DNA from: Convolutriloba macropyga | Lineage: Eukaryota | Assembly: GCF_964194025.1 (NCBI RefSeq) | Contig: NC_134474.1 | Span: 16,740,001-16,804,000 of the forward strand | Direction of reading: 5' to 3' | DNA length: 64,000 nt | Shown here: piece by piece, positions 1 through 64,000 of the stretch | Numbering within the stretch: the first letter of the stretch is position 1 | How the letters are laid out: each line of letters begins with the position of its first letter | Notes under the pieces: generated by a model | Databases searched by the model: none | Seen by the model: only the letters and a program-made list of their open reading frames with translations | What the model was told of the DNA's origin: nothing | Program-made: the position numbers and the translations under genes

Positions 1-449
1 TAACAGTAACCGTTAAATCAACTGGCAGCAATTCGGAATCCATTTCTTCAGATTTTTGTACATATCGATCCGTAAAAATGTCAAAACGCTCAATTCTCAA
101 AACTTCACCCGATAAATTGTTTTTTCTTCAAGAGCATGCATGTAAACAAAATTTTAACGTTTAGATATTCCAGACATTGAAGATTTGAAATCAAGCCATT
201 AACGTTTTGATGACTATGTGTTGATTAAAAAAAGTTGAAGTAAAGGGACATTGCAAGAACGTAGATAGGTTTTCAAAAAAGGAAATAAGCACTTTACGAC
301 GTTACCCAAAGTTGATGTTTCTTAGAGGAAAAATGCAAAAAGGACTAATAACACATCGTAAAATTTGCTTAAAAATGTTTTTGATGAAGGTTCAAATACA
401 CTTTTTTTTAATAAAGTAACAAAAAAAATGAGGTTATGTAAGGAAAATT

Positions 450-600
450 TTATTACAATCCACGTTCTTTGGTGCCCTGACTTTTTACAATCCAAGAATT
501 GTATTGTATTGGGGCTCTGACTTTCTAAAATCCAACCAAACTCAATTGTATTGCAGCTCTGTTTTTTACAATCCAAGAATTGGATTAAATTGGGGCTGTC
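450..600. repeat. Short degenerate minisatellite (~35-40 bp unit, TTTTACAATCCAAGAATTG(T/G)ATT...GGGGCT)
   Basis: Three to four imperfect copies are visible. They cause the repeated IQFLDCKK in the spurious ORF 322..627. Confidence 0.6.
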
Positions 601-880
601 TTTTTTTTGTAAGATGTTTTCAGACATTTTTCAATGACTTCAATCTTTCAAAACGAGATAAACAGGTAAGACCCATTGGGCATTAAGTTCGATTAGAGGC
701 CCAAAGCTGGCTTTAGTAGTCCTTCAAGTGTTTAGAGTGGCCAGCTGCTGTGAAGGCCTTAATTGATGGTTGAAAGGTCATTTCTGTGAGTCTTTGAGCC
801 CAAAAATGGTGCAAATTTTCACGTTTTTTGTCATTTTTCAAGTTTTTTATTTGATTAGACTTGAATTGACGTTTGTCAAA
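600..880 (+). repeat. Left copy of a diverged ~280 bp direct repeat flanking the satellite (partner 16052-16322)
   Basis: Shared colinear blocks: TTTTTTGTAAGATGTTTTCA, GATAAACAG, ATTAGAGGCCCA.AGCTG, TTTAGAGT, TTTGAGCCC, ATTGACGTTTGTCA. Confidence 0.8.
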
Positions 881-949
881 GTAGGAAAAGGTCTTTCGCA
901 AGTTACTTTTTATGACCATTTTTTGAGCTACATGTTTTGGTACTGCAAA

Positions 950-1805
950 CAAACACGAAAAATGATACAAATTTTTGTAATTTTTTTTTGAAGTTTTTTA
1001 AAAGGTTTGTCATTTTTGAGTTCTGCTAGCCTCAAAGGTCTGAAAATAGATTACTGTATTGTTTTTATTGGCATTTGAATTGTTTCCAACATTTTAATGT
1101 CATAAATTCTAGCAATTTTTAAAAAATAAAAATTGCTATCTTTATAAAGTTTTTTTTGAAAACAATTGACTTTTATTCAGTTTGCCTTGCCTCAGTGGCC
1201 AGTTAAACTCATCCATGGTTTGACAAAATTGTACTGCATATCTCCTCGTTGCAATGGAAAGGGTTTAGACAATTTATTGTCACGAATTTTTGCAATTTTA
1301 TAAACCTTTCAATTGCTCTCAAATTTTTTGAATATTTTGGCATTTTTTGAGTTTTTCGAGCTCTAAGGACCAGAGAACCTCCTAAAGGGTCTGATAATAG
1401 GTTACTGCATAATTCTTAAAAGGTTACTGCAAAAAATAAGTTACTGCTTCTTAATAGGTTACCGCAAAAAATTACTGAAAGTCTTTTGGAAATAGAATTC
1501 TCTTCAACAGTTTAATAGCACAAATTTTTGCAATTTCTGGAAAGAATTTTCAATTTGTCATCTTTAAAATCAACAATTTCGGAAAATTTTTAAAAAAATT
1601 CTCAAATATTTTGAATTTGTTTTGTCATTTATTGAGTTTTTCAAGCCCACGGTACCAAGAAACATCTATGGTTTGATAATAGTTTAATGAATAGTTGTTA
1701 GTGGCAACGGAATGGTTTTCAACAATTTAATATCGCGACTTCCTGCGAACTTATGATAAAATGTAAAATTTTTTTCAAACTTTCTGAAAAATATCATGGA
1801 ACTGA
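950..1805 (+). repeat. Degenerate ~150-180 bp tandem repeats, same family as 51100-52090 in inverse orientation
   Basis: AACCTCCTAAAGGGTCTGATAATAGGTTAC (~1376) matches the reverse complement of GTAACCTATTTTCAAACCCTAGAGGAGGTT (51721). Confidence 0.6.
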
Positions 1806-4800
1806 GTTTATCGATCTTTATGGCTCAGTGAAACTATTTTAGGCTAGGAGTTGATAACAGGATAAATTGAAAGAACAAGACAGTGAAATGGTTCCAAATT
1901 TATTAATATCACAATTTTAGCAGCATTTTAATATAAGTTGCGAATGTTTTCAAATATTTTGACAAATTGTCTGAGATTATCAAAAGATTAATGAGGCAGG
2001 CAAAAACTGGTTATGAACTTATTAATATTGCAAAATTTTTGCAATTTTCTGAAGTATTTGGCGTACTTTTCGAGTTTTTCTTTATTTAGAGGTCAATTAC
2101 CCACTTTTCAAGGCTTTTGCGTGGGTAAATGGTATATTTACGTGGATGAAATTTGACTTTCAGCCTCAAGAAAAGCTTCAAGAGTAAGGGCAATGATTAC
2201 ATTTTTTTAGTTTGTTTGATTGTTTTGTTTCTCCAATTATGGAACTGTTTGCCTTTTTTGGCTGCCGTCAATTGATCTGCGGGTCAGATGCAGCAGTTCA
2301 AAGTTATTGAATCAATTATTTGGATTGTATTTCAGGACTTGTCCTGTCATGTTTATCGATCTTTATGGCTCAGTGAAACTATTTTAGGCTAGGAGTTGAT
2401 AACAGGATAAATTGAAAGAACAAGACAGTGAAATGGTTCCAAATTTATTAATATCACAATTTTAGCAGCATTTTAATACAAGTTGCGAATGTTTTCAAAT
2501 ATTTTGACAAATTTTCTAAATTGTCTGAGATTATCAATAGATTAATGAGGCAGGCAAAAACTGGTTATGAACTTATTAATATTGCAAAATTTTTGCAATT
2601 TTCTGAAGTATTTGGCGTACTTCTCGAGTTTTTCTATATTTAGAGGTCAATTACCCCTTTTCAAGGCTTTTGCGTGGGTAAATGGTATATTTACGTGGAT
2701 GAAATTTGACTTTCAGCCTCAAGAAAAGCTTCAAGAGTAAGGGCAATGATTATATTTTTTTAGTTTGTTTGATTGTTTTGTTTCTCCAATTATGGAACTG
2801 TTTGCCTTTTTTGGCTGCCGTCAATTGATCTGCGGGTCAGATGCAGCAGTTAAAAGTTATTGAATCAATTATTTGGATTGTATTTCAGGACTTGTCCTGT
2901 CATGTTTATCGATCTTTATGGCTCAGTGAAACTATTTTAGGCTAGGAGTTGATAACAGGATAAATTGAAAGAACAAGACAGTGAAATGGTTCCAAATTTA
3001 TTAATATCACAATTTTAGCAGCATTTTAATATAAGTTGCGAATGTTTTCAAAATATTTTGACAAATTGTCTGAGATTATCAATAGATTAATGAGGCAGGC
3101 AAAAACTGGTTATGAACTTATTAATATTGCAAAATTTTTGCAATTTTCTGAAGTATTTGTCGTACTTCTCGAGTTTTTCTATATTTAGAGGTCAATTACC
3201 CCTTTTCAAGGCTTTTGCGTGGGTAAATGGTATATTTACGTGGATGAAATTTGACTTTCAGCCTCAAGAAAAGCTTCAGGAGTAAGGGCAATGATTACAT
3301 TTTTTTAGTTTGTTTGATTGTTTTGTTTCTCCAATTATGGAACTGTTTGCCTTTTTTGGCTGCCGTCAATTGATCTGCGGGTCAGATGCAGCAGTTCAAA
3401 GTTATTGAATCAATTATTTGGATTGTATTTCAGGACTTGTCCTGTCATGTTTATCGATCTTTATGGCTCAGTGAAACTATTTTAGGCTAGGAGTTGATAA
3501 CAGGATAAATTGAAAGAACAAGACAGTGAAATGGTTCCAAATTTATTAATATCACAATTTTAGCAGCATTTTAATACAAGTTGCGAATGTTTTCAAATAT
3601 TTTGACAAATTGTCTGAGATTATCAATAGATTAATGAGGCAGGCAAAAACTGGTTATGAACTTATTAATATTGCAAAATTTTTGCAATTTTCTGAAGTAT
3701 TTGGCGTACTTTTCGAGTTTTTCTATATTTAGAGGTCAATTACCCTCTTTTCAAGGCTTTTGCGTGGGTAAATGGTATATTTACGTGGATGAAATTTGAC
3801 TTTCAGCCTCAAGAAAAGCTTCAAGAGTAAGGGCAATGATTACATTTTTTTAGTTTGTTTGATTGTTTTGTTTCTCCAATTATGGAACTGTTTGCCTTTT
3901 TTGGCTGCCGTCAATTGATCTGCGGGTCAGATGCAGCAGTTCAAAGTTATTGAATCAATTATTTGGATTGTATTTCCGGACTTGTCCTGTCATGTTTATC
4001 GATCTTTATGGCTCAGTGAAACTATTTTAGGCTAGGAGTTGATAACAGGATAAATTGAAAGAACAAGACAGTGAAATGGTTCCAAATTTATTAATATCAC
4101 AATTTTAGCAGCATTTTAATACAAGTTGCGAATGTTTTCAAATATTTTGACAAATTTTCTAAATTGTCTGAGATTATCAATAGATTAATGAGGCAGGCAA
4201 AAACTGGTTATGAACTTATTAATATTGCAAAATTTTTGCAATTTTCTGTAGTATTTGGCGTACTTCTCGAGTTTTTCTATATTTAGAGGTCAATTACCCC
4301 TTTTCAAGGCTTTTGCGTGGGTAAATGGTATATTTACGTGGATGAAATTTGACTTTCAGCCTCAAGAAAAGCTTCAAGAGTAAGGGCAATGATTATATTT
4401 TTTTAGTTTGTTTGATTGTTTTGTTTCTCCAATTATGGAACTGTTTGCCTTTTTTGGCTGCCGTCAATTGATGTGCGGGTCAGATGCAGCAGTTCAAAGT
4501 TATTGAATCAATTATTTGGATTGTATTTCAGGACTTGTCCTGTCATGTTGATCGATCTTAATGGCTCAGTGAAACTATTTTAGGCTAGGAGTTGATAACA
4601 GGATAAATTGAAAGAACAAGACAGTGAAATGGTTCCAAATTTATTAATATCACAATTTTAGCAGCATTTTAATATAAGTTGCGAATGTTTTCAAATATTT
4701 TGACAAATTGTCTGAGATTATCAAAAGATTAATGAGGCAGGCAAAAACTGGTTATGAACTTATTAATATTGCAAAATTTTTGCAATTTTCTGAAGTATTT

Positions 4801-7800
4801 GGCGTACTTTTCGAGTTTTTCTTTATTTAGAGGTCAATTACCCACTTTTCAAGGCTTTTGCGTGGGTAAATGGTATATTTACGTGGATGAAATTTGACTT
4901 TCAGCCTCAAGAAAAGCTTCAAGAGTAAGGGCAATGATTACATTTTTTTAGTTTGTTTGATTGTTTTGTTTCTCCAATTATGGAACTGTTTGCCTTTTTT
5001 GGCTGCCGTCAATTGATCTGCGGGTCAGATGCAGCAGTTCAAAGTTATTGAATCAATTATTTGGATTGTATTTCAGGACTTGTCCTGTCATGTTTATCGA
5101 TCTTTATGGCTCAGTGAAACTATTTTAGGCTAGGAGTTGATAACAGGATAAATTGAAAGAACAAGACAGTGAAATGGTTCCAAATTTATTAATATCACAA
5201 TTTTAGCAGCATTTTAATACAAGTTGCGAATGTTTTCAAATATTTTGACAAATTTTCTAAATTGTCTGAGATTATCAATAGATTAATGAGGCAGGCAAAA
5301 ACTGGTTATGAACTTATTAATATTGCAAAATTTTTGCAATTTTCTGTAGTATTTGGCGTACTTCTCGAGTTTTTCTATATTTAGAGGTCAATTACCCCTT
5401 TTCAAGGCTTTTGCGTGGGTAAATGGTATATTTACGTGGATGAAATTTGACTTTCAGCCTCAAGAAAAGCTTCAAGAGTAAGGGCAATGATTATATTTTT
5501 TTAGTTTGTTTGATTGTTTTGTTTCTCCAATTATGGAACTGTTTGCCTTTTTTGGCTGCCGTCAATTGATGTGCGGGTCAGATGCAGCAGTTCAAAGTTA
5601 TTGAATCAATTATTTGGATTGTATTTCAGGACTTGTCCTGTCATGTTGATCGATCTTAATGGCTCAGTGAAACTATTTTAGGCTAGGAGTTGATAACAGG
5701 ATAAATTGAAAGAACAAGACAGTGAAATGGTTCCAAATTTATTAATATCACAATTTTAGCAGCATTTTAATATAAGTTGCGAATGTTTTCAAATATTTTG
5801 ACAAATTGTCTGAGATTATCAATAGATGAATGAGGCAGGCAAAAACTGGTTATGAACTTATTAATATTGCAAAATTTTTGCAATTTTCTGAAGTATTTGG
5901 CGTACTTTTCGAGTTTTTCTATATTTTGAGGTCAATTACCCCTTTTCAAGGCTTTTGCGTGCGTAAAAGGTATATTTACGTGGATGAAATTTGACTTTCA
6001 GCCTCAAGAAAAGCTTCAAGAGTAAGGGCAATGATTACATTTTTTTAGTTTGTTTGATTGTTTTGTTTCTCCAATTAAGGAACTGTTTGCCTTTTTTGGC
6101 TGCCGTCAATTGATCTGCGGGTCAGATGCAGCAGTTCAAAGTTATTGAATCAATTATTTGGATTGTATTTCAGGACTTGTCCTGTCATGTTTATCGATCT
6201 TTATGGCTCAGTGAAACTATTTCAGGCTAGGAGTTGATAACAGGATAAATTGAAAGAACAAGACAGTGAAATGGTTCCAAATTTATTAATATCACAAATT
6301 TAGCAGCATTTTAATACAAGTTGCGAATGTTTTCAAATATTTTGACAAATTGTCCAAATTGTCTGAGATTATCAATAGATTAATGAGGCAGGCAAAAACT
6401 GGTTATGAACTTAATAATATTGCAAAATTTTTGCAATTTTCTGAAGTATTTGGCGTACTTCTCGAGTTTTTCTATATTTAGAGGTCAATTACCCCTTTTC
6501 AAGGCTTTTGCGTGGGTAAATGGTATATTTACGTGGATGAAATTTGACTTTCAGCCTCAAGAAAAGCTTCAAGCGTAAGGGCAATGATTATGTTTTTTTA
6601 GTTTATTTGATTTTGTTTCTCCAATTATGGAACTGTTTGCCTTTTTTGGCTGCCGTCAACTGATCTGCGGGTCAGATGCAGCAGTTCAAAGTTATTGAAT
6701 CAATTATTTGGATTGTATTTCAGGACTTGTCCTGTCATGTTTATCGATCTTTATGGCTCAGTGAAACTATTTTAGGCTAGGAGTTGATAACAGGATAAAT
6801 TGAAAGAACAAGACAGTGAAATGGTTCCAAATTTATTAATATCACAATTTTAGCAGCATTTTAATATAAGTTGCGAATGTTTTCAAGTATTTTGACGAAT
6901 TGTCTGAGATTATCAATAGATTAATGAGGCAGGCAAAAACTGGTTATGAAATTATTAATATTGCAAAATTTTTGCAATTTTCTGAAGTATTTGGCGTACT
7001 TCTCGAGTTTTTCTATATTTAGAGGTCAATTACCCCTTTTCAAGGCTTTTGCGTGGGTAAATGGTATATTTACGTGGACGAAATTTGACTTTCAGCCTCA
7101 AGAAAAGCTTCAAGAGTAATGGCAATGGTTATATTTTTTTAGTTTGTTTGATTGTTTTGTTTCTCCAATTATGGAACTGTTTGCCTTTTTTGGCTGCCGT
7201 CAATTGATCTGCGGGTCAGATGCAGCAGTTCAAAGTTATTGAATCAATTATTTGGATTGTATTTCAGGACTTGTCCTGTCATGTTTATCGATCTTTATGG
7301 CTCAGTGAAACTATTTTAGGCTAGGAGTTGATAACAGGATAAATTGAAAGAACAAGACAGTGAAATGGTTCCAAATTTATTAATATCACAATTTTAGCAG
7401 CATTTTAATACAAGTTGCGAATGTTTTCAAATATTTTGACAAATTGTCCAAATTGTCTGAGATTATCAATAGATTAATGAGGCAGGCAAAAACTGGTTAT
7501 GAGTTATTAATATTGCAAAATTTTTGCAATTTTCTGAAGTATTTGGCGTACTTCTCGAGTTTTTCTATATTTAGAGGTCAATTACCCCTTTCCAAGGCTT
7601 TTGCGTGGGTAAATGGTATATTTACGTGGATGAATATTGACATTCAGCCTCAAGAAAAGCTTCAAGAGTAATGGCAATGATTATATTTTTTTTAGTTTGT
7701 TTGATTGTTTTGTTTCTCCAATTATGGAACTGTTTGCCTTTTTTGGCTGCCGTCAATTGATCTGCGGGTCAGATGCAGCAGTTCAAAGTTATTGAATCAA

Positions 7801-10800
7801 TTATTTGGATTGTATTTCAGGAATTGTCCTGTCATGTTAATCGATCTTTATGGCTCAGTGAAACTATTTTAGGCTAGGAGTTGATAACAGGATAAATTGA
7901 AAGAACAAGACAGTGAAATGGTTCCAAATTTATTAATATCACAATTTTAGCAGCATTTTAATATAAGTTGCGAATGTTTTCAAATATTTTGACAAATTGT
8001 CTGAGATTATCAATAGATTAATGAGGCAGGCAAAAACTGGTTATGAACTTATTAATATTGCAAAATTTTTGCAATTTTCTGAAGTATTTGGCGTACTCTT
8101 CGAGTTTTTCTATATTTAGAGGTCAATTACCACTTTTCAAGGCTTTTGCGTGGGTAAATGGTATATTTACGTGGATGAAATTTGACTTTCAGCCTCAAGA
8201 AAAGCTTCAAGAGTAAGGGCAATGATTACATTTTTTTAGTTTGTTTGATTGTTTTGTTTCTCCAATTATGGAACTGTTTGCCTTTTTTGGCTGCCGTCAA
8301 TTGATCTGCGGGTCAGATGCAGCAGTTCAAAGTTATTGAATCAATTATTTGGATTGTATTTCAGGACTTGTCCTGTCATGTTTATCGATCTTTATGGCTC
8401 AGTGAAACTATTTTAGGCTAGGAGTTGATAACAGGATAAATTGAAAGAACAAGACAGTGAAATGGTTCCAAATTTATTAATATCACAATTTTAGCAGCAT
8501 TTTAATACAAGTTGCGAATGTTTTCAAATATATTGACAAATTGTCCAAATTGTCTGAGATTATCAATAGATTAATGAGGCAGGCAAAAACTGGTTATGAA
8601 CTTATTAATATTGCAAAATTTTTGCAATTTTCTGAATTATTTGGCGTACTTCTCGAATTTTTCTATATTTAGAGGTCAATTACCCCTTTTCAAGGCTTTT
8701 GCGTGGGTAAACGGTATATTTACGTGGATGAAATTTGACTTTCAGCCTCAAGAAAAGCATCAAGACTAAGGGCAATGATTATATTTTTTTAGTTTGTTTG
8801 ATTGTTTTGTTTCTCCAATTATGGAACTGTTTGCCTTTTTTGGCTGCCGTCAATTGATCTGCGGGTCAGATGCAGCAGTTCAAAGTTATTGAATCAATTA
8901 TTTGGATTGTATTTCAGGACTTGTCCTGTCATGTTTATCGATCTTTATGGCTCAGTGAAACTATTTTAGGCTAGGAGTTGATAACAGGATAAATTGAAAG
9001 AACAAGACAGTGAAATGGTTCCAAATTTATTAATATCACAATTTTAGCAGCATTTTAATATAAGTTGCCAATGTTTTCAAATATTTTGAAAAATTGTCTG
9101 AGGTTATCAATAGATTAATGAGGCAGGCAAAAACTGGTTATGAACTTATTAATATTGCAAAATTTTTGCAATTTTCTGAAGTATTTGGCGTACTTCTCGA
9201 GTTTTTCTATATTTAGAGGTCAATTACCCCTTTCCAAGGCTTTTGCGTGGGTAAATGGTATATTTACGTGGATGAATATTGACATTCAGCCTCAAGAAAA
9301 GCTTCAAGAGTAATGGCAATGATTATATTTTTTTAGTTTGTTTGATTGTTTTGTTTCTCCAATTATGGAACTGTTTGCCTTTTTTGGCTGCCGTCAATTG
9401 ATCTGCGGGTCAGATGCAGCAATTCAAAGTTATTGAATCAATTATTTGGATTGTATTTCAGGACTTGTCCTGTCATGTTTATCGATCTTTATGGCTCAGT
9501 GAAACTATTTTAGGCTAGGAGTTGATAACAGGATAAATTGAAAGAACAAGACAGTGAAATGGTTCCAAATTTATTAATATCACAATTTTAGCAGCATTTT
9601 AATACAAGTTGCGAATGTTTTCAAATATTTTGACAAATTGTCTAAATTGTCTGAGATTATCAATAGATTAATGAGGCAGGCAAAAACTGGTTATGAACTT
9701 ATTAATATTGCAAAATTTTTGCAATTTTCTGAAGTATTTGGCGTACTTCTCGAGTTTTTCTATATTTAGAGGTCAATTACCCCTTTTCAAGGCATTTGCG
9801 TGGGTAAATGGTATATTTAGGTGGATGAAATTTGACTTTCAGCCTCAAGAAAAGCTTCAAGAGTAATGGCAATGATTATATTTTTTAGTTTGTTTGATTG
9901 TTTTGTTTCTCCAATTATGGAACTGTTTGCCTTTTTTGGCTGCCGTCAATTGATCTGCGGGTCAGATGCAGCAGTTCAAAGTTATTGAATCAATTATTTG
10001 GATTGTATTTCAGGACTTGTCCTGTCATGTTTATCGATCTTTATGGCTCAGTGAAACTATTTTAGGCTAGGAGTTGATAACAGGATAAATTGAAAGAACA
10101 AGACAGTGAAATGGTTCCAAATTTATTAATATCACAATTTTAGCAGCATTTTAATATAAGTTGCGAATGTTTTCAAATATTTTGACAAATTGTCTGAGAT
10201 TATCAATAGATTAATGAGGCAGGCAAAAACTGGTTATGAACTTATTAATATTGCAAAATTTTTGCAATTTTCTGAAGTATTTGGCGTACTTTTCGAGTTT
10301 TTCTATATTTAGAGGTCAATTACCCTCTTTTCAAGGCTTTTGCGTGGGTAAATGGTATATTTAGGTGGATGAAATTTGACTTTCAGCCTCAAAAAAAGCT
10401 TCAAGAGTAATGGCAATGATTATATTTTTTTAGTTTGTTTGATTGTTTTGTTTCTCCAATTATGGAACTGTTTGCCTTTTTTGGCTGCCGTCAATTGATC
10501 TGCGGGTCAGATGCAGCAGTTCAAAGTTATTGAATCAATTATTTGGATTGTATTTCAGGACTTGTCCTGTCATGTTTATCGATCTTTATGGCTCAGTGAA
10601 ACTATTTTAGGCTAGGAGTTGATAACAGGATAAATTGAAAGAACAAGACAGTGAAATGGTTCCAAATTTATTAATATCACAATTTTAGCAGCATTTTAAT
10701 ATAAGTTGCGAATGTTTTCAAATATTTTGACAAATTGTCTGAGATTATCAATAGATTAATGAGGCAGGCAAAAACTGGTTATGAACTTATTAATATTGCA

Positions 10801-13800
10801 AAATTTTTGCAATTTTCTGAAGTATTTGGCGTACTTTTCGAGTTTTTCTATATTTAGAGGTCAATTACCACTTTTCAAGGCTTTTGCGTGGGTAAATGGT
10901 ATATTTACGTGGACGAAATTTGACTTTCAGCCTCAAGAAAAGCTTCAAGAGTAATGGCAATGGTTATATTTTTTTAGTTTGTTTGATTGTTTTGTTTCTC
11001 CAATTATGGAACTGTTTGCCTTTTTTGGCTGCCGTCAATTGATCTGCGGGTCAGATGCAGCAGTTCAAAGTTATTGAATCAATTATTTGGATTGTATTTC
11101 AGGACTTGTCCTGTCATGTTTATCGATCTTTATGGCTCAGTGAAACTATTTTAGGCTAGGAGTTGATAACAGGATAAATTGAAAGAACAAGACAGTGAAA
11201 TGGTTCCAAATTTATTAATATCACAATTTTAGCAGCATTTTAATACAAGTTGCGAATGTTTTCAAATATTTTGACAAATTGTCTAAATTGTCTGAGATTA
11301 TCAATAGATTAATGAGGCAGGCAAAAACTGGTTATGAACTTATTAATATTGCAAAATTTTTGCAATTTTCTGAAGTATTTGGCGTACTTCTCGAGTTTTT
11401 CTATATTTAGAGGTCAATTACCCCTTTTCAAGGCATTTGCGTGGGTAAATGGTATATTTAGGTGGATGAAATTTGACTTTCAGCCTCAAAAAAAGCTTCA
11501 AGAGTAATGGCAATGATTATATTTTTTTAGTTTGTTTGATTGTTTTGTTTCTCCAATTATGGAACTGTTTGCCTTTTTTGGCTGCCGTCAATTGATCTGC
11601 GGGTCAGATGCAGCAGTTCAAAGTTATTGAATCAATTATTTGGATTGTATTTCAGGACTTGTCCTGTCATGTTTATCGATCTTTATGGCTCAGTGAAACT
11701 ATTTTAGGCTAGGAGTTGATAACAGGATAAATTGAAAGAACAAGACAGTGAAATGGTTCCAAATTTATTAATATCACAATTTTAGCAGCATTTTAATATA
11801 AGTTGCGAATGTTTTCAAATATTTTGACAAATTGTCTGAGATTATCAATAGATTAATGAGGCAGGCAAAAACTGGTTATGAACTTATTAATATTGCAAAA
11901 TTTTTGCAATTTTCTGAAGTATTTGGCGTACTTTTCGAGTTTTTCTATATTTAGAGGTCAATTACCACTTTTCAAGGCTTTTGCGTGGGTAAATGGTATA
12001 TTTACGTGGATGAAATTTGACTTTCAGCCTCAAGAAAAGCTTCAAGAGTAAGGGCAATGATTACATTTTTTTAGTTTGTTTGATTGTTTTGTTTCTCCAA
12101 TTATGGAACTGTTTGCCTTTTTTGGCTGCCGTCAATTGATCTGCGGGTCAGATGCAGCAGTTCAAAGTTATTGAATCAATTATTTGGATTGTATTTCAGG
12201 ACTTGTCCTGTCATGTTTATCGATCTTTATGGCTCAGTGAAACTATTTTAGGCTAGGAGTTGATAACAGGATAAATTGAAAGAACAAGACAGTGAAATGG
12301 TTCCAAATTTATTAATATCACAATTTTAGCAGCATTTTAATACAAGTTGCGAATGTTTTCAAATATATTGACAAATTGTCCAAATTGTCTGAGATTATCA
12401 ATAGATTAATGAGGCAGGCAAAAACTGGTTATGAACTTATTAATATTGCAAAATTTTTGCAATTTTCTGAAGTATTTGGCGTACTTCTCGAGTTTTTCTA
12501 TATTTAGAGGTCAATTACCCCTTTTCAAGGCTTTTGCGTGGGTAAACGGTATATTTACGTGGATGAAATTTGACTTTCAGCCTCAAGAAAAGCTTCAAGA
12601 CTAAGGGCAATGATTATATTTTTTTAGTTTGTTTGATTGTTTTGTTTCTCCAATTATGGAACTGTTTGCCTTTTTTGGCTGCCGTCAATTGATCTGCGGG
12701 TCAGATGCAGCAGTTCAAAGTTATTGAATCAATTATTTGGATTGTATTTCAGGACTTGTCCTGTCATGTTTATCGATCTTTATGGCTCAGTGAAACTATT
12801 TTAGGCTAGGAGTTGATAACAGGATAAATTGAAAGAACAAGACAGTGAAATGGTTCCAAATTTATTAATATCACAATTTTAGCAGCATTTTAATATAAGT
12901 TGCGAATGTTTTCAAATATTTTGAAAAATTGTCTGAGGTTATCAATAGATTAATGAGGCAGGCAAAAACTGGTTATGAACTTATTAATATTGCAAAATTT
13001 TTGCAATTTTCTGAAGTATTTGGCGTACTTCTCGAGTTTTTCTATATTTAGAGGTCAATTACCCCTTTCCAAGGCTTTTGCGTGGGTAAATGGTATATTT
13101 ACGTGGATGAATATTGACATTCAGCCTCAAGAAAAGCTTCAAGAGTAATGGCAATGATTATATTTTTTTAGTTTGTTTGATTGTTTTGTTTCTCCAATTA
13201 TGGAACTGTTTGCCTTTTTTGGCTGCCGTCAATTGATCTGCGGGTCAGATGCAGCAGTTCAAAGTTATTGAATCAATTATTTGGATTGTATTTCAGGACT
13301 TGTCCTGTCATGTTTATCGATCTTTATGGCTCAGTGAAACTATTTTAGGCTAGGAGTTGATAACAGGATAAATTGAAAGAACAAGACAGTGAAATGGTTC
13401 CAAATTTATTAATATCACAATTTTAGCAGCATTTTAATACAAGTTGCGAATGTTTTCAAATATTTTGACAAATTGTCTAAATTGTCTGAGATTATCAATA
13501 GATTAATGAGGCAGGCAAAAACTGGTTATGAACTTATTAATATTGCAAAATTTTTGCAATTTTCTGAAGTATTTGGCGTACTTCTCGAGTTTTTCTATAT
13601 TTAGAGGTCAATTACCCCTTTTCAAGGCATTTGCGTGGGTAAATGGTATATTTAGGTGGATGAAATTTGACTTTCAGCCTCAAGAAAAGCTTCAAGAGTA
13701 ATGGCAATGATTATATTTTTTTAGTTTGTTTGATTGTTTTGTTTCTCCAATTATGGAACTGTTTGCCTTTTTTGGCTGCCGTCAATTGATCTGCGGGTCA

Positions 13801-16050
13801 GATGCAGCAGTTCAAAGTTATTGAATCAATTATTTGGATTGTATTTCAGGACTTGTCCTGTCATGTTTATCGATCTTTATGGCTCAGTGAAACTATTTTA
13901 GGCTAGGAGTTGATAACAGGATAAATTGAAAGAACAAGACAGTGAAATGGTTCCAAATTTATTAATATCACAATTTTAGCAGCATTTTAATACAAGTTGC
14001 GAATGTTTTCAAATATTTTGACAAATTGTCTAAATTGTCTGAGATTATCAATAGATTAATGAGGCAGGCAAAAACTGGTTATGAACTTATTAATATTGCA
14101 AAATTTTTGCAATTTTCTGAAGTATTTGGCGTACTTCTCGAGTTTTTCTATATTTAGAGGTCAATTACCCCTTTTCAAGGCATTTGCGTGGGTAAATGGT
14201 ATACTTAGGTGGATGAAATTTGACTTTCAGCCTCAAGAAAAGCTTCAAGAGTAATGGCAATGATTATATTTTTTTAGTTTGTTTGATTGTTTTGTTTCTC
14301 CAATTACGGAACTGTTTGCCTTTTTTGGCTGCCGTCAATTGATCTGCGGGTCAGATGCAGCAGTTCAAAGTTATTGAATCAATTATTTGGATTGTATTTC
14401 AGGACTTGTCCTGTCATGTTTATCGATCTTTATGGCTCAGTGAAACTATTTTAGGCTAGGAGTTGATAACAGGATAAATTGAAAGAACAAGACAGTGAAA
14501 TGGTTCCAAATTTATTAATATCACAATTTTAGCAGCATTTTAATATAAGTTGCGAATGTTTTCAAATATTTTGACAAATTGTCTGAGATTATCAATAGAT
14601 TAATGAGGCAGGCAAAAACTGGTTATGAACTTATTAATATTGCAAAATTTTTGCAATTTTCTGAAGTATTTGGCGTACTTCTCGAGTTTTTCTATATTTA
14701 GAGGTCAATTACCCCTTTCCAAGGCTTTTGCGTGGGTAAATGGCATATTTACGTGGATGCAATTTGGCTTTCAGCCTCAAGAAAAGCTTCAAGAGTAATG
14801 GCAATGATTATATTTTTTTAGTTTGTTTGATTGTTTTGTTTCTCCAATTATGGAACTGTTCGCCTTTTTTGGCTGCCGTCAATTGATCTGCGGGTCAGAT
14901 GCAGCAGTTTAAAGTTATTGAATCAAATATTTGGATTGTATTTCAGGACTTGTCCTGTCATGTTTATCGATCTTTATGGCTCAGTGAAACTATTTTAGGC
15001 TAGGAGTTGATAACAGGATAAATTGAAAGAACAAGACAGTGAAATGTTTCCAAATTTATTAATATCACAATTTTAGCAGCATTTTAATATAAGTTGCGAA
15101 TGTTTTCAAATATTTTGACAAATTGTCTGAGATTATCAATAGATTAATGAGGCAGGCAAAAAATGGTTATGAACTTATTAATATTGCAAAATTTTTGCAA
15201 TTTTCTGAAGTATTTGGCGTACTTCTCGAGTTTTTCTATATTTAGAGGTCAATTACCCCTTTCCAAGGCTTTTGCGTGGGTAAATGGTATATTTACGTGG
15301 ATGAAATTTGACTTTCAGCCTCAAGAAAAGCTTCAAGAGTAAGGGCAATGATTATATTTTTTTAGTTTGTTTGATTGTTTTGTTTCTCCAATTATGGAAC
15401 TGTTTGCCTTTTTTGGCTGCCGTCAATAGATCTGCGGGTCAGATGCAGCAGTTCAAAGTTATTGAATCAATTTTTTGGATTGTATTTCAGGACTTGTCCT
15501 GTCATGTTTATCGATCTTTATGGCTCAGTGAAACTATTTTAGGCTAGGAGTTGATAACAGGATAAATTGAAAGAACAAGACAGTGAAATGGTTCCAAATT
15601 TATTAATATCACAATTTTAGCAGCATTTTAATATAAGTTGCGAATGTTTTCAAATATTTTGACAAATTGTCTGAGATTATCAATAGATGAATGAGGCAGG
15701 CAAAAACTGGTTATGAACTTATTAATATTGCAAAATTTTTACAATTTTCTGAAGTATTTGGCGTACTTCTCGAGTTTTTCTATATTTAGAGGTCAATTAC
15801 CCCTTTCCAAGGCTTTTGCGTGGGTAAATGGCATATTTACGTGGATGCAATTTGGCTTTCAGCCTCAAGAAAAGCTTCAAGAGTAATGACAATGATTATA
15901 TTTTTTTTAGTTTGTTTGATTGTTTTGTTTCTCCAATTATGGAACTGTTTGCCTTTTTTGGCTGCCGTCATTTGATCTGCGGGTCAGATGCAGCACTTCA
16001 AAGTTATTGAATCAATTATTTGGATTGTATTTCAGGACTTGTCCTGTCAT
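1806..16050. repeat. Satellite array of 26 head-to-tail monomers of ~544 or ~553 bp with dimeric higher-order structure
   Basis: The anchor GTTTATCGATCTTTATGGCTCAGTG recurs every 544-553 bp from 1806 to ~15506, and the last monomer ends at 16050. 15 short plus 11 long monomers account for ~14,245 bp. Monomers differ only by scattered SNPs. Confidence 0.97.
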
Positions 16051-16051
16051 G

Positions 16052-16322
16052 ATTTTTTGTAAGATGTTTTCACATTTTTCGAGACTTTGATCTTTGAAAA
16101 CGGGATAAACAGTTAACGTCCAGAGGTCATTGAGTTTCATTAGAGGCCCATAGCTGATTGCAGTTGTTCCTCAAGTATTTAGAGTAGTGACGCTGCTGAG
16201 AAGTCCTTAATTCAAAATTAAAATATCATTTTTAGGAGTTTTTGAGCCCGAAATTTTCCAATGTTTTTTTTTCGTCATTTCTCGAGTTTTTCTTTTGATC
16301 AGTCTTAAATTGACGTTTGTCA
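16052..16322 (+). repeat. Right copy of the diverged direct repeat (partner 600-880)
   Basis: See 600-880. Confidence 0.8.
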
Positions 16323-17199
16323 CTCATGTAACTCGAAAAGTCAACACGTTCACGCAAAAAAATAAGCATAACAGACACACAACAACAGTTCAACTTTGTT
16401 CGAGGACCGCAAACAAACACATCACAAACAAAAGACATGGACAAGGAACGAAGCAGCTGTTGCTCTACCATGCGTTAATGGACATCAATTTCAATCGAAA
16501 AAGTCAAAGGGAAATTGAAAGTACAATTTATCAGCTAAAAACTAGCATATTAATGATTTATAAGCCTTACGGCTGAAACTGAATTACCAGAAGCCGTTCA
16601 AAATATATCCTAGTCGACACATTCTGAGCCAACCAGACACTTCGAATAGCAAGATCTAAGCTATCATCAAGTAGCGATCGGCCAATAAAATCTGTCTTCG
16701 TAAAAAAATAGCACAGATTGCAAGCATAAGCCGCAAAATAGACCAACGAGATCCAGTAGCTAGCAAAATGACCTGCGACAAAAATGCGGTTGAAAATATG
16801 ACTCTGATTTCAAAGTTTCGAGGTTTAAAACTACGAATTTACAGTTTGAATTTAGATTTAATAACAACTGAGTACGAAAGTCACTTTATTAGTGAGCGTA
16901 TCAGTGAGCGTATAAGTCATGTATCAGTACTATTAACTATTATTAACTACACCACTAACCCAAAACCCTTTCCAGAAAGAAGTAACAAATCCCGTCTCTC
17001 ACACACAAACTCAGCGGCACAGTTGTAGAAATCACCAAGAAAAGTCACACTTTAGAAAAATCAGACTTCAGTGCACCTGATCAAATGGTGGCGCGTTACA
17101 TAAAAAAGCTACTCGAGCAATAAAAAGGAAACGAATTCAGTTGACTAAAAAGCGTACATTGAGTCCTTTTGTATACAAATATATATGAAAACGTACAAA

Positions 17200-18350
17200 A
17201 CATAGCGGTCAGATTGTCAAAATTAATATTTAGATTAAATCTTTTAGATGTTATATTTTAATTAGATTGTATAAATTAGGCGTTGCTTCTATTAGATGCC
17301 ATCAAATGACATTCAATTAGAATGACCCCCGCCCAATTTACTTTATCTCCTTCATTGAAGTAAACAAAAGGCTTTAAGAGTGAGGAAAATCACGGGAAAC
17401 CCAATGCTTATCAGGAAAATGATCAAAAAGCTCGCTCCGCTAAGAGTTTAAAAAGACATCTTACACGCAATTGCATAGATGAATGAAAAAAAGCAGATTT
17501 TACGAGAGCGTGACGTCATATCGACGTAATAAGAATCTTGACAAAATAAAAAAAGGAAGGCCAATAATACCTCGCTATCGCAATTATAAAAAATCAAAAC
17601 GTTTAAAGAGAAACAATCGCTCTACTCACTTCTAATCAAATTTCTAAAAAAGCTTGAGAGTTGGAAACACCAAGTCCATTTTACATCTCGTCAAGCGGTT
17701 TTCCAAAGCTATCGAAGCCAACAAGAAAGATATGTTTAAAAAATCAACAACTCGGTTGCGCCCATTCTGATATATCATTTTTAAATCCAAAATGATCTGT
17801 CTATCTGAAAATCCAGCAATTTTTTAAATTTTTGCACATTCTATAATAGAAATGATGCAAAAAGCAGCAATTCTCAGATTAATTGAAAGTCTTAGATTAA
17901 AAGACATTAAGATCTTCGCTTGAAAAAGAAACTTTTAAATGATATTGCGTTTTTTCTCCCGCAATCTGATATAAACAAAACATCCACTTTCTCAATGACG
18001 CATATTAAGCAATACAGGGGGAGCCTAAATGGGACTAAGAAGCTCAATAGTGGCCTTCAAATAACCACGTTAGAGATTAACATATACCACTTTTAAAATT
18101 TAAAAAGAAAAATGGCGCCAGTTTCGGCGCACTTTTCATTTTGACTTTTTGTATTAATTTTCAGCCAATTGAGTTCAGCTGCTTGAAATTGTGATTGAAA
18201 GCGAATTTTAGATCACGCGAAGCACAAAAAGTCAAGGGCGTAAAAGTCAATCGAAAAGTTCAAAAATTTTCAAGCGAAAATTCTGCCCGAATACACTTCA
18301 AATTCTTCGAATTCTGAATAACAGCAGTCGAGAGGCTGAGGGTGGCTATT
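17200..18350 (-). mobile_element. Decayed or composite HINE-like family 1 copy
   Basis: CATAGCGGTCAGATTG at ~17201, core similarity to 33241-33700, and terminal motifs at ~17560 and GAGAGGCTGAGGGTGGCTATT at 18330-18350. Confidence 0.5.
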
Positions 18351-18588
18351 AAGAATAATACAATAACCAAACTCATTGTGGCTATAAGCACATCAAAAGA
18401 TTTAAACACATCAAAGAATGAAAAAAAATGGTTCTCAACGGTTTTTATTGATTAAAAGGCGATAAAATAAAGATTAAAAATGAAGGCGCTCAGCTCAGGA
18501 ATTTACAAGAATCTTCACAATCGATTGGTGCATGGTGGATGTTACTAAAAAAATAAGAGCTATTTCTGAGAGAGATCGACCAATCACA

Positions 18589-18856
18589 ATTGAGTATTTC
18601 TAAACGTTTAAAATACGTTTTAACTCACGCAGAAGACTCGGAAAAAGTGCTGACATAATTTCAGTAAACCTATTATTTAATCAAATAAGGCGTATTTAGA
18701 CTTAATAATTTTTGGCTTTTTGCACGGTTTTAACAGAATGATGACCGACTTTGATCATAAGTATCAAAAAAGACTGATACCTGTTAAAAGAGCATTAAAA
18801 ACTTCGACGTCTAAAACCACTTGTTGCTATCTTCTTACCAATGCTAATACGTTGCT
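18589..18856 (+). repeat. Dispersed ~270 bp repeat, second copy at 48316-48586
   Basis: GAGTATTTCTAAACG...GCAGAAGACTCGGAAAAA...CTTACCAATGC.AATACGTTGCT is present at both loci. Confidence 0.85.
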
Positions 18857-19025
18857 TTATGGTGATATGATCATTACAGCTGTTAATTCGTGTTTGAAAG
18901 CTAACGTTGCTTTGGCCGAATGTAAACTTGTAGTTCCTATACTTACGCGTTGATATCAGACGAGTTAAACATTCCGAACTTCAGATTTTCTTTGAGTTTA
19001 TAGAGAATACTTCAAAATCACTCAC

Positions 19026-19258
19026 CTGAAAACGATGGCTTGGTATGTGACAGGATATAATACGAAACCCCTTCCTGGTTGAATGTACCCAGATCCTATG
19101 CTGGTCAAGTTATGCACAGACACTATAAATCCGTATTTTCCACTGCAAGTGCCTTCAACTTCACTGTACAGTTTCTTCCGCACTGTTTCGAGCAGCTTTG
19201 GGCCAAAATACCTCGGGTGCAATAGAATTTCATGCTCCAATGTCATCAAGTAAAACAT
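19026..19258 (-). CDS. POLR2G: RNA polymerase II subunit RPB7, coding exon 1 (remaining exon(s) not found in window)
   Basis: [22 protein letters not shown]...[12 protein letters not shown]...[19 protein letters not shown] is the conserved RPB7 N-terminal half. It ends at a phase-2 donor AG|GTGAGT at 19025. Confidence 0.95.
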
Positions 19259-19641
19259 TTTGAACCTCAAATTGACCTGAAATTGAACCTGAAGAAAGAC
19301 TCATCTCCGCGAACAGTCTAAAATATCTCTTCAGAGGTTTGATAATGCAGCACTGATAAGACAGCACGACTTCATCAAACAAAGTAGCGAGCATCGAATT
19401 CATTTCTTTTTACCAGATTGAATTAATTGCAACTAATTCAAGCAAACTGAGTAGTTCGAAATTACTGTCTTTTTTTGGGTAACTTGAGCTTGGAAAATCA
19501 GCATTTGCTAAAAAGATCAGAAAAAAACATTCAAAATCTTTACTAGATTAATTTACTGAAAACATCAACTAAATAAATTTATCAATTGTTTTGCGCATTA
19601 TATCAACAGAACACGACACATTTTCAGATCAAAAAGAAATC

Positions 19642-19890
19642 TCATTTGCTCTTTGAAGGAGTTTTGCTACTACTCCCACCAAAAGCAGCTTTAATCTTGG
19701 GGTATTTCTTCTCGCCTCCGCCTCCCTTGGGTTTAGTAGTAGTATGTGAATCGGCAACTCCTGTTTCGGCTGCTCTCGCGTGTTTGTTTTGTTCATCCTG
19801 GGCTAACGCGTGTCGTGTACTGATAACTTCACTTTCTATCTTCACTCTGTGATTGTACAAGTCTTCCAAGTGCGTCTTCGTCAATTCAAC
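19642..19890 (-). CDS. COPS7: COP9 signalosome subunit 7, exon 2 (C-terminus)
   Basis: Acceptor TTTTAAACAG at 19891, phase 0 with exon 1. VELTKTHLEDLYNHRVKIESEV resembles the CSN7 helical-bundle motif (..IESEV). The joined protein is 272 aa. Confidence 0.85.
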   Translation of the reverse strand, partial: VELTKTHLEDLYNHRVKIESEVISTRHALAQDEQNKHARAAETGVADSHTTTKPKGGGGEKKYPKIKAAFGGSSSKTPSKSK

Positions 19891-20545
19891 CTGTTTAAAA
19901 ATATCAATAAAAGAACAGAAATGATACCAATTGTGTTTCTAATGCCTTACAAAATGATGCTTAAAAAACTGAAAATCTCAGCCAACTTTCTAGAAACCGG
20001 CCCTTTAAAATGTAGCACAAATGTTTGGTCGGCAAATATTCTGAGCACACGTCAAACAAATATTACGTTCCAAAAAAATCGTGAAAAGGCGGTTTAAACG
20101 CTATCCAGCCTTCACGTATTTTTAGTACAAAGACAAATGTTTGAAATTAAAAGTTTGAAATGAATATGCTGAACCGAGAGTAAAAATATGCGCTTCTAAA
20201 TTAATTTATAAAGTTTTTTCATGAAAAATTCTTTTCGAAGAAAAGCCCTTAAAGATTTCAAAATCTCATCGAGATCTCAAAATTTATGTTTAATACTACA
20301 CAACGTACCTTTTAAAGGCTGATACTTAAAGATATTTGATTACCATTTTTATCATGAAAAAAAGTTTTTGAATGGTAACGATTTCTGAGCCAGATAAAAG
20401 CACTTATTTTTCTGAAAAATTTAAAAATTGAAAAGAAGGGCAATCGTGCCACTATAAGAATCAAATGCATTTCCAGCAAAGCAGGTTTTAGAAAGTTAGC
20501 GATCAGCTTGTTTCTATGAAATAAATTTAAACAAAATGTTTGAAC

Positions 20546-21115
20546 CTGCGATTCGACAGAGCCCAAAACAGACTGACAATTCTCAGACCACTTAGTCAAC
20601 ACATCAACCATATTCGTCATTTCCTCCTCTCCCTTTATGTCTCTCGAAACTGCCGACTGAACAAGCAGAATCCTATTCTTCTGGTCCATTTTACCCTTTA
20701 TAAGTCCATAGTAAATGGCATCAATTATCAAATCCTCTAATTCTCGAACGTTTGAAATTTTAAGCTCAGTAAAAAGCTGATCGTAGCTGATTGATTTTGT
20801 TTCATTCGCAAGGGATACTAATGTTAAACATTGAAGTTTACGGTAAGCTGCCGGTTCTAATTGCGGATGTTTGCTGGAATCGTAATCTGATAAACGTCCA
20901 TACGCGAAAACATTCAATAGTTGATATAAAGAAGCATGATTGCCGCTTTTCAGATCCACAATATTGGGCAACGATAGAATTTCCCCATAAACAAATATTT
21001 GGGGTGAGGTTAGAGCTTGTTTGATCATGGCGACCAGAGCTTCACCTTTGTGACTTTTGGACATGATCCGGAATCTTTCCAAATGAGGGTTGTTAAATGC
21101 AGTTTCGGCCGTCAT
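20546..21115 (-). CDS. COPS7: COP9 signalosome subunit 7, exon 1 (PCI domain)
   Basis: Motifs IFVYGEIL, LLNVFAYG, NVRELEDLIIDAIYYGLIKGKMDQKN, SRDI. 190 codons end at donor CAG|GTTCAA (20545). The ORF-track tail beyond ESQ is intronic. Confidence 0.93.
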
Positions 21116-21974
21116 TTCCTTCTGAAAATCAAAAATAAGATTCTTACCGTTTACTTCGTCAATCCATTGTCAATGCAGATAAACACTTCTTCTTTACTTT
21201 TTCAATTTCATTAAACAGCTCGAACAGAGTGAGCAGATATAAATACAAGGCTGCTCGGTAATGTGCGATCGCACATAAGGTTCCGACCCCGCTCATCCAC
21301 AATTTTGGCATAATCGTCTACCAAATGAGGAACAGATAGAAAAACACAAAAAATTCAAGTATTTTTCAAAAAAAACTGGTGTATGAACGAAAAGATAGCC
21401 TCCAAAGCAAATAACTCAGTGGAGTAAAAAATGATGCATTAGATTGATGAGATATGCCGATATTAAGAAAGCGAGCGAAGACGAACGGCAAAATCAAACA
21501 ACATCCAACATTAATTACATCAAAAAATTTATGTCCGTTTTAAAAATCAAAACTTAATAACAAAGTCAAAATAGCGTCAGATAAAACTGAAAATAAACAA
21601 AATACTTGTAATTCACCAGAAAAAATGGTTATTCACCAGTTCATAATAAAGCTTGGTAAGATTTAGACAAAAAAGAACAGAAACTTTAAAATTAGAAAAT
21701 TCGCTGTATTTTAAAAAAAAAACAATTAATTTCAAAGTAATGAAAACCATTAGGAATCAATTAAAATATCCCAGAGGTTTACAATTAACAATGCTTCTAT
21801 CGAAAGGAGTTAAAAACTCTTGGTATTCAATTGTTTATGCAGTTACAAAAAGAACAACAAATAGACAACAAACTAAAAATCAATAAAAACTTGCCAGAAA
21901 ATGCTTTGGAAGCCGTAAAGCCATACTTTGGCCCCCAAAATATGTTTGATTGCACCTTCGTCGAACACTGATAA

Positions 21975-22690
21975 TGTAGTATGTGACCGCTCATTAATGA
22001 AAATAAGCAACAATTAGACAAAATTTTGTAATACTTGTTTTTTTTCGAAAAAAAATTTATTTCCAAAACATGAAAGCCATTAATTATAAAATGAACAATT
22101 TGAATAGGTTCGTCCATTCTTCCAAAGGAAGCCCTTGAGACCTGCAATTATCCAGAAGATGTCTTACGTCTACAAAAAGAACGTCAAATATGACAAAAAT
22201 CAAATATTCATTTACTTTTTTTTGTGAAAAACCTGTGTTGAAGCCAGTAAAGTCATAACGAATTCTCTTAAAACATTAGATTTTATGACACCAATCCCTT
22301 TTGACACCTTCCCTTGAAATGTATTATGTGAGCTCTTATTAATGAAACTAGGTAACAAATAGACCAAAAAGAAAAAAGCAAGATTATGTAATTCTTATTT
22401 TTATCGAAAAAAATTTATTTCCAAAGACATGAAAGCCATTAATTATCAAATGAAAAATTTGAAGAGGTTCGTCCATTCTTCCACAGGAAGCCCTTGAGAC
22501 CTGCAATTATCCAGAACAAGGACCTGCAATTATCCTTACATCTACAAAAAGAACGTCAAATATGACAAAAATCAAAAATTAATTTACTTTTATTGTGAAA
22601 AACCCGAGTCGAAGCCAGTAAAGTCATAACGAATTCTTTAAAAACATTAGACTTTGTGACACCAATCCCTTTTGACACCTTCCCTTGACA
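21975..22690. repeat. Internal ~360 bp tandem repeat (2 close copies plus decayed neighbours), also at 25745-26460
   Basis: CATGAAAGCCATTAATTAT...GGAAGCCCTTGAGACCTGCAATTATCC...GACACCAATCCCTTTTGACACCTTCCCTTGA occurs twice per segment. Confidence 0.85.
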
Positions 22691-24318
22691 AACATAATGT
22701 CATCTTTAACCTTTGATTAACGAGACCGGGTAACAAACAGACAATAAAAGGAACAAAATTGCGAAGTTGAAATGTTTTTTTTTTCGTTGTTTTCGAAGTC
22801 ATGAAAGCCATTATCTATCTTCTAATATCAGAATATTGGCTGATCTACTCTTCCAGGAAAAGCCAATCAAACCGGGTCATTGTACAGGAAATTAAATACG
22901 ACTAAAAAAAACAAAGTAAAAACGACAGTTAAAGACAAAATTAAAAAATTCAATTAAATTCTTCGAGAAAGTATTGTCGAAGCGGTAAAGAACCACAATC
23001 TATATCTTTAAGGATTTAAATATTATCAATTGTGCGTTATTTTGAACGCCAAACATGTGATATATGAATCTAGTAGTATCAAAGCCAAAACACCATAACT
23101 TCAGGCGAAAAACCGCAATAAAGACTAAAATTGATTTCAGCAGAAAGAAGGAGCACTCTTTGATTGCTGACACTAAGCTACAAGTTGACCAAATTAAGAG
23201 AAAAATGAAGGCAGAGTTCAATAAGCCATTTTATATAAAAATCAAATATTTTGAAAGTCAAAACGACCAAAAGCTTTCAAGCAATCAACTAGATAAATTA
23301 ATTTCGATATAATTAGGAAGCCAATAGGACCTATCACTAGTGAGCTTTGATCTGAAATGTTCTGTTATTTAATTAATATAAAAAAGATCGATTTTTTAAA
23401 ATAAAATCCGACTGATGACAATCCGAATTATTTTTGGATTGTAACGGTCCAAGATTGGTACAGAACTAGGTCCTGCTAATGCTGATTGTCCATTAGGAAT
23501 GTTTAATTTTTGGAATGTCATTGATATAGATATTTTGTTAGTTAAAAAATCAAAAATAAATGCTGCGTTTTTGATAATCAACGAATAAAGTTAGCAAAAA
23601 ACGGCGAAGTTTTATTTACAGAGCACTCTCAACGGAAGTTGAAGTGGAATGAGCCCCCTTTTCAGTCTACAAAGATTGTGCAGTGGTGTTTGGTTGTGCA
23701 CTTCCTAAAATCGAAAAGCTCAGGTAACTTTCTAGAAACTGGTCCCTTAAAAAAGCAGAAACGTTTGGTCGGCAAAAATTCTGAGCACACGTCAAACAAA
23801 AATTACGTTCCAAAAAATTGCATCTCAAATCGTGAGAAAGCGACTTAAACGTCATCCAGCTTTCACGTTTTTCTAGTACAAACACAAATGTTTGAAATGA
23901 AAAGTTTGAAATGAATATGCTGAACCGAGAGTAAAAATATGCGCTTCTACATTAATTTATAATGTTTTTTCATGAAATCTTTTTTTCGAAGAAGCCCTTA
24001 TAAATTTCAAAATCTCAATATTTGCAAATTGAGATCTCAAAATTTATGTTTAATACTATACAACGTACCTTTTAAAGGCTGACACTTAAAGATATTTGAT
24101 TACCAGTTTTAAAGATATTTGATTACCATTTTTATCATGAAAAATTTTTTTAAATGTTAACGCTTTCTGAGCGAGCTAAAAACAGTTATTTTTCTGCAAA
24201 ATTGATACGGAGGGCAATCGTGTCACTATAGGAATCAAATAAATTTCCAGCAATGCAGGTTTTAGAAAGCTAGCGATCAGCTTGTTTCTATGAAATAAAT
24301 TTAACAAAATGTTTGAAC

Positions 24319-24888
24319 CTGCGATTCGACAGAGCCCAAAACAGACTGACAATTCTCAGACCACTTAGTCAACACATCAACCATATTCGTCATTTCCTAC
24401 TCTCCCTTTATGTCTCTCGAAACTGCCGACTGAACGAGCAGAATCCTATTCTTCTGGTCCATTTTACCCTTTATAAGTCCATAGTAAATGGCATCAATTA
24501 TCAAATCCTCTAATTCTCGAACGTTTGAAATTTTAAGCTCAGTAAAAAGCTGATCGTAGCTGATTGATTTTGTTTCATTAGCAAGGGACACTAATGTTAA
24601 ACATTGAAGTTTACGATAAGTTGCCGGTTCTAAGTGCGGATGTTTACTGGAATCGTAATCTGATAAACGTCCATACGCGAAAACATTCAATAGTTGATAT
24701 AAAGAAGCATGATTGCCGCTTTTCAGATCCACAAAATTGGGCAACGATAGAATTTCCCCATAAACAATAATTTGGGGTGAGGTTAGAGCTTGTTTGATCA
24801 TGGCGACCAGAGCTTCATCTTTGTGACTTTTGAACATAATCCGGAATCTTTCTAAATGAGGGTTAATAAATGCAGTTTCGGCCGTCAT
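24319..24888 (-). pseudogene. COPS7: Partial duplicate of COPS7 exon 1 with premature stop and no exon 2
   Basis: GAG>TAG at codon 164 (24397-24399), plus substitutions N8I, S19F, G24D, F41I, I52F, Q85H, A89T. The duplication ends inside the intron. Confidence 0.85.
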
Positions 24889-27800
24889 TTCCTTCTGAAA
24901 ATCAAAAAGAAGATTCTTACCGTTTACTTCGTCAATCCATTGTCAATGCAGATAAACACTTCTTCTTTACTTTTTCAATTTCATTAAACAGCTCGAACAG
25001 AGTGAGCAGATATAAATACAAGGCTGATCGGTAATGTGCGATCGCACATAAGGTTCCGACCCCGCTCATCCACAATTTTGGCATAATCGTCTACCAAATG
25101 AGGAACAGATAGAAAAACACAAAAAATTCAAGTATTTTTCAAAAAAAACTGCTGTATGAACGGAAAGATAGCCTCCAAGCAAATAACTCAGTGGAGTAAA
25201 AAATGATGCATTAGATTGATGAGATATGCCGATATTAAGAAAGCGAGCGAAGACGAATGGCAAAATCAAACAACATCCAACATTAATTACATCAAAAAAT
25301 TTTTGTCCGTTTTAAAAAACAAAACTTAATAACAAAGTCAAAATAGCGTCAGATAAAACTGAAAATAAACAAAATACTTGTAATTCACCAGAAAAAATGG
25401 TTATTCACCAGTTCATAATAAAGCTTGGTAAGATTTAGACAAAAAAGAACAGAAACTTTAAAATTAGAAAATTCGCTGTATTTAAAAAAAAACAATTGAT
25501 TTCAAAGTAATGAAAACCATTAGGAATCAATTAAAATATCCCAGAGGTTTACAATTACCAATGCTTCTATAGAAAGGAGTTAAAAACTCTTGGTATTCAA
25601 TTGTTTATGCAGTTACAAAAAGAACAACAAATAGACAACAAACTAAAAATCAATAAAAACTTGCCAGAAAATGCTTTGGAAGCCGTAAAGCCATACTTTG
25701 GCCCCCAAAATATGTTTGATTGCACCTTCGTCGAACACTGATAATGTAGTATGTGACCGCTCATTAATGAAAATAAGCAACAGTTAGACAAATTTTTGTA
25801 ATACTTGTTTTTTTTTTCGAAAAAAAATTTATTTCCAAAACATGAAAGCCATTAATTATAAAATGAACAATTTGAATAGGTTCGTCCATTCTTCCAAAGG
25901 AAGCCCTTGAGACCTGCAATTATCCAGAAGATGTCTTACGTCTACAAAAAGAACGTCAAATATGACAAAAATCAAATATTCATTTACTTTTTTTTGTGAA
26001 AAACCTGTGTTGAAGCCAGTAAAGTCATAACGAATTCTCTTAAAACATTAGATTTTATGACACCAATCCCTTTTGACACCTTCCCTTGAAATGTATTATG
26101 TGAGCTCTTATTAATGAAACTAGGTAACAAATAGACCAAAAAGAAAAAAGCAAGATTATGTAATTCTTATTTTTATCGAAAAAAATTTATTTCCAAAGAC
26201 ATGAAAGCCATTAATTATCAAATGAAAAATTTGAAGAGGTTCGTCCATTCTTCCACAGGAAGCCCTTGAGACCTGCAATTATCCAGAACAAGGACCTGCA
26301 ATTATCCTTACATCTACAAAAAGAACGTCAAATATTACAAAAATCAAAAATTAATTTACTTTTTTTGTGAAAATCTCGAGTCGAAGCCAGTAAAGTCATA
26401 ACAAATTCTTAAAAAACATTAGACTTTGTGACACCAATCCCTTTTGACACCTTCCCTTGACAAACATAATGTCATCTTTAACCTTTGATTAACGAGACCG
26501 GGTAACAGACAATAAAAGGAACAAATTTGCGAAGTTGAAATGTTTTTTTTTTCGTTGTTTTCGAAGTCATGAAAGCCATTATCTATCTTCTAATATCAGA
26601 ATATTGGCTGATCTACTCTTCCAGGAAAAGCCAATCAAACCGGGTCATTGTACAGGAAATTAAATACGACTAAAAAAAAAACAAAGTAAAAACGACAGTT
26701 AAAGACAAAATTAAAAAATTCAATTAAATTCTTCGAGAAAGTATTGTCGAAGCGGTAAAGAACCACAATCTATATCTTTAAGGATTTAAATATTATCAAT
26801 TGTGCGTTATTTTGAACGCCAAACATGTGATATATGAATCTAGTAGTATCAAAGCCAAAACACCATTACTTCAGGCGAAAAACCGCAATAAAGACTAAAA
26901 TTGATTTCAGCAGAAAGAAGGAGCACTCTTCGATTGCTGACACTAAGCTACAAAATGGCCAAATTAAGAGAAAAATGAAGGCAGAGTTCAATAAGCCATT
27001 TTATATAAAAATCAAATATTTTGAAAGTCAAAACGACCAAAAGCTTTCAAGCAATCAACTAGATAAATTAATTTCGATATAATTAGGAAGCCAATAGGAC
27101 CTATCACTAGTGAGCTTTGATCTGAAATGTTCTGTTATTTAATTAATACAAAAAAGATCGATTTTTTTAAATAAAAACCGACTGATGACAATCCGAATTA
27201 TTTTTGGATTGTAACGGTCCAAGACTGGTACAGAACTAGTCCTGCTAATGCTGATTGTCCATTAGGAATGTTTAATTTTTGGAATGTCATTGATATAGAT
27301 ATTTTGTTAGTTAAAAAATCAAAAATAAATGCTGCGTTTTTGATAATCAACGAATAAAGTTAGCGAAAAACGGCAAAGTTTTATTTACAGAGCACTCTCA
27401 ACGGAAGTGGAAGTGGAATGAGCCCCCTTTTCAGTCTGCAAAGATTGTGCAGTGGTGTTTGGTTGTGCACTTCCTGCAAATTTAATCAGAGTGGACTAAA
27501 TAAACTTATTTCGTGCTGTTTGTGATGAAAAAGTCTGAATTTTGTGAAATATTTAGCCGGAATTTGTGACAAAAAAAATTCAATGAAAATAGCCGACAAT
27601 ATATTTTGTCTTTAAACGTAAAATCAACAACATTTTCTTGAAAAATTTTATTAAATTTTATCAAAATTGGCGAAATTTTAGTTAAAAATTCCAAAAAAAT
27701 GTGAATGAAATCAACGGAATTCACTCTATTTTCTCGAAAGTTTAAACCTCGATATCTCCCTGTCAAAAACGAAAACCAAAAAAATCTTTTTAATTCAATA

Positions 27801-28896
27801 TTCTACGCTGGACAAGCTTTCTAATGATACCAGTCTCAACTCTCTACGATGAACATATCGATCGGCCAAAATTGACTGAACAAAAAAAACCCATGAGTAT
27901 ATAGTTCCTCCCCCCCCCCTCAAGATGGGTCGGAACAATAAGTCGTACGTGTCGCTTCCCTTCGCATCCGGAATTACGATACGAAATGAAGAAATATAGC
28001 AGGAGCAAATTTACCAAATAATTTCAAATAAAATTTTTGCATTTATACGCTATTAACCATACTATTTGCTCTAATCTCCAACTATGTACGGCTTTCCCTT
28101 CCTAAGGTTACGAGGAATACAGAAAACATGACCATACTTCGGTGGCAAGATATTGGTAAAGAGCATCAAAGTAATTTTTTACTGAAAACAAAACTACTGT
28201 TTTGCAGTTCCCGCAACTTGATGACTTTCCATTTATTGTGCGCAGTTGATATTTGATAACAGTTTAGGGAACAAAAATTATTAAAAATAATTAAAATTTT
28301 CAAAAAAGATAGTCTCTTAAAAAAATAAATCACTTGGTAAATTAATGGCTTTTCGTATTGGATTAATGAACTACGTTGTCTTTGACTATGATCATCTTTT
28401 GGTGGCAATATACAAAGATAGTGGTAAATAGCATGCAAGTATTTTATGAACATGAATATTGTTTACTGTTCTCACATTTTGATGACATCCCATTTATTTT
28501 GTGCAACTGATTATTAATAACAATTTACGAGAACACAAATATTTTCAATTATTTGACGACGTTTAAAATTTTCAAGTTTTGCTTTCGTAAAAAAGAAATT
28601 TTTAGTTTTACCAAACCAATTGATATTGTTAAAGTTGACCTTGATAAAGCTTGAAATATTTCTATCGAGGTAATCCACTTGTCCAAGTGGTGTTTTTATA
28701 ATGAGTAGATTTAGTCTTTTTAGAAAAACGGGTAAACAGAACAAGAAGGTTTCCAATCATCATTTTTCTAATCAATTTCATAGAAATTAAACCAACTGGT
28801 AATGGAGGTCAGTCACAATAAATATTTCCTAGTCCCATCACTTCCACGTGCACTTAATACACAGTCAAATAGCAGATAGTAGTATGCGATTAAATA

Positions 28897-29841
28897 AAAC
28901 ATACCCGGCAGATTGCCGGAAAATAGCCGCCGTTGATTCTAATAAGCATGATTGGGATTGAAAGAATAGAAGATATTGAAAAAAAATATTTTTGTACAAA
29001 AACATTTTTTAAGTCCGATTTATTTTGATGGCATTTCGTAGTTGAACATAACGTACTTCTGTTTCCTAGAGAGAGGGTACAGGGGCTACTATCAATTCCA
29101 ATAAGCATTAGAGATGGTAACTAAGACTTATAGGAACGACGTTCAAATAGCGGGCATCTAAAATTGGGCTTTATGGGTTTATCCCTTTTCTATTTCTGAC
29201 TTCAATTTTTTATACTGACTCTGTTCATTTTGAATTGCTTTGCTGAGCAACTGATGTTCAAAATCACTTTTAGCAGAATGAGAGAAGAGAGAAACTAGCC
29301 TAGAGAAGTCAAAAAGATATCACGCAAAATGTTGAAAAAGCGGCAAAATGAGGTAAAGCGAAACATTTTTTTATTCGACGAAGTAAAAAAACATAGCAGG
29401 ACAAGTCCTGACGTACAATTCAAAGAATTTTCATTGACTAAACAGAAAACTAGACCTAGAAAGGACTATGAATGGATTGGAAAAACCATTTAGAAAAAAA
29501 TCCGATCTAAAAAATCGAAAAAACAGAAAAAATCAAAGCGAAATTGCCGCATGTGAACAAAAAACCACTAGCGAGAAAGCGAATTTTTGTTCAAACACCG
29601 TTTTCTCACTCTACTTTAAATTCAGAGCGAAAAAATTTCACGCCGCAAAACCACTCGCTTTTTCGCTCCACTTCCTGTTTCGGCGTGACCAAAATCACTA
29701 CTCCAATTTGACTTCAAAAATCATGAAAATGTGTGAACAGATCTTAAAAAAAAGACAGCGCCCCAATACAATTCAAATTCTTTGAATTGTAAAAAAATAG
29801 GAGCGCTATAATAGCCGGCTGAGAAGATGAGGGCGGCTATT
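28897..29841 (-). mobile_element. Non-autonomous Helentron-like element (HINE/DINE-1 architecture), family 1
   Basis: Left end has hairpin CCGGCA-GAT-TGCCGG then subTIR AAATAGCCGCCG. Right end has AATAGCCG...GGCGGCTATT (subTIR plus partial inverted repeat). A-rich flanks, no TSD seen. Confidence 0.75.
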
Positions 29842-30147
29842 AACTAGCAAGGTACCAGTCAAAAAGTCATTCAGAGCCCACAAATTGATCCAAGGGAAAA
29901 AATAATTATCAAAAAACACATCGACGGATAGGACACAATGAAAGCCACAACTTTTCCTAAAACTGTACAAGCAAGGTGTCAATTATTCAGTTTCAAATCA
30001 TATCTAAGTTTGCTTCGTTCCAAATTAAGAAAGACGTCCGAATACGACGATCTCATCATAAAAAAGGATGCTACAATTCTCGAAAAGATCAACTCATATT
30101 GGAGCTTTATTAGATATTCGACTAAAACAAGGAAAACATTCGAACGT

Positions 30148-31142
30148 TCAGCGTCTCCATATTTTCAGAGTTCTGTCTTTGCTACCAGAAGCAACACACT
30201 GGCCATCGGGCGACCAATCAATTGCATACACCTGGTCTGCATGTCCGGGCAAATCCAGCAATAATTTTCCATCTTGCCAACACTTAATAGTCGAATCTTC
30301 ACTAGCTGAAACTATCAATCTGGAATCGGCGGACCATGCTAATTGGTAGACACTTGCCACATGACCTCGCAATGAGTACAAAAATTTTCCATCTCTTCCG
30401 TTCCAAACTTTTATTGATTTATCGAAAGAGGCACTTGATAATAATCGACCATCTGGGCTGAATCTGACGTCATTGATCAAGGCTTGATGACCTGTCATTC
30501 TGTTTATAGACTTCGGAGATTTCAAAGGTTCCCATAGAAACAATGTAAAATCGTCAGAACCTGAAACTAACCGCTCCGGATTTGATTTCGAGAACAAATC
30601 AAATTTAACTTTTGCCTCAGCTTTTAGTTTTTCAGGGTCAACATTATTGAAGGTGGTGGGAAGAATCGACGCGTCTTTAGGTTCAAACGCTCCGATTCTC
30701 ATAACATAATCTGAGTTCAAGGCTAATGTATTAACCCAATGAGCGTGACCTTGGAGAGTTTTTTTGACCTGTCCTGATGTCGGATCCCAAACCTTTATAG
30801 TTCTATCCTGGGATGATGAGTAAACGAATCCTTCACCTGACCACTTCACACATGTTACAGATTGCAGATGACCAGACAACACAAAATCGCATAACATAGT
30901 TTGACTGTTCCATATTCTTAAATCACCATCTTTACTCGAACTGACAAATTTAACGCATTCGCCATTGAGATGTAAAGGTTCCCAAGCTATACATGTTATC
31001 CACTGTTTGTGTCCAGATAGCTTTCTGCCCATTTGTGCACCAGTTGTTGCGTTCCAGATAATGACGTCGCCCCGTTTGCACCCAGAGGCAACTTTGAGGC
31101 CATTGGGCGCCCAGGCTAAGGCCAAAACCCAATCTGAGTGAC
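30148..31142 (-). CDS. NLE1: Notchless homolog 1 (Rsa4), exon 2, WD40 repeats
   Basis: Acceptor TCTTTCAG at 31143. Motifs GHKQWITCIAWEPLH, GHAHWVNTLALNSDY, ERLVSGSDDFTLFLW, RMTGHQALINDVRFSPDGR, DLPGHADQVYAIDWSPDG, ending LKIWRR. Confidence 0.96.
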
Positions 31143-31512
31143 CTGAAAGATTTTGAATGAAAAACTACATTTATTAATAATAGCCGTTTGGGTACACGGC
31201 GGCTTTTAATTACAGACAGAAATGACAGAATTTTTCATAGGTCTATAATACATTACAATCTACCATTGTTAACAATGTTATTTTAACGTATTAACTACGT
31301 GGCCTATAAAACTCGTTGCTGCTATTTTAATATCCCGTATAAAAAACCACACAGTATTACAATAGTTAAAACTTCAGAATCAACAACTTAATTCACAGTC
31401 GTGTCACGAATCAACTTTTTTTATTCCGAGATTTTTTATTCCGTATCAATTATGGCCCGTCAGCTGACGTCACCGATTGACTTATATTATAAGATAAATA
31501 CATTTTAGTTAC

Positions 31513-32002
31513 CTGCGCAAGTATGCTTGGGCGTCTCTGTAGTCAAATCCCAAAACCTCACAGTCGTATCGCCAGACCCCGAAGCAAGCTGCGATCCTGT
31601 GGGCGAAAAAGCAACATGCAAAACAGGCTGCGAATGACCTTCTAATGTTGAAGTACATCTAGCAACAGCTCTAACTCTGAATACTGCTTGTGCGTGGTAC
31701 ACAATATCAACTGCTTTCTCTACATTAATTTTAGTCCAGTCAATTGTTTTCTGTAGAGAGGTTAGAACCTCTTTGTCATCCAGGTAAAACGAGTAGGGAA
31801 CCCGGAACGCATCTCCATCATCCTCTTTCTTCGTATTTTTCAGAATCGAGTACAGGATTTCAGTTAATTGTTGCTTCGTGGTCGAAACTGGAACATCAAA
31901 TGACTGTGGGTTCACTTCACCCGTTTCGTCGAGCAAATTTACGAGAAGTCGCGAGTCTTCGGTTATACCGAGACGCTCCATCGGGTCTAATACACGCTTC
32001 AT
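31513..32002 (-). CDS. NLE1: Notchless homolog 1, exon 1 (NLE ubiquitin-like domain plus first WD40)
   Basis: PYSFY, EKAVDIVYHAQAVFRVRAVARCT, LASGSGDTTVRFWD. Phase-1 donor CAG|GTAACT at 31512 joins to exon 2 as AGHSDWVLAL, giving 494 aa. The start could extend to 32150 via a 64-nt intron. Confidence 0.94.
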
Positions 32003-32390
32003 CTTCAAAAAGTTGAAGCTATCAATCCAGGAATTGTTTTCAATGGCACATTTGCATCTGAAAGAAACATTTAAATGTTAAATTCTTCACATTTCAATTT
32101 CCAGTTTGAATAAGCTTTCACTTAAAGTATTGCATCTGTTCCGAAGTCATATAATGAGGGCAGGAATTATATGCTAGCTTGGCCTTTTGGTTCCGTCATT
32201 GTCAACCCAATAAATATTAATTGAAGAAAGATGTGAGTAGTATCATCCGAAAGCCGTTACGTGAACAGAGTATATACACAAATGGATTTCTGAATTTCGT
32301 TTCTAAGAAAAAAAAATGAATTTTCAAAAATATTGAAGTTTTTCCCCAAAAATTGATCAAACCGTTAACGTTGAAATTCATTAAAGTTCT

Positions 32391-35350
32391 TATAGCATGT
32401 AATATTTAATCACATTGCCTTTTCTCAGGGAGGATTAAAAAATGTTTTTCTCTCGAAATAAAATCAAAAGCTAATTATCTCTGCTGATTTTTTCGCTGGT
32501 TTGAATAAAAAGTTAAAAATCTGGCCAATTAAATGGAAAAGTTTCATAACTATTTTGACCATCAGCTAATGATCAAAAAATATCTACCTCCACATCTTTC
32601 GTCATTTACAAAAAAAGGAGGCTCGCTAATGTGGAATGGCACAATGCGCCGACCTCGCTCATCTAATTTCTTAGCTTAATTCTCTGCCAATTGAAGTTAA
32701 CCCTCCTCCAAAAAATAGATTAAATTTTGTTATTTAATTTTTGATAGATTCGAAAAAAAGAATAGTTGAGAACTCCACTACCCTAGAATGAAAATTTTAA
32801 AAAACGAGACAAGAAAAATGCACTTTTGTTGAGCAGAAAAACGATTTCATCAAGTAACCACCTAATTTTACCAAACGACAACAAATGTGAGCCAGAAATC
32901 AACCTACATCCCGTCTGTAAACTGAACCGCAATTGGTATTGAATTTTCAGTGACATATTTAATGATATCAGCAAACTGAACAACAGGAATGTAGAGGGGT
33001 GAATCAAAATGAATAAAAAACTGCTATAAAATGGTCTTTCATTAAGTAAAAGGAACTAAAAATTAGCATCAGCTTCTAATTTAAATAATGCCTCATCAAA
33101 AGGTTGACCAAATTTGTCACCATTGAGACTAACATAGACATCAACGCAAAAGAACAATTATGGGCAAGACACCTTTTAATCACTTTTATTCACAAATTTG
33201 ATTTTAATTTAAACATTAAAATCAAAGCCAAGAACAAAAACATCGCTGGCAGATTGCCAGAAAATAGCCTTAATAGATTCGTAGACCCGCAGTCTAAAAA
33301 ACAGTAAAAATAACAGACCAAAAAAATTTGTCTTTTCATTGAAGGCTGATCTGTTATATTTTGATTTAAAATCTGTATAAGTTATTGCTGCCTCTATTAG
33401 CTGATCTCAAATAAGCTTCATTTAGAGTGACACACACCCATTTGACCTTAGCTCTTTGAATTAAAAGAAAATAAAAGTCAATTTCAAATTGAGGAAGTCA
33501 TTTTTGAGAGTGAGGTAAGTCAAGTGTGACCAAAAATTTAATCACGCGCATGAACAAAAAAACTCGCTCCACACCACTAAGAGCGACAAATGACGTCACA
33601 CATGCAATTCAGTTGAAATTGCATGAACGAATGAACAAAAAGTGGCTGTGACGTCATATGGTCGTAACAAAAATCATGACGACGAAATAAAAACACATAG
33701 CAGGACAAGTCCTGATGTACAATTCAAAAAATTTTCATTGACTAAACAGAAAAACTAGACCTAGAATGGACTATGAGTGAATAGAGAAAACCATTTTTTA
33801 AAAAATCAGAACAAAAAAATAAATAAAAAGAAAATCAATATCAAAATGCCGCACGTGAACAAAAAAAACCACTAGCGAGAAATGAAAACTTGATTCAAAC
33901 AAAACACTAGGCCTAGAATGAGCTGTGAATTGATTGAGAAAACCATTTAGAAAAAAATCCTATCCAAAAAATCGAAAAAACAGTAAAAATCAGAGTGAAA
34001 TTGCCGCATGTGAACAAAAAAACCACTACCGAGAAACCACTCGCTTTTTCGCTCCATTTCCTGTTTCGGCGTGACCAAAATCACTACTCCAATTTGACTT
34101 CAAAAATCATGAAAATGTGTGAACAGATCTTAAAAAAAAGACAGCGCCCCAATACAATTCAAATTCTTTGAATTGTAAAAAACCAAGAGAAGGCCAATAA
34201 TAGCCCCAGCTATCGCTGTGCGGCTATTATACAATTTATTACAAAACACATGTTCTTCGGAAAGATACAGGTAGGATACCTTGTTAATGAATTTAATTTA
34301 CAGCAACAAAAAAAATAATCAGGGACCGAAATTCTTCAAAAATTCAATAGTTCTCAAATTTTCTGATCGACTCCTCAATTTCTGCAAACCATATAGCATG
34401 TAATATTTAATCAAAGTGCCTTTTCTGTGGCAGGATTTAATTAACAAAACTGCACGTTTTTTCCTCTCGAAATAAAATCAAAAGCTAATTATCTCTCAGC
34501 TGTCCTGTTTTCTAAAAAGTTACAAATTCTGGCCAATTAAATGGAAAATTGTCATAACTATTTTGACCATGAGCTAATGATCAAACACTATCTACCTCCA
34601 CATCTTTCGTCATTCACAAAAAGGCGACTCGCTATTGTGCAATGGCACAATTTGCCGACCTCGCTCATCCACTTTCTTAGCTTGATTTTTACCAAGTGAA
34701 GAGATGGACCTCATTCAAAACAAAATAGATTAAATATTTTTGATAGATTCGCAAAAGAGAACTGACGTAAACTTTATTACACTAGATTGAACACTAAAAC
34801 AAAGGCATTCAAAGAAAAGCAACTTTGTCAAGTAGAAAAACGATTTCAGAAAGTAACCATTATATTTTTACCAAACGACAAAAAGTGAGATCCAGAATCA
34901 ATCTATATCCTGTTTGGAAACTGAATCGCAAATGGTATCAACTTTTCAGTGACATGTTTATTGATATCAGCAAATTGAATAAACCAAAAGTAGAGACTTG
35001 ATTCAAAGTAAACAAAAAAAATTGATAAAAAATATGGTTTTTCATTAAGTAAAAGGAACTAAAAATTAACATCATGGTCCAATTTAAAAAATACCTGATC
35101 AAAGAGTTGATCAGATTTGTCATCACTGAGACTAACAGAGCAATCAACGCAAAAGAACAATTAAGGGCAAGACACATTCTATTCACTTTTACTCACAAAT
35201 TTGATTTTAATTTAAACAAAAATCAAAGTCAAGAGCAAAAACACTTTTTTAAAAACGCATGTTCTTCAGAAAGATGCAGCTAGGATTCCTTGTTATTGAG
35301 GATAATTTCCAACAAAAAACAATAATGAGGGACCAAAAATCTTCAAAAAA
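32391..35350. repeat. Old ~1 kb tandem duplication (32391-34350, interrupted by a HINE, versus 34392-35350)
   Basis: TATAGCATGTAATATTTAATCA at 32391 and 34392. CATGTTCTTC.GAAAGAT at ~34248 and ~35258. Confidence 0.85.
33241..34228 (-). mobile_element. HINE-like family 1 copy
   Basis: CTGGCA-GAT-TGCCAG then AAAATAGCC at left, AATAGCC...CGGCTATT at right. Core with CAGGACAAGTCCTG shared with 28897-29841. Absent from the paralogous segment. Confidence 0.8.
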
Positions 35351-38037
35351 CTAGTATCTTTGGGACAAAACTTAAAAACAAAAATTCAAAACACAGTAGA
35401 TATCAATCATATAACCCATTAACGCATTAGAAAGTTGCAGTTTTAAAGGCTCATAATGTCTGCCGGAATTGCCAAAGCTGCCTGGATCAGAAAAACCAAA
35501 TAGTAAAAAAAACAAAAAACGTCCATAGTGACAATTACGTATTTGCCATAAGCAATCAACTGAAAACAAAAATTAGATTCACTCATTGATCATTATATAT
35601 CACTGAAGAAATTAAAAAGGAGAATAAAGGGCAAAACAAAAAATAAGAAATCAAAGTTCATTTCAAATTACCTGAAGATATAATGTCAGTCATAAAAATC
35701 ATTAGCAATGAATTCAAACAATTAAAAAGTTATTTATGATACTATCGCGATCAGCGGGACTTTTTAACGATTAAAAAACTACAAAAAACAGTAAGTCAAA
35801 ACTGAAAAAATGATCAAATATTTACGAAAACAATTGGTTTCAAAGTAATCGGTAGCCCAAAGTGGTACCTGTGTCAGTTCAATTATTCCTCGCTAGAACT
35901 TCAATGGACCCTGTCAGAATCGAGAATCAGTAACAATATAAACAAAAAACGGGCCAAATTCACATAAGTTTAATGAAAACAGCTCTAAAGTAAAAAAAAT
36001 CATTGTTGCCCACAGAACAATTTAGCCAACAAAATTTATGCATAATTAATGCACGTAAACTGCCCTCTGTATACTTTGCCGCACAGTCACCAGAAAAAAA
36101 AAGCAAAATCAAATGGTCGCAGGTGACAAAAAAATTGCTCTGAAAACGAAAATATCTGTATTCAAATGTGTTTTATTTAGAAAAACCACAATGATAGCCT
36201 GGTTATCAATTTGGTGCTACTAAAACACGGAAATGTTGAAAAAGCACAATTGAGCAAAAATTACCCGAAAATGGCCAAAAAGTGTGAAAATCTGTGCAAA
36301 AGTTTTCAAACATTTTAAACCTCGATGGTTCCTCGAAAAGGAAAATTTTGAAAAACAGTTTGTAATCTGTACTTTCAGCAATTTTACTTTCTATACTTAA
36401 ATTCTATACTTTAATCTATGCTCTAAGCAAGACGGCCTTCCTAGTTATACCACTCAACTGTCTACGATCTTACAACTTTCTATCGGACAAAATTGACTAA
36501 AAAAAGTTGAGCACTCCTCCCCTCCACCACAACTGTCAAGGCAAAATGGAAATCCCAACGTTTATTAAATTACCTAAAAACAGAGCGCCGATTGATTTAA
36601 CTTAAGGAACTTAAATTGAAAAAAAAGAATTTTCACTTCAAAATTATTTATAAAAACAAATTCAACAATGAAACAGTATTAAAATTATTTGAGACTATAT
36701 TCTAAAGCTGTAAGGAAATAATTTTGAATTGAAATGGTTACTCAAAATATTTTTGCGCTAAAAATAGGTTTCAAATTTATTTTTTGATTTTTTTGCAATT
36801 GCAGATAATTTTGTCAAGATTTTTTTGACAAAATAATTGTATTTAACGCTTTCAATTTTTTCGAACTTTATTCCAGAAGATGTCCTGGGGATTCATTGAT
36901 GTAAAATTTTCATCACAGTCAAGTTCATGCAATGAAGTTCAGTGGTTACAAACAAAAGAGTTTCATAATTCTAAGAGTTAATTGAATAACAATTTTCTTA
37001 AGAAAAAGGTAGTATATAAGTCTTAAAACTGATAAGAACTCTTGATCTGAATTTGTATCAATAATTCAAAAACTGGTTTGATAATATAAGATTAATGGCC
37101 AAAACTGGAAGTTTACTGTTCGGAACCAGATCTAAGTAGGTTTAAGAACTAAAAAAAGGCAATTTCTCTTATTGTTCAATCAACCTTTTCGAGATTATTT
37201 TAGACGCAATAGTACAAATCATGTCAACGCTTAAGAAAATTTAATTTCACGTGGCTGTCCAGGAAGGGGTCGCAATAGAAGAAAGACAATTTTTTCAAAA
37301 ACTGAGTTTCAATCGCTTAAATGCTCAAAGTAACGCAAACATGAAGGTCAATGGTTGACCTGTTTAAGAAGTTGCGCTCAAATGTCTATTTTTAACAGAG
37401 GATCTGTCTATTTTTAACAGAGGATCATCCAAATTTCAAAAAAAAACATCTCATGCAATGAGCTTCTTTAATATCTAAAACAAAAACGTGTAATTGGCAT
37501 ATTTTACCGCCCTTCTTCAATTACGACGATAGAAACATTTTCGCATTTGACAACATTTTCAGATCAAAATTTGCGTTCGATAGCGGTCGTAACCTTATAC
37601 AAGGATGCAAATTACTAAACCTCATTGTTTACGAAATCAATTTAAATTTCGATCAAAATTGGACACTATTTAATCACCAATTCAGATAACTTTAGTCATT
37701 AGGCATGACAAGGTACATGACACGGCAACATCGCGCAGCCCAACTATATTTTTGTGTGAATGGAGAATTCGGTGTGAGAAATGTACATGAACGAATGTAC
37801 ATTTCGAGTGTACGTTTTTCTTCGAGAATGAGACTAGTGAGTGTCATTGCAAAGCATCTGAAGTTAAAGGCTATTTACTTTACAGATTCGTAAAAAAAAC
37901 AAAATTCGTCAATAATTCGTTTAAAAATTTTAAAAATGCTCACCCTTTTTTGACCAACGACTTGGTTTTTGAGGTTCTTGGATTATTGCTCACTTTGATT
38001 GAAAACAAACAAGAAGTCGCAAAAAATGTTTTCAATG

Positions 38038-38348
38038 TCACGAAGGCAACGAGCCTTTTAACAACAACCAATTTTTGACAAACGAGGAAATAGTATCAAT
38101 ATTGCTTTGCATATCATCAACTGAATTCGAGTCTAAATGAAGCACAATTTCATGTTTGTACGAACTCTGCGCCTCTTCCAAAATTGTCTGGAAAATTTCA
38201 CTGTCTAAATTCGAAGACAACTTTTTCTCATTATAGCCACGAGATTTCAGCCGGTCGAACAAGATCTCAGTGGAGCAACGAAGCACGACAACTAAGTCAA
38301 ACCAGCGTTCGGGAAAGAATTCACAGCCATGGTAGTCCACAATGTTTC
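38038..38348 (-). CDS. AK6: Adenylate kinase 6 (Fap7/hCINAP), exon 3
   Basis: Acceptor GTTTTAG at 38349. NIVDYHGCEFFPERWFDLVVVLR, RGYNEKKL, EIFQTILEEA; contains the hhhDxH Walker B of the AK6 family. Confidence 0.95.
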
Positions 38349-38851
38349 CTAAAACAACCGCGTGATCACATCAACTGGATGATTAATATCGGCTACATCA
38401 ACCTTAACGTATTCCCTTTCTCAACCAACTCGAACGTTCCATTATGAACTGACATTCAAATTTTCCCAAAACCACCCGCCTTAACCTAACGAAAGCAGAT
38501 GCACTTCAATTACCACAGGTGACCATTAAGGCGGCTTCTTGAATCTTTCAAGGGGTTTGCAGCGCCTGTGAACTTTTTGACGACTAAAGGGGGCTCAACA
38601 GAAAAGAGGAGAAGCAATAGTACGAAAATCGACATACTAAAACCATATCTCTGTACCAGTCTTGACAATGCTTTTTGAGAATTTCGATTTTAGGTTTCTT
38701 AAAAAATCAAATCGTTGTCTTTTTAAAGCATGGTCTAAAGTAGTTAGCAAAATTGCGTTCAATCAATGAACAACAGCAAGCTCACACGGCTGACAACATA
38801 TCTAAACATAATAGCATGTGATTTGAAAGCATTAATTAGCATAATTGTTAC

Positions 38852-39011
38852 CTCCGGGATGCATTCTGGGCTCCAACTCGTCCAGGAGGAGGTCTTCGTT
38901 AAGTACATGACACTGGAATTCTTCGTCCCACTCATCCAGACAGGAGAACTCCTTAGCCACATCTCCAACATTGATGTAGGTAAAGTCAGGGAGGGATGTT
39001 GATAACTGCTC
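38852..39011 (-). CDS. AK6: Adenylate kinase 6, exon 2
   Basis: Acceptor TTTTAAG (39012), donor GAG|GTAACA (38851). YINVGDVAKE...WDEEFQCHVLNEDLLLDELE. Confidence 0.92.
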
Positions 39012-40329
39012 CTTAAAATGGAGAATTCGAGAGGAATTGTCCACAAAAAAATCCTAATCCTACTAGTATAATTTGATCTAAAAAATTAGATTAGATCTTT
39101 TTAAAGCATGGTCTAAAGTAAAGGAAAAATCAGAAAACTTAAGGGGAAAAAGACAAAAATGTTTTCAGCTTAATTTTATGAGTTGTTAAAATTGAAATTA
39201 TTAAAGCGTTCTTCGAAGCTTCGAAGCTAAGAGTTTGAATTCATTTTAAAAACTTACCAAAAAAACTGAATCAGCACACACTACTGAGTTCATAGGATTT
39301 TCGAGTTTCCAAAACCATCTACAGACATTCAAAACTGAGGCGAAGTTTGTACCAAGTGAATTTACTAAAAGACGAGTTTAAAATTCTAAAAGGTATGGTC
39401 AACTGGACTACAATTTTATGCAAGTCTCTGAGCATTGAGTGATAAAAACGAGAGCAAAAATTGCAGATCATTAAAATTCATTTGAAAAAATTGCTAATTC
39501 GCCTCTAATACAATAACTGGTAGTCGAAATATGCAAAACAAAAATTGCTGACAGAAAAGAGCTTTGCAGACCATTCACATAAAAAATGATAAGCTTAAAA
39601 ACTAGATTGAAAAAAAAAACATTTGGATTTCTGATAAAACTTTTTTTTGTCTAATATTATGACCCCCGAAAAATTGATCAGAGGCAAATATACATGGCAA
39701 ATCATGGTCCATGATTAGACATTCATTAGTACTCTATTTTGGCTTGAACCAAACAATGGGGAGGAACTATAAGCTCAATTCTTTTTTGTTCAGTAAAATC
39801 TGACCGATTGATAAACTTGACGTATCAGGACATGAGTACCATCACCAGAAAGACCATCGAGTTTAAAAACTTTAATAGGAGGCGCGTCGGGAATTAATGA
39901 GTAGTTTTTTAACATTAGCTGATTTTCACCATTATTCATGTTTTCATAGCAATTCAGTCATATTTTATATACTATTAAAAATACTCATATTTTACATACT
40001 ATTAAAACTAGAGAAAGCAAGAAGGTTTTGTCAGCTGACACTGACAAAACTACAGAGCTTAGTCAGGGGGCAAAACAACGCAATTTATCTTCGGGATTGA
40101 CTAAGCAAATGAATAATTTAATAATTGATGACACCGCTTCCCGCCTTCAAAGGCCTCCCAAAACAACCCTTTTCTACCCCTATAAAGGATGAACTGCACC
40201 AGATATCTGTTATTGACCATCTGTTGTTGACTAAATTAGATATGACTAGTGGTGACCGAACTTCGATGAGATGATGTACTCCAAATCAATATGGGCCTAC
40301 TCGCAATTTACGCCTTTACTTTCTAAAGT

Positions 40330-42930
40330 GAAAAAGATACCACGCGATTTAGCGAAGCGGATAGACGAGATTGTGCAGTCCGCGAGTTCAGCAAATCTAG
40401 CTGCAACAGATAAATCTAAATGAACTCCCAGACCTCGAAGCTATCAGCAGTAAGCACATCCCTATTATAAGGTTCATTCCTGTAAAGTTTTGGGTGAGAT
40501 GGTCAGAATTACTAACGTCCGCTATCGGTGCTTGCATTTCTCACGCGCAATCGGAAAATTGAAAAAAACTCTTTGCATTTAGCATATGTGTTCTACGCGC
40601 GTCTAATCGTGAGGGTAAGAAGCACGAGCAGTAGCAAGAGAAACAGTTGTTGAGCAGACTTGAGTGATAGAAATCAGGTGATTATGCTGCACTGTGGTAC
40701 GAGGCGGCCCCAATGAAGCAGTCAAGTAAAACTAGGAATGAGTAAATAGACGCTTTAGCAAGCCGCGCGAAATCTCTTTGTCTGCAGAGGCAGTTTGGAA
40801 GGGCAGCGAAAGTTCTGTCTTCTAACGGCGTCGCTTCTGACAATACTGCAACGTTGAATGAACTTAAAAAGCTCCACCCTAAGGAAAAGCAACCTGATCA
40901 CCAATTCGATCAAGATGCTAACACGAACGCATATCAATTTGACGAGGCATCAGTATTCTTCCAAATCGAGTCGCTTTCCAAATTTACTGCAGCTGGGCCG
41001 TCAAAAAAGTATCCCGAGCATCTGCTGCATGCAGTAAACTGCGGTGCCCTAATCAATCAAAGCGACCATTCACTAGTTTAACAAAATTCGTCAACTTAGC
41101 CAGCAGGGGTCAGCTTCCGGAATTCCTTGCTCCTATACTATGTAGTGCAACCCTAAATGCATCGCAAAAGCTGAAAGGTGGGGTCCGTCCTATCACTGTT
41201 GGGGAAGTAATTCGACGTCTTATTGCTAAATGCATAGCTCGTGAAGCGAATTCAGAAGCTGCTGATCTATTTAACACAAAATAATTGGGATTAGCAGTCA
41301 GCGGTGTTGCTGAGAGCATAGTACACGCAACAAGAATTTCCTTTGAAAAACTGCAAAAATAAAAAAATTCCGGAATATTGCAGATTGATTTCAAAGCTGC
41401 CTTCAATTCGGTAAAAAGAAGCAAGGTTTTGGAAGCAGTCGCTAAATTCTTACCTAGTGATGCTCCTTTTTGCTACTCAACACAGTCATTTGCATTTTAA
41501 CAACCCATTTATATGGCCAATCGGGAGCTCAAAAAAGGAAACATTTGGAGCCGCTTTTAAAAAAATTGAAACAAAATTACTAAATCTAGTACAGCATAAT
41601 TGGTATTTGGATCTTTGTTGGTACCCAACAAAAGATTTGCACAGCATTGAATTTTTAAAAAAATTTGGGTGAAGGATGCGGTTTCGAGCTCAATAGAAAA
41701 ATGTGAGCTTTGGTCACCCGTTGAACTGAATGCTATAGATAACTGAGTAAGGAGAAATAGCAAAGAAGGACTTGAGATCTTGGGCGCTGCCATCGGCAAT
41801 CCCAGCTTTGTTGCTGCATCTTTGAGGAAAAGAGTCAACAAAATATAGCTGCTCGACCACCTGGCGTATCTAGACGACCCTCATTGTGCACTAGGAATTC
41901 TTTGAAGCTGTCTGGGTGCCCCAAAGATGGTATATTCCATGCGATGTAACACTATCTGACAAATCCTCTGTTATTTTGAGAATATATTAGGCACAATTAC
42001 AAGTGACAACGCTTGGAAGCAGGCTTGTCTACCAATAAGCAAAACTGGCATTGTAATTACACAAGCAGTTGACCAATTGAAAGCGGCGTTTGTTGGGTAA
42101 GTATCGCAGAGAGACGCTTTAGTAGAACAAATAACCAGTGAGAAAATAGCAGACAATCAAATTTTCAGAGAGACAGTGGAAGAACTGAAGAATCTAGAAA
42201 TTAGTGAATATACACAACACAGGAGACACTTGACGAGGCTGTGCAAGATTCAGGAGGCACTTGACGATATTGCTTTTTCTGACCTTTTTGGTAATCAGAT
42301 TTCAAATCGGGAGAAAGCTCGTTTGCTTTCACTAACGTTGCCTCAATCTGGTGCCTGGCTATCCGCACCTCCAATCCCTAGTCTGGGCCTTCACCTTCAG
42401 CCAAATGAATTCAGAGCCGCATTGAACTAACGGATCGGTGTTCCGTTATACATTGAGGAACGAAAGTGCCCTTACTGTCAAAACGGCAGACTGGACAAGC
42501 TGGGTGATCACGCCTTGAGCTGTCATGGTCGGGTATTAACTCAAGGCCAGGAGACATACTTGCGCAGCTGAACAGCGGGACAACCATCTGCGTTAGATGT
42601 AACCATCACTTCCCCACTGCAGCCCCGTCTAATTTCAGATGCGGCGAGGAGGTGTGACTTTGCTCTGACAAATGCTGAAGAAGTGAAATATGAACAATAT
42701 GACCAAAAATGTGCCGAAATAGGTATTCAGTTTGTACCACTTGAGTTCGAATCTTTCGGGGGCTTCTCAAACATTTGGTTCGAAAAAATTTGAAATGAAT
42801 AGCCTTGCTTGCCGATAACCAAAGCTCTCAACCGGCTGGTTTATCAATTGCCTACAATCGGGTATCTCAAGGAGTCTCATTGACCTTAAAGAGAGGTTCA
42901 GCCATAATAATGATTGCCAGAGATCCCCTG
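40330..42930 (+). mobile_element. Decayed CRE-like non-LTR retrotransposon (RT, zinc knuckle, restriction-like endonuclease) in AK6 intron 1, antisense
   Basis: Across stops and frameshifts: AAGPS, GGVRPITVGEVIRRLIAKC (~41180), IDFKAAFNS (~41385), WYLD (~41600), GLEILGAAIG, SGAWLSAPP, CPYC...GDHALSC (~42467), ALDVTITSP, FVPLEFESFGG (~42731). Confidence 0.85.
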
Positions 42931-43650
42931 TTATGAGACTCATTCGTGCGACAACACCCTTAGCCCCACAATGGTTAATTTACAGTCTTGGCTCTCCCAA
43001 TTTTAGTTGCCCAGTTATTGCCGTGCGCGAACATGTTTGTCACCCAATGAGTGGGGACAATGGTCATTTCTTCCGTTCAACCCGATTGTGTGGACTGATG
43101 ACAAAAATTTTGAAGACCCGATTGTGAGGGTTTCTGGGAACAAACAAAAGGCAAATACTCAATTGCGTGGGCACCAAGGTGATTTGTGGGCTTAAGGCTT
43201 ATCGTAAGAAAACTTTCTGAGAATCGCCTGAACTTAAAAATGATCTCAACCATGAGTTCCCCAATCAAGCATCCCTTAAATGTATGATTTTAAAAGTTAC
43301 AAAAAATTCAATATGCTAAAGAATATTATCATAATGGTATTACGTGAGTTGCTGGACGTTTATAGATGAATAAAAGTTGCAGAATTCTGCCTCTTGCTTC
43401 ATTCTGCTAAAACTTGACTATTCACTGATTAAAATTTTAACTATTTCAAAATAAAAAGGTAGAAAAATCGACCTATTTTGCGGGTTTTCATAGAAATTTG
43501 TCAGAAGTAATGACCATTCGCACTTTCTAGCTGAATAAAAGCTATTTTTACTTCAACTCAGCGGAGCGCCCTGGAATTAAGTGCTGCCAGCTTTTGCTAA
43601 ATTGAATTTTATCCAATTTGCAGTAATTTCAGCTAATTTTATTGCTCATT

Positions 43651-44465
43651 GCTAATTTCTATCAACAATATAATTTTATTTGCTAATGAAGAGCACCAAG
43701 GACAACGTCTTATGAATTCAATCATTATTTTTTCAAGTAATGGTACAACTTGACGAGTCAAGTGACATTGAATTAATTAAAATAAGTTTATGTTTTTGCT
43801 AAGTCTAAGGTTATGTTTTTGCAATAAAATTGATTTCTAGAAAACCTTTCGCCTTCTACCTCAAGAACTTACCAGGGCGCTGATTGGCCATTGTTCTCAA
43901 AAATCAGCCATTGTTGTCAAAGTTGAGCGTTTGGCAATGTTAATTTTTATCGATTTTCAAAGTCATTGTTTTTGTTGTTAAACTTCAGGCAAATACGTTT
44001 ACTTAGCCTGCATATACGTAGGCCAAATCAATCGACGCCTTCTCGCTAAATTCTATCAACAATATACTTTTATTTGCTAATAAAAGCACAAAGGACAACG
44101 TCTTATGAATTCGTTCATTATTTTTTCCAGTTATGGTACAACTCAAGTGACATTGAATTTATTTAAATAAGTTTAAGCCTAAGAGTTTCGACATTTTTTG
44201 AAAACAATTTTACATAACAATGTTTTTGCAATTAAATTGAGTATGTAGAAAACCTTTGGCCTTCTACACCAAGAAATTACCAGGACGCTGATCGGCCATT
44301 GTTGTCAAAAATCAGCCATTGTCGTCAAAGCTGAGCGTTTGGCAATGTTAATTTTTTTTTCGATTTTCAAAGTCATTGTTTTCGTTGTTAAATTTTAGGC
44401 AAAGTCTTATTATAGGCAAATACGTTCAATTAGCCTGCATGTACGTAGGCAAAATAAATTGACGT
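43651..44465. repeat. Diverged ~400 bp tandem duplication (43651-44040 and 44045-44465)
   Basis: GCTAA.TTCTATCAACAATATA...GGACAACGTCTTATGAATTC...TACGTAGGC occurs twice. Confidence 0.85.
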
Positions 44466-45040
44466 TTCCTCGGTAAATCCCTTTTAGATGTTTTTGGATA
44501 CTTTGCAAATTTCTGAAACATAATTGGTCGTTTCTCCGGAACTATCAGCTAATCATAATCTCCAACATTGATATTTTTCTTTTCGAGCACATGTATAACT
44601 TAGATATCTTTAACAGTTCTCTAACAGTATAGGCTGCTTTGCGCTATCTTTGATCCCAATTGCGCAATTTTTCATTCAGATTCTCAATTACCTTTTCATT
44701 TTATCGAGATGGAAACAAAATACACCCCCGTCTTCTAGTTGTCAAAAGTTGAAAAAGGAGATGGGGAATGAGGGGTGTCAAAAAATGTGCATCAGCACAT
44801 TATCGAGCCTCCTTGCTAGAGATTAATGGCGACCAATAAGATTTAAAGTAAAAAAATGAAACCAATTCCGATGCACTTTTGGTTTGAATTTAGTAGTACT
44901 GCAATTTACGAAATCCTCAACCTATGAATACCTATAAATTTAACTAACTAGTGATTGCATTTGCACAACAAATGTCTTGATTTATTAGATCATACTTTTC
45001 CAGATATTAAGGCAGATTACTCAGATTAAGCAATATAAAC

Positions 45041-45139
45041 CTGCAAAGTCTGGGACAGCGTGCTTTTCCCAGTAGCGGGAGTTCCACAAATGAGAATATT
45101 GGGAAGAGTGCGAGTTTCAGGCGTAGTATGAGTCGCCAT
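45041..45139 (-). CDS. AK6: Adenylate kinase 6, exon 1 (P-loop); absent from the ORF track
   Basis: MATHTTPETRTLPNILICGTPATGKSTLSQTLQ, 33 codons, donor CAG|GTTTAT at 45040, phase 0 with exon 2. Spliced product is 189 aa. Confidence 0.92.
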
Positions 45140-45822
45140 GGGACAAGTCCACACTCCTATGCTGACAACCCGATAGTCACGTAACAAAACAAAATTATCT
45201 GAAAAATAATTGGCATTAATTTAACGGAAACTCAAATACGAAAATACTATCAGTTACGGAAAATCGCTAATGTGCATTCGCACACAATGTTTGAAACCCA
45301 ACCCCCCAAATGATGGCTAATGAATAAATTTAATTAAATTATAATTTACCATCGCGCTGAATGTTAATCTCAGTTAAGTTTTAAAAATGAATTCTACTTC
45401 ATGGTATTGTTAACGAATAGATTTATACTATTTTGACGGTCTGATTCTTTCCAGAATGATAGTAGCGTCCCTTTTTTAAAAAATGTACAACAGCTTTCAA
45501 AACAATTCAGAATCCATTCCTTATTGTCCCTTCCAGACAGCATATTACAAAACCTCCTCTATTAAAAAAATGAAAAATAGGCGGCAAATAGCCACCTTTG
45601 ACTCCAGTGATGCACATCGGGATTAAAACAGAAAAAGCAGAGATAGGAATTTGTTGAAATTTCTCTAGGTGTCAAAAATGTTCTAATTTGGTGTGCAGCT
45701 TCAGTTCGATTCCAAAATTAAAATAAAAATCAGCTTCTAAACTGAATACTTATAAGCCTAATACTAATGCCAGCTAGCAACCCCTCCAATAAACTTTGAT
45801 AAATTTACGCAGCATGACTTAC

Positions 45823-48800
45823 TGACATATCTTGATGAATGACATGATTTTGGGATAAAAAGACTTCCTGTACAAAACATTTTGGTACTTAAGTTTACTT
45901 AAATTTCGTTTAATCAGGCCTGGTAAGACAAAGCAGCTTAATCTGCTGTTTTGCAGCACCTCATTATACCATAATCCTTGAATCAACTTTTCAAACATAA
46001 CTAGCATACTGACAAGAAATAGATTCGATAGCTTTATAGACCAGTAGTCTCAAAAAACAGTTGAAAAGGTACCTAAAAACCATTGACAACGAAAATTTTC
46101 ATACAAATATTTGCGGTGTCTGCAATTGGTAAAGACTGATGAGCTGCAGAGCTGACCTCACTTAACTATGAATAAAAATTATATATCCTCAATTCACATT
46201 AACACCTCAAATAACACACGCAAAAATCAATTTGAGAGAAAGGAAAAATCATTTTGACGAGGTACGCAACATTTGGCCGAAAAAAACTGTCACGTGAAAG
46301 AGACAAAATTCATCGAACAAGTCTAAAAAATTACGCATTCAACTCAGTTCACAAATTGCCTGAATGAATGATAACGATGATCTGAAATAAACGTGGAGTC
46401 ATACGATCGCAACAAAAATCCCGTCGAAATAATCACCCTAATACTCCGGAATCGAATCGAATTAAAATGTGATTTACACAGCAGACAATATTCTCACGTA
46501 AAAAAATTACTTAACATTTTTTCCGTTAAAAAGTCCCATAAATCTCTCGAATTGAAAATTTATTCTGCATTTTTGTGCGATATCATTTGCCTTGAGGAAT
46601 AAACCAATATCACGTTCAAAAAATTCAAAACCGCTTCATCTATTTCAGGATCTACAGGCCTATCAATCATTCGGTTGCTGACTATTTAGCAAGACCCATT
46701 TAACACTTCTAAATCAGAAATTGAATCAGAAAAAGTATCTAAAAATATGCAAAACAGGAGAATCATTCAAAAGTTATCGAAAATAGACAAAAGAGACCAA
46801 AATAATGAATTCTTTGACCTAATGAATTCTTTGACTCGAACAAAATACTTACAAATCAAAACAAGAGATAATCAATACCACGACGAACATTAATTGCAAT
46901 CAAAATGAGTCAGTCTCCAACGCAGTGAAAACTTGAATTTAAAAACGCCCAACAAAGTGTCTAAAACGTCAAGATGAGAAAAATATATCAACATTGCTCA
47001 TGAAACATTTCCGTACAATTGTCAAAACACTAGCCAACGTTCTATAACTTGTTAATATATCTGCAGATAACCAATAACACCTTGCATTGTCGCACATGAA
47101 TAAAAAATTCTATTCACTTAGCGAAATTTCTCTCGCCTATTTCACCTCTTTCCTTTTTTTCAGGAGATCACCAAAACTCCCTTTTGAGTCATATAAAAAC
47201 CAAATAGATCCATAAGCATCAATAGCCTCAGATAACTATCAAGGCTGTCAAAATATATATGAAAGAAAATGTACAACATAGCAGGCAAATTGCCGGAAAA
47301 TAGCCGCCGTTGACGCGGTTGATGCATATTGGGAATGAATCAGAAAAAAAAAGAAGAGATAGAAATTGACCGATTTTTTTTCTGTTTTTTTTTCAGCGTC
47401 AAAAAGTGTTCTAATTTGGGGTGCAGTTTCAGTTAGATTCTTGGAAAACTATTAAGCGTAATGCTGATATCAGGTAGCAATCTCTCTAATGAACTTTGAT
47501 AACCCAAGGCAATATGACTTAATGACCGGGCTTTATCGGTTTATCCCGTTTTTTTTACTCTGACATCGAAAATCCAATCAGTTGAAACAGTGAGTGAAGT
47601 AAGTCAGAAGTCAAGCGCGAAAATCTTGACTTATGCAAAACGAAAAACGTGTTCAAAAGGTATAGCAAGTTAAAAAACATAGTACGACGTAAATTTTCTG
47701 ACGTAAAATTCAAAGAATGTTCATTGACTAAACAACAGTTAGACCTAGAACAGACCATGAGTGAATTGGGAAAACTATTTCCAAAAAAATAACATCAAAA
47801 AATTTTAAAAAAAAACAGAAATTCAATGTCAAAATGCCCCATGTGAACAAAAAACACAATAGCGAGAAAGAAATTTGGTTCAACAAAAACTAGGCCAAGA
47901 ATGAACTATGAATGGATTGGGAAAACCATTGGAAAAATATCCGATCCAAAATATCGAAATAACAGTAAATATCAAAAGGAAAGTGCCGCATGTGAACAAA
48001 AAAACCACTAGCGAGAAAGCAAATTTTGTTCAAACACCGTACTCTCACTTTGCTATAAAATTACAGTAAAAAAATCACGCCCCAAAACCACTCACTTTTT
48101 CGCTCCACTTCCTGTTTCAGCGTAACTAAAATCACTACTCCAATTTGACTTCAAAAATCCTGAAAATGTGTAAACAGATTTAAAAGAAACAGCACCCGAA
48201 TACAATTCAAACTCATCAAATTCCAAATAACAGCCGTCGAGAGGCTGAGAGCGGCTATTAAGAAAAATACGATAATAATATAATAATATTTCTGAGAAAG
48301 ATTGAATAATAAAAATCGAGTATTTCTAAACGAACGTTAAAAATACGTTTTAATTTACGCAGAAGACTCGGAAAAAAGCTAATAACACAATTTTAGTAAA
48401 CCTATTAATTAATCAAAAAAGGCATGTCCAGACTTAATAATTTTTGATTTTTTGCATGGTTTTAACAGAATGATCGGCTTTGATCTTAAGTATCAAAAAT
48501 AGACAGGTACCTGTTAAAAGAGCATTAAAAACTTTGACGTCTAAAACCACTTGTTGCTATCTGCTTACCAATGCCAATACGTTGCTAATCTGATATAACC
48601 ACTTTCAAAATGACACATGTTCAGCAATAAAATTACTTTCCTCTGTTTGCTCGTGTTCCCTTTCTTGGATTAAAACAACCACCAAAATTAAAAAAAAAGA
48701 AATAACCATACCTCAGTACTCGTTAAAATTAAAAAACATAGCCGGTAAATTGCCGGAAAATAGTCGCCGTTGGCCCGCTTGTCGCACATTGGGATTGAAA

Positions 48801-50283
48801 CAGAAAAAGAAAAAATAATAGAAATTGACAGAATATTTTAAGTGTAAACTTTTTCATTTGGTGTGCAAATTATGCATATTCGGTTAGATTCTAAAATTAC
48901 AATTAATTCAGCTATTAAACTGAAGCATAATACTAATGCCAGCTGGCAATGGCTTTAGTGAACTTTGATAACCTAATACACTATAATGACCGGGCTTTAT
49001 ATTCTTATCCAGTTTCTTTTGACCTGATTTTGCTCTTTTGACTTTACCTTAATCACTATATTGCTTAATTCAATGCGTGAGAAAATAAATGTAAAATCCA
49101 TTGAGTTGACACAGTGAGTGAGGTGGTTCAAACGTGAAAATCGTGATTATGTAAAACGAAAAACGTGATCAAAATATAAAGCGAATTAAAAAAACATAGC
49201 AGGACAAGTCCTGACGTACAACTAAAAAAATTTTCATTGACTAAACAACAATTAGACCTAGAACAGACTGACTGAATTGGGAAAAGCATTTCAAAAAAAT
49301 CAGATAAAAAAACAGAAAATCAATGTCGAAATGCCGTATTGGAACAAAAAAAACCCTAGCGAGAAAGCGAATCTTCGTTCAAACACCATTTTCTCACTCT
49401 ACTAGAATTTGAGTGAATCATTTTACTCTGCAAAACCACTCGATTTTCACTCCACTTCCTGTTTCGGCGTGACCAAAATCACTACTCCCATTTGACTTCA
49501 AAAATCATGAAAATGTGTGAACAGCTCCTAAAAAAATTCAGCGCCACAATACGAGCAAAAAAAAGGAGAGCGCCAAAATAATAGCCGTTGAGAGGCTGAC
49601 GGCGGCTATTTAAAAATGCTCATAAAATGTGCATACGAAGCGCGAAAGTCAAAAGTTGTGAGCCTTAAGTTTTCATTGATAATAGAAAAATTATACATCT
49701 CCTCAACAAAAGATTCAGTTTTTCAAGAGCTTTTCATTTATAAAACTACATCTGTTTATCTCCGCAAAAAAATGGCCTAACAAAAAAGTAAGGCTTGCAT
49801 AAAGTTCCTAACCCCACTTTTACTTGTCGTTGGATCAATAATGCAAACAGCTGGCTTGTCCTACTTTTCAGCTTATAAAAATCAGGGATAGTTTGTCCCA
49901 TCGGTCCTACTTCAAACCTGAATTCTAGCATTTACAATCGGATATCAATCGCTTTTGCATTTCACTACAGACTCATCTTACATGAAAATTATCTAACATG
50001 AAAATCGTGACATCAGTACATTGCGTCACCCATAGCACTTATGTCACGAACGATGACACTCAGTAGTCAATTATTCTGATATCAAGGACAGATAACGCAT
50101 AAACCTAATTATATATCATTACCGTTTGAAAGTAGCAAACAATATGAAGGTCTCATGGGTTACACCCAGGGCTGATTTATCAATTTTAGTCAAAACAGGA
50201 GAGAAAATACATCTACACTCCTGTAGGCTCCACACCTTGTTTTCCACCGACACAATAAATAAATGGTCACTTCTATCATTCAT
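45823..50283 (-). CDS. Candidate unannotated 3-exon ORF (~150 aa): 50283-50123, 49917-49813, 46008-45823
   Basis: All junctions are GT-AG and phase 2 (CG|GTAATG, GG|GTTAGG, CA|GTAAGT) and the frame is open throughout. No homology recognised, and donors were chosen by eye. Confidence 0.35.
47277..48259 (-). mobile_element. HINE-like family 1 copy
   Basis: GGCAAATTGCC then GGAAAATAGCCGCCGTT at left, CAGCCGTCGAGAGGCTGAGAGCGGCTATT at right, shared core. Confidence 0.75.
48737..49611 (-). mobile_element. HINE-like family 1 copy
   Basis: CCGGTAAATTGCCGG then AAAATAGTCGCCGT at left, AATAGCCGTTGAGAGGCTGACGGCGGCTATTT at right. Confidence 0.8.
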
Positions 50284-50344
50284 TAAATTTCTTCAAAATC
50301 CGGTTAAATAAGAAATTCGGTCAGTACAAAAATAAAATCTTTAA

Positions 50345-52463
50345 AAATAACCGACTAACGTCGGGCAAATTGCTCTCGAACGACCGGCGAGCGGTTGGCT
50401 TCGTCAGTAGCTAGCCACAGTTTAGTGAGGCTAGCTTTAGATTAATTGAAGGGGAGTAAGGTGAGCGCAGCGGGGGTGCACCGCAGCAGAGGTGCAAAAG
50501 TCGATTGGGGGACTGTGGGGGCGGTGGCCCGATGTGGGGGCGGTGGATGAGTGGGGTGTGGGGTCAATTTCTAAGAACCGCCCTTCACACCATAAGTATA
50601 AGTCTCCAAAACAGTTTCTGTTAATCGAATACTTGAAGACTAATGGGCTGAACGGCTCTAATAGAACTTAATGCAAACTAGGATCAGACAAAAAATCGGC
50701 CAATCGAAAAATTGCATAAAAGAGACAAACAGGAATAATTTATTTGTTACAAATTGCTATTGAGAGCAATTAACAAGAATTTCCTAAAAAGTGCCTGTTA
50801 AGTCATGTATGGTAAAATATTTTAATTGTTAATGAGGATCAGAGATGATGACATTACGCCACATAACAGGAGAGAGAGAGAGAGAGAGATAAAACGTGAA
50901 CGAGAAAGAGAAGGAAAGAAACCCTAACCGACAGAGAGAAAGAGATAGGAATAATTTCCACGAAGGGAGGAATAATTTCGTTCGCCAGTAATGGTCGTTA
51001 AACTCAGAAAAGGACAAAATAATGAAAAATTTTGGAAACAATTGCAAATTTAAACAAAAACTTGAAAATACAAGATAATAATATCTTGAGAACCACTTCA
51101 TTTTTTCAAGAGACTATCCAGTATCCCTGTTTCTAGCCTGAAATAGTTTCACTGGCTCAAAGATCCATACACTTAGAAGATAAAAATTTTCCAAGAAATC
51201 GAAAAAAATTGTATTCAAAAATTACTAAAACTGGAGTCATAAAAAAATTGAGCAATATCCCATTAACTCTAGAAACTATACAGCAGCTTATTAACAAACA
51301 ATGGAGGACGTCCCTGGTGCCGAAAATTAAAAAAAAGCACAAAATTTAAAATATGGCTTAAATTCCTGAAAAAACTTGAAAAACATTCAATAATATCTAT
51401 AAAACTATGCAGTAACACATTATCAAGCTTTAGAGGAAGTTACGTGCCTCTTGAGGCTAGAAAAAACTAAAAGATGTTTAAAAAATTCAAAAAATGCTAA
51501 AACATGTGATAAGAAAAAGTTAAATATTTCTCCATTACCAACAAAAATTTTCCAGTATCTTATTACCAAACCCTCGGGGTTTTTTTGACCCTTGAGGATA
51601 AAAAAAACCTGAATAATAAATGTCAAAAAATTGAAAAACGGCAAAAATTGTCCAAAAAATGCTAAAACTCCTGATGTTCAAATCTTGCAAGACATTCCAT
51701 TAAATCTAAAAAAAAATAAAGTAACCTATTTTCAAACCCTAGAGGAGGTTACTTGGATCTTGCGGCTGAAAAAATAAAAAACGACAAAAAATTTTTAAAA
51801 AAAACCCGAAAAAAAGCAATTTTTTAAAAAAACTAAAATTTGTGAAATTAAAAAGTTGAAAAACTATTCCATGGACAATAAAAATTTGTCAGGAACTTAT
51901 TATCAAACCTCTTAGGATGTTTTCTGGCCCCTGCGTCTGGAAAGACCTGAATAATGAAAAATAAATGTCAAAAAAATGCTAAAATTCCGGATGTAAAGAT
52001 CTTGAAATCATACCATTACTACTAGAAACTATGAAGTAACCTATTATTAAAACCTAGAGGAGTTTTCTTGACACCTAGGGCAGATAAAATTTTTAAAAAA
52101 ATTGCAAAATAGTTTAAATTTGCGGGTTTCTAGCGAGCGGTTGTCCGTCAATAGCTAGCCACGGGGGGTGCACCGGGCTGATTGATGGGGGCAGCAGTGG
52201 GGTCGGGGCAACAGCTCGGTGGGGGCAATAGTGGGGGGGGGGGGGGGTGTCTTCACACCATAAGTATAAGTCTCCAAAGTTTGAGCTGAAACAGAACTGA
52301 AAGGCTCTAAGATCACTTAATGCCCGCTGGGCGCTTCCTGTTATTCTGTTTTTGAGGACGAAAAGTCAAATGGGTCAGACGAAAAATCGGTCAAGCGAAA
52401 AATCGCATAAAAAAAGACCGACAGGACTAATATAATTGCTACCAACTTCGTTTGAGAGCAATT
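50345..52463 (-). mobile_element. HINE-like family 2 element or dimer with central ~150 bp tandem repeats
   Basis: Hairpin CCGAC-TAAC-GTCGG (50351-64) then subTIR AATTGCTCTCGAACGA, which is complementary (15/16) to TCGTTTGAGAGCAATT (52448-63). G-rich core CTTCACACCATAAGTATAAGTCTCCAAA at ~50583 and ~52250. Tandem repeats at 51100-52090. Confidence 0.65.
50870..50889. repeat. (GA)n microsatellite
   Basis: About 10 GA units, directly visible. Confidence 0.9.
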
Positions 52464-52479
52464 AATAAAGAGTACTGAG

Positions 52480-52770
52480 GGTGTCAGGACAATTTACCCA
52501 TTTGTATTTTACCCAATGCCAACTTAACCAATTTATCCTATTGCTAAATTTACCATATTTATATAATATTACTATATAATAAATGGCCTGTTTGACTTGA
52601 TATGAAACTAACACAACATAACATGGGATTATATTGTCCACGTAAATATTTTAAATAATCCTTGTAATAGCGATTGCTAAATTGTAATCAGATAATTGAA
52701 CGAAAAGATCAAAGAGAATTGGGTAAAATGGCATTGGGTACAATGGAATTGGGTAAATTGTCATGTAACC
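52480..52770. mobile_element. MITE, Mutator/Foldback-like, 291 bp
   Basis: Perfect 9-bp TSD AGTACTGAG (52471-79 and 52771-79), GG...CC termini, and ~55 bp imperfect TIRs built from TTTACCCAAT sub-repeats. Confidence 0.9.
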
Positions 52771-52939
52771 AGTACTGAGTAGTCATGATTACAGATTACT
52801 CATGACTTCTGAGCAATAGAAGACCGACAAAAAAAATTGCTGAAAACTTTGTTGCAATTGTGCGCAATTAACAAACATTAATTTAACAATTTCAATAATA
52901 ATCGAACAGAAAAGTAAAACTTAAACTGCAAATCAATAT

Positions 52940-53804
52940 CTAAATACCACAAACTCTTTGAATATAGAAATCATCTCTCCAGAAGCAATTAGTTTTCAGC
53001 AATAAGTCTAGTTCTTCTTGGCGCGTACTAAATTCCGGCTTTTTTGCCATAACATATCCAAAGACAAGCAGAAACTCAAGGTGATTCATACTTTTCGACC
53101 ACTGTTCAATTGACTTGTTGATCTGAAACTTTTCGAGAATTCCTGGAGCGGCTTGAAATGCTAACACCTTAAGATTTGGTATACTTTGAACCGCATCCAT
53201 TAAAAACTCAAATTCTTTCCGAATATTTTTGTCGATACCAACTAGATGCACACAAAGCACCTCTATTGAAGAATCTTGGATTTTGGTCATTGTTTCGCAT
53301 TGCCCTTTCTTTTCCTTTGATGACCTCCAATACGTCAAAGCCAAGTTTCTCAAACCTTTAGGAATAACAACATGAGAGAAAATATCAGCTGGAATTGACA
53401 ATGTTTGACATCTTGCACCTACAAGGTACTCAGTTTGATTCCAAGATTCCGCTTCATCGGGCTCCAAAATGCGACTCCCAATTTTGATGAACTGAAGGTT
53501 CGGTGCATTCTTTTCGAAAAAGGTGAAAAAGGACGCTTTAGGCTGTTTCAGCATTTCTATGTCTAAAAGTTTCAAGTTCGGGAACCGAGGGGTATCCGGA
53601 AGTTTGGGAACTTCAGGAGTCTGACGGACTTGACGATGACGTCGTAGGAATTGATCAAAACCATCTTCCGATTCATCGGAATCGGAAAAATCAGAAATAT
53701 CATCCATGATCCAATTGGCTTGAATAACTTCTTCGAAAAACCACGCTTTCGCTATGTTCAAGGTCCTCATGCGAGGGAACCATTTTGATGACAGGCTCAA
53801 GATT
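52940..53804 (-). CDS. Probable terminal exon of a divergent leucine-rich-repeat protein (possibly F-box/LRR type)
   Basis: ~287 open codons, acceptor GTTTGTTCAG at 53805, LRR-like motifs FPRMRTLNI, FPNLKLLDI, APNLQFIKI, IPNLKVLAF. Upstream exons not seen. Confidence 0.6.
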
Positions 53805-54826
53805 CTGAACAAACTGAAACACAAACAGAACTATATGCAATGCTCATCAAATTTGAAATATTGCTGCAAAATAGTCAAAATGGACGCTTTCAACGTTAAT
53901 AAAGGAAAGCATAAACAACTGACGCCGGAAAAATTGCTCTCGAACGACTAGCGGGAACTCAAACCTTTTGCAGGCTACTTCAGTCGGGGATGGGCGTAAT
54001 TGGAGATTATTAAATACACTAAAACCACTGAAAAAATCAAAATGACAACAATTTTGGCGTACTTTTCATTTGATTCTTAGAAATGAATTGTCACCACTTG
54101 AGTTCACCTGCTGGCACATGTCAATGAGACAAAATATTAGATTACGCAAAAAAATCAAGGGCATAAAAATCATTCGAAAATTTAAAACGGTCAAGAAAAA
54201 AATTAGTGTTGCTTTCAAATCGAAATTTCTGGGCTACAAAAAAATTACATTTTAACTGTTGCTTTCAAATTGATGTTTCTGGGATAAAAAATTACGATTA
54301 CAATAATGAACACTAAATATTTTGAGACCTTTGTAGAATATTCTTCTCACAGAGACAATAATGATTGTTTCAAATGCTGTAATCAAATTGTTTGTAATTG
54401 TCTGATTCGAAAAACGCAGCAACTGCTTCGAAAAAATTACAACAGTCCAGATCAAAAATTTTCACCGCAAAAAAAAGATAAAAATAATTTAAAAATTCTA
54501 AAAAAAACAAAGATGAAAAAATAAAAAATTACATGAAAAACTACTGAGCAAGTTGAAAAGTAAAAAAATTACTTTCCTAATTTGAAAATTACAGTTCAAA
54601 AAACTAATCTAAGGTCAAATTTTGCCGGCGGGAGAAACATGCTTATTGGCAAAAAGGCGGTAACTAAAGATGTTTGAATAGGCTTGACAAACAAGCCAAG
54701 ACATTGGCTAAACATTACTTTGAGAACTAATTTTAACCAATCGCTGAACGTAGACTATTTTTTCAATTCCTCATTTACTATGAACATTTGAACCGCAAAT
54801 ATGAAACAGTAAACAGCAATTACAAG

Positions 54827-55590
54827 CATAGCTGGTAGATTGCCAGAAAATAGACGCAAAATCTTAAAAGGAAACTTTTTATTAAATGTTGAGATGTTAT
54901 ATTTTATGAAATTGATTAACTTATAGATCCTTCTATTAGCTGCCCTCAAATAACCTTCAATTAGAGGGACACGCATTCACTTGACCTTATCTCTTCCAAT
55001 TAAAGCAAAGAAGTCAATTCAGAGAGAGGAAGTCATTATTGAGAGAGTAAGTCACGCGAATGGACAAAAGTACTCTCTGCATTAAGAGAGAAAAAAAATG
55101 TCACGCACGCAATGCAGTTGAAATTGCATGAACAATGAACAAAAAGCAGAATTAAAGTTATTGTGACGTCAAATGGTCGTAACGAAAATCTTGATGGCGA
55201 AAAAAAACATAGCAGGACAAGTCGATACAATTCAAAGAATTTTCATTGACTAAGCTGAAAACTGACCAAGAATGGACAATGAATGCATTGGGAAACCAAT
55301 TTAGGAACTAATCAGATAAAAAATTTATAAATAGTAAAAATCAATGTCAAAATGCCGCATGTGAACAAAAAACCACTAGCGGGAAAGCAAATTTTTGTTG
55401 AAACACCATTTTCTCACTCCCACTTTATTATTAAGTCGAAAATTCCACGCCGCAAAGAAAATCGCATTTTCGCTTCAATTCCTGTTTCGGTTTGACCAAA
55501 ATCATCACTTCTATTTGACTTGAAAACGTGTGAAAAGATCTTGAAAAAAACAGCGCCCCACCACAATTCAAATTTTTGAATTGTAAAACA
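54827..55590 (-). mobile_element. HINE-like family 1 copy, right end missing
   Basis: CATAGCTGGTAGATTGCCAGAAAATAG start, then the family core through CAGCGCCCC. Confidence 0.65.
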
Positions 55591-55683
55591 TTACCCGAAG
55601 AATTTCGGAAGCATCTCGAAGCGTCAAAAATTCAAAGGAAACCGTAAATACATCTGGAACTACAAAATTCGTTTTGAAACATT

Positions 55684-58600
55684 AACTCCTCATCAGCAGA
55701 TTTGAAGAGAAAATTGGTAAAACTTACACTACTGTCACCAAGAACAAAAGGTGAGCATTGATATAATGGGAGAAAGTTGAAGTTAAAAACAAACACGGCA
55801 TCAACCAATAACAATACAGAAAAAAGAACAGGATTAAGAAATAAAAAATCTGACAAAAATGAAACCTGAAGCCTTGATATCGTTCACATTAATATTACTA
55901 AAATCTTTCAGTATCGTTGACATAATGCCAAAATACTTAGGATGGCGAAAAAGCGATAGGCTCAAGAAAATGAGAGGGCTACAAATTATCATGAACAAAC
56001 AAATTATACTAACTTGAGAAAGATAGACCTCCACATTCAACTGTGCTACCCAAAAGACACATTGCGAAAGCATAAGGCATGTAGTATTCCTATAAAATAA
56101 AACGAAAAATTTAAATAAAAAAATAGGACTCGAAAGACGCCAAGTTTTAAATTTTTTAAGTTGTTCTTATGAAGTCACTGCGATTAAGACAGAAAGAAAG
56201 TATAAATCTCTTATTGGAGACATCGTAGAGAAAACGAAATTAAACTTTTGCAAAAACTAAAATCACCAAAGAGCTCAACCATAAATTATTTCAAAATAAC
56301 GTACCACTTTTTTTATTGATCCTGTGATCTGACAGTTTGATTTTCTTAATTTTTGAAAAATGAAATAGAAAAACATGAAGTAGAAAAACAAGTACATTTC
56401 TTTATTTAGCATTCAAGGCTAAGAAAAAATATATAGCTATCCTCCTGTAAAGATTGAAAAGTAGAAACACAGTTCAAAGATTAGAAACAATAAAATATTT
56501 TGCGAAACCGACTATTTTCTTACAAAAATCTACATATGAAGAAGCTTTCGCCAAAATTCAATTATTATTATAACGGTGCACAAAAAGACTTCTAGTAATT
56601 AAAACCAATAAACAAACAAAAAATTGGACAAAAACAGCCAAAATCGGGCAAGCAAGTGAACAACTTTAAAAAACAAAAATACCTCACGTTTCAAAGAGGC
56701 ATGTTAAGTTGTCATAAGTGATGATTTTTGGACAAAAGGTCGGCTTTAAGATCTAAAAACAAAATTAATTTTAAAAGCCAAAAACGAACTAAAAAAAAGA
56801 AACATTTGCTCATTCAAATTTGAAGAGCATTATTAGACTCCCAAAAACAATGTGGAAACAATTTCAGAGGTTCACATATTCGTACAGCTTGTATTAAAGA
56901 AATTTTTTACAAAAAACTAAATTACAAGCACAAAAGGAGAGCCAATAGACAAAAAAATGGCTAAAAATGCCTATCTATATGCGGCATTCTGCCAAAAAAC
57001 ACATTTCAAAGTCGAAAAGTCCTTCACTGATCGATGCGGGTGATAAAAAAAACTTCTCTCGCTCAGAAAAAATGCGTTCACACGGCAATTTCACTCTTTT
57101 GCGTGTAGGTCAAACCGCTGTCTGAACGAATAGTACTTCCGGCAAAAAACCTTAGTCTTCGAGTCGTAAAAAAAAACAAAGAGAAGGCCAATGATAGCCT
57201 CAGCTATCGCTTTTCGGCTATTAATAAAAAAAACTAGCAGCAGCTAAGGGATGTTCAAATTTTCTGGAGCTGAACCAAAAACTATCTAAAATTTAAGTAC
57301 CACTTTTATTGACCCTATGATCTCAAAGAGACAAAAACATTATTCCCCTTACGTAACAATTTGAAAGCTCAACAGTCATTTAGCATTCAAGGCTAAGGAA
57401 AAATATATAGCTATCCTCCTGTAAAAATTGAAAAGTAGAAACACAGTTCAAAGATTGGAAACAATAAAATATTTTGCGAAACCGACATTTGTCTGAAAAA
57501 AATCCACATATGAAAAAGCTTTCGCCAAATTTCAATTATTAGTAAAATGGTGCACAAAAAGACTTCTAGTAATTAAAACCAATAAACAAAAAATATTGGT
57601 CAAAAACAGCCAAAATCGGGCAAGCAAGTGAACAACTCTAAAATAAAAATACCTCACGTTTTAAAGAGGCATTCAATGCATGCAATATCATTGTTAAGTT
57701 GTCATATGCACTGATTTTTGAAAAGGTCTGCTTTAAGATCTAAAAACGAAATTAATTTTAAAAGCCATAAACGAACTAAAAAAGAAACATTTGCTCATTC
57801 AAATTTGAAGAGCATTATTAGACTCCCAAAAACAATGTGGAAACAATTTCAGAGGTTCACATATTCGTACAGCTTGTATTAAATTTTTTACAAAAAACTA
57901 AATTACAAGCACAAAAGGAGAGCCAATAGACAAAAAAATGGCTAAAAATGCCTATCTATATGCGGCATTCTGCCAAAAAACACATTTCAAAGTCGAAAAG
58001 TCGTTCACTGATCGATGCGGGTGATAAAAAAACTTCTCTCGCTCAGAAAAAATGCGTTCACACGGCAATTTCACTCTTTTGCGTGTAGGTCAAACCGCTG
58101 TCTGAACGAATAGTACTTCCGGCAAAAAACCTTAGTCTTCGAGTCGTAAAAAAAACTCCTCATCAGCAGATTTGAAGAGAAAATTGGTAAAACTTACACT
58201 ACTGTCACCAAGAACAAAAGGTGAGCATTGATATAATGGGAGAAAGTTGAAGTTAAAAACAAACACGGCATCAACCAATAACAATACAGAAAAAAGAACA
58301 GGATTAAAAAATAAAAAATCTGACAAAAATGAAACCTGAAGCCTTGATATCGTTCACATTAATATTACTAAAAACTTTCAGTATCGTTGACATAATGCCA
58401 AAATACTTAGGATGGCGAAAAAGCGATAGGCTCAAGAAAATGAGAGGGCTACAAATTATCATGAACAAACAAATTATACTAACTTGAGAAAGATAGACCT
58501 CCACATTCATCTGTGCTACCCAAAAGACACATTGCGAAAGCATAAGGCATGTAGTATTCCTATAAAATAAAACGAAAAATTTAAATAAAAAAATAGGACT

Positions 58601-61600
58601 CGAAAGACGCCAAGTTTTAAATTTTTTAAGTTGTTCTTATGAAGTCACTGCGATTAAGACAGAAAGAAAGTATAAATCTCTTATTGGAGACATCGTAGAG
58701 AAAACGAAATTAAACTTTTGCAAAAACTAAAATCACCAAAGAGCTCAACCATAAATTATTTCAAAATAACGTACCACTTTTTTTATTGATCCTGTGATCT
58801 GACAGTTTGATTTTCTTAATTTTTGAAAAATGAAATAGAAAAACATGAAGTAGAAAAACAAGAACATTTCTTTATTTAGCATTCAAGGCTAAGAAAAAAT
58901 ATATAGCTATCCTCCTATAAAGATTGAAAAGCAGAAACACAGTTCAAAGATTGGAAACAATAAAATATTTTGCGAAACCGACTATTTTCTTACAACAATC
59001 TACATATGAAGAAGCTTTCGCCAAAATTCAATTATTATTATAACGGTGCACAAAAAGAGTTCTAGTAATTAAAACCAATAAACAAACAAAAAATTGGACA
59101 AAAACAGCCAAAATCGGGCAAGCAAGTGAACAACTTTAAAAAACAAAAATACCTCACGTTTCAAAGAGGCATGTTAAGTTGTCATAAGTGATGATTTTTG
59201 GACAAAAGGTCGGCTTTAAGATCTAAAAACAAAATTAATTTTAAAAGCCAAAAACGAACTAAAAAAAAGAAACATTTGCTCATTCAAATTTGAAGAGCAT
59301 TATTAGACTCCCAAAAACAATGTGGAAACAATTTCAGAGGTTCACATATTCGTACAGCTTGTATTAAAGAAATTTTTTACAAAAAACTAAATTACAAGCA
59401 CAAAAGGAGAGCCAATAGACAAAAAAATGGCTAAAAATGCCTATCTATATGCGGCATTCTGCCAAAAAACACATTTCAAAGTCGAAAAGTCCTTCACTGA
59501 TCGATGCGGGTGATAAAAAAACTTCTCTCGCTCAGAAAAAATGCGTTCACACGGCAATTTCACTCTTTTGCGTGTAGGTCAAACCGCTGTCTGAACGAAT
59601 AGTACTTCCGGCAAAAAACCTTAGTCTTCGAGTCGTAAAAAAAAACAAAGAGAAGGCCAATGATAGCCTCAGCTATCGCTTTTCGGCTATTAATAAAAAA
59701 AACTAGCAGCAGCTAAGGGATGTTCAAATTTTCTGGAGCTGAACCAAAAACTATCTAAAATTTAAGTACCACTTTTATTGACCCTATGATCTCAAAGAGA
59801 CAAAAACATTATTCCCCTTACGTAACAATTTGAAAGCTCAACAGTCATTTAGCATTCAAGGCTAAGAAAAAATATATAGCTATCCTCCTGTAAAAATTGA
59901 AAAGTAGAAACACAGTTCAAAGATTGGAAACAATAAAATATTTTGCGAAACCGACATTTGTCTGAAAAAAATCCACATATGAAAAAGCTTTCGCCAAATT
60001 TCAATTATTAGTAAAATGGTGCACAAAAAGACTTCTAGTAATTAAAACCAATAAACAAAAAATATTGGTCAAAAACAGCCAAAATCGGGCAAGCAAGTGA
60101 ACAACTCTAAAATAAAAATACCTCACGTTTTAAAGAGGCATTCAATGCATGCAATATCATTGTTAAGTTGTCATATGCACTGATTTTTGAAAAGGTCTGC
60201 TTTAAGATCTAAAAACGAAATTAATTTTAAAAGCCATAAACGAACTAAAAAAGAAACATTTGCTCATTCAAATTTGAAGAGCATGATTAGACTCCCAAAA
60301 ACAATGTGGAAACAAATTCAGAGGTTCACATATTCATACCGCTTGTATTAATTTTTTTTTTTAAATTAAAATTACAAGCACAAAAGGTGAGCCAATGGAT
60401 AAAAAACGGCTATAAATGCCTATCTATATGCAGCATTCTGCCAAAAAACACATTTCAAAGTCGAAAAGTCCTTCACTGATCGAAGCGCGTGATCAAAACT
60501 TCTCTCGCTCAGAAAAATTTAGTTCACACGGCAATTTCACTCTTTTGCGTTTCGGTCAAACCGCCGTCTGAAAGAATAGTACTTCCGGTTAAAAAAACCT
60601 TAGTCTTCGAGTCGTCAAAAACCAAGAGAAGGCCAATGATAGCCCCAGCCATCGCTTTTCGGCTATTAATAAAAAAACTAGCAGCAGCTAATGGATGTTC
60701 AAATTTTCTGTTTCTGGAGCTCAAACAAAAACTATTTAAAACTTACGTACCACTTTTATTGACCCTATGATCTCAATTAGACAAAAACATTGTTCCCCTT
60801 AAGTAACAAATTGAAAGCTCAACAGTCAAAAGTTCAAAAAATTGTCACCGCAAAAAACATGAAAAATATTTTAAAGATTCTGAAAAGAAACAAAGATGAA
60901 AAAATATTAAATTATAGTGAAAAACTACTGAGCAAGTTGAAATGTAAAAAAATTACTTTCCTAATTTGAAAATTACAGTTCTAAAAATAAATCTACGTCA
61001 AATATTGCCGGCGGGAGAAACATGCTTATTGCAAAAAGGCGGTAACTAAAGATGTTTGAATAGGCTTGACAAACAAGCCAAGACATTGGCTAAACATTAC
61101 TTTGAGAACTAATTTTAACCAATCGCTTAACGTAGACTATTTTTTCAATTCCACATTTACTATGAACATTTGAACCGCAAATATAAAACAGTAAACAGAA
61201 ATTATAAGCATAGCTGGCAGATTGCCAGAAAATAGCCTCAATATCTTAAAAGGAAACTTTTTATTAAATGCTGAGATGTTATATTAAATTGATTAAATTA
61301 TAGATCCTTCTATTAGCTGCCCTCAAATAACCTTCAATTAGAGTGACCCGCATTCACTTGACCTTATCTCTTCCAATTAAAGCAACGAAGTCAATTCAGA
61401 GAGAGGAAGTCATTATTGAGAGAGGTAAGTCACGTTTGATAAAACTTAATAACGTACCACTTTTTTTATTGATCCTGTGATCTGAGTTTGATTTTCTTAA
61501 TTTTTGAAAAATGAAATAGAAAAACAAGAAGTAGAAAAACAAGCACATTTCTTTATTTAGCATTCAAGGCTAAGAAAAAATATATAGCTATCCTCCTGTA

Positions 61601-64000
61601 AAGATTGAAAAGTAGAAACACAGTTCAAAGATTGGAAACAATAAAATATTTTGCGAAACCGACTATTTTCTTACAAAAATCTACATATGAAAAAGCTTCG
61701 CCAAAATTCAATTATTATTAAAACGGTGCACAAAAAGACTTCTAGTAATTAAAACCAATAAACAAACAAAAAATTGGACAAAAACAGCCAAAATCGGGCA
61801 AGCAAGTGAACAACTTTAAAAAACAAAAATACCTCACGTTTCAAAGAGGCACGTTAAGTTGTCATAAGTGATGATTTTTGGACAAAAGGTCGGCTTTAAG
61901 ATCTAAAAACAAAATTAATTTTAAAAGCCAAAAACGAACTAAAAAAGAGAAACATTTGCTCATTCAAATTTGAAGAGCATTATTAGACTCCCAAAAACAA
62001 TGTGGAAACAATTTCAGAGGTTCACATATTCGTACAGCTTGTATTCAAAAAAATTTTTTTTACAAAAAAACTAAATTACAAGCACAAAAGGAGAGCCAAT
62101 AGACAAAAAATGGCTAAAAATGCCTATCTATATGCGGCATTCTGCCAAAAAACACATTTCAAAGTCGAAAAGTCCTTCACTGATCGATGCGGGTGATCAA
62201 AAAACTTCTCTCGCTCAGAAAAAATGCGTTCACAAGGCAATTTCACTCTTTTGCGTGTAGGTCAAACCGCTGTCTGAACGAATAGTACTTCCGGAAAAAA
62301 ACTTAGTCTTCGAGTCGTGAAAAAAACAAAGAGAAGGCCAATGATAGTCTCAGCTATCGCTTTTCGGCTATTAATAAAAAAATAGCAGCAGCTAAGGGAT
62401 GTTCAAATTTTCTGGAGCTGAACCAAAAACTATCTAAAATTTACGTACCACTTTTATTGACCCTATGATCTCAAAGAGACAAAAACATTATTCCGCTTAA
62501 GTAACAATTTGAAAGCTCAACAGTCAAAAGTTCAAAAAATTGTCACCGCAAAAAACATGAAAAATATTTTAAAGATTCTGAAAAGAAACAAAGATGAAAA
62601 AATATTAAATTATAGTGAAAAACTACTGAGCAAGTTGAAATGTAAAAAAATTACTTTCCTAATTTGAAAATTACAGTTCTAAAAATAAATCTACGTCAAA
62701 TATTGCCGGCGGGAGAAACATGCTTATTGCAAAAAGGCGGTAACTAAAGATGTTTGAATAGGCTTGACAAACAAGCCAAGACATTGGCTAAACATTACTT
62801 TGAGAACTAATTTTAACCAATCGCTTAACGTAGACTATTTTTTCAATTCCACATTTACTATGAACATTTGAACCGCAAATATAAAACAGTAAACAGAAAT
62901 TATAAGCATAGCTGGCAGATTGCCAGAAAATAGCCTCAATATCTTAAAAGGAAACTTTTTATTAAATGCTGAGATGTTATATTAAATTGATTAAATTATA
63001 GATCCTTCTATTAGCTGCCCTCAAATAACCTTCAATTAGAGTGACCCGCATTCACTTGACCTTATCTCTTCCAATTAAAGCAACGAAGTCAATTCAGAGA
63101 GAGGAAGTCATTATTGAGAGAGGTAAGTCACGTTTGATAAAACTTAATAACGTACCACTTTTTTTATTGATCCTGTGATCTGAGTTTGATTTTCTTAATT
63201 TTTGAAAAATGAAATAGAAAAACAAGAAGTAGAAAAACAAGCACATTTCTTTATTTAGCATTCAAGGCTAAGAAAAAATATATAGCTATCCTCCTGTAAA
63301 GATTGAAAAGTAGAAACACAGTTCAAAGATTGGAAACAATAAAATATTTTGCGAAACCGACTATTTTCTTACAACAATCTACATATGAAGAAGCTTTCGC
63401 CAAAATTCAATTATTATTATAACGGTGCACAAAAAGAGTTCTAGTAATTAAAACCAATAAACAAACAAAAAATTGGACAAAAACAGCCAAAATCGGGCAA
63501 GCAAGTGAACAACTTTAAAAAACAAAAATACCTCACGTTTCAAAGAGGCATGTTAAGTTGTCATAAGTGATGATTTTTGGACAAAAGGTCGGCTTTAAGA
63601 TCTAAAAACAAAATTAATTTTAAAAGCCAAAAACGAACTAAAAAAGAGAAACATTTGCTCATTCAAATTTGAAGAGCATTATTAGACTCCCAAAAACAAT
63701 GTGGAAACAATTTCAGAGGTTCACATATTCGTACAGCTTGTATTCAAAAAAATTTTTTTTACAAAAAAACTAAATTACAAGCACAAAAGGAGAGCCAATA
63801 GACAAAAAATGGCTAAAAATGCCTATCTATATGCGGCATTCTGCCAAAAAACACATTTCAAAGTCGAAAAGTCCTTCACTGATCGATGCGGGTGATCAAA
63901 AAACTTCTCTCGCTCAGAAAAAATGCGTTCACAAGGCAATTTCACTCTTTTGCGTGTAGGTCAAACCGCTGTCTGAACGAATAGTACTTCCGGAAAAAAA
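55684..64000. repeat. Nested tandem duplications: 2470-bp period (55684-~60600) and 1699-bp period (~60720-64000+), sharing a ~0.8-1 kb core in 6 copies
   Basis: ORF pairs 55834/58304 (offset 2470) and 62002/63701 (offset 1699). Core start TTTAGCATTCAAGGCTAAG at ~56405, 57379, 58875, 59848, 61556 and 63255. Confidence 0.92.

Follow-up and report, generated by a model that had tools for sequence, protein, structure and literature searches.

In the spliced-leader (SL) operons of nematodes such as C. elegans and Trichuris muris, unrelated housekeeping genes, including ribosome-biogenesis genes and transcription factors, lie on the same strand and are separated by spacers of a few hundred bases, with a splice acceptor directly before the downstream ATGs and a poly(A) signal past the upstream stops. 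C. elegans also contains "hybrid operons", in which the expression of downstream genes draws on read-through as well as on a promoter within a lengthened spacer, of approximately 1-2 kb. We know of no specialised SL2-type leader in acoels, unlike in nematodes. The acoel system resembles the operons of tunicates (Ciona and Oikopleura) and flatworms (Schistosoma and other parasitic flatworms; PMC12582326), in that one leader would serve both operon and stand-alone genes, so that operons would be recognisable only by their spacing and by precursor RNA. Published intercistronic medians range from 1 to 517 bp (PMC7986045), with approximately 100-517 bp in nematodes and spacers of approximately 1-60 bp in tunicates (PMC7986045). 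Among acoels, SL trans-splicing has been published for Symsagittifera roscoffensis, the sister species of C. macropyga, in which 30.2% of genes are trans-spliced and operons were not reported (PMC9911081). The literature that we searched on acoels and other Xenacoelomorpha described no operons.

We compared these systems with a gene row of the acoel Convolutriloba macropyga. The window, a stretch of 64,000 nucleotides of contig NC_134474.1 numbered here from its first letter, carries five genes on its minus strand: RPB7, COPS7, NLE1, AK6 and an orphan LRR-like open reading frame (ORF). As the preliminary description had claimed, these five are co-directional, and four of them were identified by Pfam. 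Counting the flanks, there were seven genes, all on the minus strand as in an operon, and the row ran in the order glyoxalase-like, Med6, AK6, NLE1, COPS7, RPB7, NT-C2. The layout of the genes, spacers and candidate acceptors was as follows.

-356 to -520 and -911 to -1036 (before the window start), minus strand: RPB7 exons 2-3, from the exon map
19025 to 19258, minus strand: RPB7 (POLR2G) exon 1, ATG at 19258; Pfam SHS2_Rpb7-N
19259 to 19641, minus strand: COPS7-to-RPB7 spacer of 383 bp, the sole operon-sized spacer of this haplotype
19277 to 19296, minus strand: two candidate trans-splice acceptors of RPB7, CAATTTCAG (AG end 19277, 18 nt before the ATG) and TTTCTTCAG (AG end 19289, 30 nt before the ATG)
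19642 to 21115, minus strand: COPS7, with exon 1 at 21115-20546, a GT-AG intron, exon 2 at 19890-19645 and the stop at 19644-19642; Pfam PCI and CSN7
21122 to 21130, minus strand: candidate acceptor of COPS7, GATTTTCAG, 6 nt before the ATG
30148 to 32002, minus strand: NLE1 (Notchless), with exon 1 at 32002-31508, exon 2 at 31146-30151 and the stop at 30150-30148; Pfam NLE and WD40
32058 to 32066, minus strand: candidate acceptor of NLE1, TTCTTTCAG, 55 nt before the ATG
32067 to 38037, no strand assigned: AK6-to-NLE1 gap of approximately 6 kb with dispersed repeats, of equal size in both haplotypes
38038 to 45139, minus strand: AK6, with exon 1 at 45139-45041, exon 2 at 38999-38850, exon 3 at 38349-38041 and the stop at 38040-38038; Pfam AAA_18 in the last exon
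45199 to 45207, minus strand: candidate acceptor of AK6, ATTTTTCAG, 59 nt before the ATG
52940 to 53822, minus strand: orphan LRR-like ORF (53773-52943, ATG at 53773, 276 aa), single-copy, with candidate acceptors 31 and 40 nt upstream

RPB7 was the sole copy genome-wide, and its first intron, of approximately 19.4 kb, enclosed a satellite array. The cluster had been given a span of 19026-53804; RPB7 exon 1 does lie inside this span, whereas exons 2-3 precede the window start. The COPS7 structure was 100% identical to the 272-aa NCBI model for C. macropyga, and the AK6 product is named by NCBI in a 189-aa C. macropyga model. The NLE1 intron (361 nt, GT-AG) was absent from the S. roscoffensis orthologue. 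The "LRR gene" of the preliminary description exists as a minus-strand ORF, but its LRR identity received no Pfam support: the Pfam scan gave zero matches, a homologue search returned nothing except the ORF itself, and the resemblance to LRR/F-box proteins in language-model features was weak. This ORF sits within the 34-kb gap between Med6 and AK6 and is missing from the S. roscoffensis cluster.

The TTTCAG-type sites that had been claimed 18, 6, 55 and 59 nt before the ATGs of RPB7, COPS7, NLE1 and AK6, respectively, were found at exactly these distances, and their position directly before the downstream ATGs is like that in nematode operons. Since TTTCAG occurs within 60 nt upstream of 5.0% of all minus-strand ATGs, its presence in all four genes would arise by chance with a probability of approximately 6e-6; the acceptors are non-random. 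Their distances to the ATG were also similar between acoels. The COPS7 acceptor lay 6 nt from the ATG in both C. macropyga and S. roscoffensis and 8 nt in a third acoel, and in the transcript of a fourth acoel the SL junction fell 7 nt before the ATG, matching the acceptor position. For NLE1, the distance was 55 nt in C. macropyga and 57 nt in S. roscoffensis, another acoel had its SL junction 81 nt upstream of the NLE1 ATG, and the two genomes gave 9 and 8 nt for Med6.

The published S. roscoffensis leader had more than 2,600 exact occurrences in the C. macropyga genome, and its 3' part followed by a GT donor was present in 1,293 copies, many of them in tandem arrays on one chromosome. A single SL RNA unit that we read contained the complete 31-nt leader and a hairpin-forming sequence past the donor. 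The leader exon ends in ...AAATAG followed by GT, while the leader followed by AGAGT was rare (5 sites only); the leader is thus 31 nt long, and the final A of the published sequence is the first base of the exon. The leader is therefore like that of S. roscoffensis, being the published 32-nt sequence minus its final A (PMC9911081), and leader-bearing 5' ends would read ...CTTATTAAATAG. Judged from these genomic copies, C. macropyga performs SL trans-splicing. Additionally, COPS7 and NLE1 RNA contigs of another acoel bore the 3'-terminal 9-15 nt of the leader as their 5' end, at the matching position, and leader addition most likely occurs at the C. macropyga acceptors of the row.

Several RNA candidates were set aside. 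Contig L027 ended 22 nt past the NLE1 stop but within a T-run and was rejected as a mapped poly(A) site, and the AK6-like RNA contigs L032 and L038, which had no leader and were probably non-acoel, were dropped. An exact look-up of S. roscoffensis NLE1 matched genome contigs only and zero RNA contigs.

The S. roscoffensis chromosome OY783235.1 carried all seven genes of the row in identical order and strand. The successive stop-to-ATG spacers were 520, 382, 239 and 284 bp, followed by approximately 5.9 kb to RPB7 and approximately 640 bp to NT-C2. The row in this species has a compact, operon-like layout at the level of the chromosome sequence, and its spacers of 239-520 bp fit published operon spacers, the medians of which reach 517 bp in Trichuris (PMC7986045). 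In C. macropyga, the distance between the COPS7 stop and the RPB7 ATG was exactly 383 bp, as the preliminary description had stated. Both sets of spacers are like nematode operons in being a few hundred bases long and unlike tunicate operons (PMC7986045), the shortest acoel spacers measuring hundreds of bases. The remaining C. macropyga junctions measured about 6, 9, 34 and 11 kb, the 9-kb one spanning 1.9 kb in the other haplotype, and for AK6 to NLE1 the approximately 6 kb compares with 239 bp in S. roscoffensis. Most junctions of this candidate operon are 2-34 kb, unlike those of nematode operons (PMC7986045). Since the COPS7-RPB7 spacer is 383 bp in C. macropyga and 5.9 kb in S. roscoffensis, no junction was compact in both species.

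Motifs for 3' end processing of the upstream genes were located within the spacers, past the upstream stops, as in nematode operons. In particular, AGTAAA variants of the poly(A) signal lay approximately 85-100 nt past the COPS7 stop in the 383-bp spacer, and an AATAAA lay 37 nt downstream of the NLE1 stop. Among the short S. roscoffensis spacers, AATAAA or ATTAAA motifs were present in three of the four; the AK6-NLE1 spacer contained none of the six poly(A) hexamers scanned.

The gaps had been described as kilobases long and filled with transposable elements, and we did find high-copy repeats, tandem arrays and a duplication in them.

600 to 16322, no strand assigned: satellite array in RPB7 intron 1, with a strand composition opposite to that of its flanks
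19965 to 27475, minus strand: tandem duplication of a 3.74-kb unit (19965-23706 and 23707-27475), with 95.4% identity between the units
21268 to 22544, no strand assigned: high-copy repeat of 1.28 kb, where the contig depth in the DNA runs reached 1e4-1e5
28889 to 29843, no strand assigned: young high-copy transposon of approximately 950 bp, 94-97% identical to genome-wide copies (8,175 first-look candidates)
54440 to 64000 and on to about 67.3 kb, beyond the window, no strand assigned: tandem array of units of approximately 1-2.5 kb, the source of the strongest T-skew

A Pfam scan of 20 open frames in the gaps gave zero matches, the gaps being without intact transposon genes. Part of this material differed between the two C. 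macropyga haplotypes. NLE1 and COPS7 were 1,942 bp apart in the second haplotype compared with 9,033 bp here, and the second haplotype lacked the duplication, its 3.74-kb unit being single-copy, as well as three inserted segments, two of which were high-copy repeats. The absent segments include the 1.28-kb repeat, which begins approximately 150 bp upstream of the COPS7 ATG, and the approximately 950-bp transposon, which lies 305 bp past the NLE1 stop; the RPB7-intron satellite measures only approximately 2.2 kb in that haplotype. At 24888-24319, the upstream unit of the duplication also contains COPS7 exon 1 in a broken form: it differs by 7 amino acids and is interrupted by a TAG stop, with its acceptor and donor intact; this copy had previously been overlooked. 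Four sequencing runs considered as a source of RNA proved to be DNA, with even depth over introns and spacer and no splice joints or leader ends on 16400-22399, and on this interval they were used solely to map the high-copy repeats.

With somewhat better than even confidence, we interpret the locus as an old convolutid-acoel gene row, likely an ancestral operon, that was stretched by transposons in C. macropyga. In the ancestor, and still in S. roscoffensis, most genes would stand a few hundred bases apart and would probably be transcribed into a polycistronic precursor, cut into single mRNAs by polyadenylation and SL trans-splicing. The 31-nt leader would be trans-spliced onto an acceptor a few to approximately 60 nt before each ATG, creating the 5' end of each mRNA. 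In C. macropyga, transposons, tandem arrays, the tandem duplication and an inserted orphan gene may have lengthened most junctions to 2-34 kb, and this stretching would be partly still polymorphic between the haplotypes. We propose that, because the leader is joined at a fixed acceptor, the mature mRNA would be identical whatever the transcription start, so that insertions would be tolerated. COPS7 and RPB7 likely form a two-gene operon in C. macropyga, and this pair, with its 383-bp spacer and predicted acceptors, would most likely keep such behaviour; for the genes behind long gaps, transcription would more probably start at sites private to the gene or supplied by a transposon, and some read-through may or may not accompany this. 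This dual-drive state, proposed for the long gaps, is like that of the C. elegans hybrid operons; unlike those, the C. macropyga gaps are transposon-filled tracts of 6-34 kb. We infer SL addition at the C. macropyga sites, the co-transcription of any gene pair and the promoter locations.

Alternatively, the genes may be independent, each with its own promoter in both species and an outron trimmed by SL addition, the S. roscoffensis row being a gene-dense island with background synteny that was never polycistronic. We regard this as unlikely, and the evidence is divided. In S. roscoffensis, SL trans-splicing affects approximately 30% of genes and operons are unreported (PMC9911081), and SL-spliced genes of tunicates are mostly monocistronic (PMC7986045). 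Kilobase insertions are tolerated at some junction in both lineages, and the shared order of two members of the same family could be plain background synteny. The neighbours were also missing in a third acoel, where neither NLE1 nor RPB7 was found within 10 kb of COPS7. Against independence, four consecutive same-strand spacers of 239-520 bp, which include both UTRs, leave scant space for promoters in a genome with an average gene spacing of approximately 32 kb (1.1 Gb, 34,493 genes; PMC9911081), and seven of seven genes lie on one strand in both species. Furthermore, an NLE1 contig of a relative extended 332 nt beyond the stop, past an AATAAA, and its 3' end fell exactly at an acceptor-type TTTCAG. 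This tail is the only hint of a polycistronic precursor, and it could alternatively represent pre-mRNA or DNA carry-over.

An operon that has simply expanded would run from the LRR-like gene to RPB7, over at least 35 kb, and perhaps from the glyoxalase-like gene onward, over approximately 100 kb; the polymerase would read through 2-34 kb spacers of transposons, satellite-like arrays and an inserted orphan gene, and SL addition would resolve the genes. We consider this reading improbable; a single 35-kb transcription unit is unlikely. The preliminary description had noted a T-rich sense strand from approximately 16.3 to 64 kb. The sense strand was indeed T-rich in every gap, but the domain proved larger, from about -12 to +104 kb in window coordinates. 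The AT skew of the gaps was +0.13 to +0.21, both in DNA repeated within the 164-kb region and in non-repeated DNA, and thus at least equal to that of true introns, most of which had the same sign (+0.05 to +0.16) while those of NLE1 and the glyoxalase-like gene were near zero. Across the 164-kb region, 131 repeat pairs were direct and 4 inverted, as selection on transcribed DNA would yield. However, skew and co-orientation reach far past the cluster, with 42 of the 43 pairs shared with the flank at -60 to -12 kb being direct. The T-bias therefore does not point specifically to one transcript, and both features may come from elements spreading as local same-strand arrays rather than from transcription.

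The other observations on such a long unit were similarly mixed. The high-copy repeat just upstream of COPS7 leaves scant space for a private promoter, and the density of poly(A) hexamers was equal in gaps and introns. AATAAA occurred 59 times on the sense strand in the gaps, versus 47 expected, and the hexamers showed no depletion beyond base composition, which supports neither side. The polymerase would nevertheless have to disregard approximately one sense-strand AATAAA per kb, and the 6-34 kb gaps exceed every described intercistronic region by a factor of 10-300 (PMC7986045). The earlier interpretation as a trans-spliced operon thus holds in part: SL trans-splicing, the agreement of the COPS7 and NLE1 acceptors with the SL junctions of a relative and the compact orthologous cluster speak for it, whereas the 6-34 kb gaps and the non-specific T-bias do not. 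If the expanded unit were nevertheless real, SL operons would survive massive spacer expansion, and strand-biased composition would mark transcription units of at least 100 kb.

It is very improbable that the acceptors belong to 5'-UTR introns with upstream non-coding first exons and no leader. Such introns would likewise leave an acceptor just upstream of the ATG, but the COPS7 and NLE1 mRNAs of a related acoel bear the leader exactly at the matching position and the leader gene family is abundant in the C. macropyga genome.

The conservation of the cluster is a new observation, as is its stretching in C. macropyga. For annotation, the locus carries the warning that leader and poly(A) sites should define the gene boundaries in such genomes. 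The row constitutes a natural experiment, being compact in S. roscoffensis and stretched in C. macropyga, with a further difference between C. macropyga haplotypes (1.9 versus 9 kb); here, allele-specific RNA could reveal whether transposon insertion in the spacers breaks or spares an SL operon. The acoel lineage, in turn, informs the reconstruction of early bilaterian genome organisation.

The window corresponds to positions 16,740,001-16,804,000 of chromosome C7 in the C. macropyga assembly (1,175,981,408 bases), and its flanks were included. Pfam identified RPB7 exon 1, COPS7, NLE1 and AK6, all on the minus strand as the preliminary description had stated, and the COPS7 and AK6 products were identical to NCBI Convolutriloba macropyga proteins. 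All cis introns had GT-AG boundaries. RPB7 exons 2 and 3 were found 356-1036 bp ahead of the window's first base, and there is only one RPB7 gene; the 15.7-kb satellite at 600-16322, with a strand composition opposite to that of RPB7, therefore falls within RPB7 intron 1. The features are as follows, in window coordinates extended into the flanks.

96.1-91.6 kb, minus strand: glyoxalase-like gene
80.5-79.5 kb, minus strand: Med6
45.1-38.0 kb, minus strand: AK6 (Pfam)
32.0-30.1 kb, minus strand: NLE1 (Pfam)
19965-23706 and 23707-27475: 3.74-kb tandem duplication, carrying a second COPS7 exon 1 (24319-24888)
21.1-19.6 kb, minus strand: COPS7 (Pfam)
19.3 to -1.0 kb, minus strand: RPB7 (Pfam, exon 1)
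-6.9 to -12.9 kb, minus strand: NT-C2-domain gene

A further gene had been described as an LRR gene on the minus strand. The minus-strand ORF was confirmed (276 aa, ATG at 53773, single-copy). Pfam returned no match for it, the only homologue among 1.8 billion representative proteins was the ORF itself, and its feature resemblance to LRR/F-box proteins was weak. Past its acceptor, the first ATG (53785) opens a 27-codon ORF (53702-53785) in another frame, which extends beyond the in-frame ATG into the main ORF. Much of the gap between this gene and Med6 is a tandem array (54440-64000, on to ~67.3 kb) of ~1-2.5 kb units that are 88-98% identical, including dispersed repeat families common to other gaps.

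Comparison with chromosome OY783235.1 of the sister acoel species Symsagittifera roscoffensis revealed the glyoxalase-like gene, Med6, AK6, NLE1 and COPS7 on one strand, with RPB7 and then NT-C2 further on; the order and orientation of 7/7 genes were common to both species. The interspecies alignment covered coding DNA only, at 72-77% identity, which points to an old split; for a split inside the same family, 175-200 Myr is used in a phylogenomic study (PMC11809588). The spacers differed greatly in length.

Spacer lengths between stop codon and next ATG (S. roscoffensis first, C. macropyga second)
Glyoxalase-like to Med6: 520 bp; ~11 kb
Med6 to AK6: 382 bp; ~34 kb, with the orphan LRR-like gene and the tandem array
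AK6 to NLE1: 239 bp; ~6 kb
NLE1 to COPS7: 284 bp; ~9 kb
COPS7 to RPB7: ~5.9 kb; 383 bp
RPB7 to NT-C2: ~640 bp; ~5.9 kb

The four short S. roscoffensis spacers (239-520 bp) take in both UTRs and lie within the range of known operons, for which the nematode C. elegans has a median of ~100 bp and Trichuris one of 517 bp (PMC7986045). The mean gene interval in S. roscoffensis, computed from the published 1.1 Gb and 34,493 genes (PMC9911081), is ~32 kb. The 383-bp spacer agreed with the value reported earlier, and COPS7-RPB7 is the sole C. macropyga pair in the cluster that still has operon geometry. The two species also differed in introns: those of C. macropyga NLE1 (31147-31507), Med6, the glyoxalase-like gene and the RPB7 exon 2/3 junction were missing from S. 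roscoffensis, where the first three genes are single ORFs and RPB7 exon 2 is fused to exon 3. Across the whole cluster, introns must have been gained by one lineage or lost by the other.

The reading we prefer, and consider slightly more likely than not, is that an ancestral, operon-like cluster resolved by the spliced leader (SL) is now being stretched in C. macropyga by transposon activity. Under this mechanism, the leader would join a fixed acceptor and the mature mRNA would be independent of the transcription start, so that insertions could persist even 150 bp from an ATG. That the genes are fully independent, with SL trans-splicing only trimming the 5' outron of each, is a weaker candidate and on the whole unlikely. 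None of the papers that could be searched describes an operon in acoels or other Xenacoelomorpha.

Spacer lengths were also compared with those in ENA ERZ25071359, another assembly of C. macropyga, which was 96-98% identical to the window and is most likely the other haplotype. There, NLE1 and COPS7 are separated by 1,942 bp. Four elements of the window were absent from it: the 3.74-kb tandem duplication; a 1.1-kb segment; the young ~950-bp transposon at 28889-29843, for which the genome gave 8,175 first-look candidates at 94-97% identity; and a 1.28-kb high-copy repeat that in the window starts ~150 bp upstream of the COPS7 ATG. RPB7 intron 1 was ~5.9 kb versus 19.4 kb in the window, and its satellite ~2.2 kb versus 15.7 kb; the AK6-NLE1 gap was ~6 kb in both haplotypes. 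Judged from the two sequences, spacer stretching in C. macropyga appears to be recent in part. The duplicated COPS7 exon 1 differs at seven amino acids and contains a TAG stop, with acceptor and donor intact; were this copy transcribed, the leader and exon 2 could both be spliced to it, yielding a nonsense mRNA.

The preliminary description had proposed a candidate expanded operon (19026-53804) and had noted a T-rich sense strand across genes and gaps from ~16.3 to 64 kb. The bias was found in every gap (plus-strand AT skew +0.13 to +0.21), alike in DNA with and without further copies inside the 164-kb region analysed, and most introns had the same sign (+0.05 to +0.16; near zero in NLE1 and the glyoxalase-like gene). 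Its extent had to be revised: the positive domain runs from ~-12 kb to +104 kb, breaks only at the satellite and around the glyoxalase-like gene, and coincides with the run of minus-strand genes. Repeat pairs within the domain were 131 direct versus 4 inverted, and 42 of the 43 pairs between the domain and the left flank (-60 to -12 kb, mixed skew) were direct, with 1 inverted. Elsewhere in the genome, copies of the young ~950-bp family lie in local clusters, each on one strand. Co-orientation could reflect the way in which the elements spread, or selection tied to transcription or replication; given these repeats and clusters, element spread and transcription-linked selection are both possible sources of the bias. 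Sense-strand AATAAA showed no depletion in the gaps beyond composition (59 observed vs 47 ± 7 expected), and its density equalled that of introns. With this alternative origin and no AATAAA depletion, the skew is compatible with gap transcription and is not evidence for it; we regard a still-intact expanded unit of 35 kb or longer as improbable.

As first reported, RPB7, COPS7, NLE1 and AK6 have TTTCAG-type acceptors, whose ends lie 18, 6, 55 and 59 nt upstream of the respective ATG. Because TTTCAG occurs ≤60 nt upstream of 5.0% of ATGs (same strand), its presence at 4/4 genes is expected by chance at ~6e-6. The distances in S. roscoffensis were 6 nt for COPS7 and 57 nt for NLE1, and COPS7 had 8 nt in a third acoel genome. 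A six-codon upstream ORF (32040-32057; ATG CAA ATG TGC CAT TGA) directly follows the acceptor of NLE1 and would be part of the 5' UTR if the transcript is leader-spliced.

SL trans-splicing in acoels has been published, together with the S. roscoffensis leader sequence (PMC9911081). This leader had >2,600 exact matches in the C. macropyga genome and none within the window; in the eight genomic copies read, the sequence 3' of it was unrelated, consistent with retrocopies. In 1,293 genome copies, the 3' part of the leader ends in ...AAATAG and is followed by a GT donor; these are the real SL RNA genes. Many form tandem arrays on chromosome C9, where several hundred lie at 23.1-23.7 Mb, head-to-tail and head-to-head, spaced by ~1.1-2 kb. 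The one unit read contained the whole 31-nt leader, then a leader-pairing stretch and a GC-rich hairpin. The junction of AAATAG with the donor indicates a leader of 31 nt; published base 32 belongs to the target side, where many exons begin with it.

RNA contigs from another acoel (runs SRR19329409 and SRR19327882; identity 63% for COPS7 and 77% for NLE1) begin within the leader: the COPS7 contig carries its final 9 nt, 7 nt upstream of the ATG, and the NLE1 contig its final 15 nt, 81 nt upstream. These junctions match in place the C. macropyga acceptors at 6 and 55 nt, those of S. roscoffensis and, for COPS7, that of the third genome. With leader ends on both contigs, cis-spliced 5' UTR introns and no leader, which would also place acceptors before the ATGs, are very improbable. 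The NLE1 contig (SRR19329409) extends 332 nt beyond the stop (contig positions 1582-1913), continuing through an AATAAA that begins 4 nt past it, and ends exactly on ...AATTTCAG (TTTCAG). In this one contig of one relative, the tail could be RNA cut at the trans-splice site of the next gene.

Stranded poly(A) RNA-seq of C. macropyga exists according to its genome note (PMC13650328). What is new here is the comparison of seven collinear genes with their compact orthologous cluster, together with haplotype polymorphism in spacer length; on this basis, the operon question can be tested directly on existing data.
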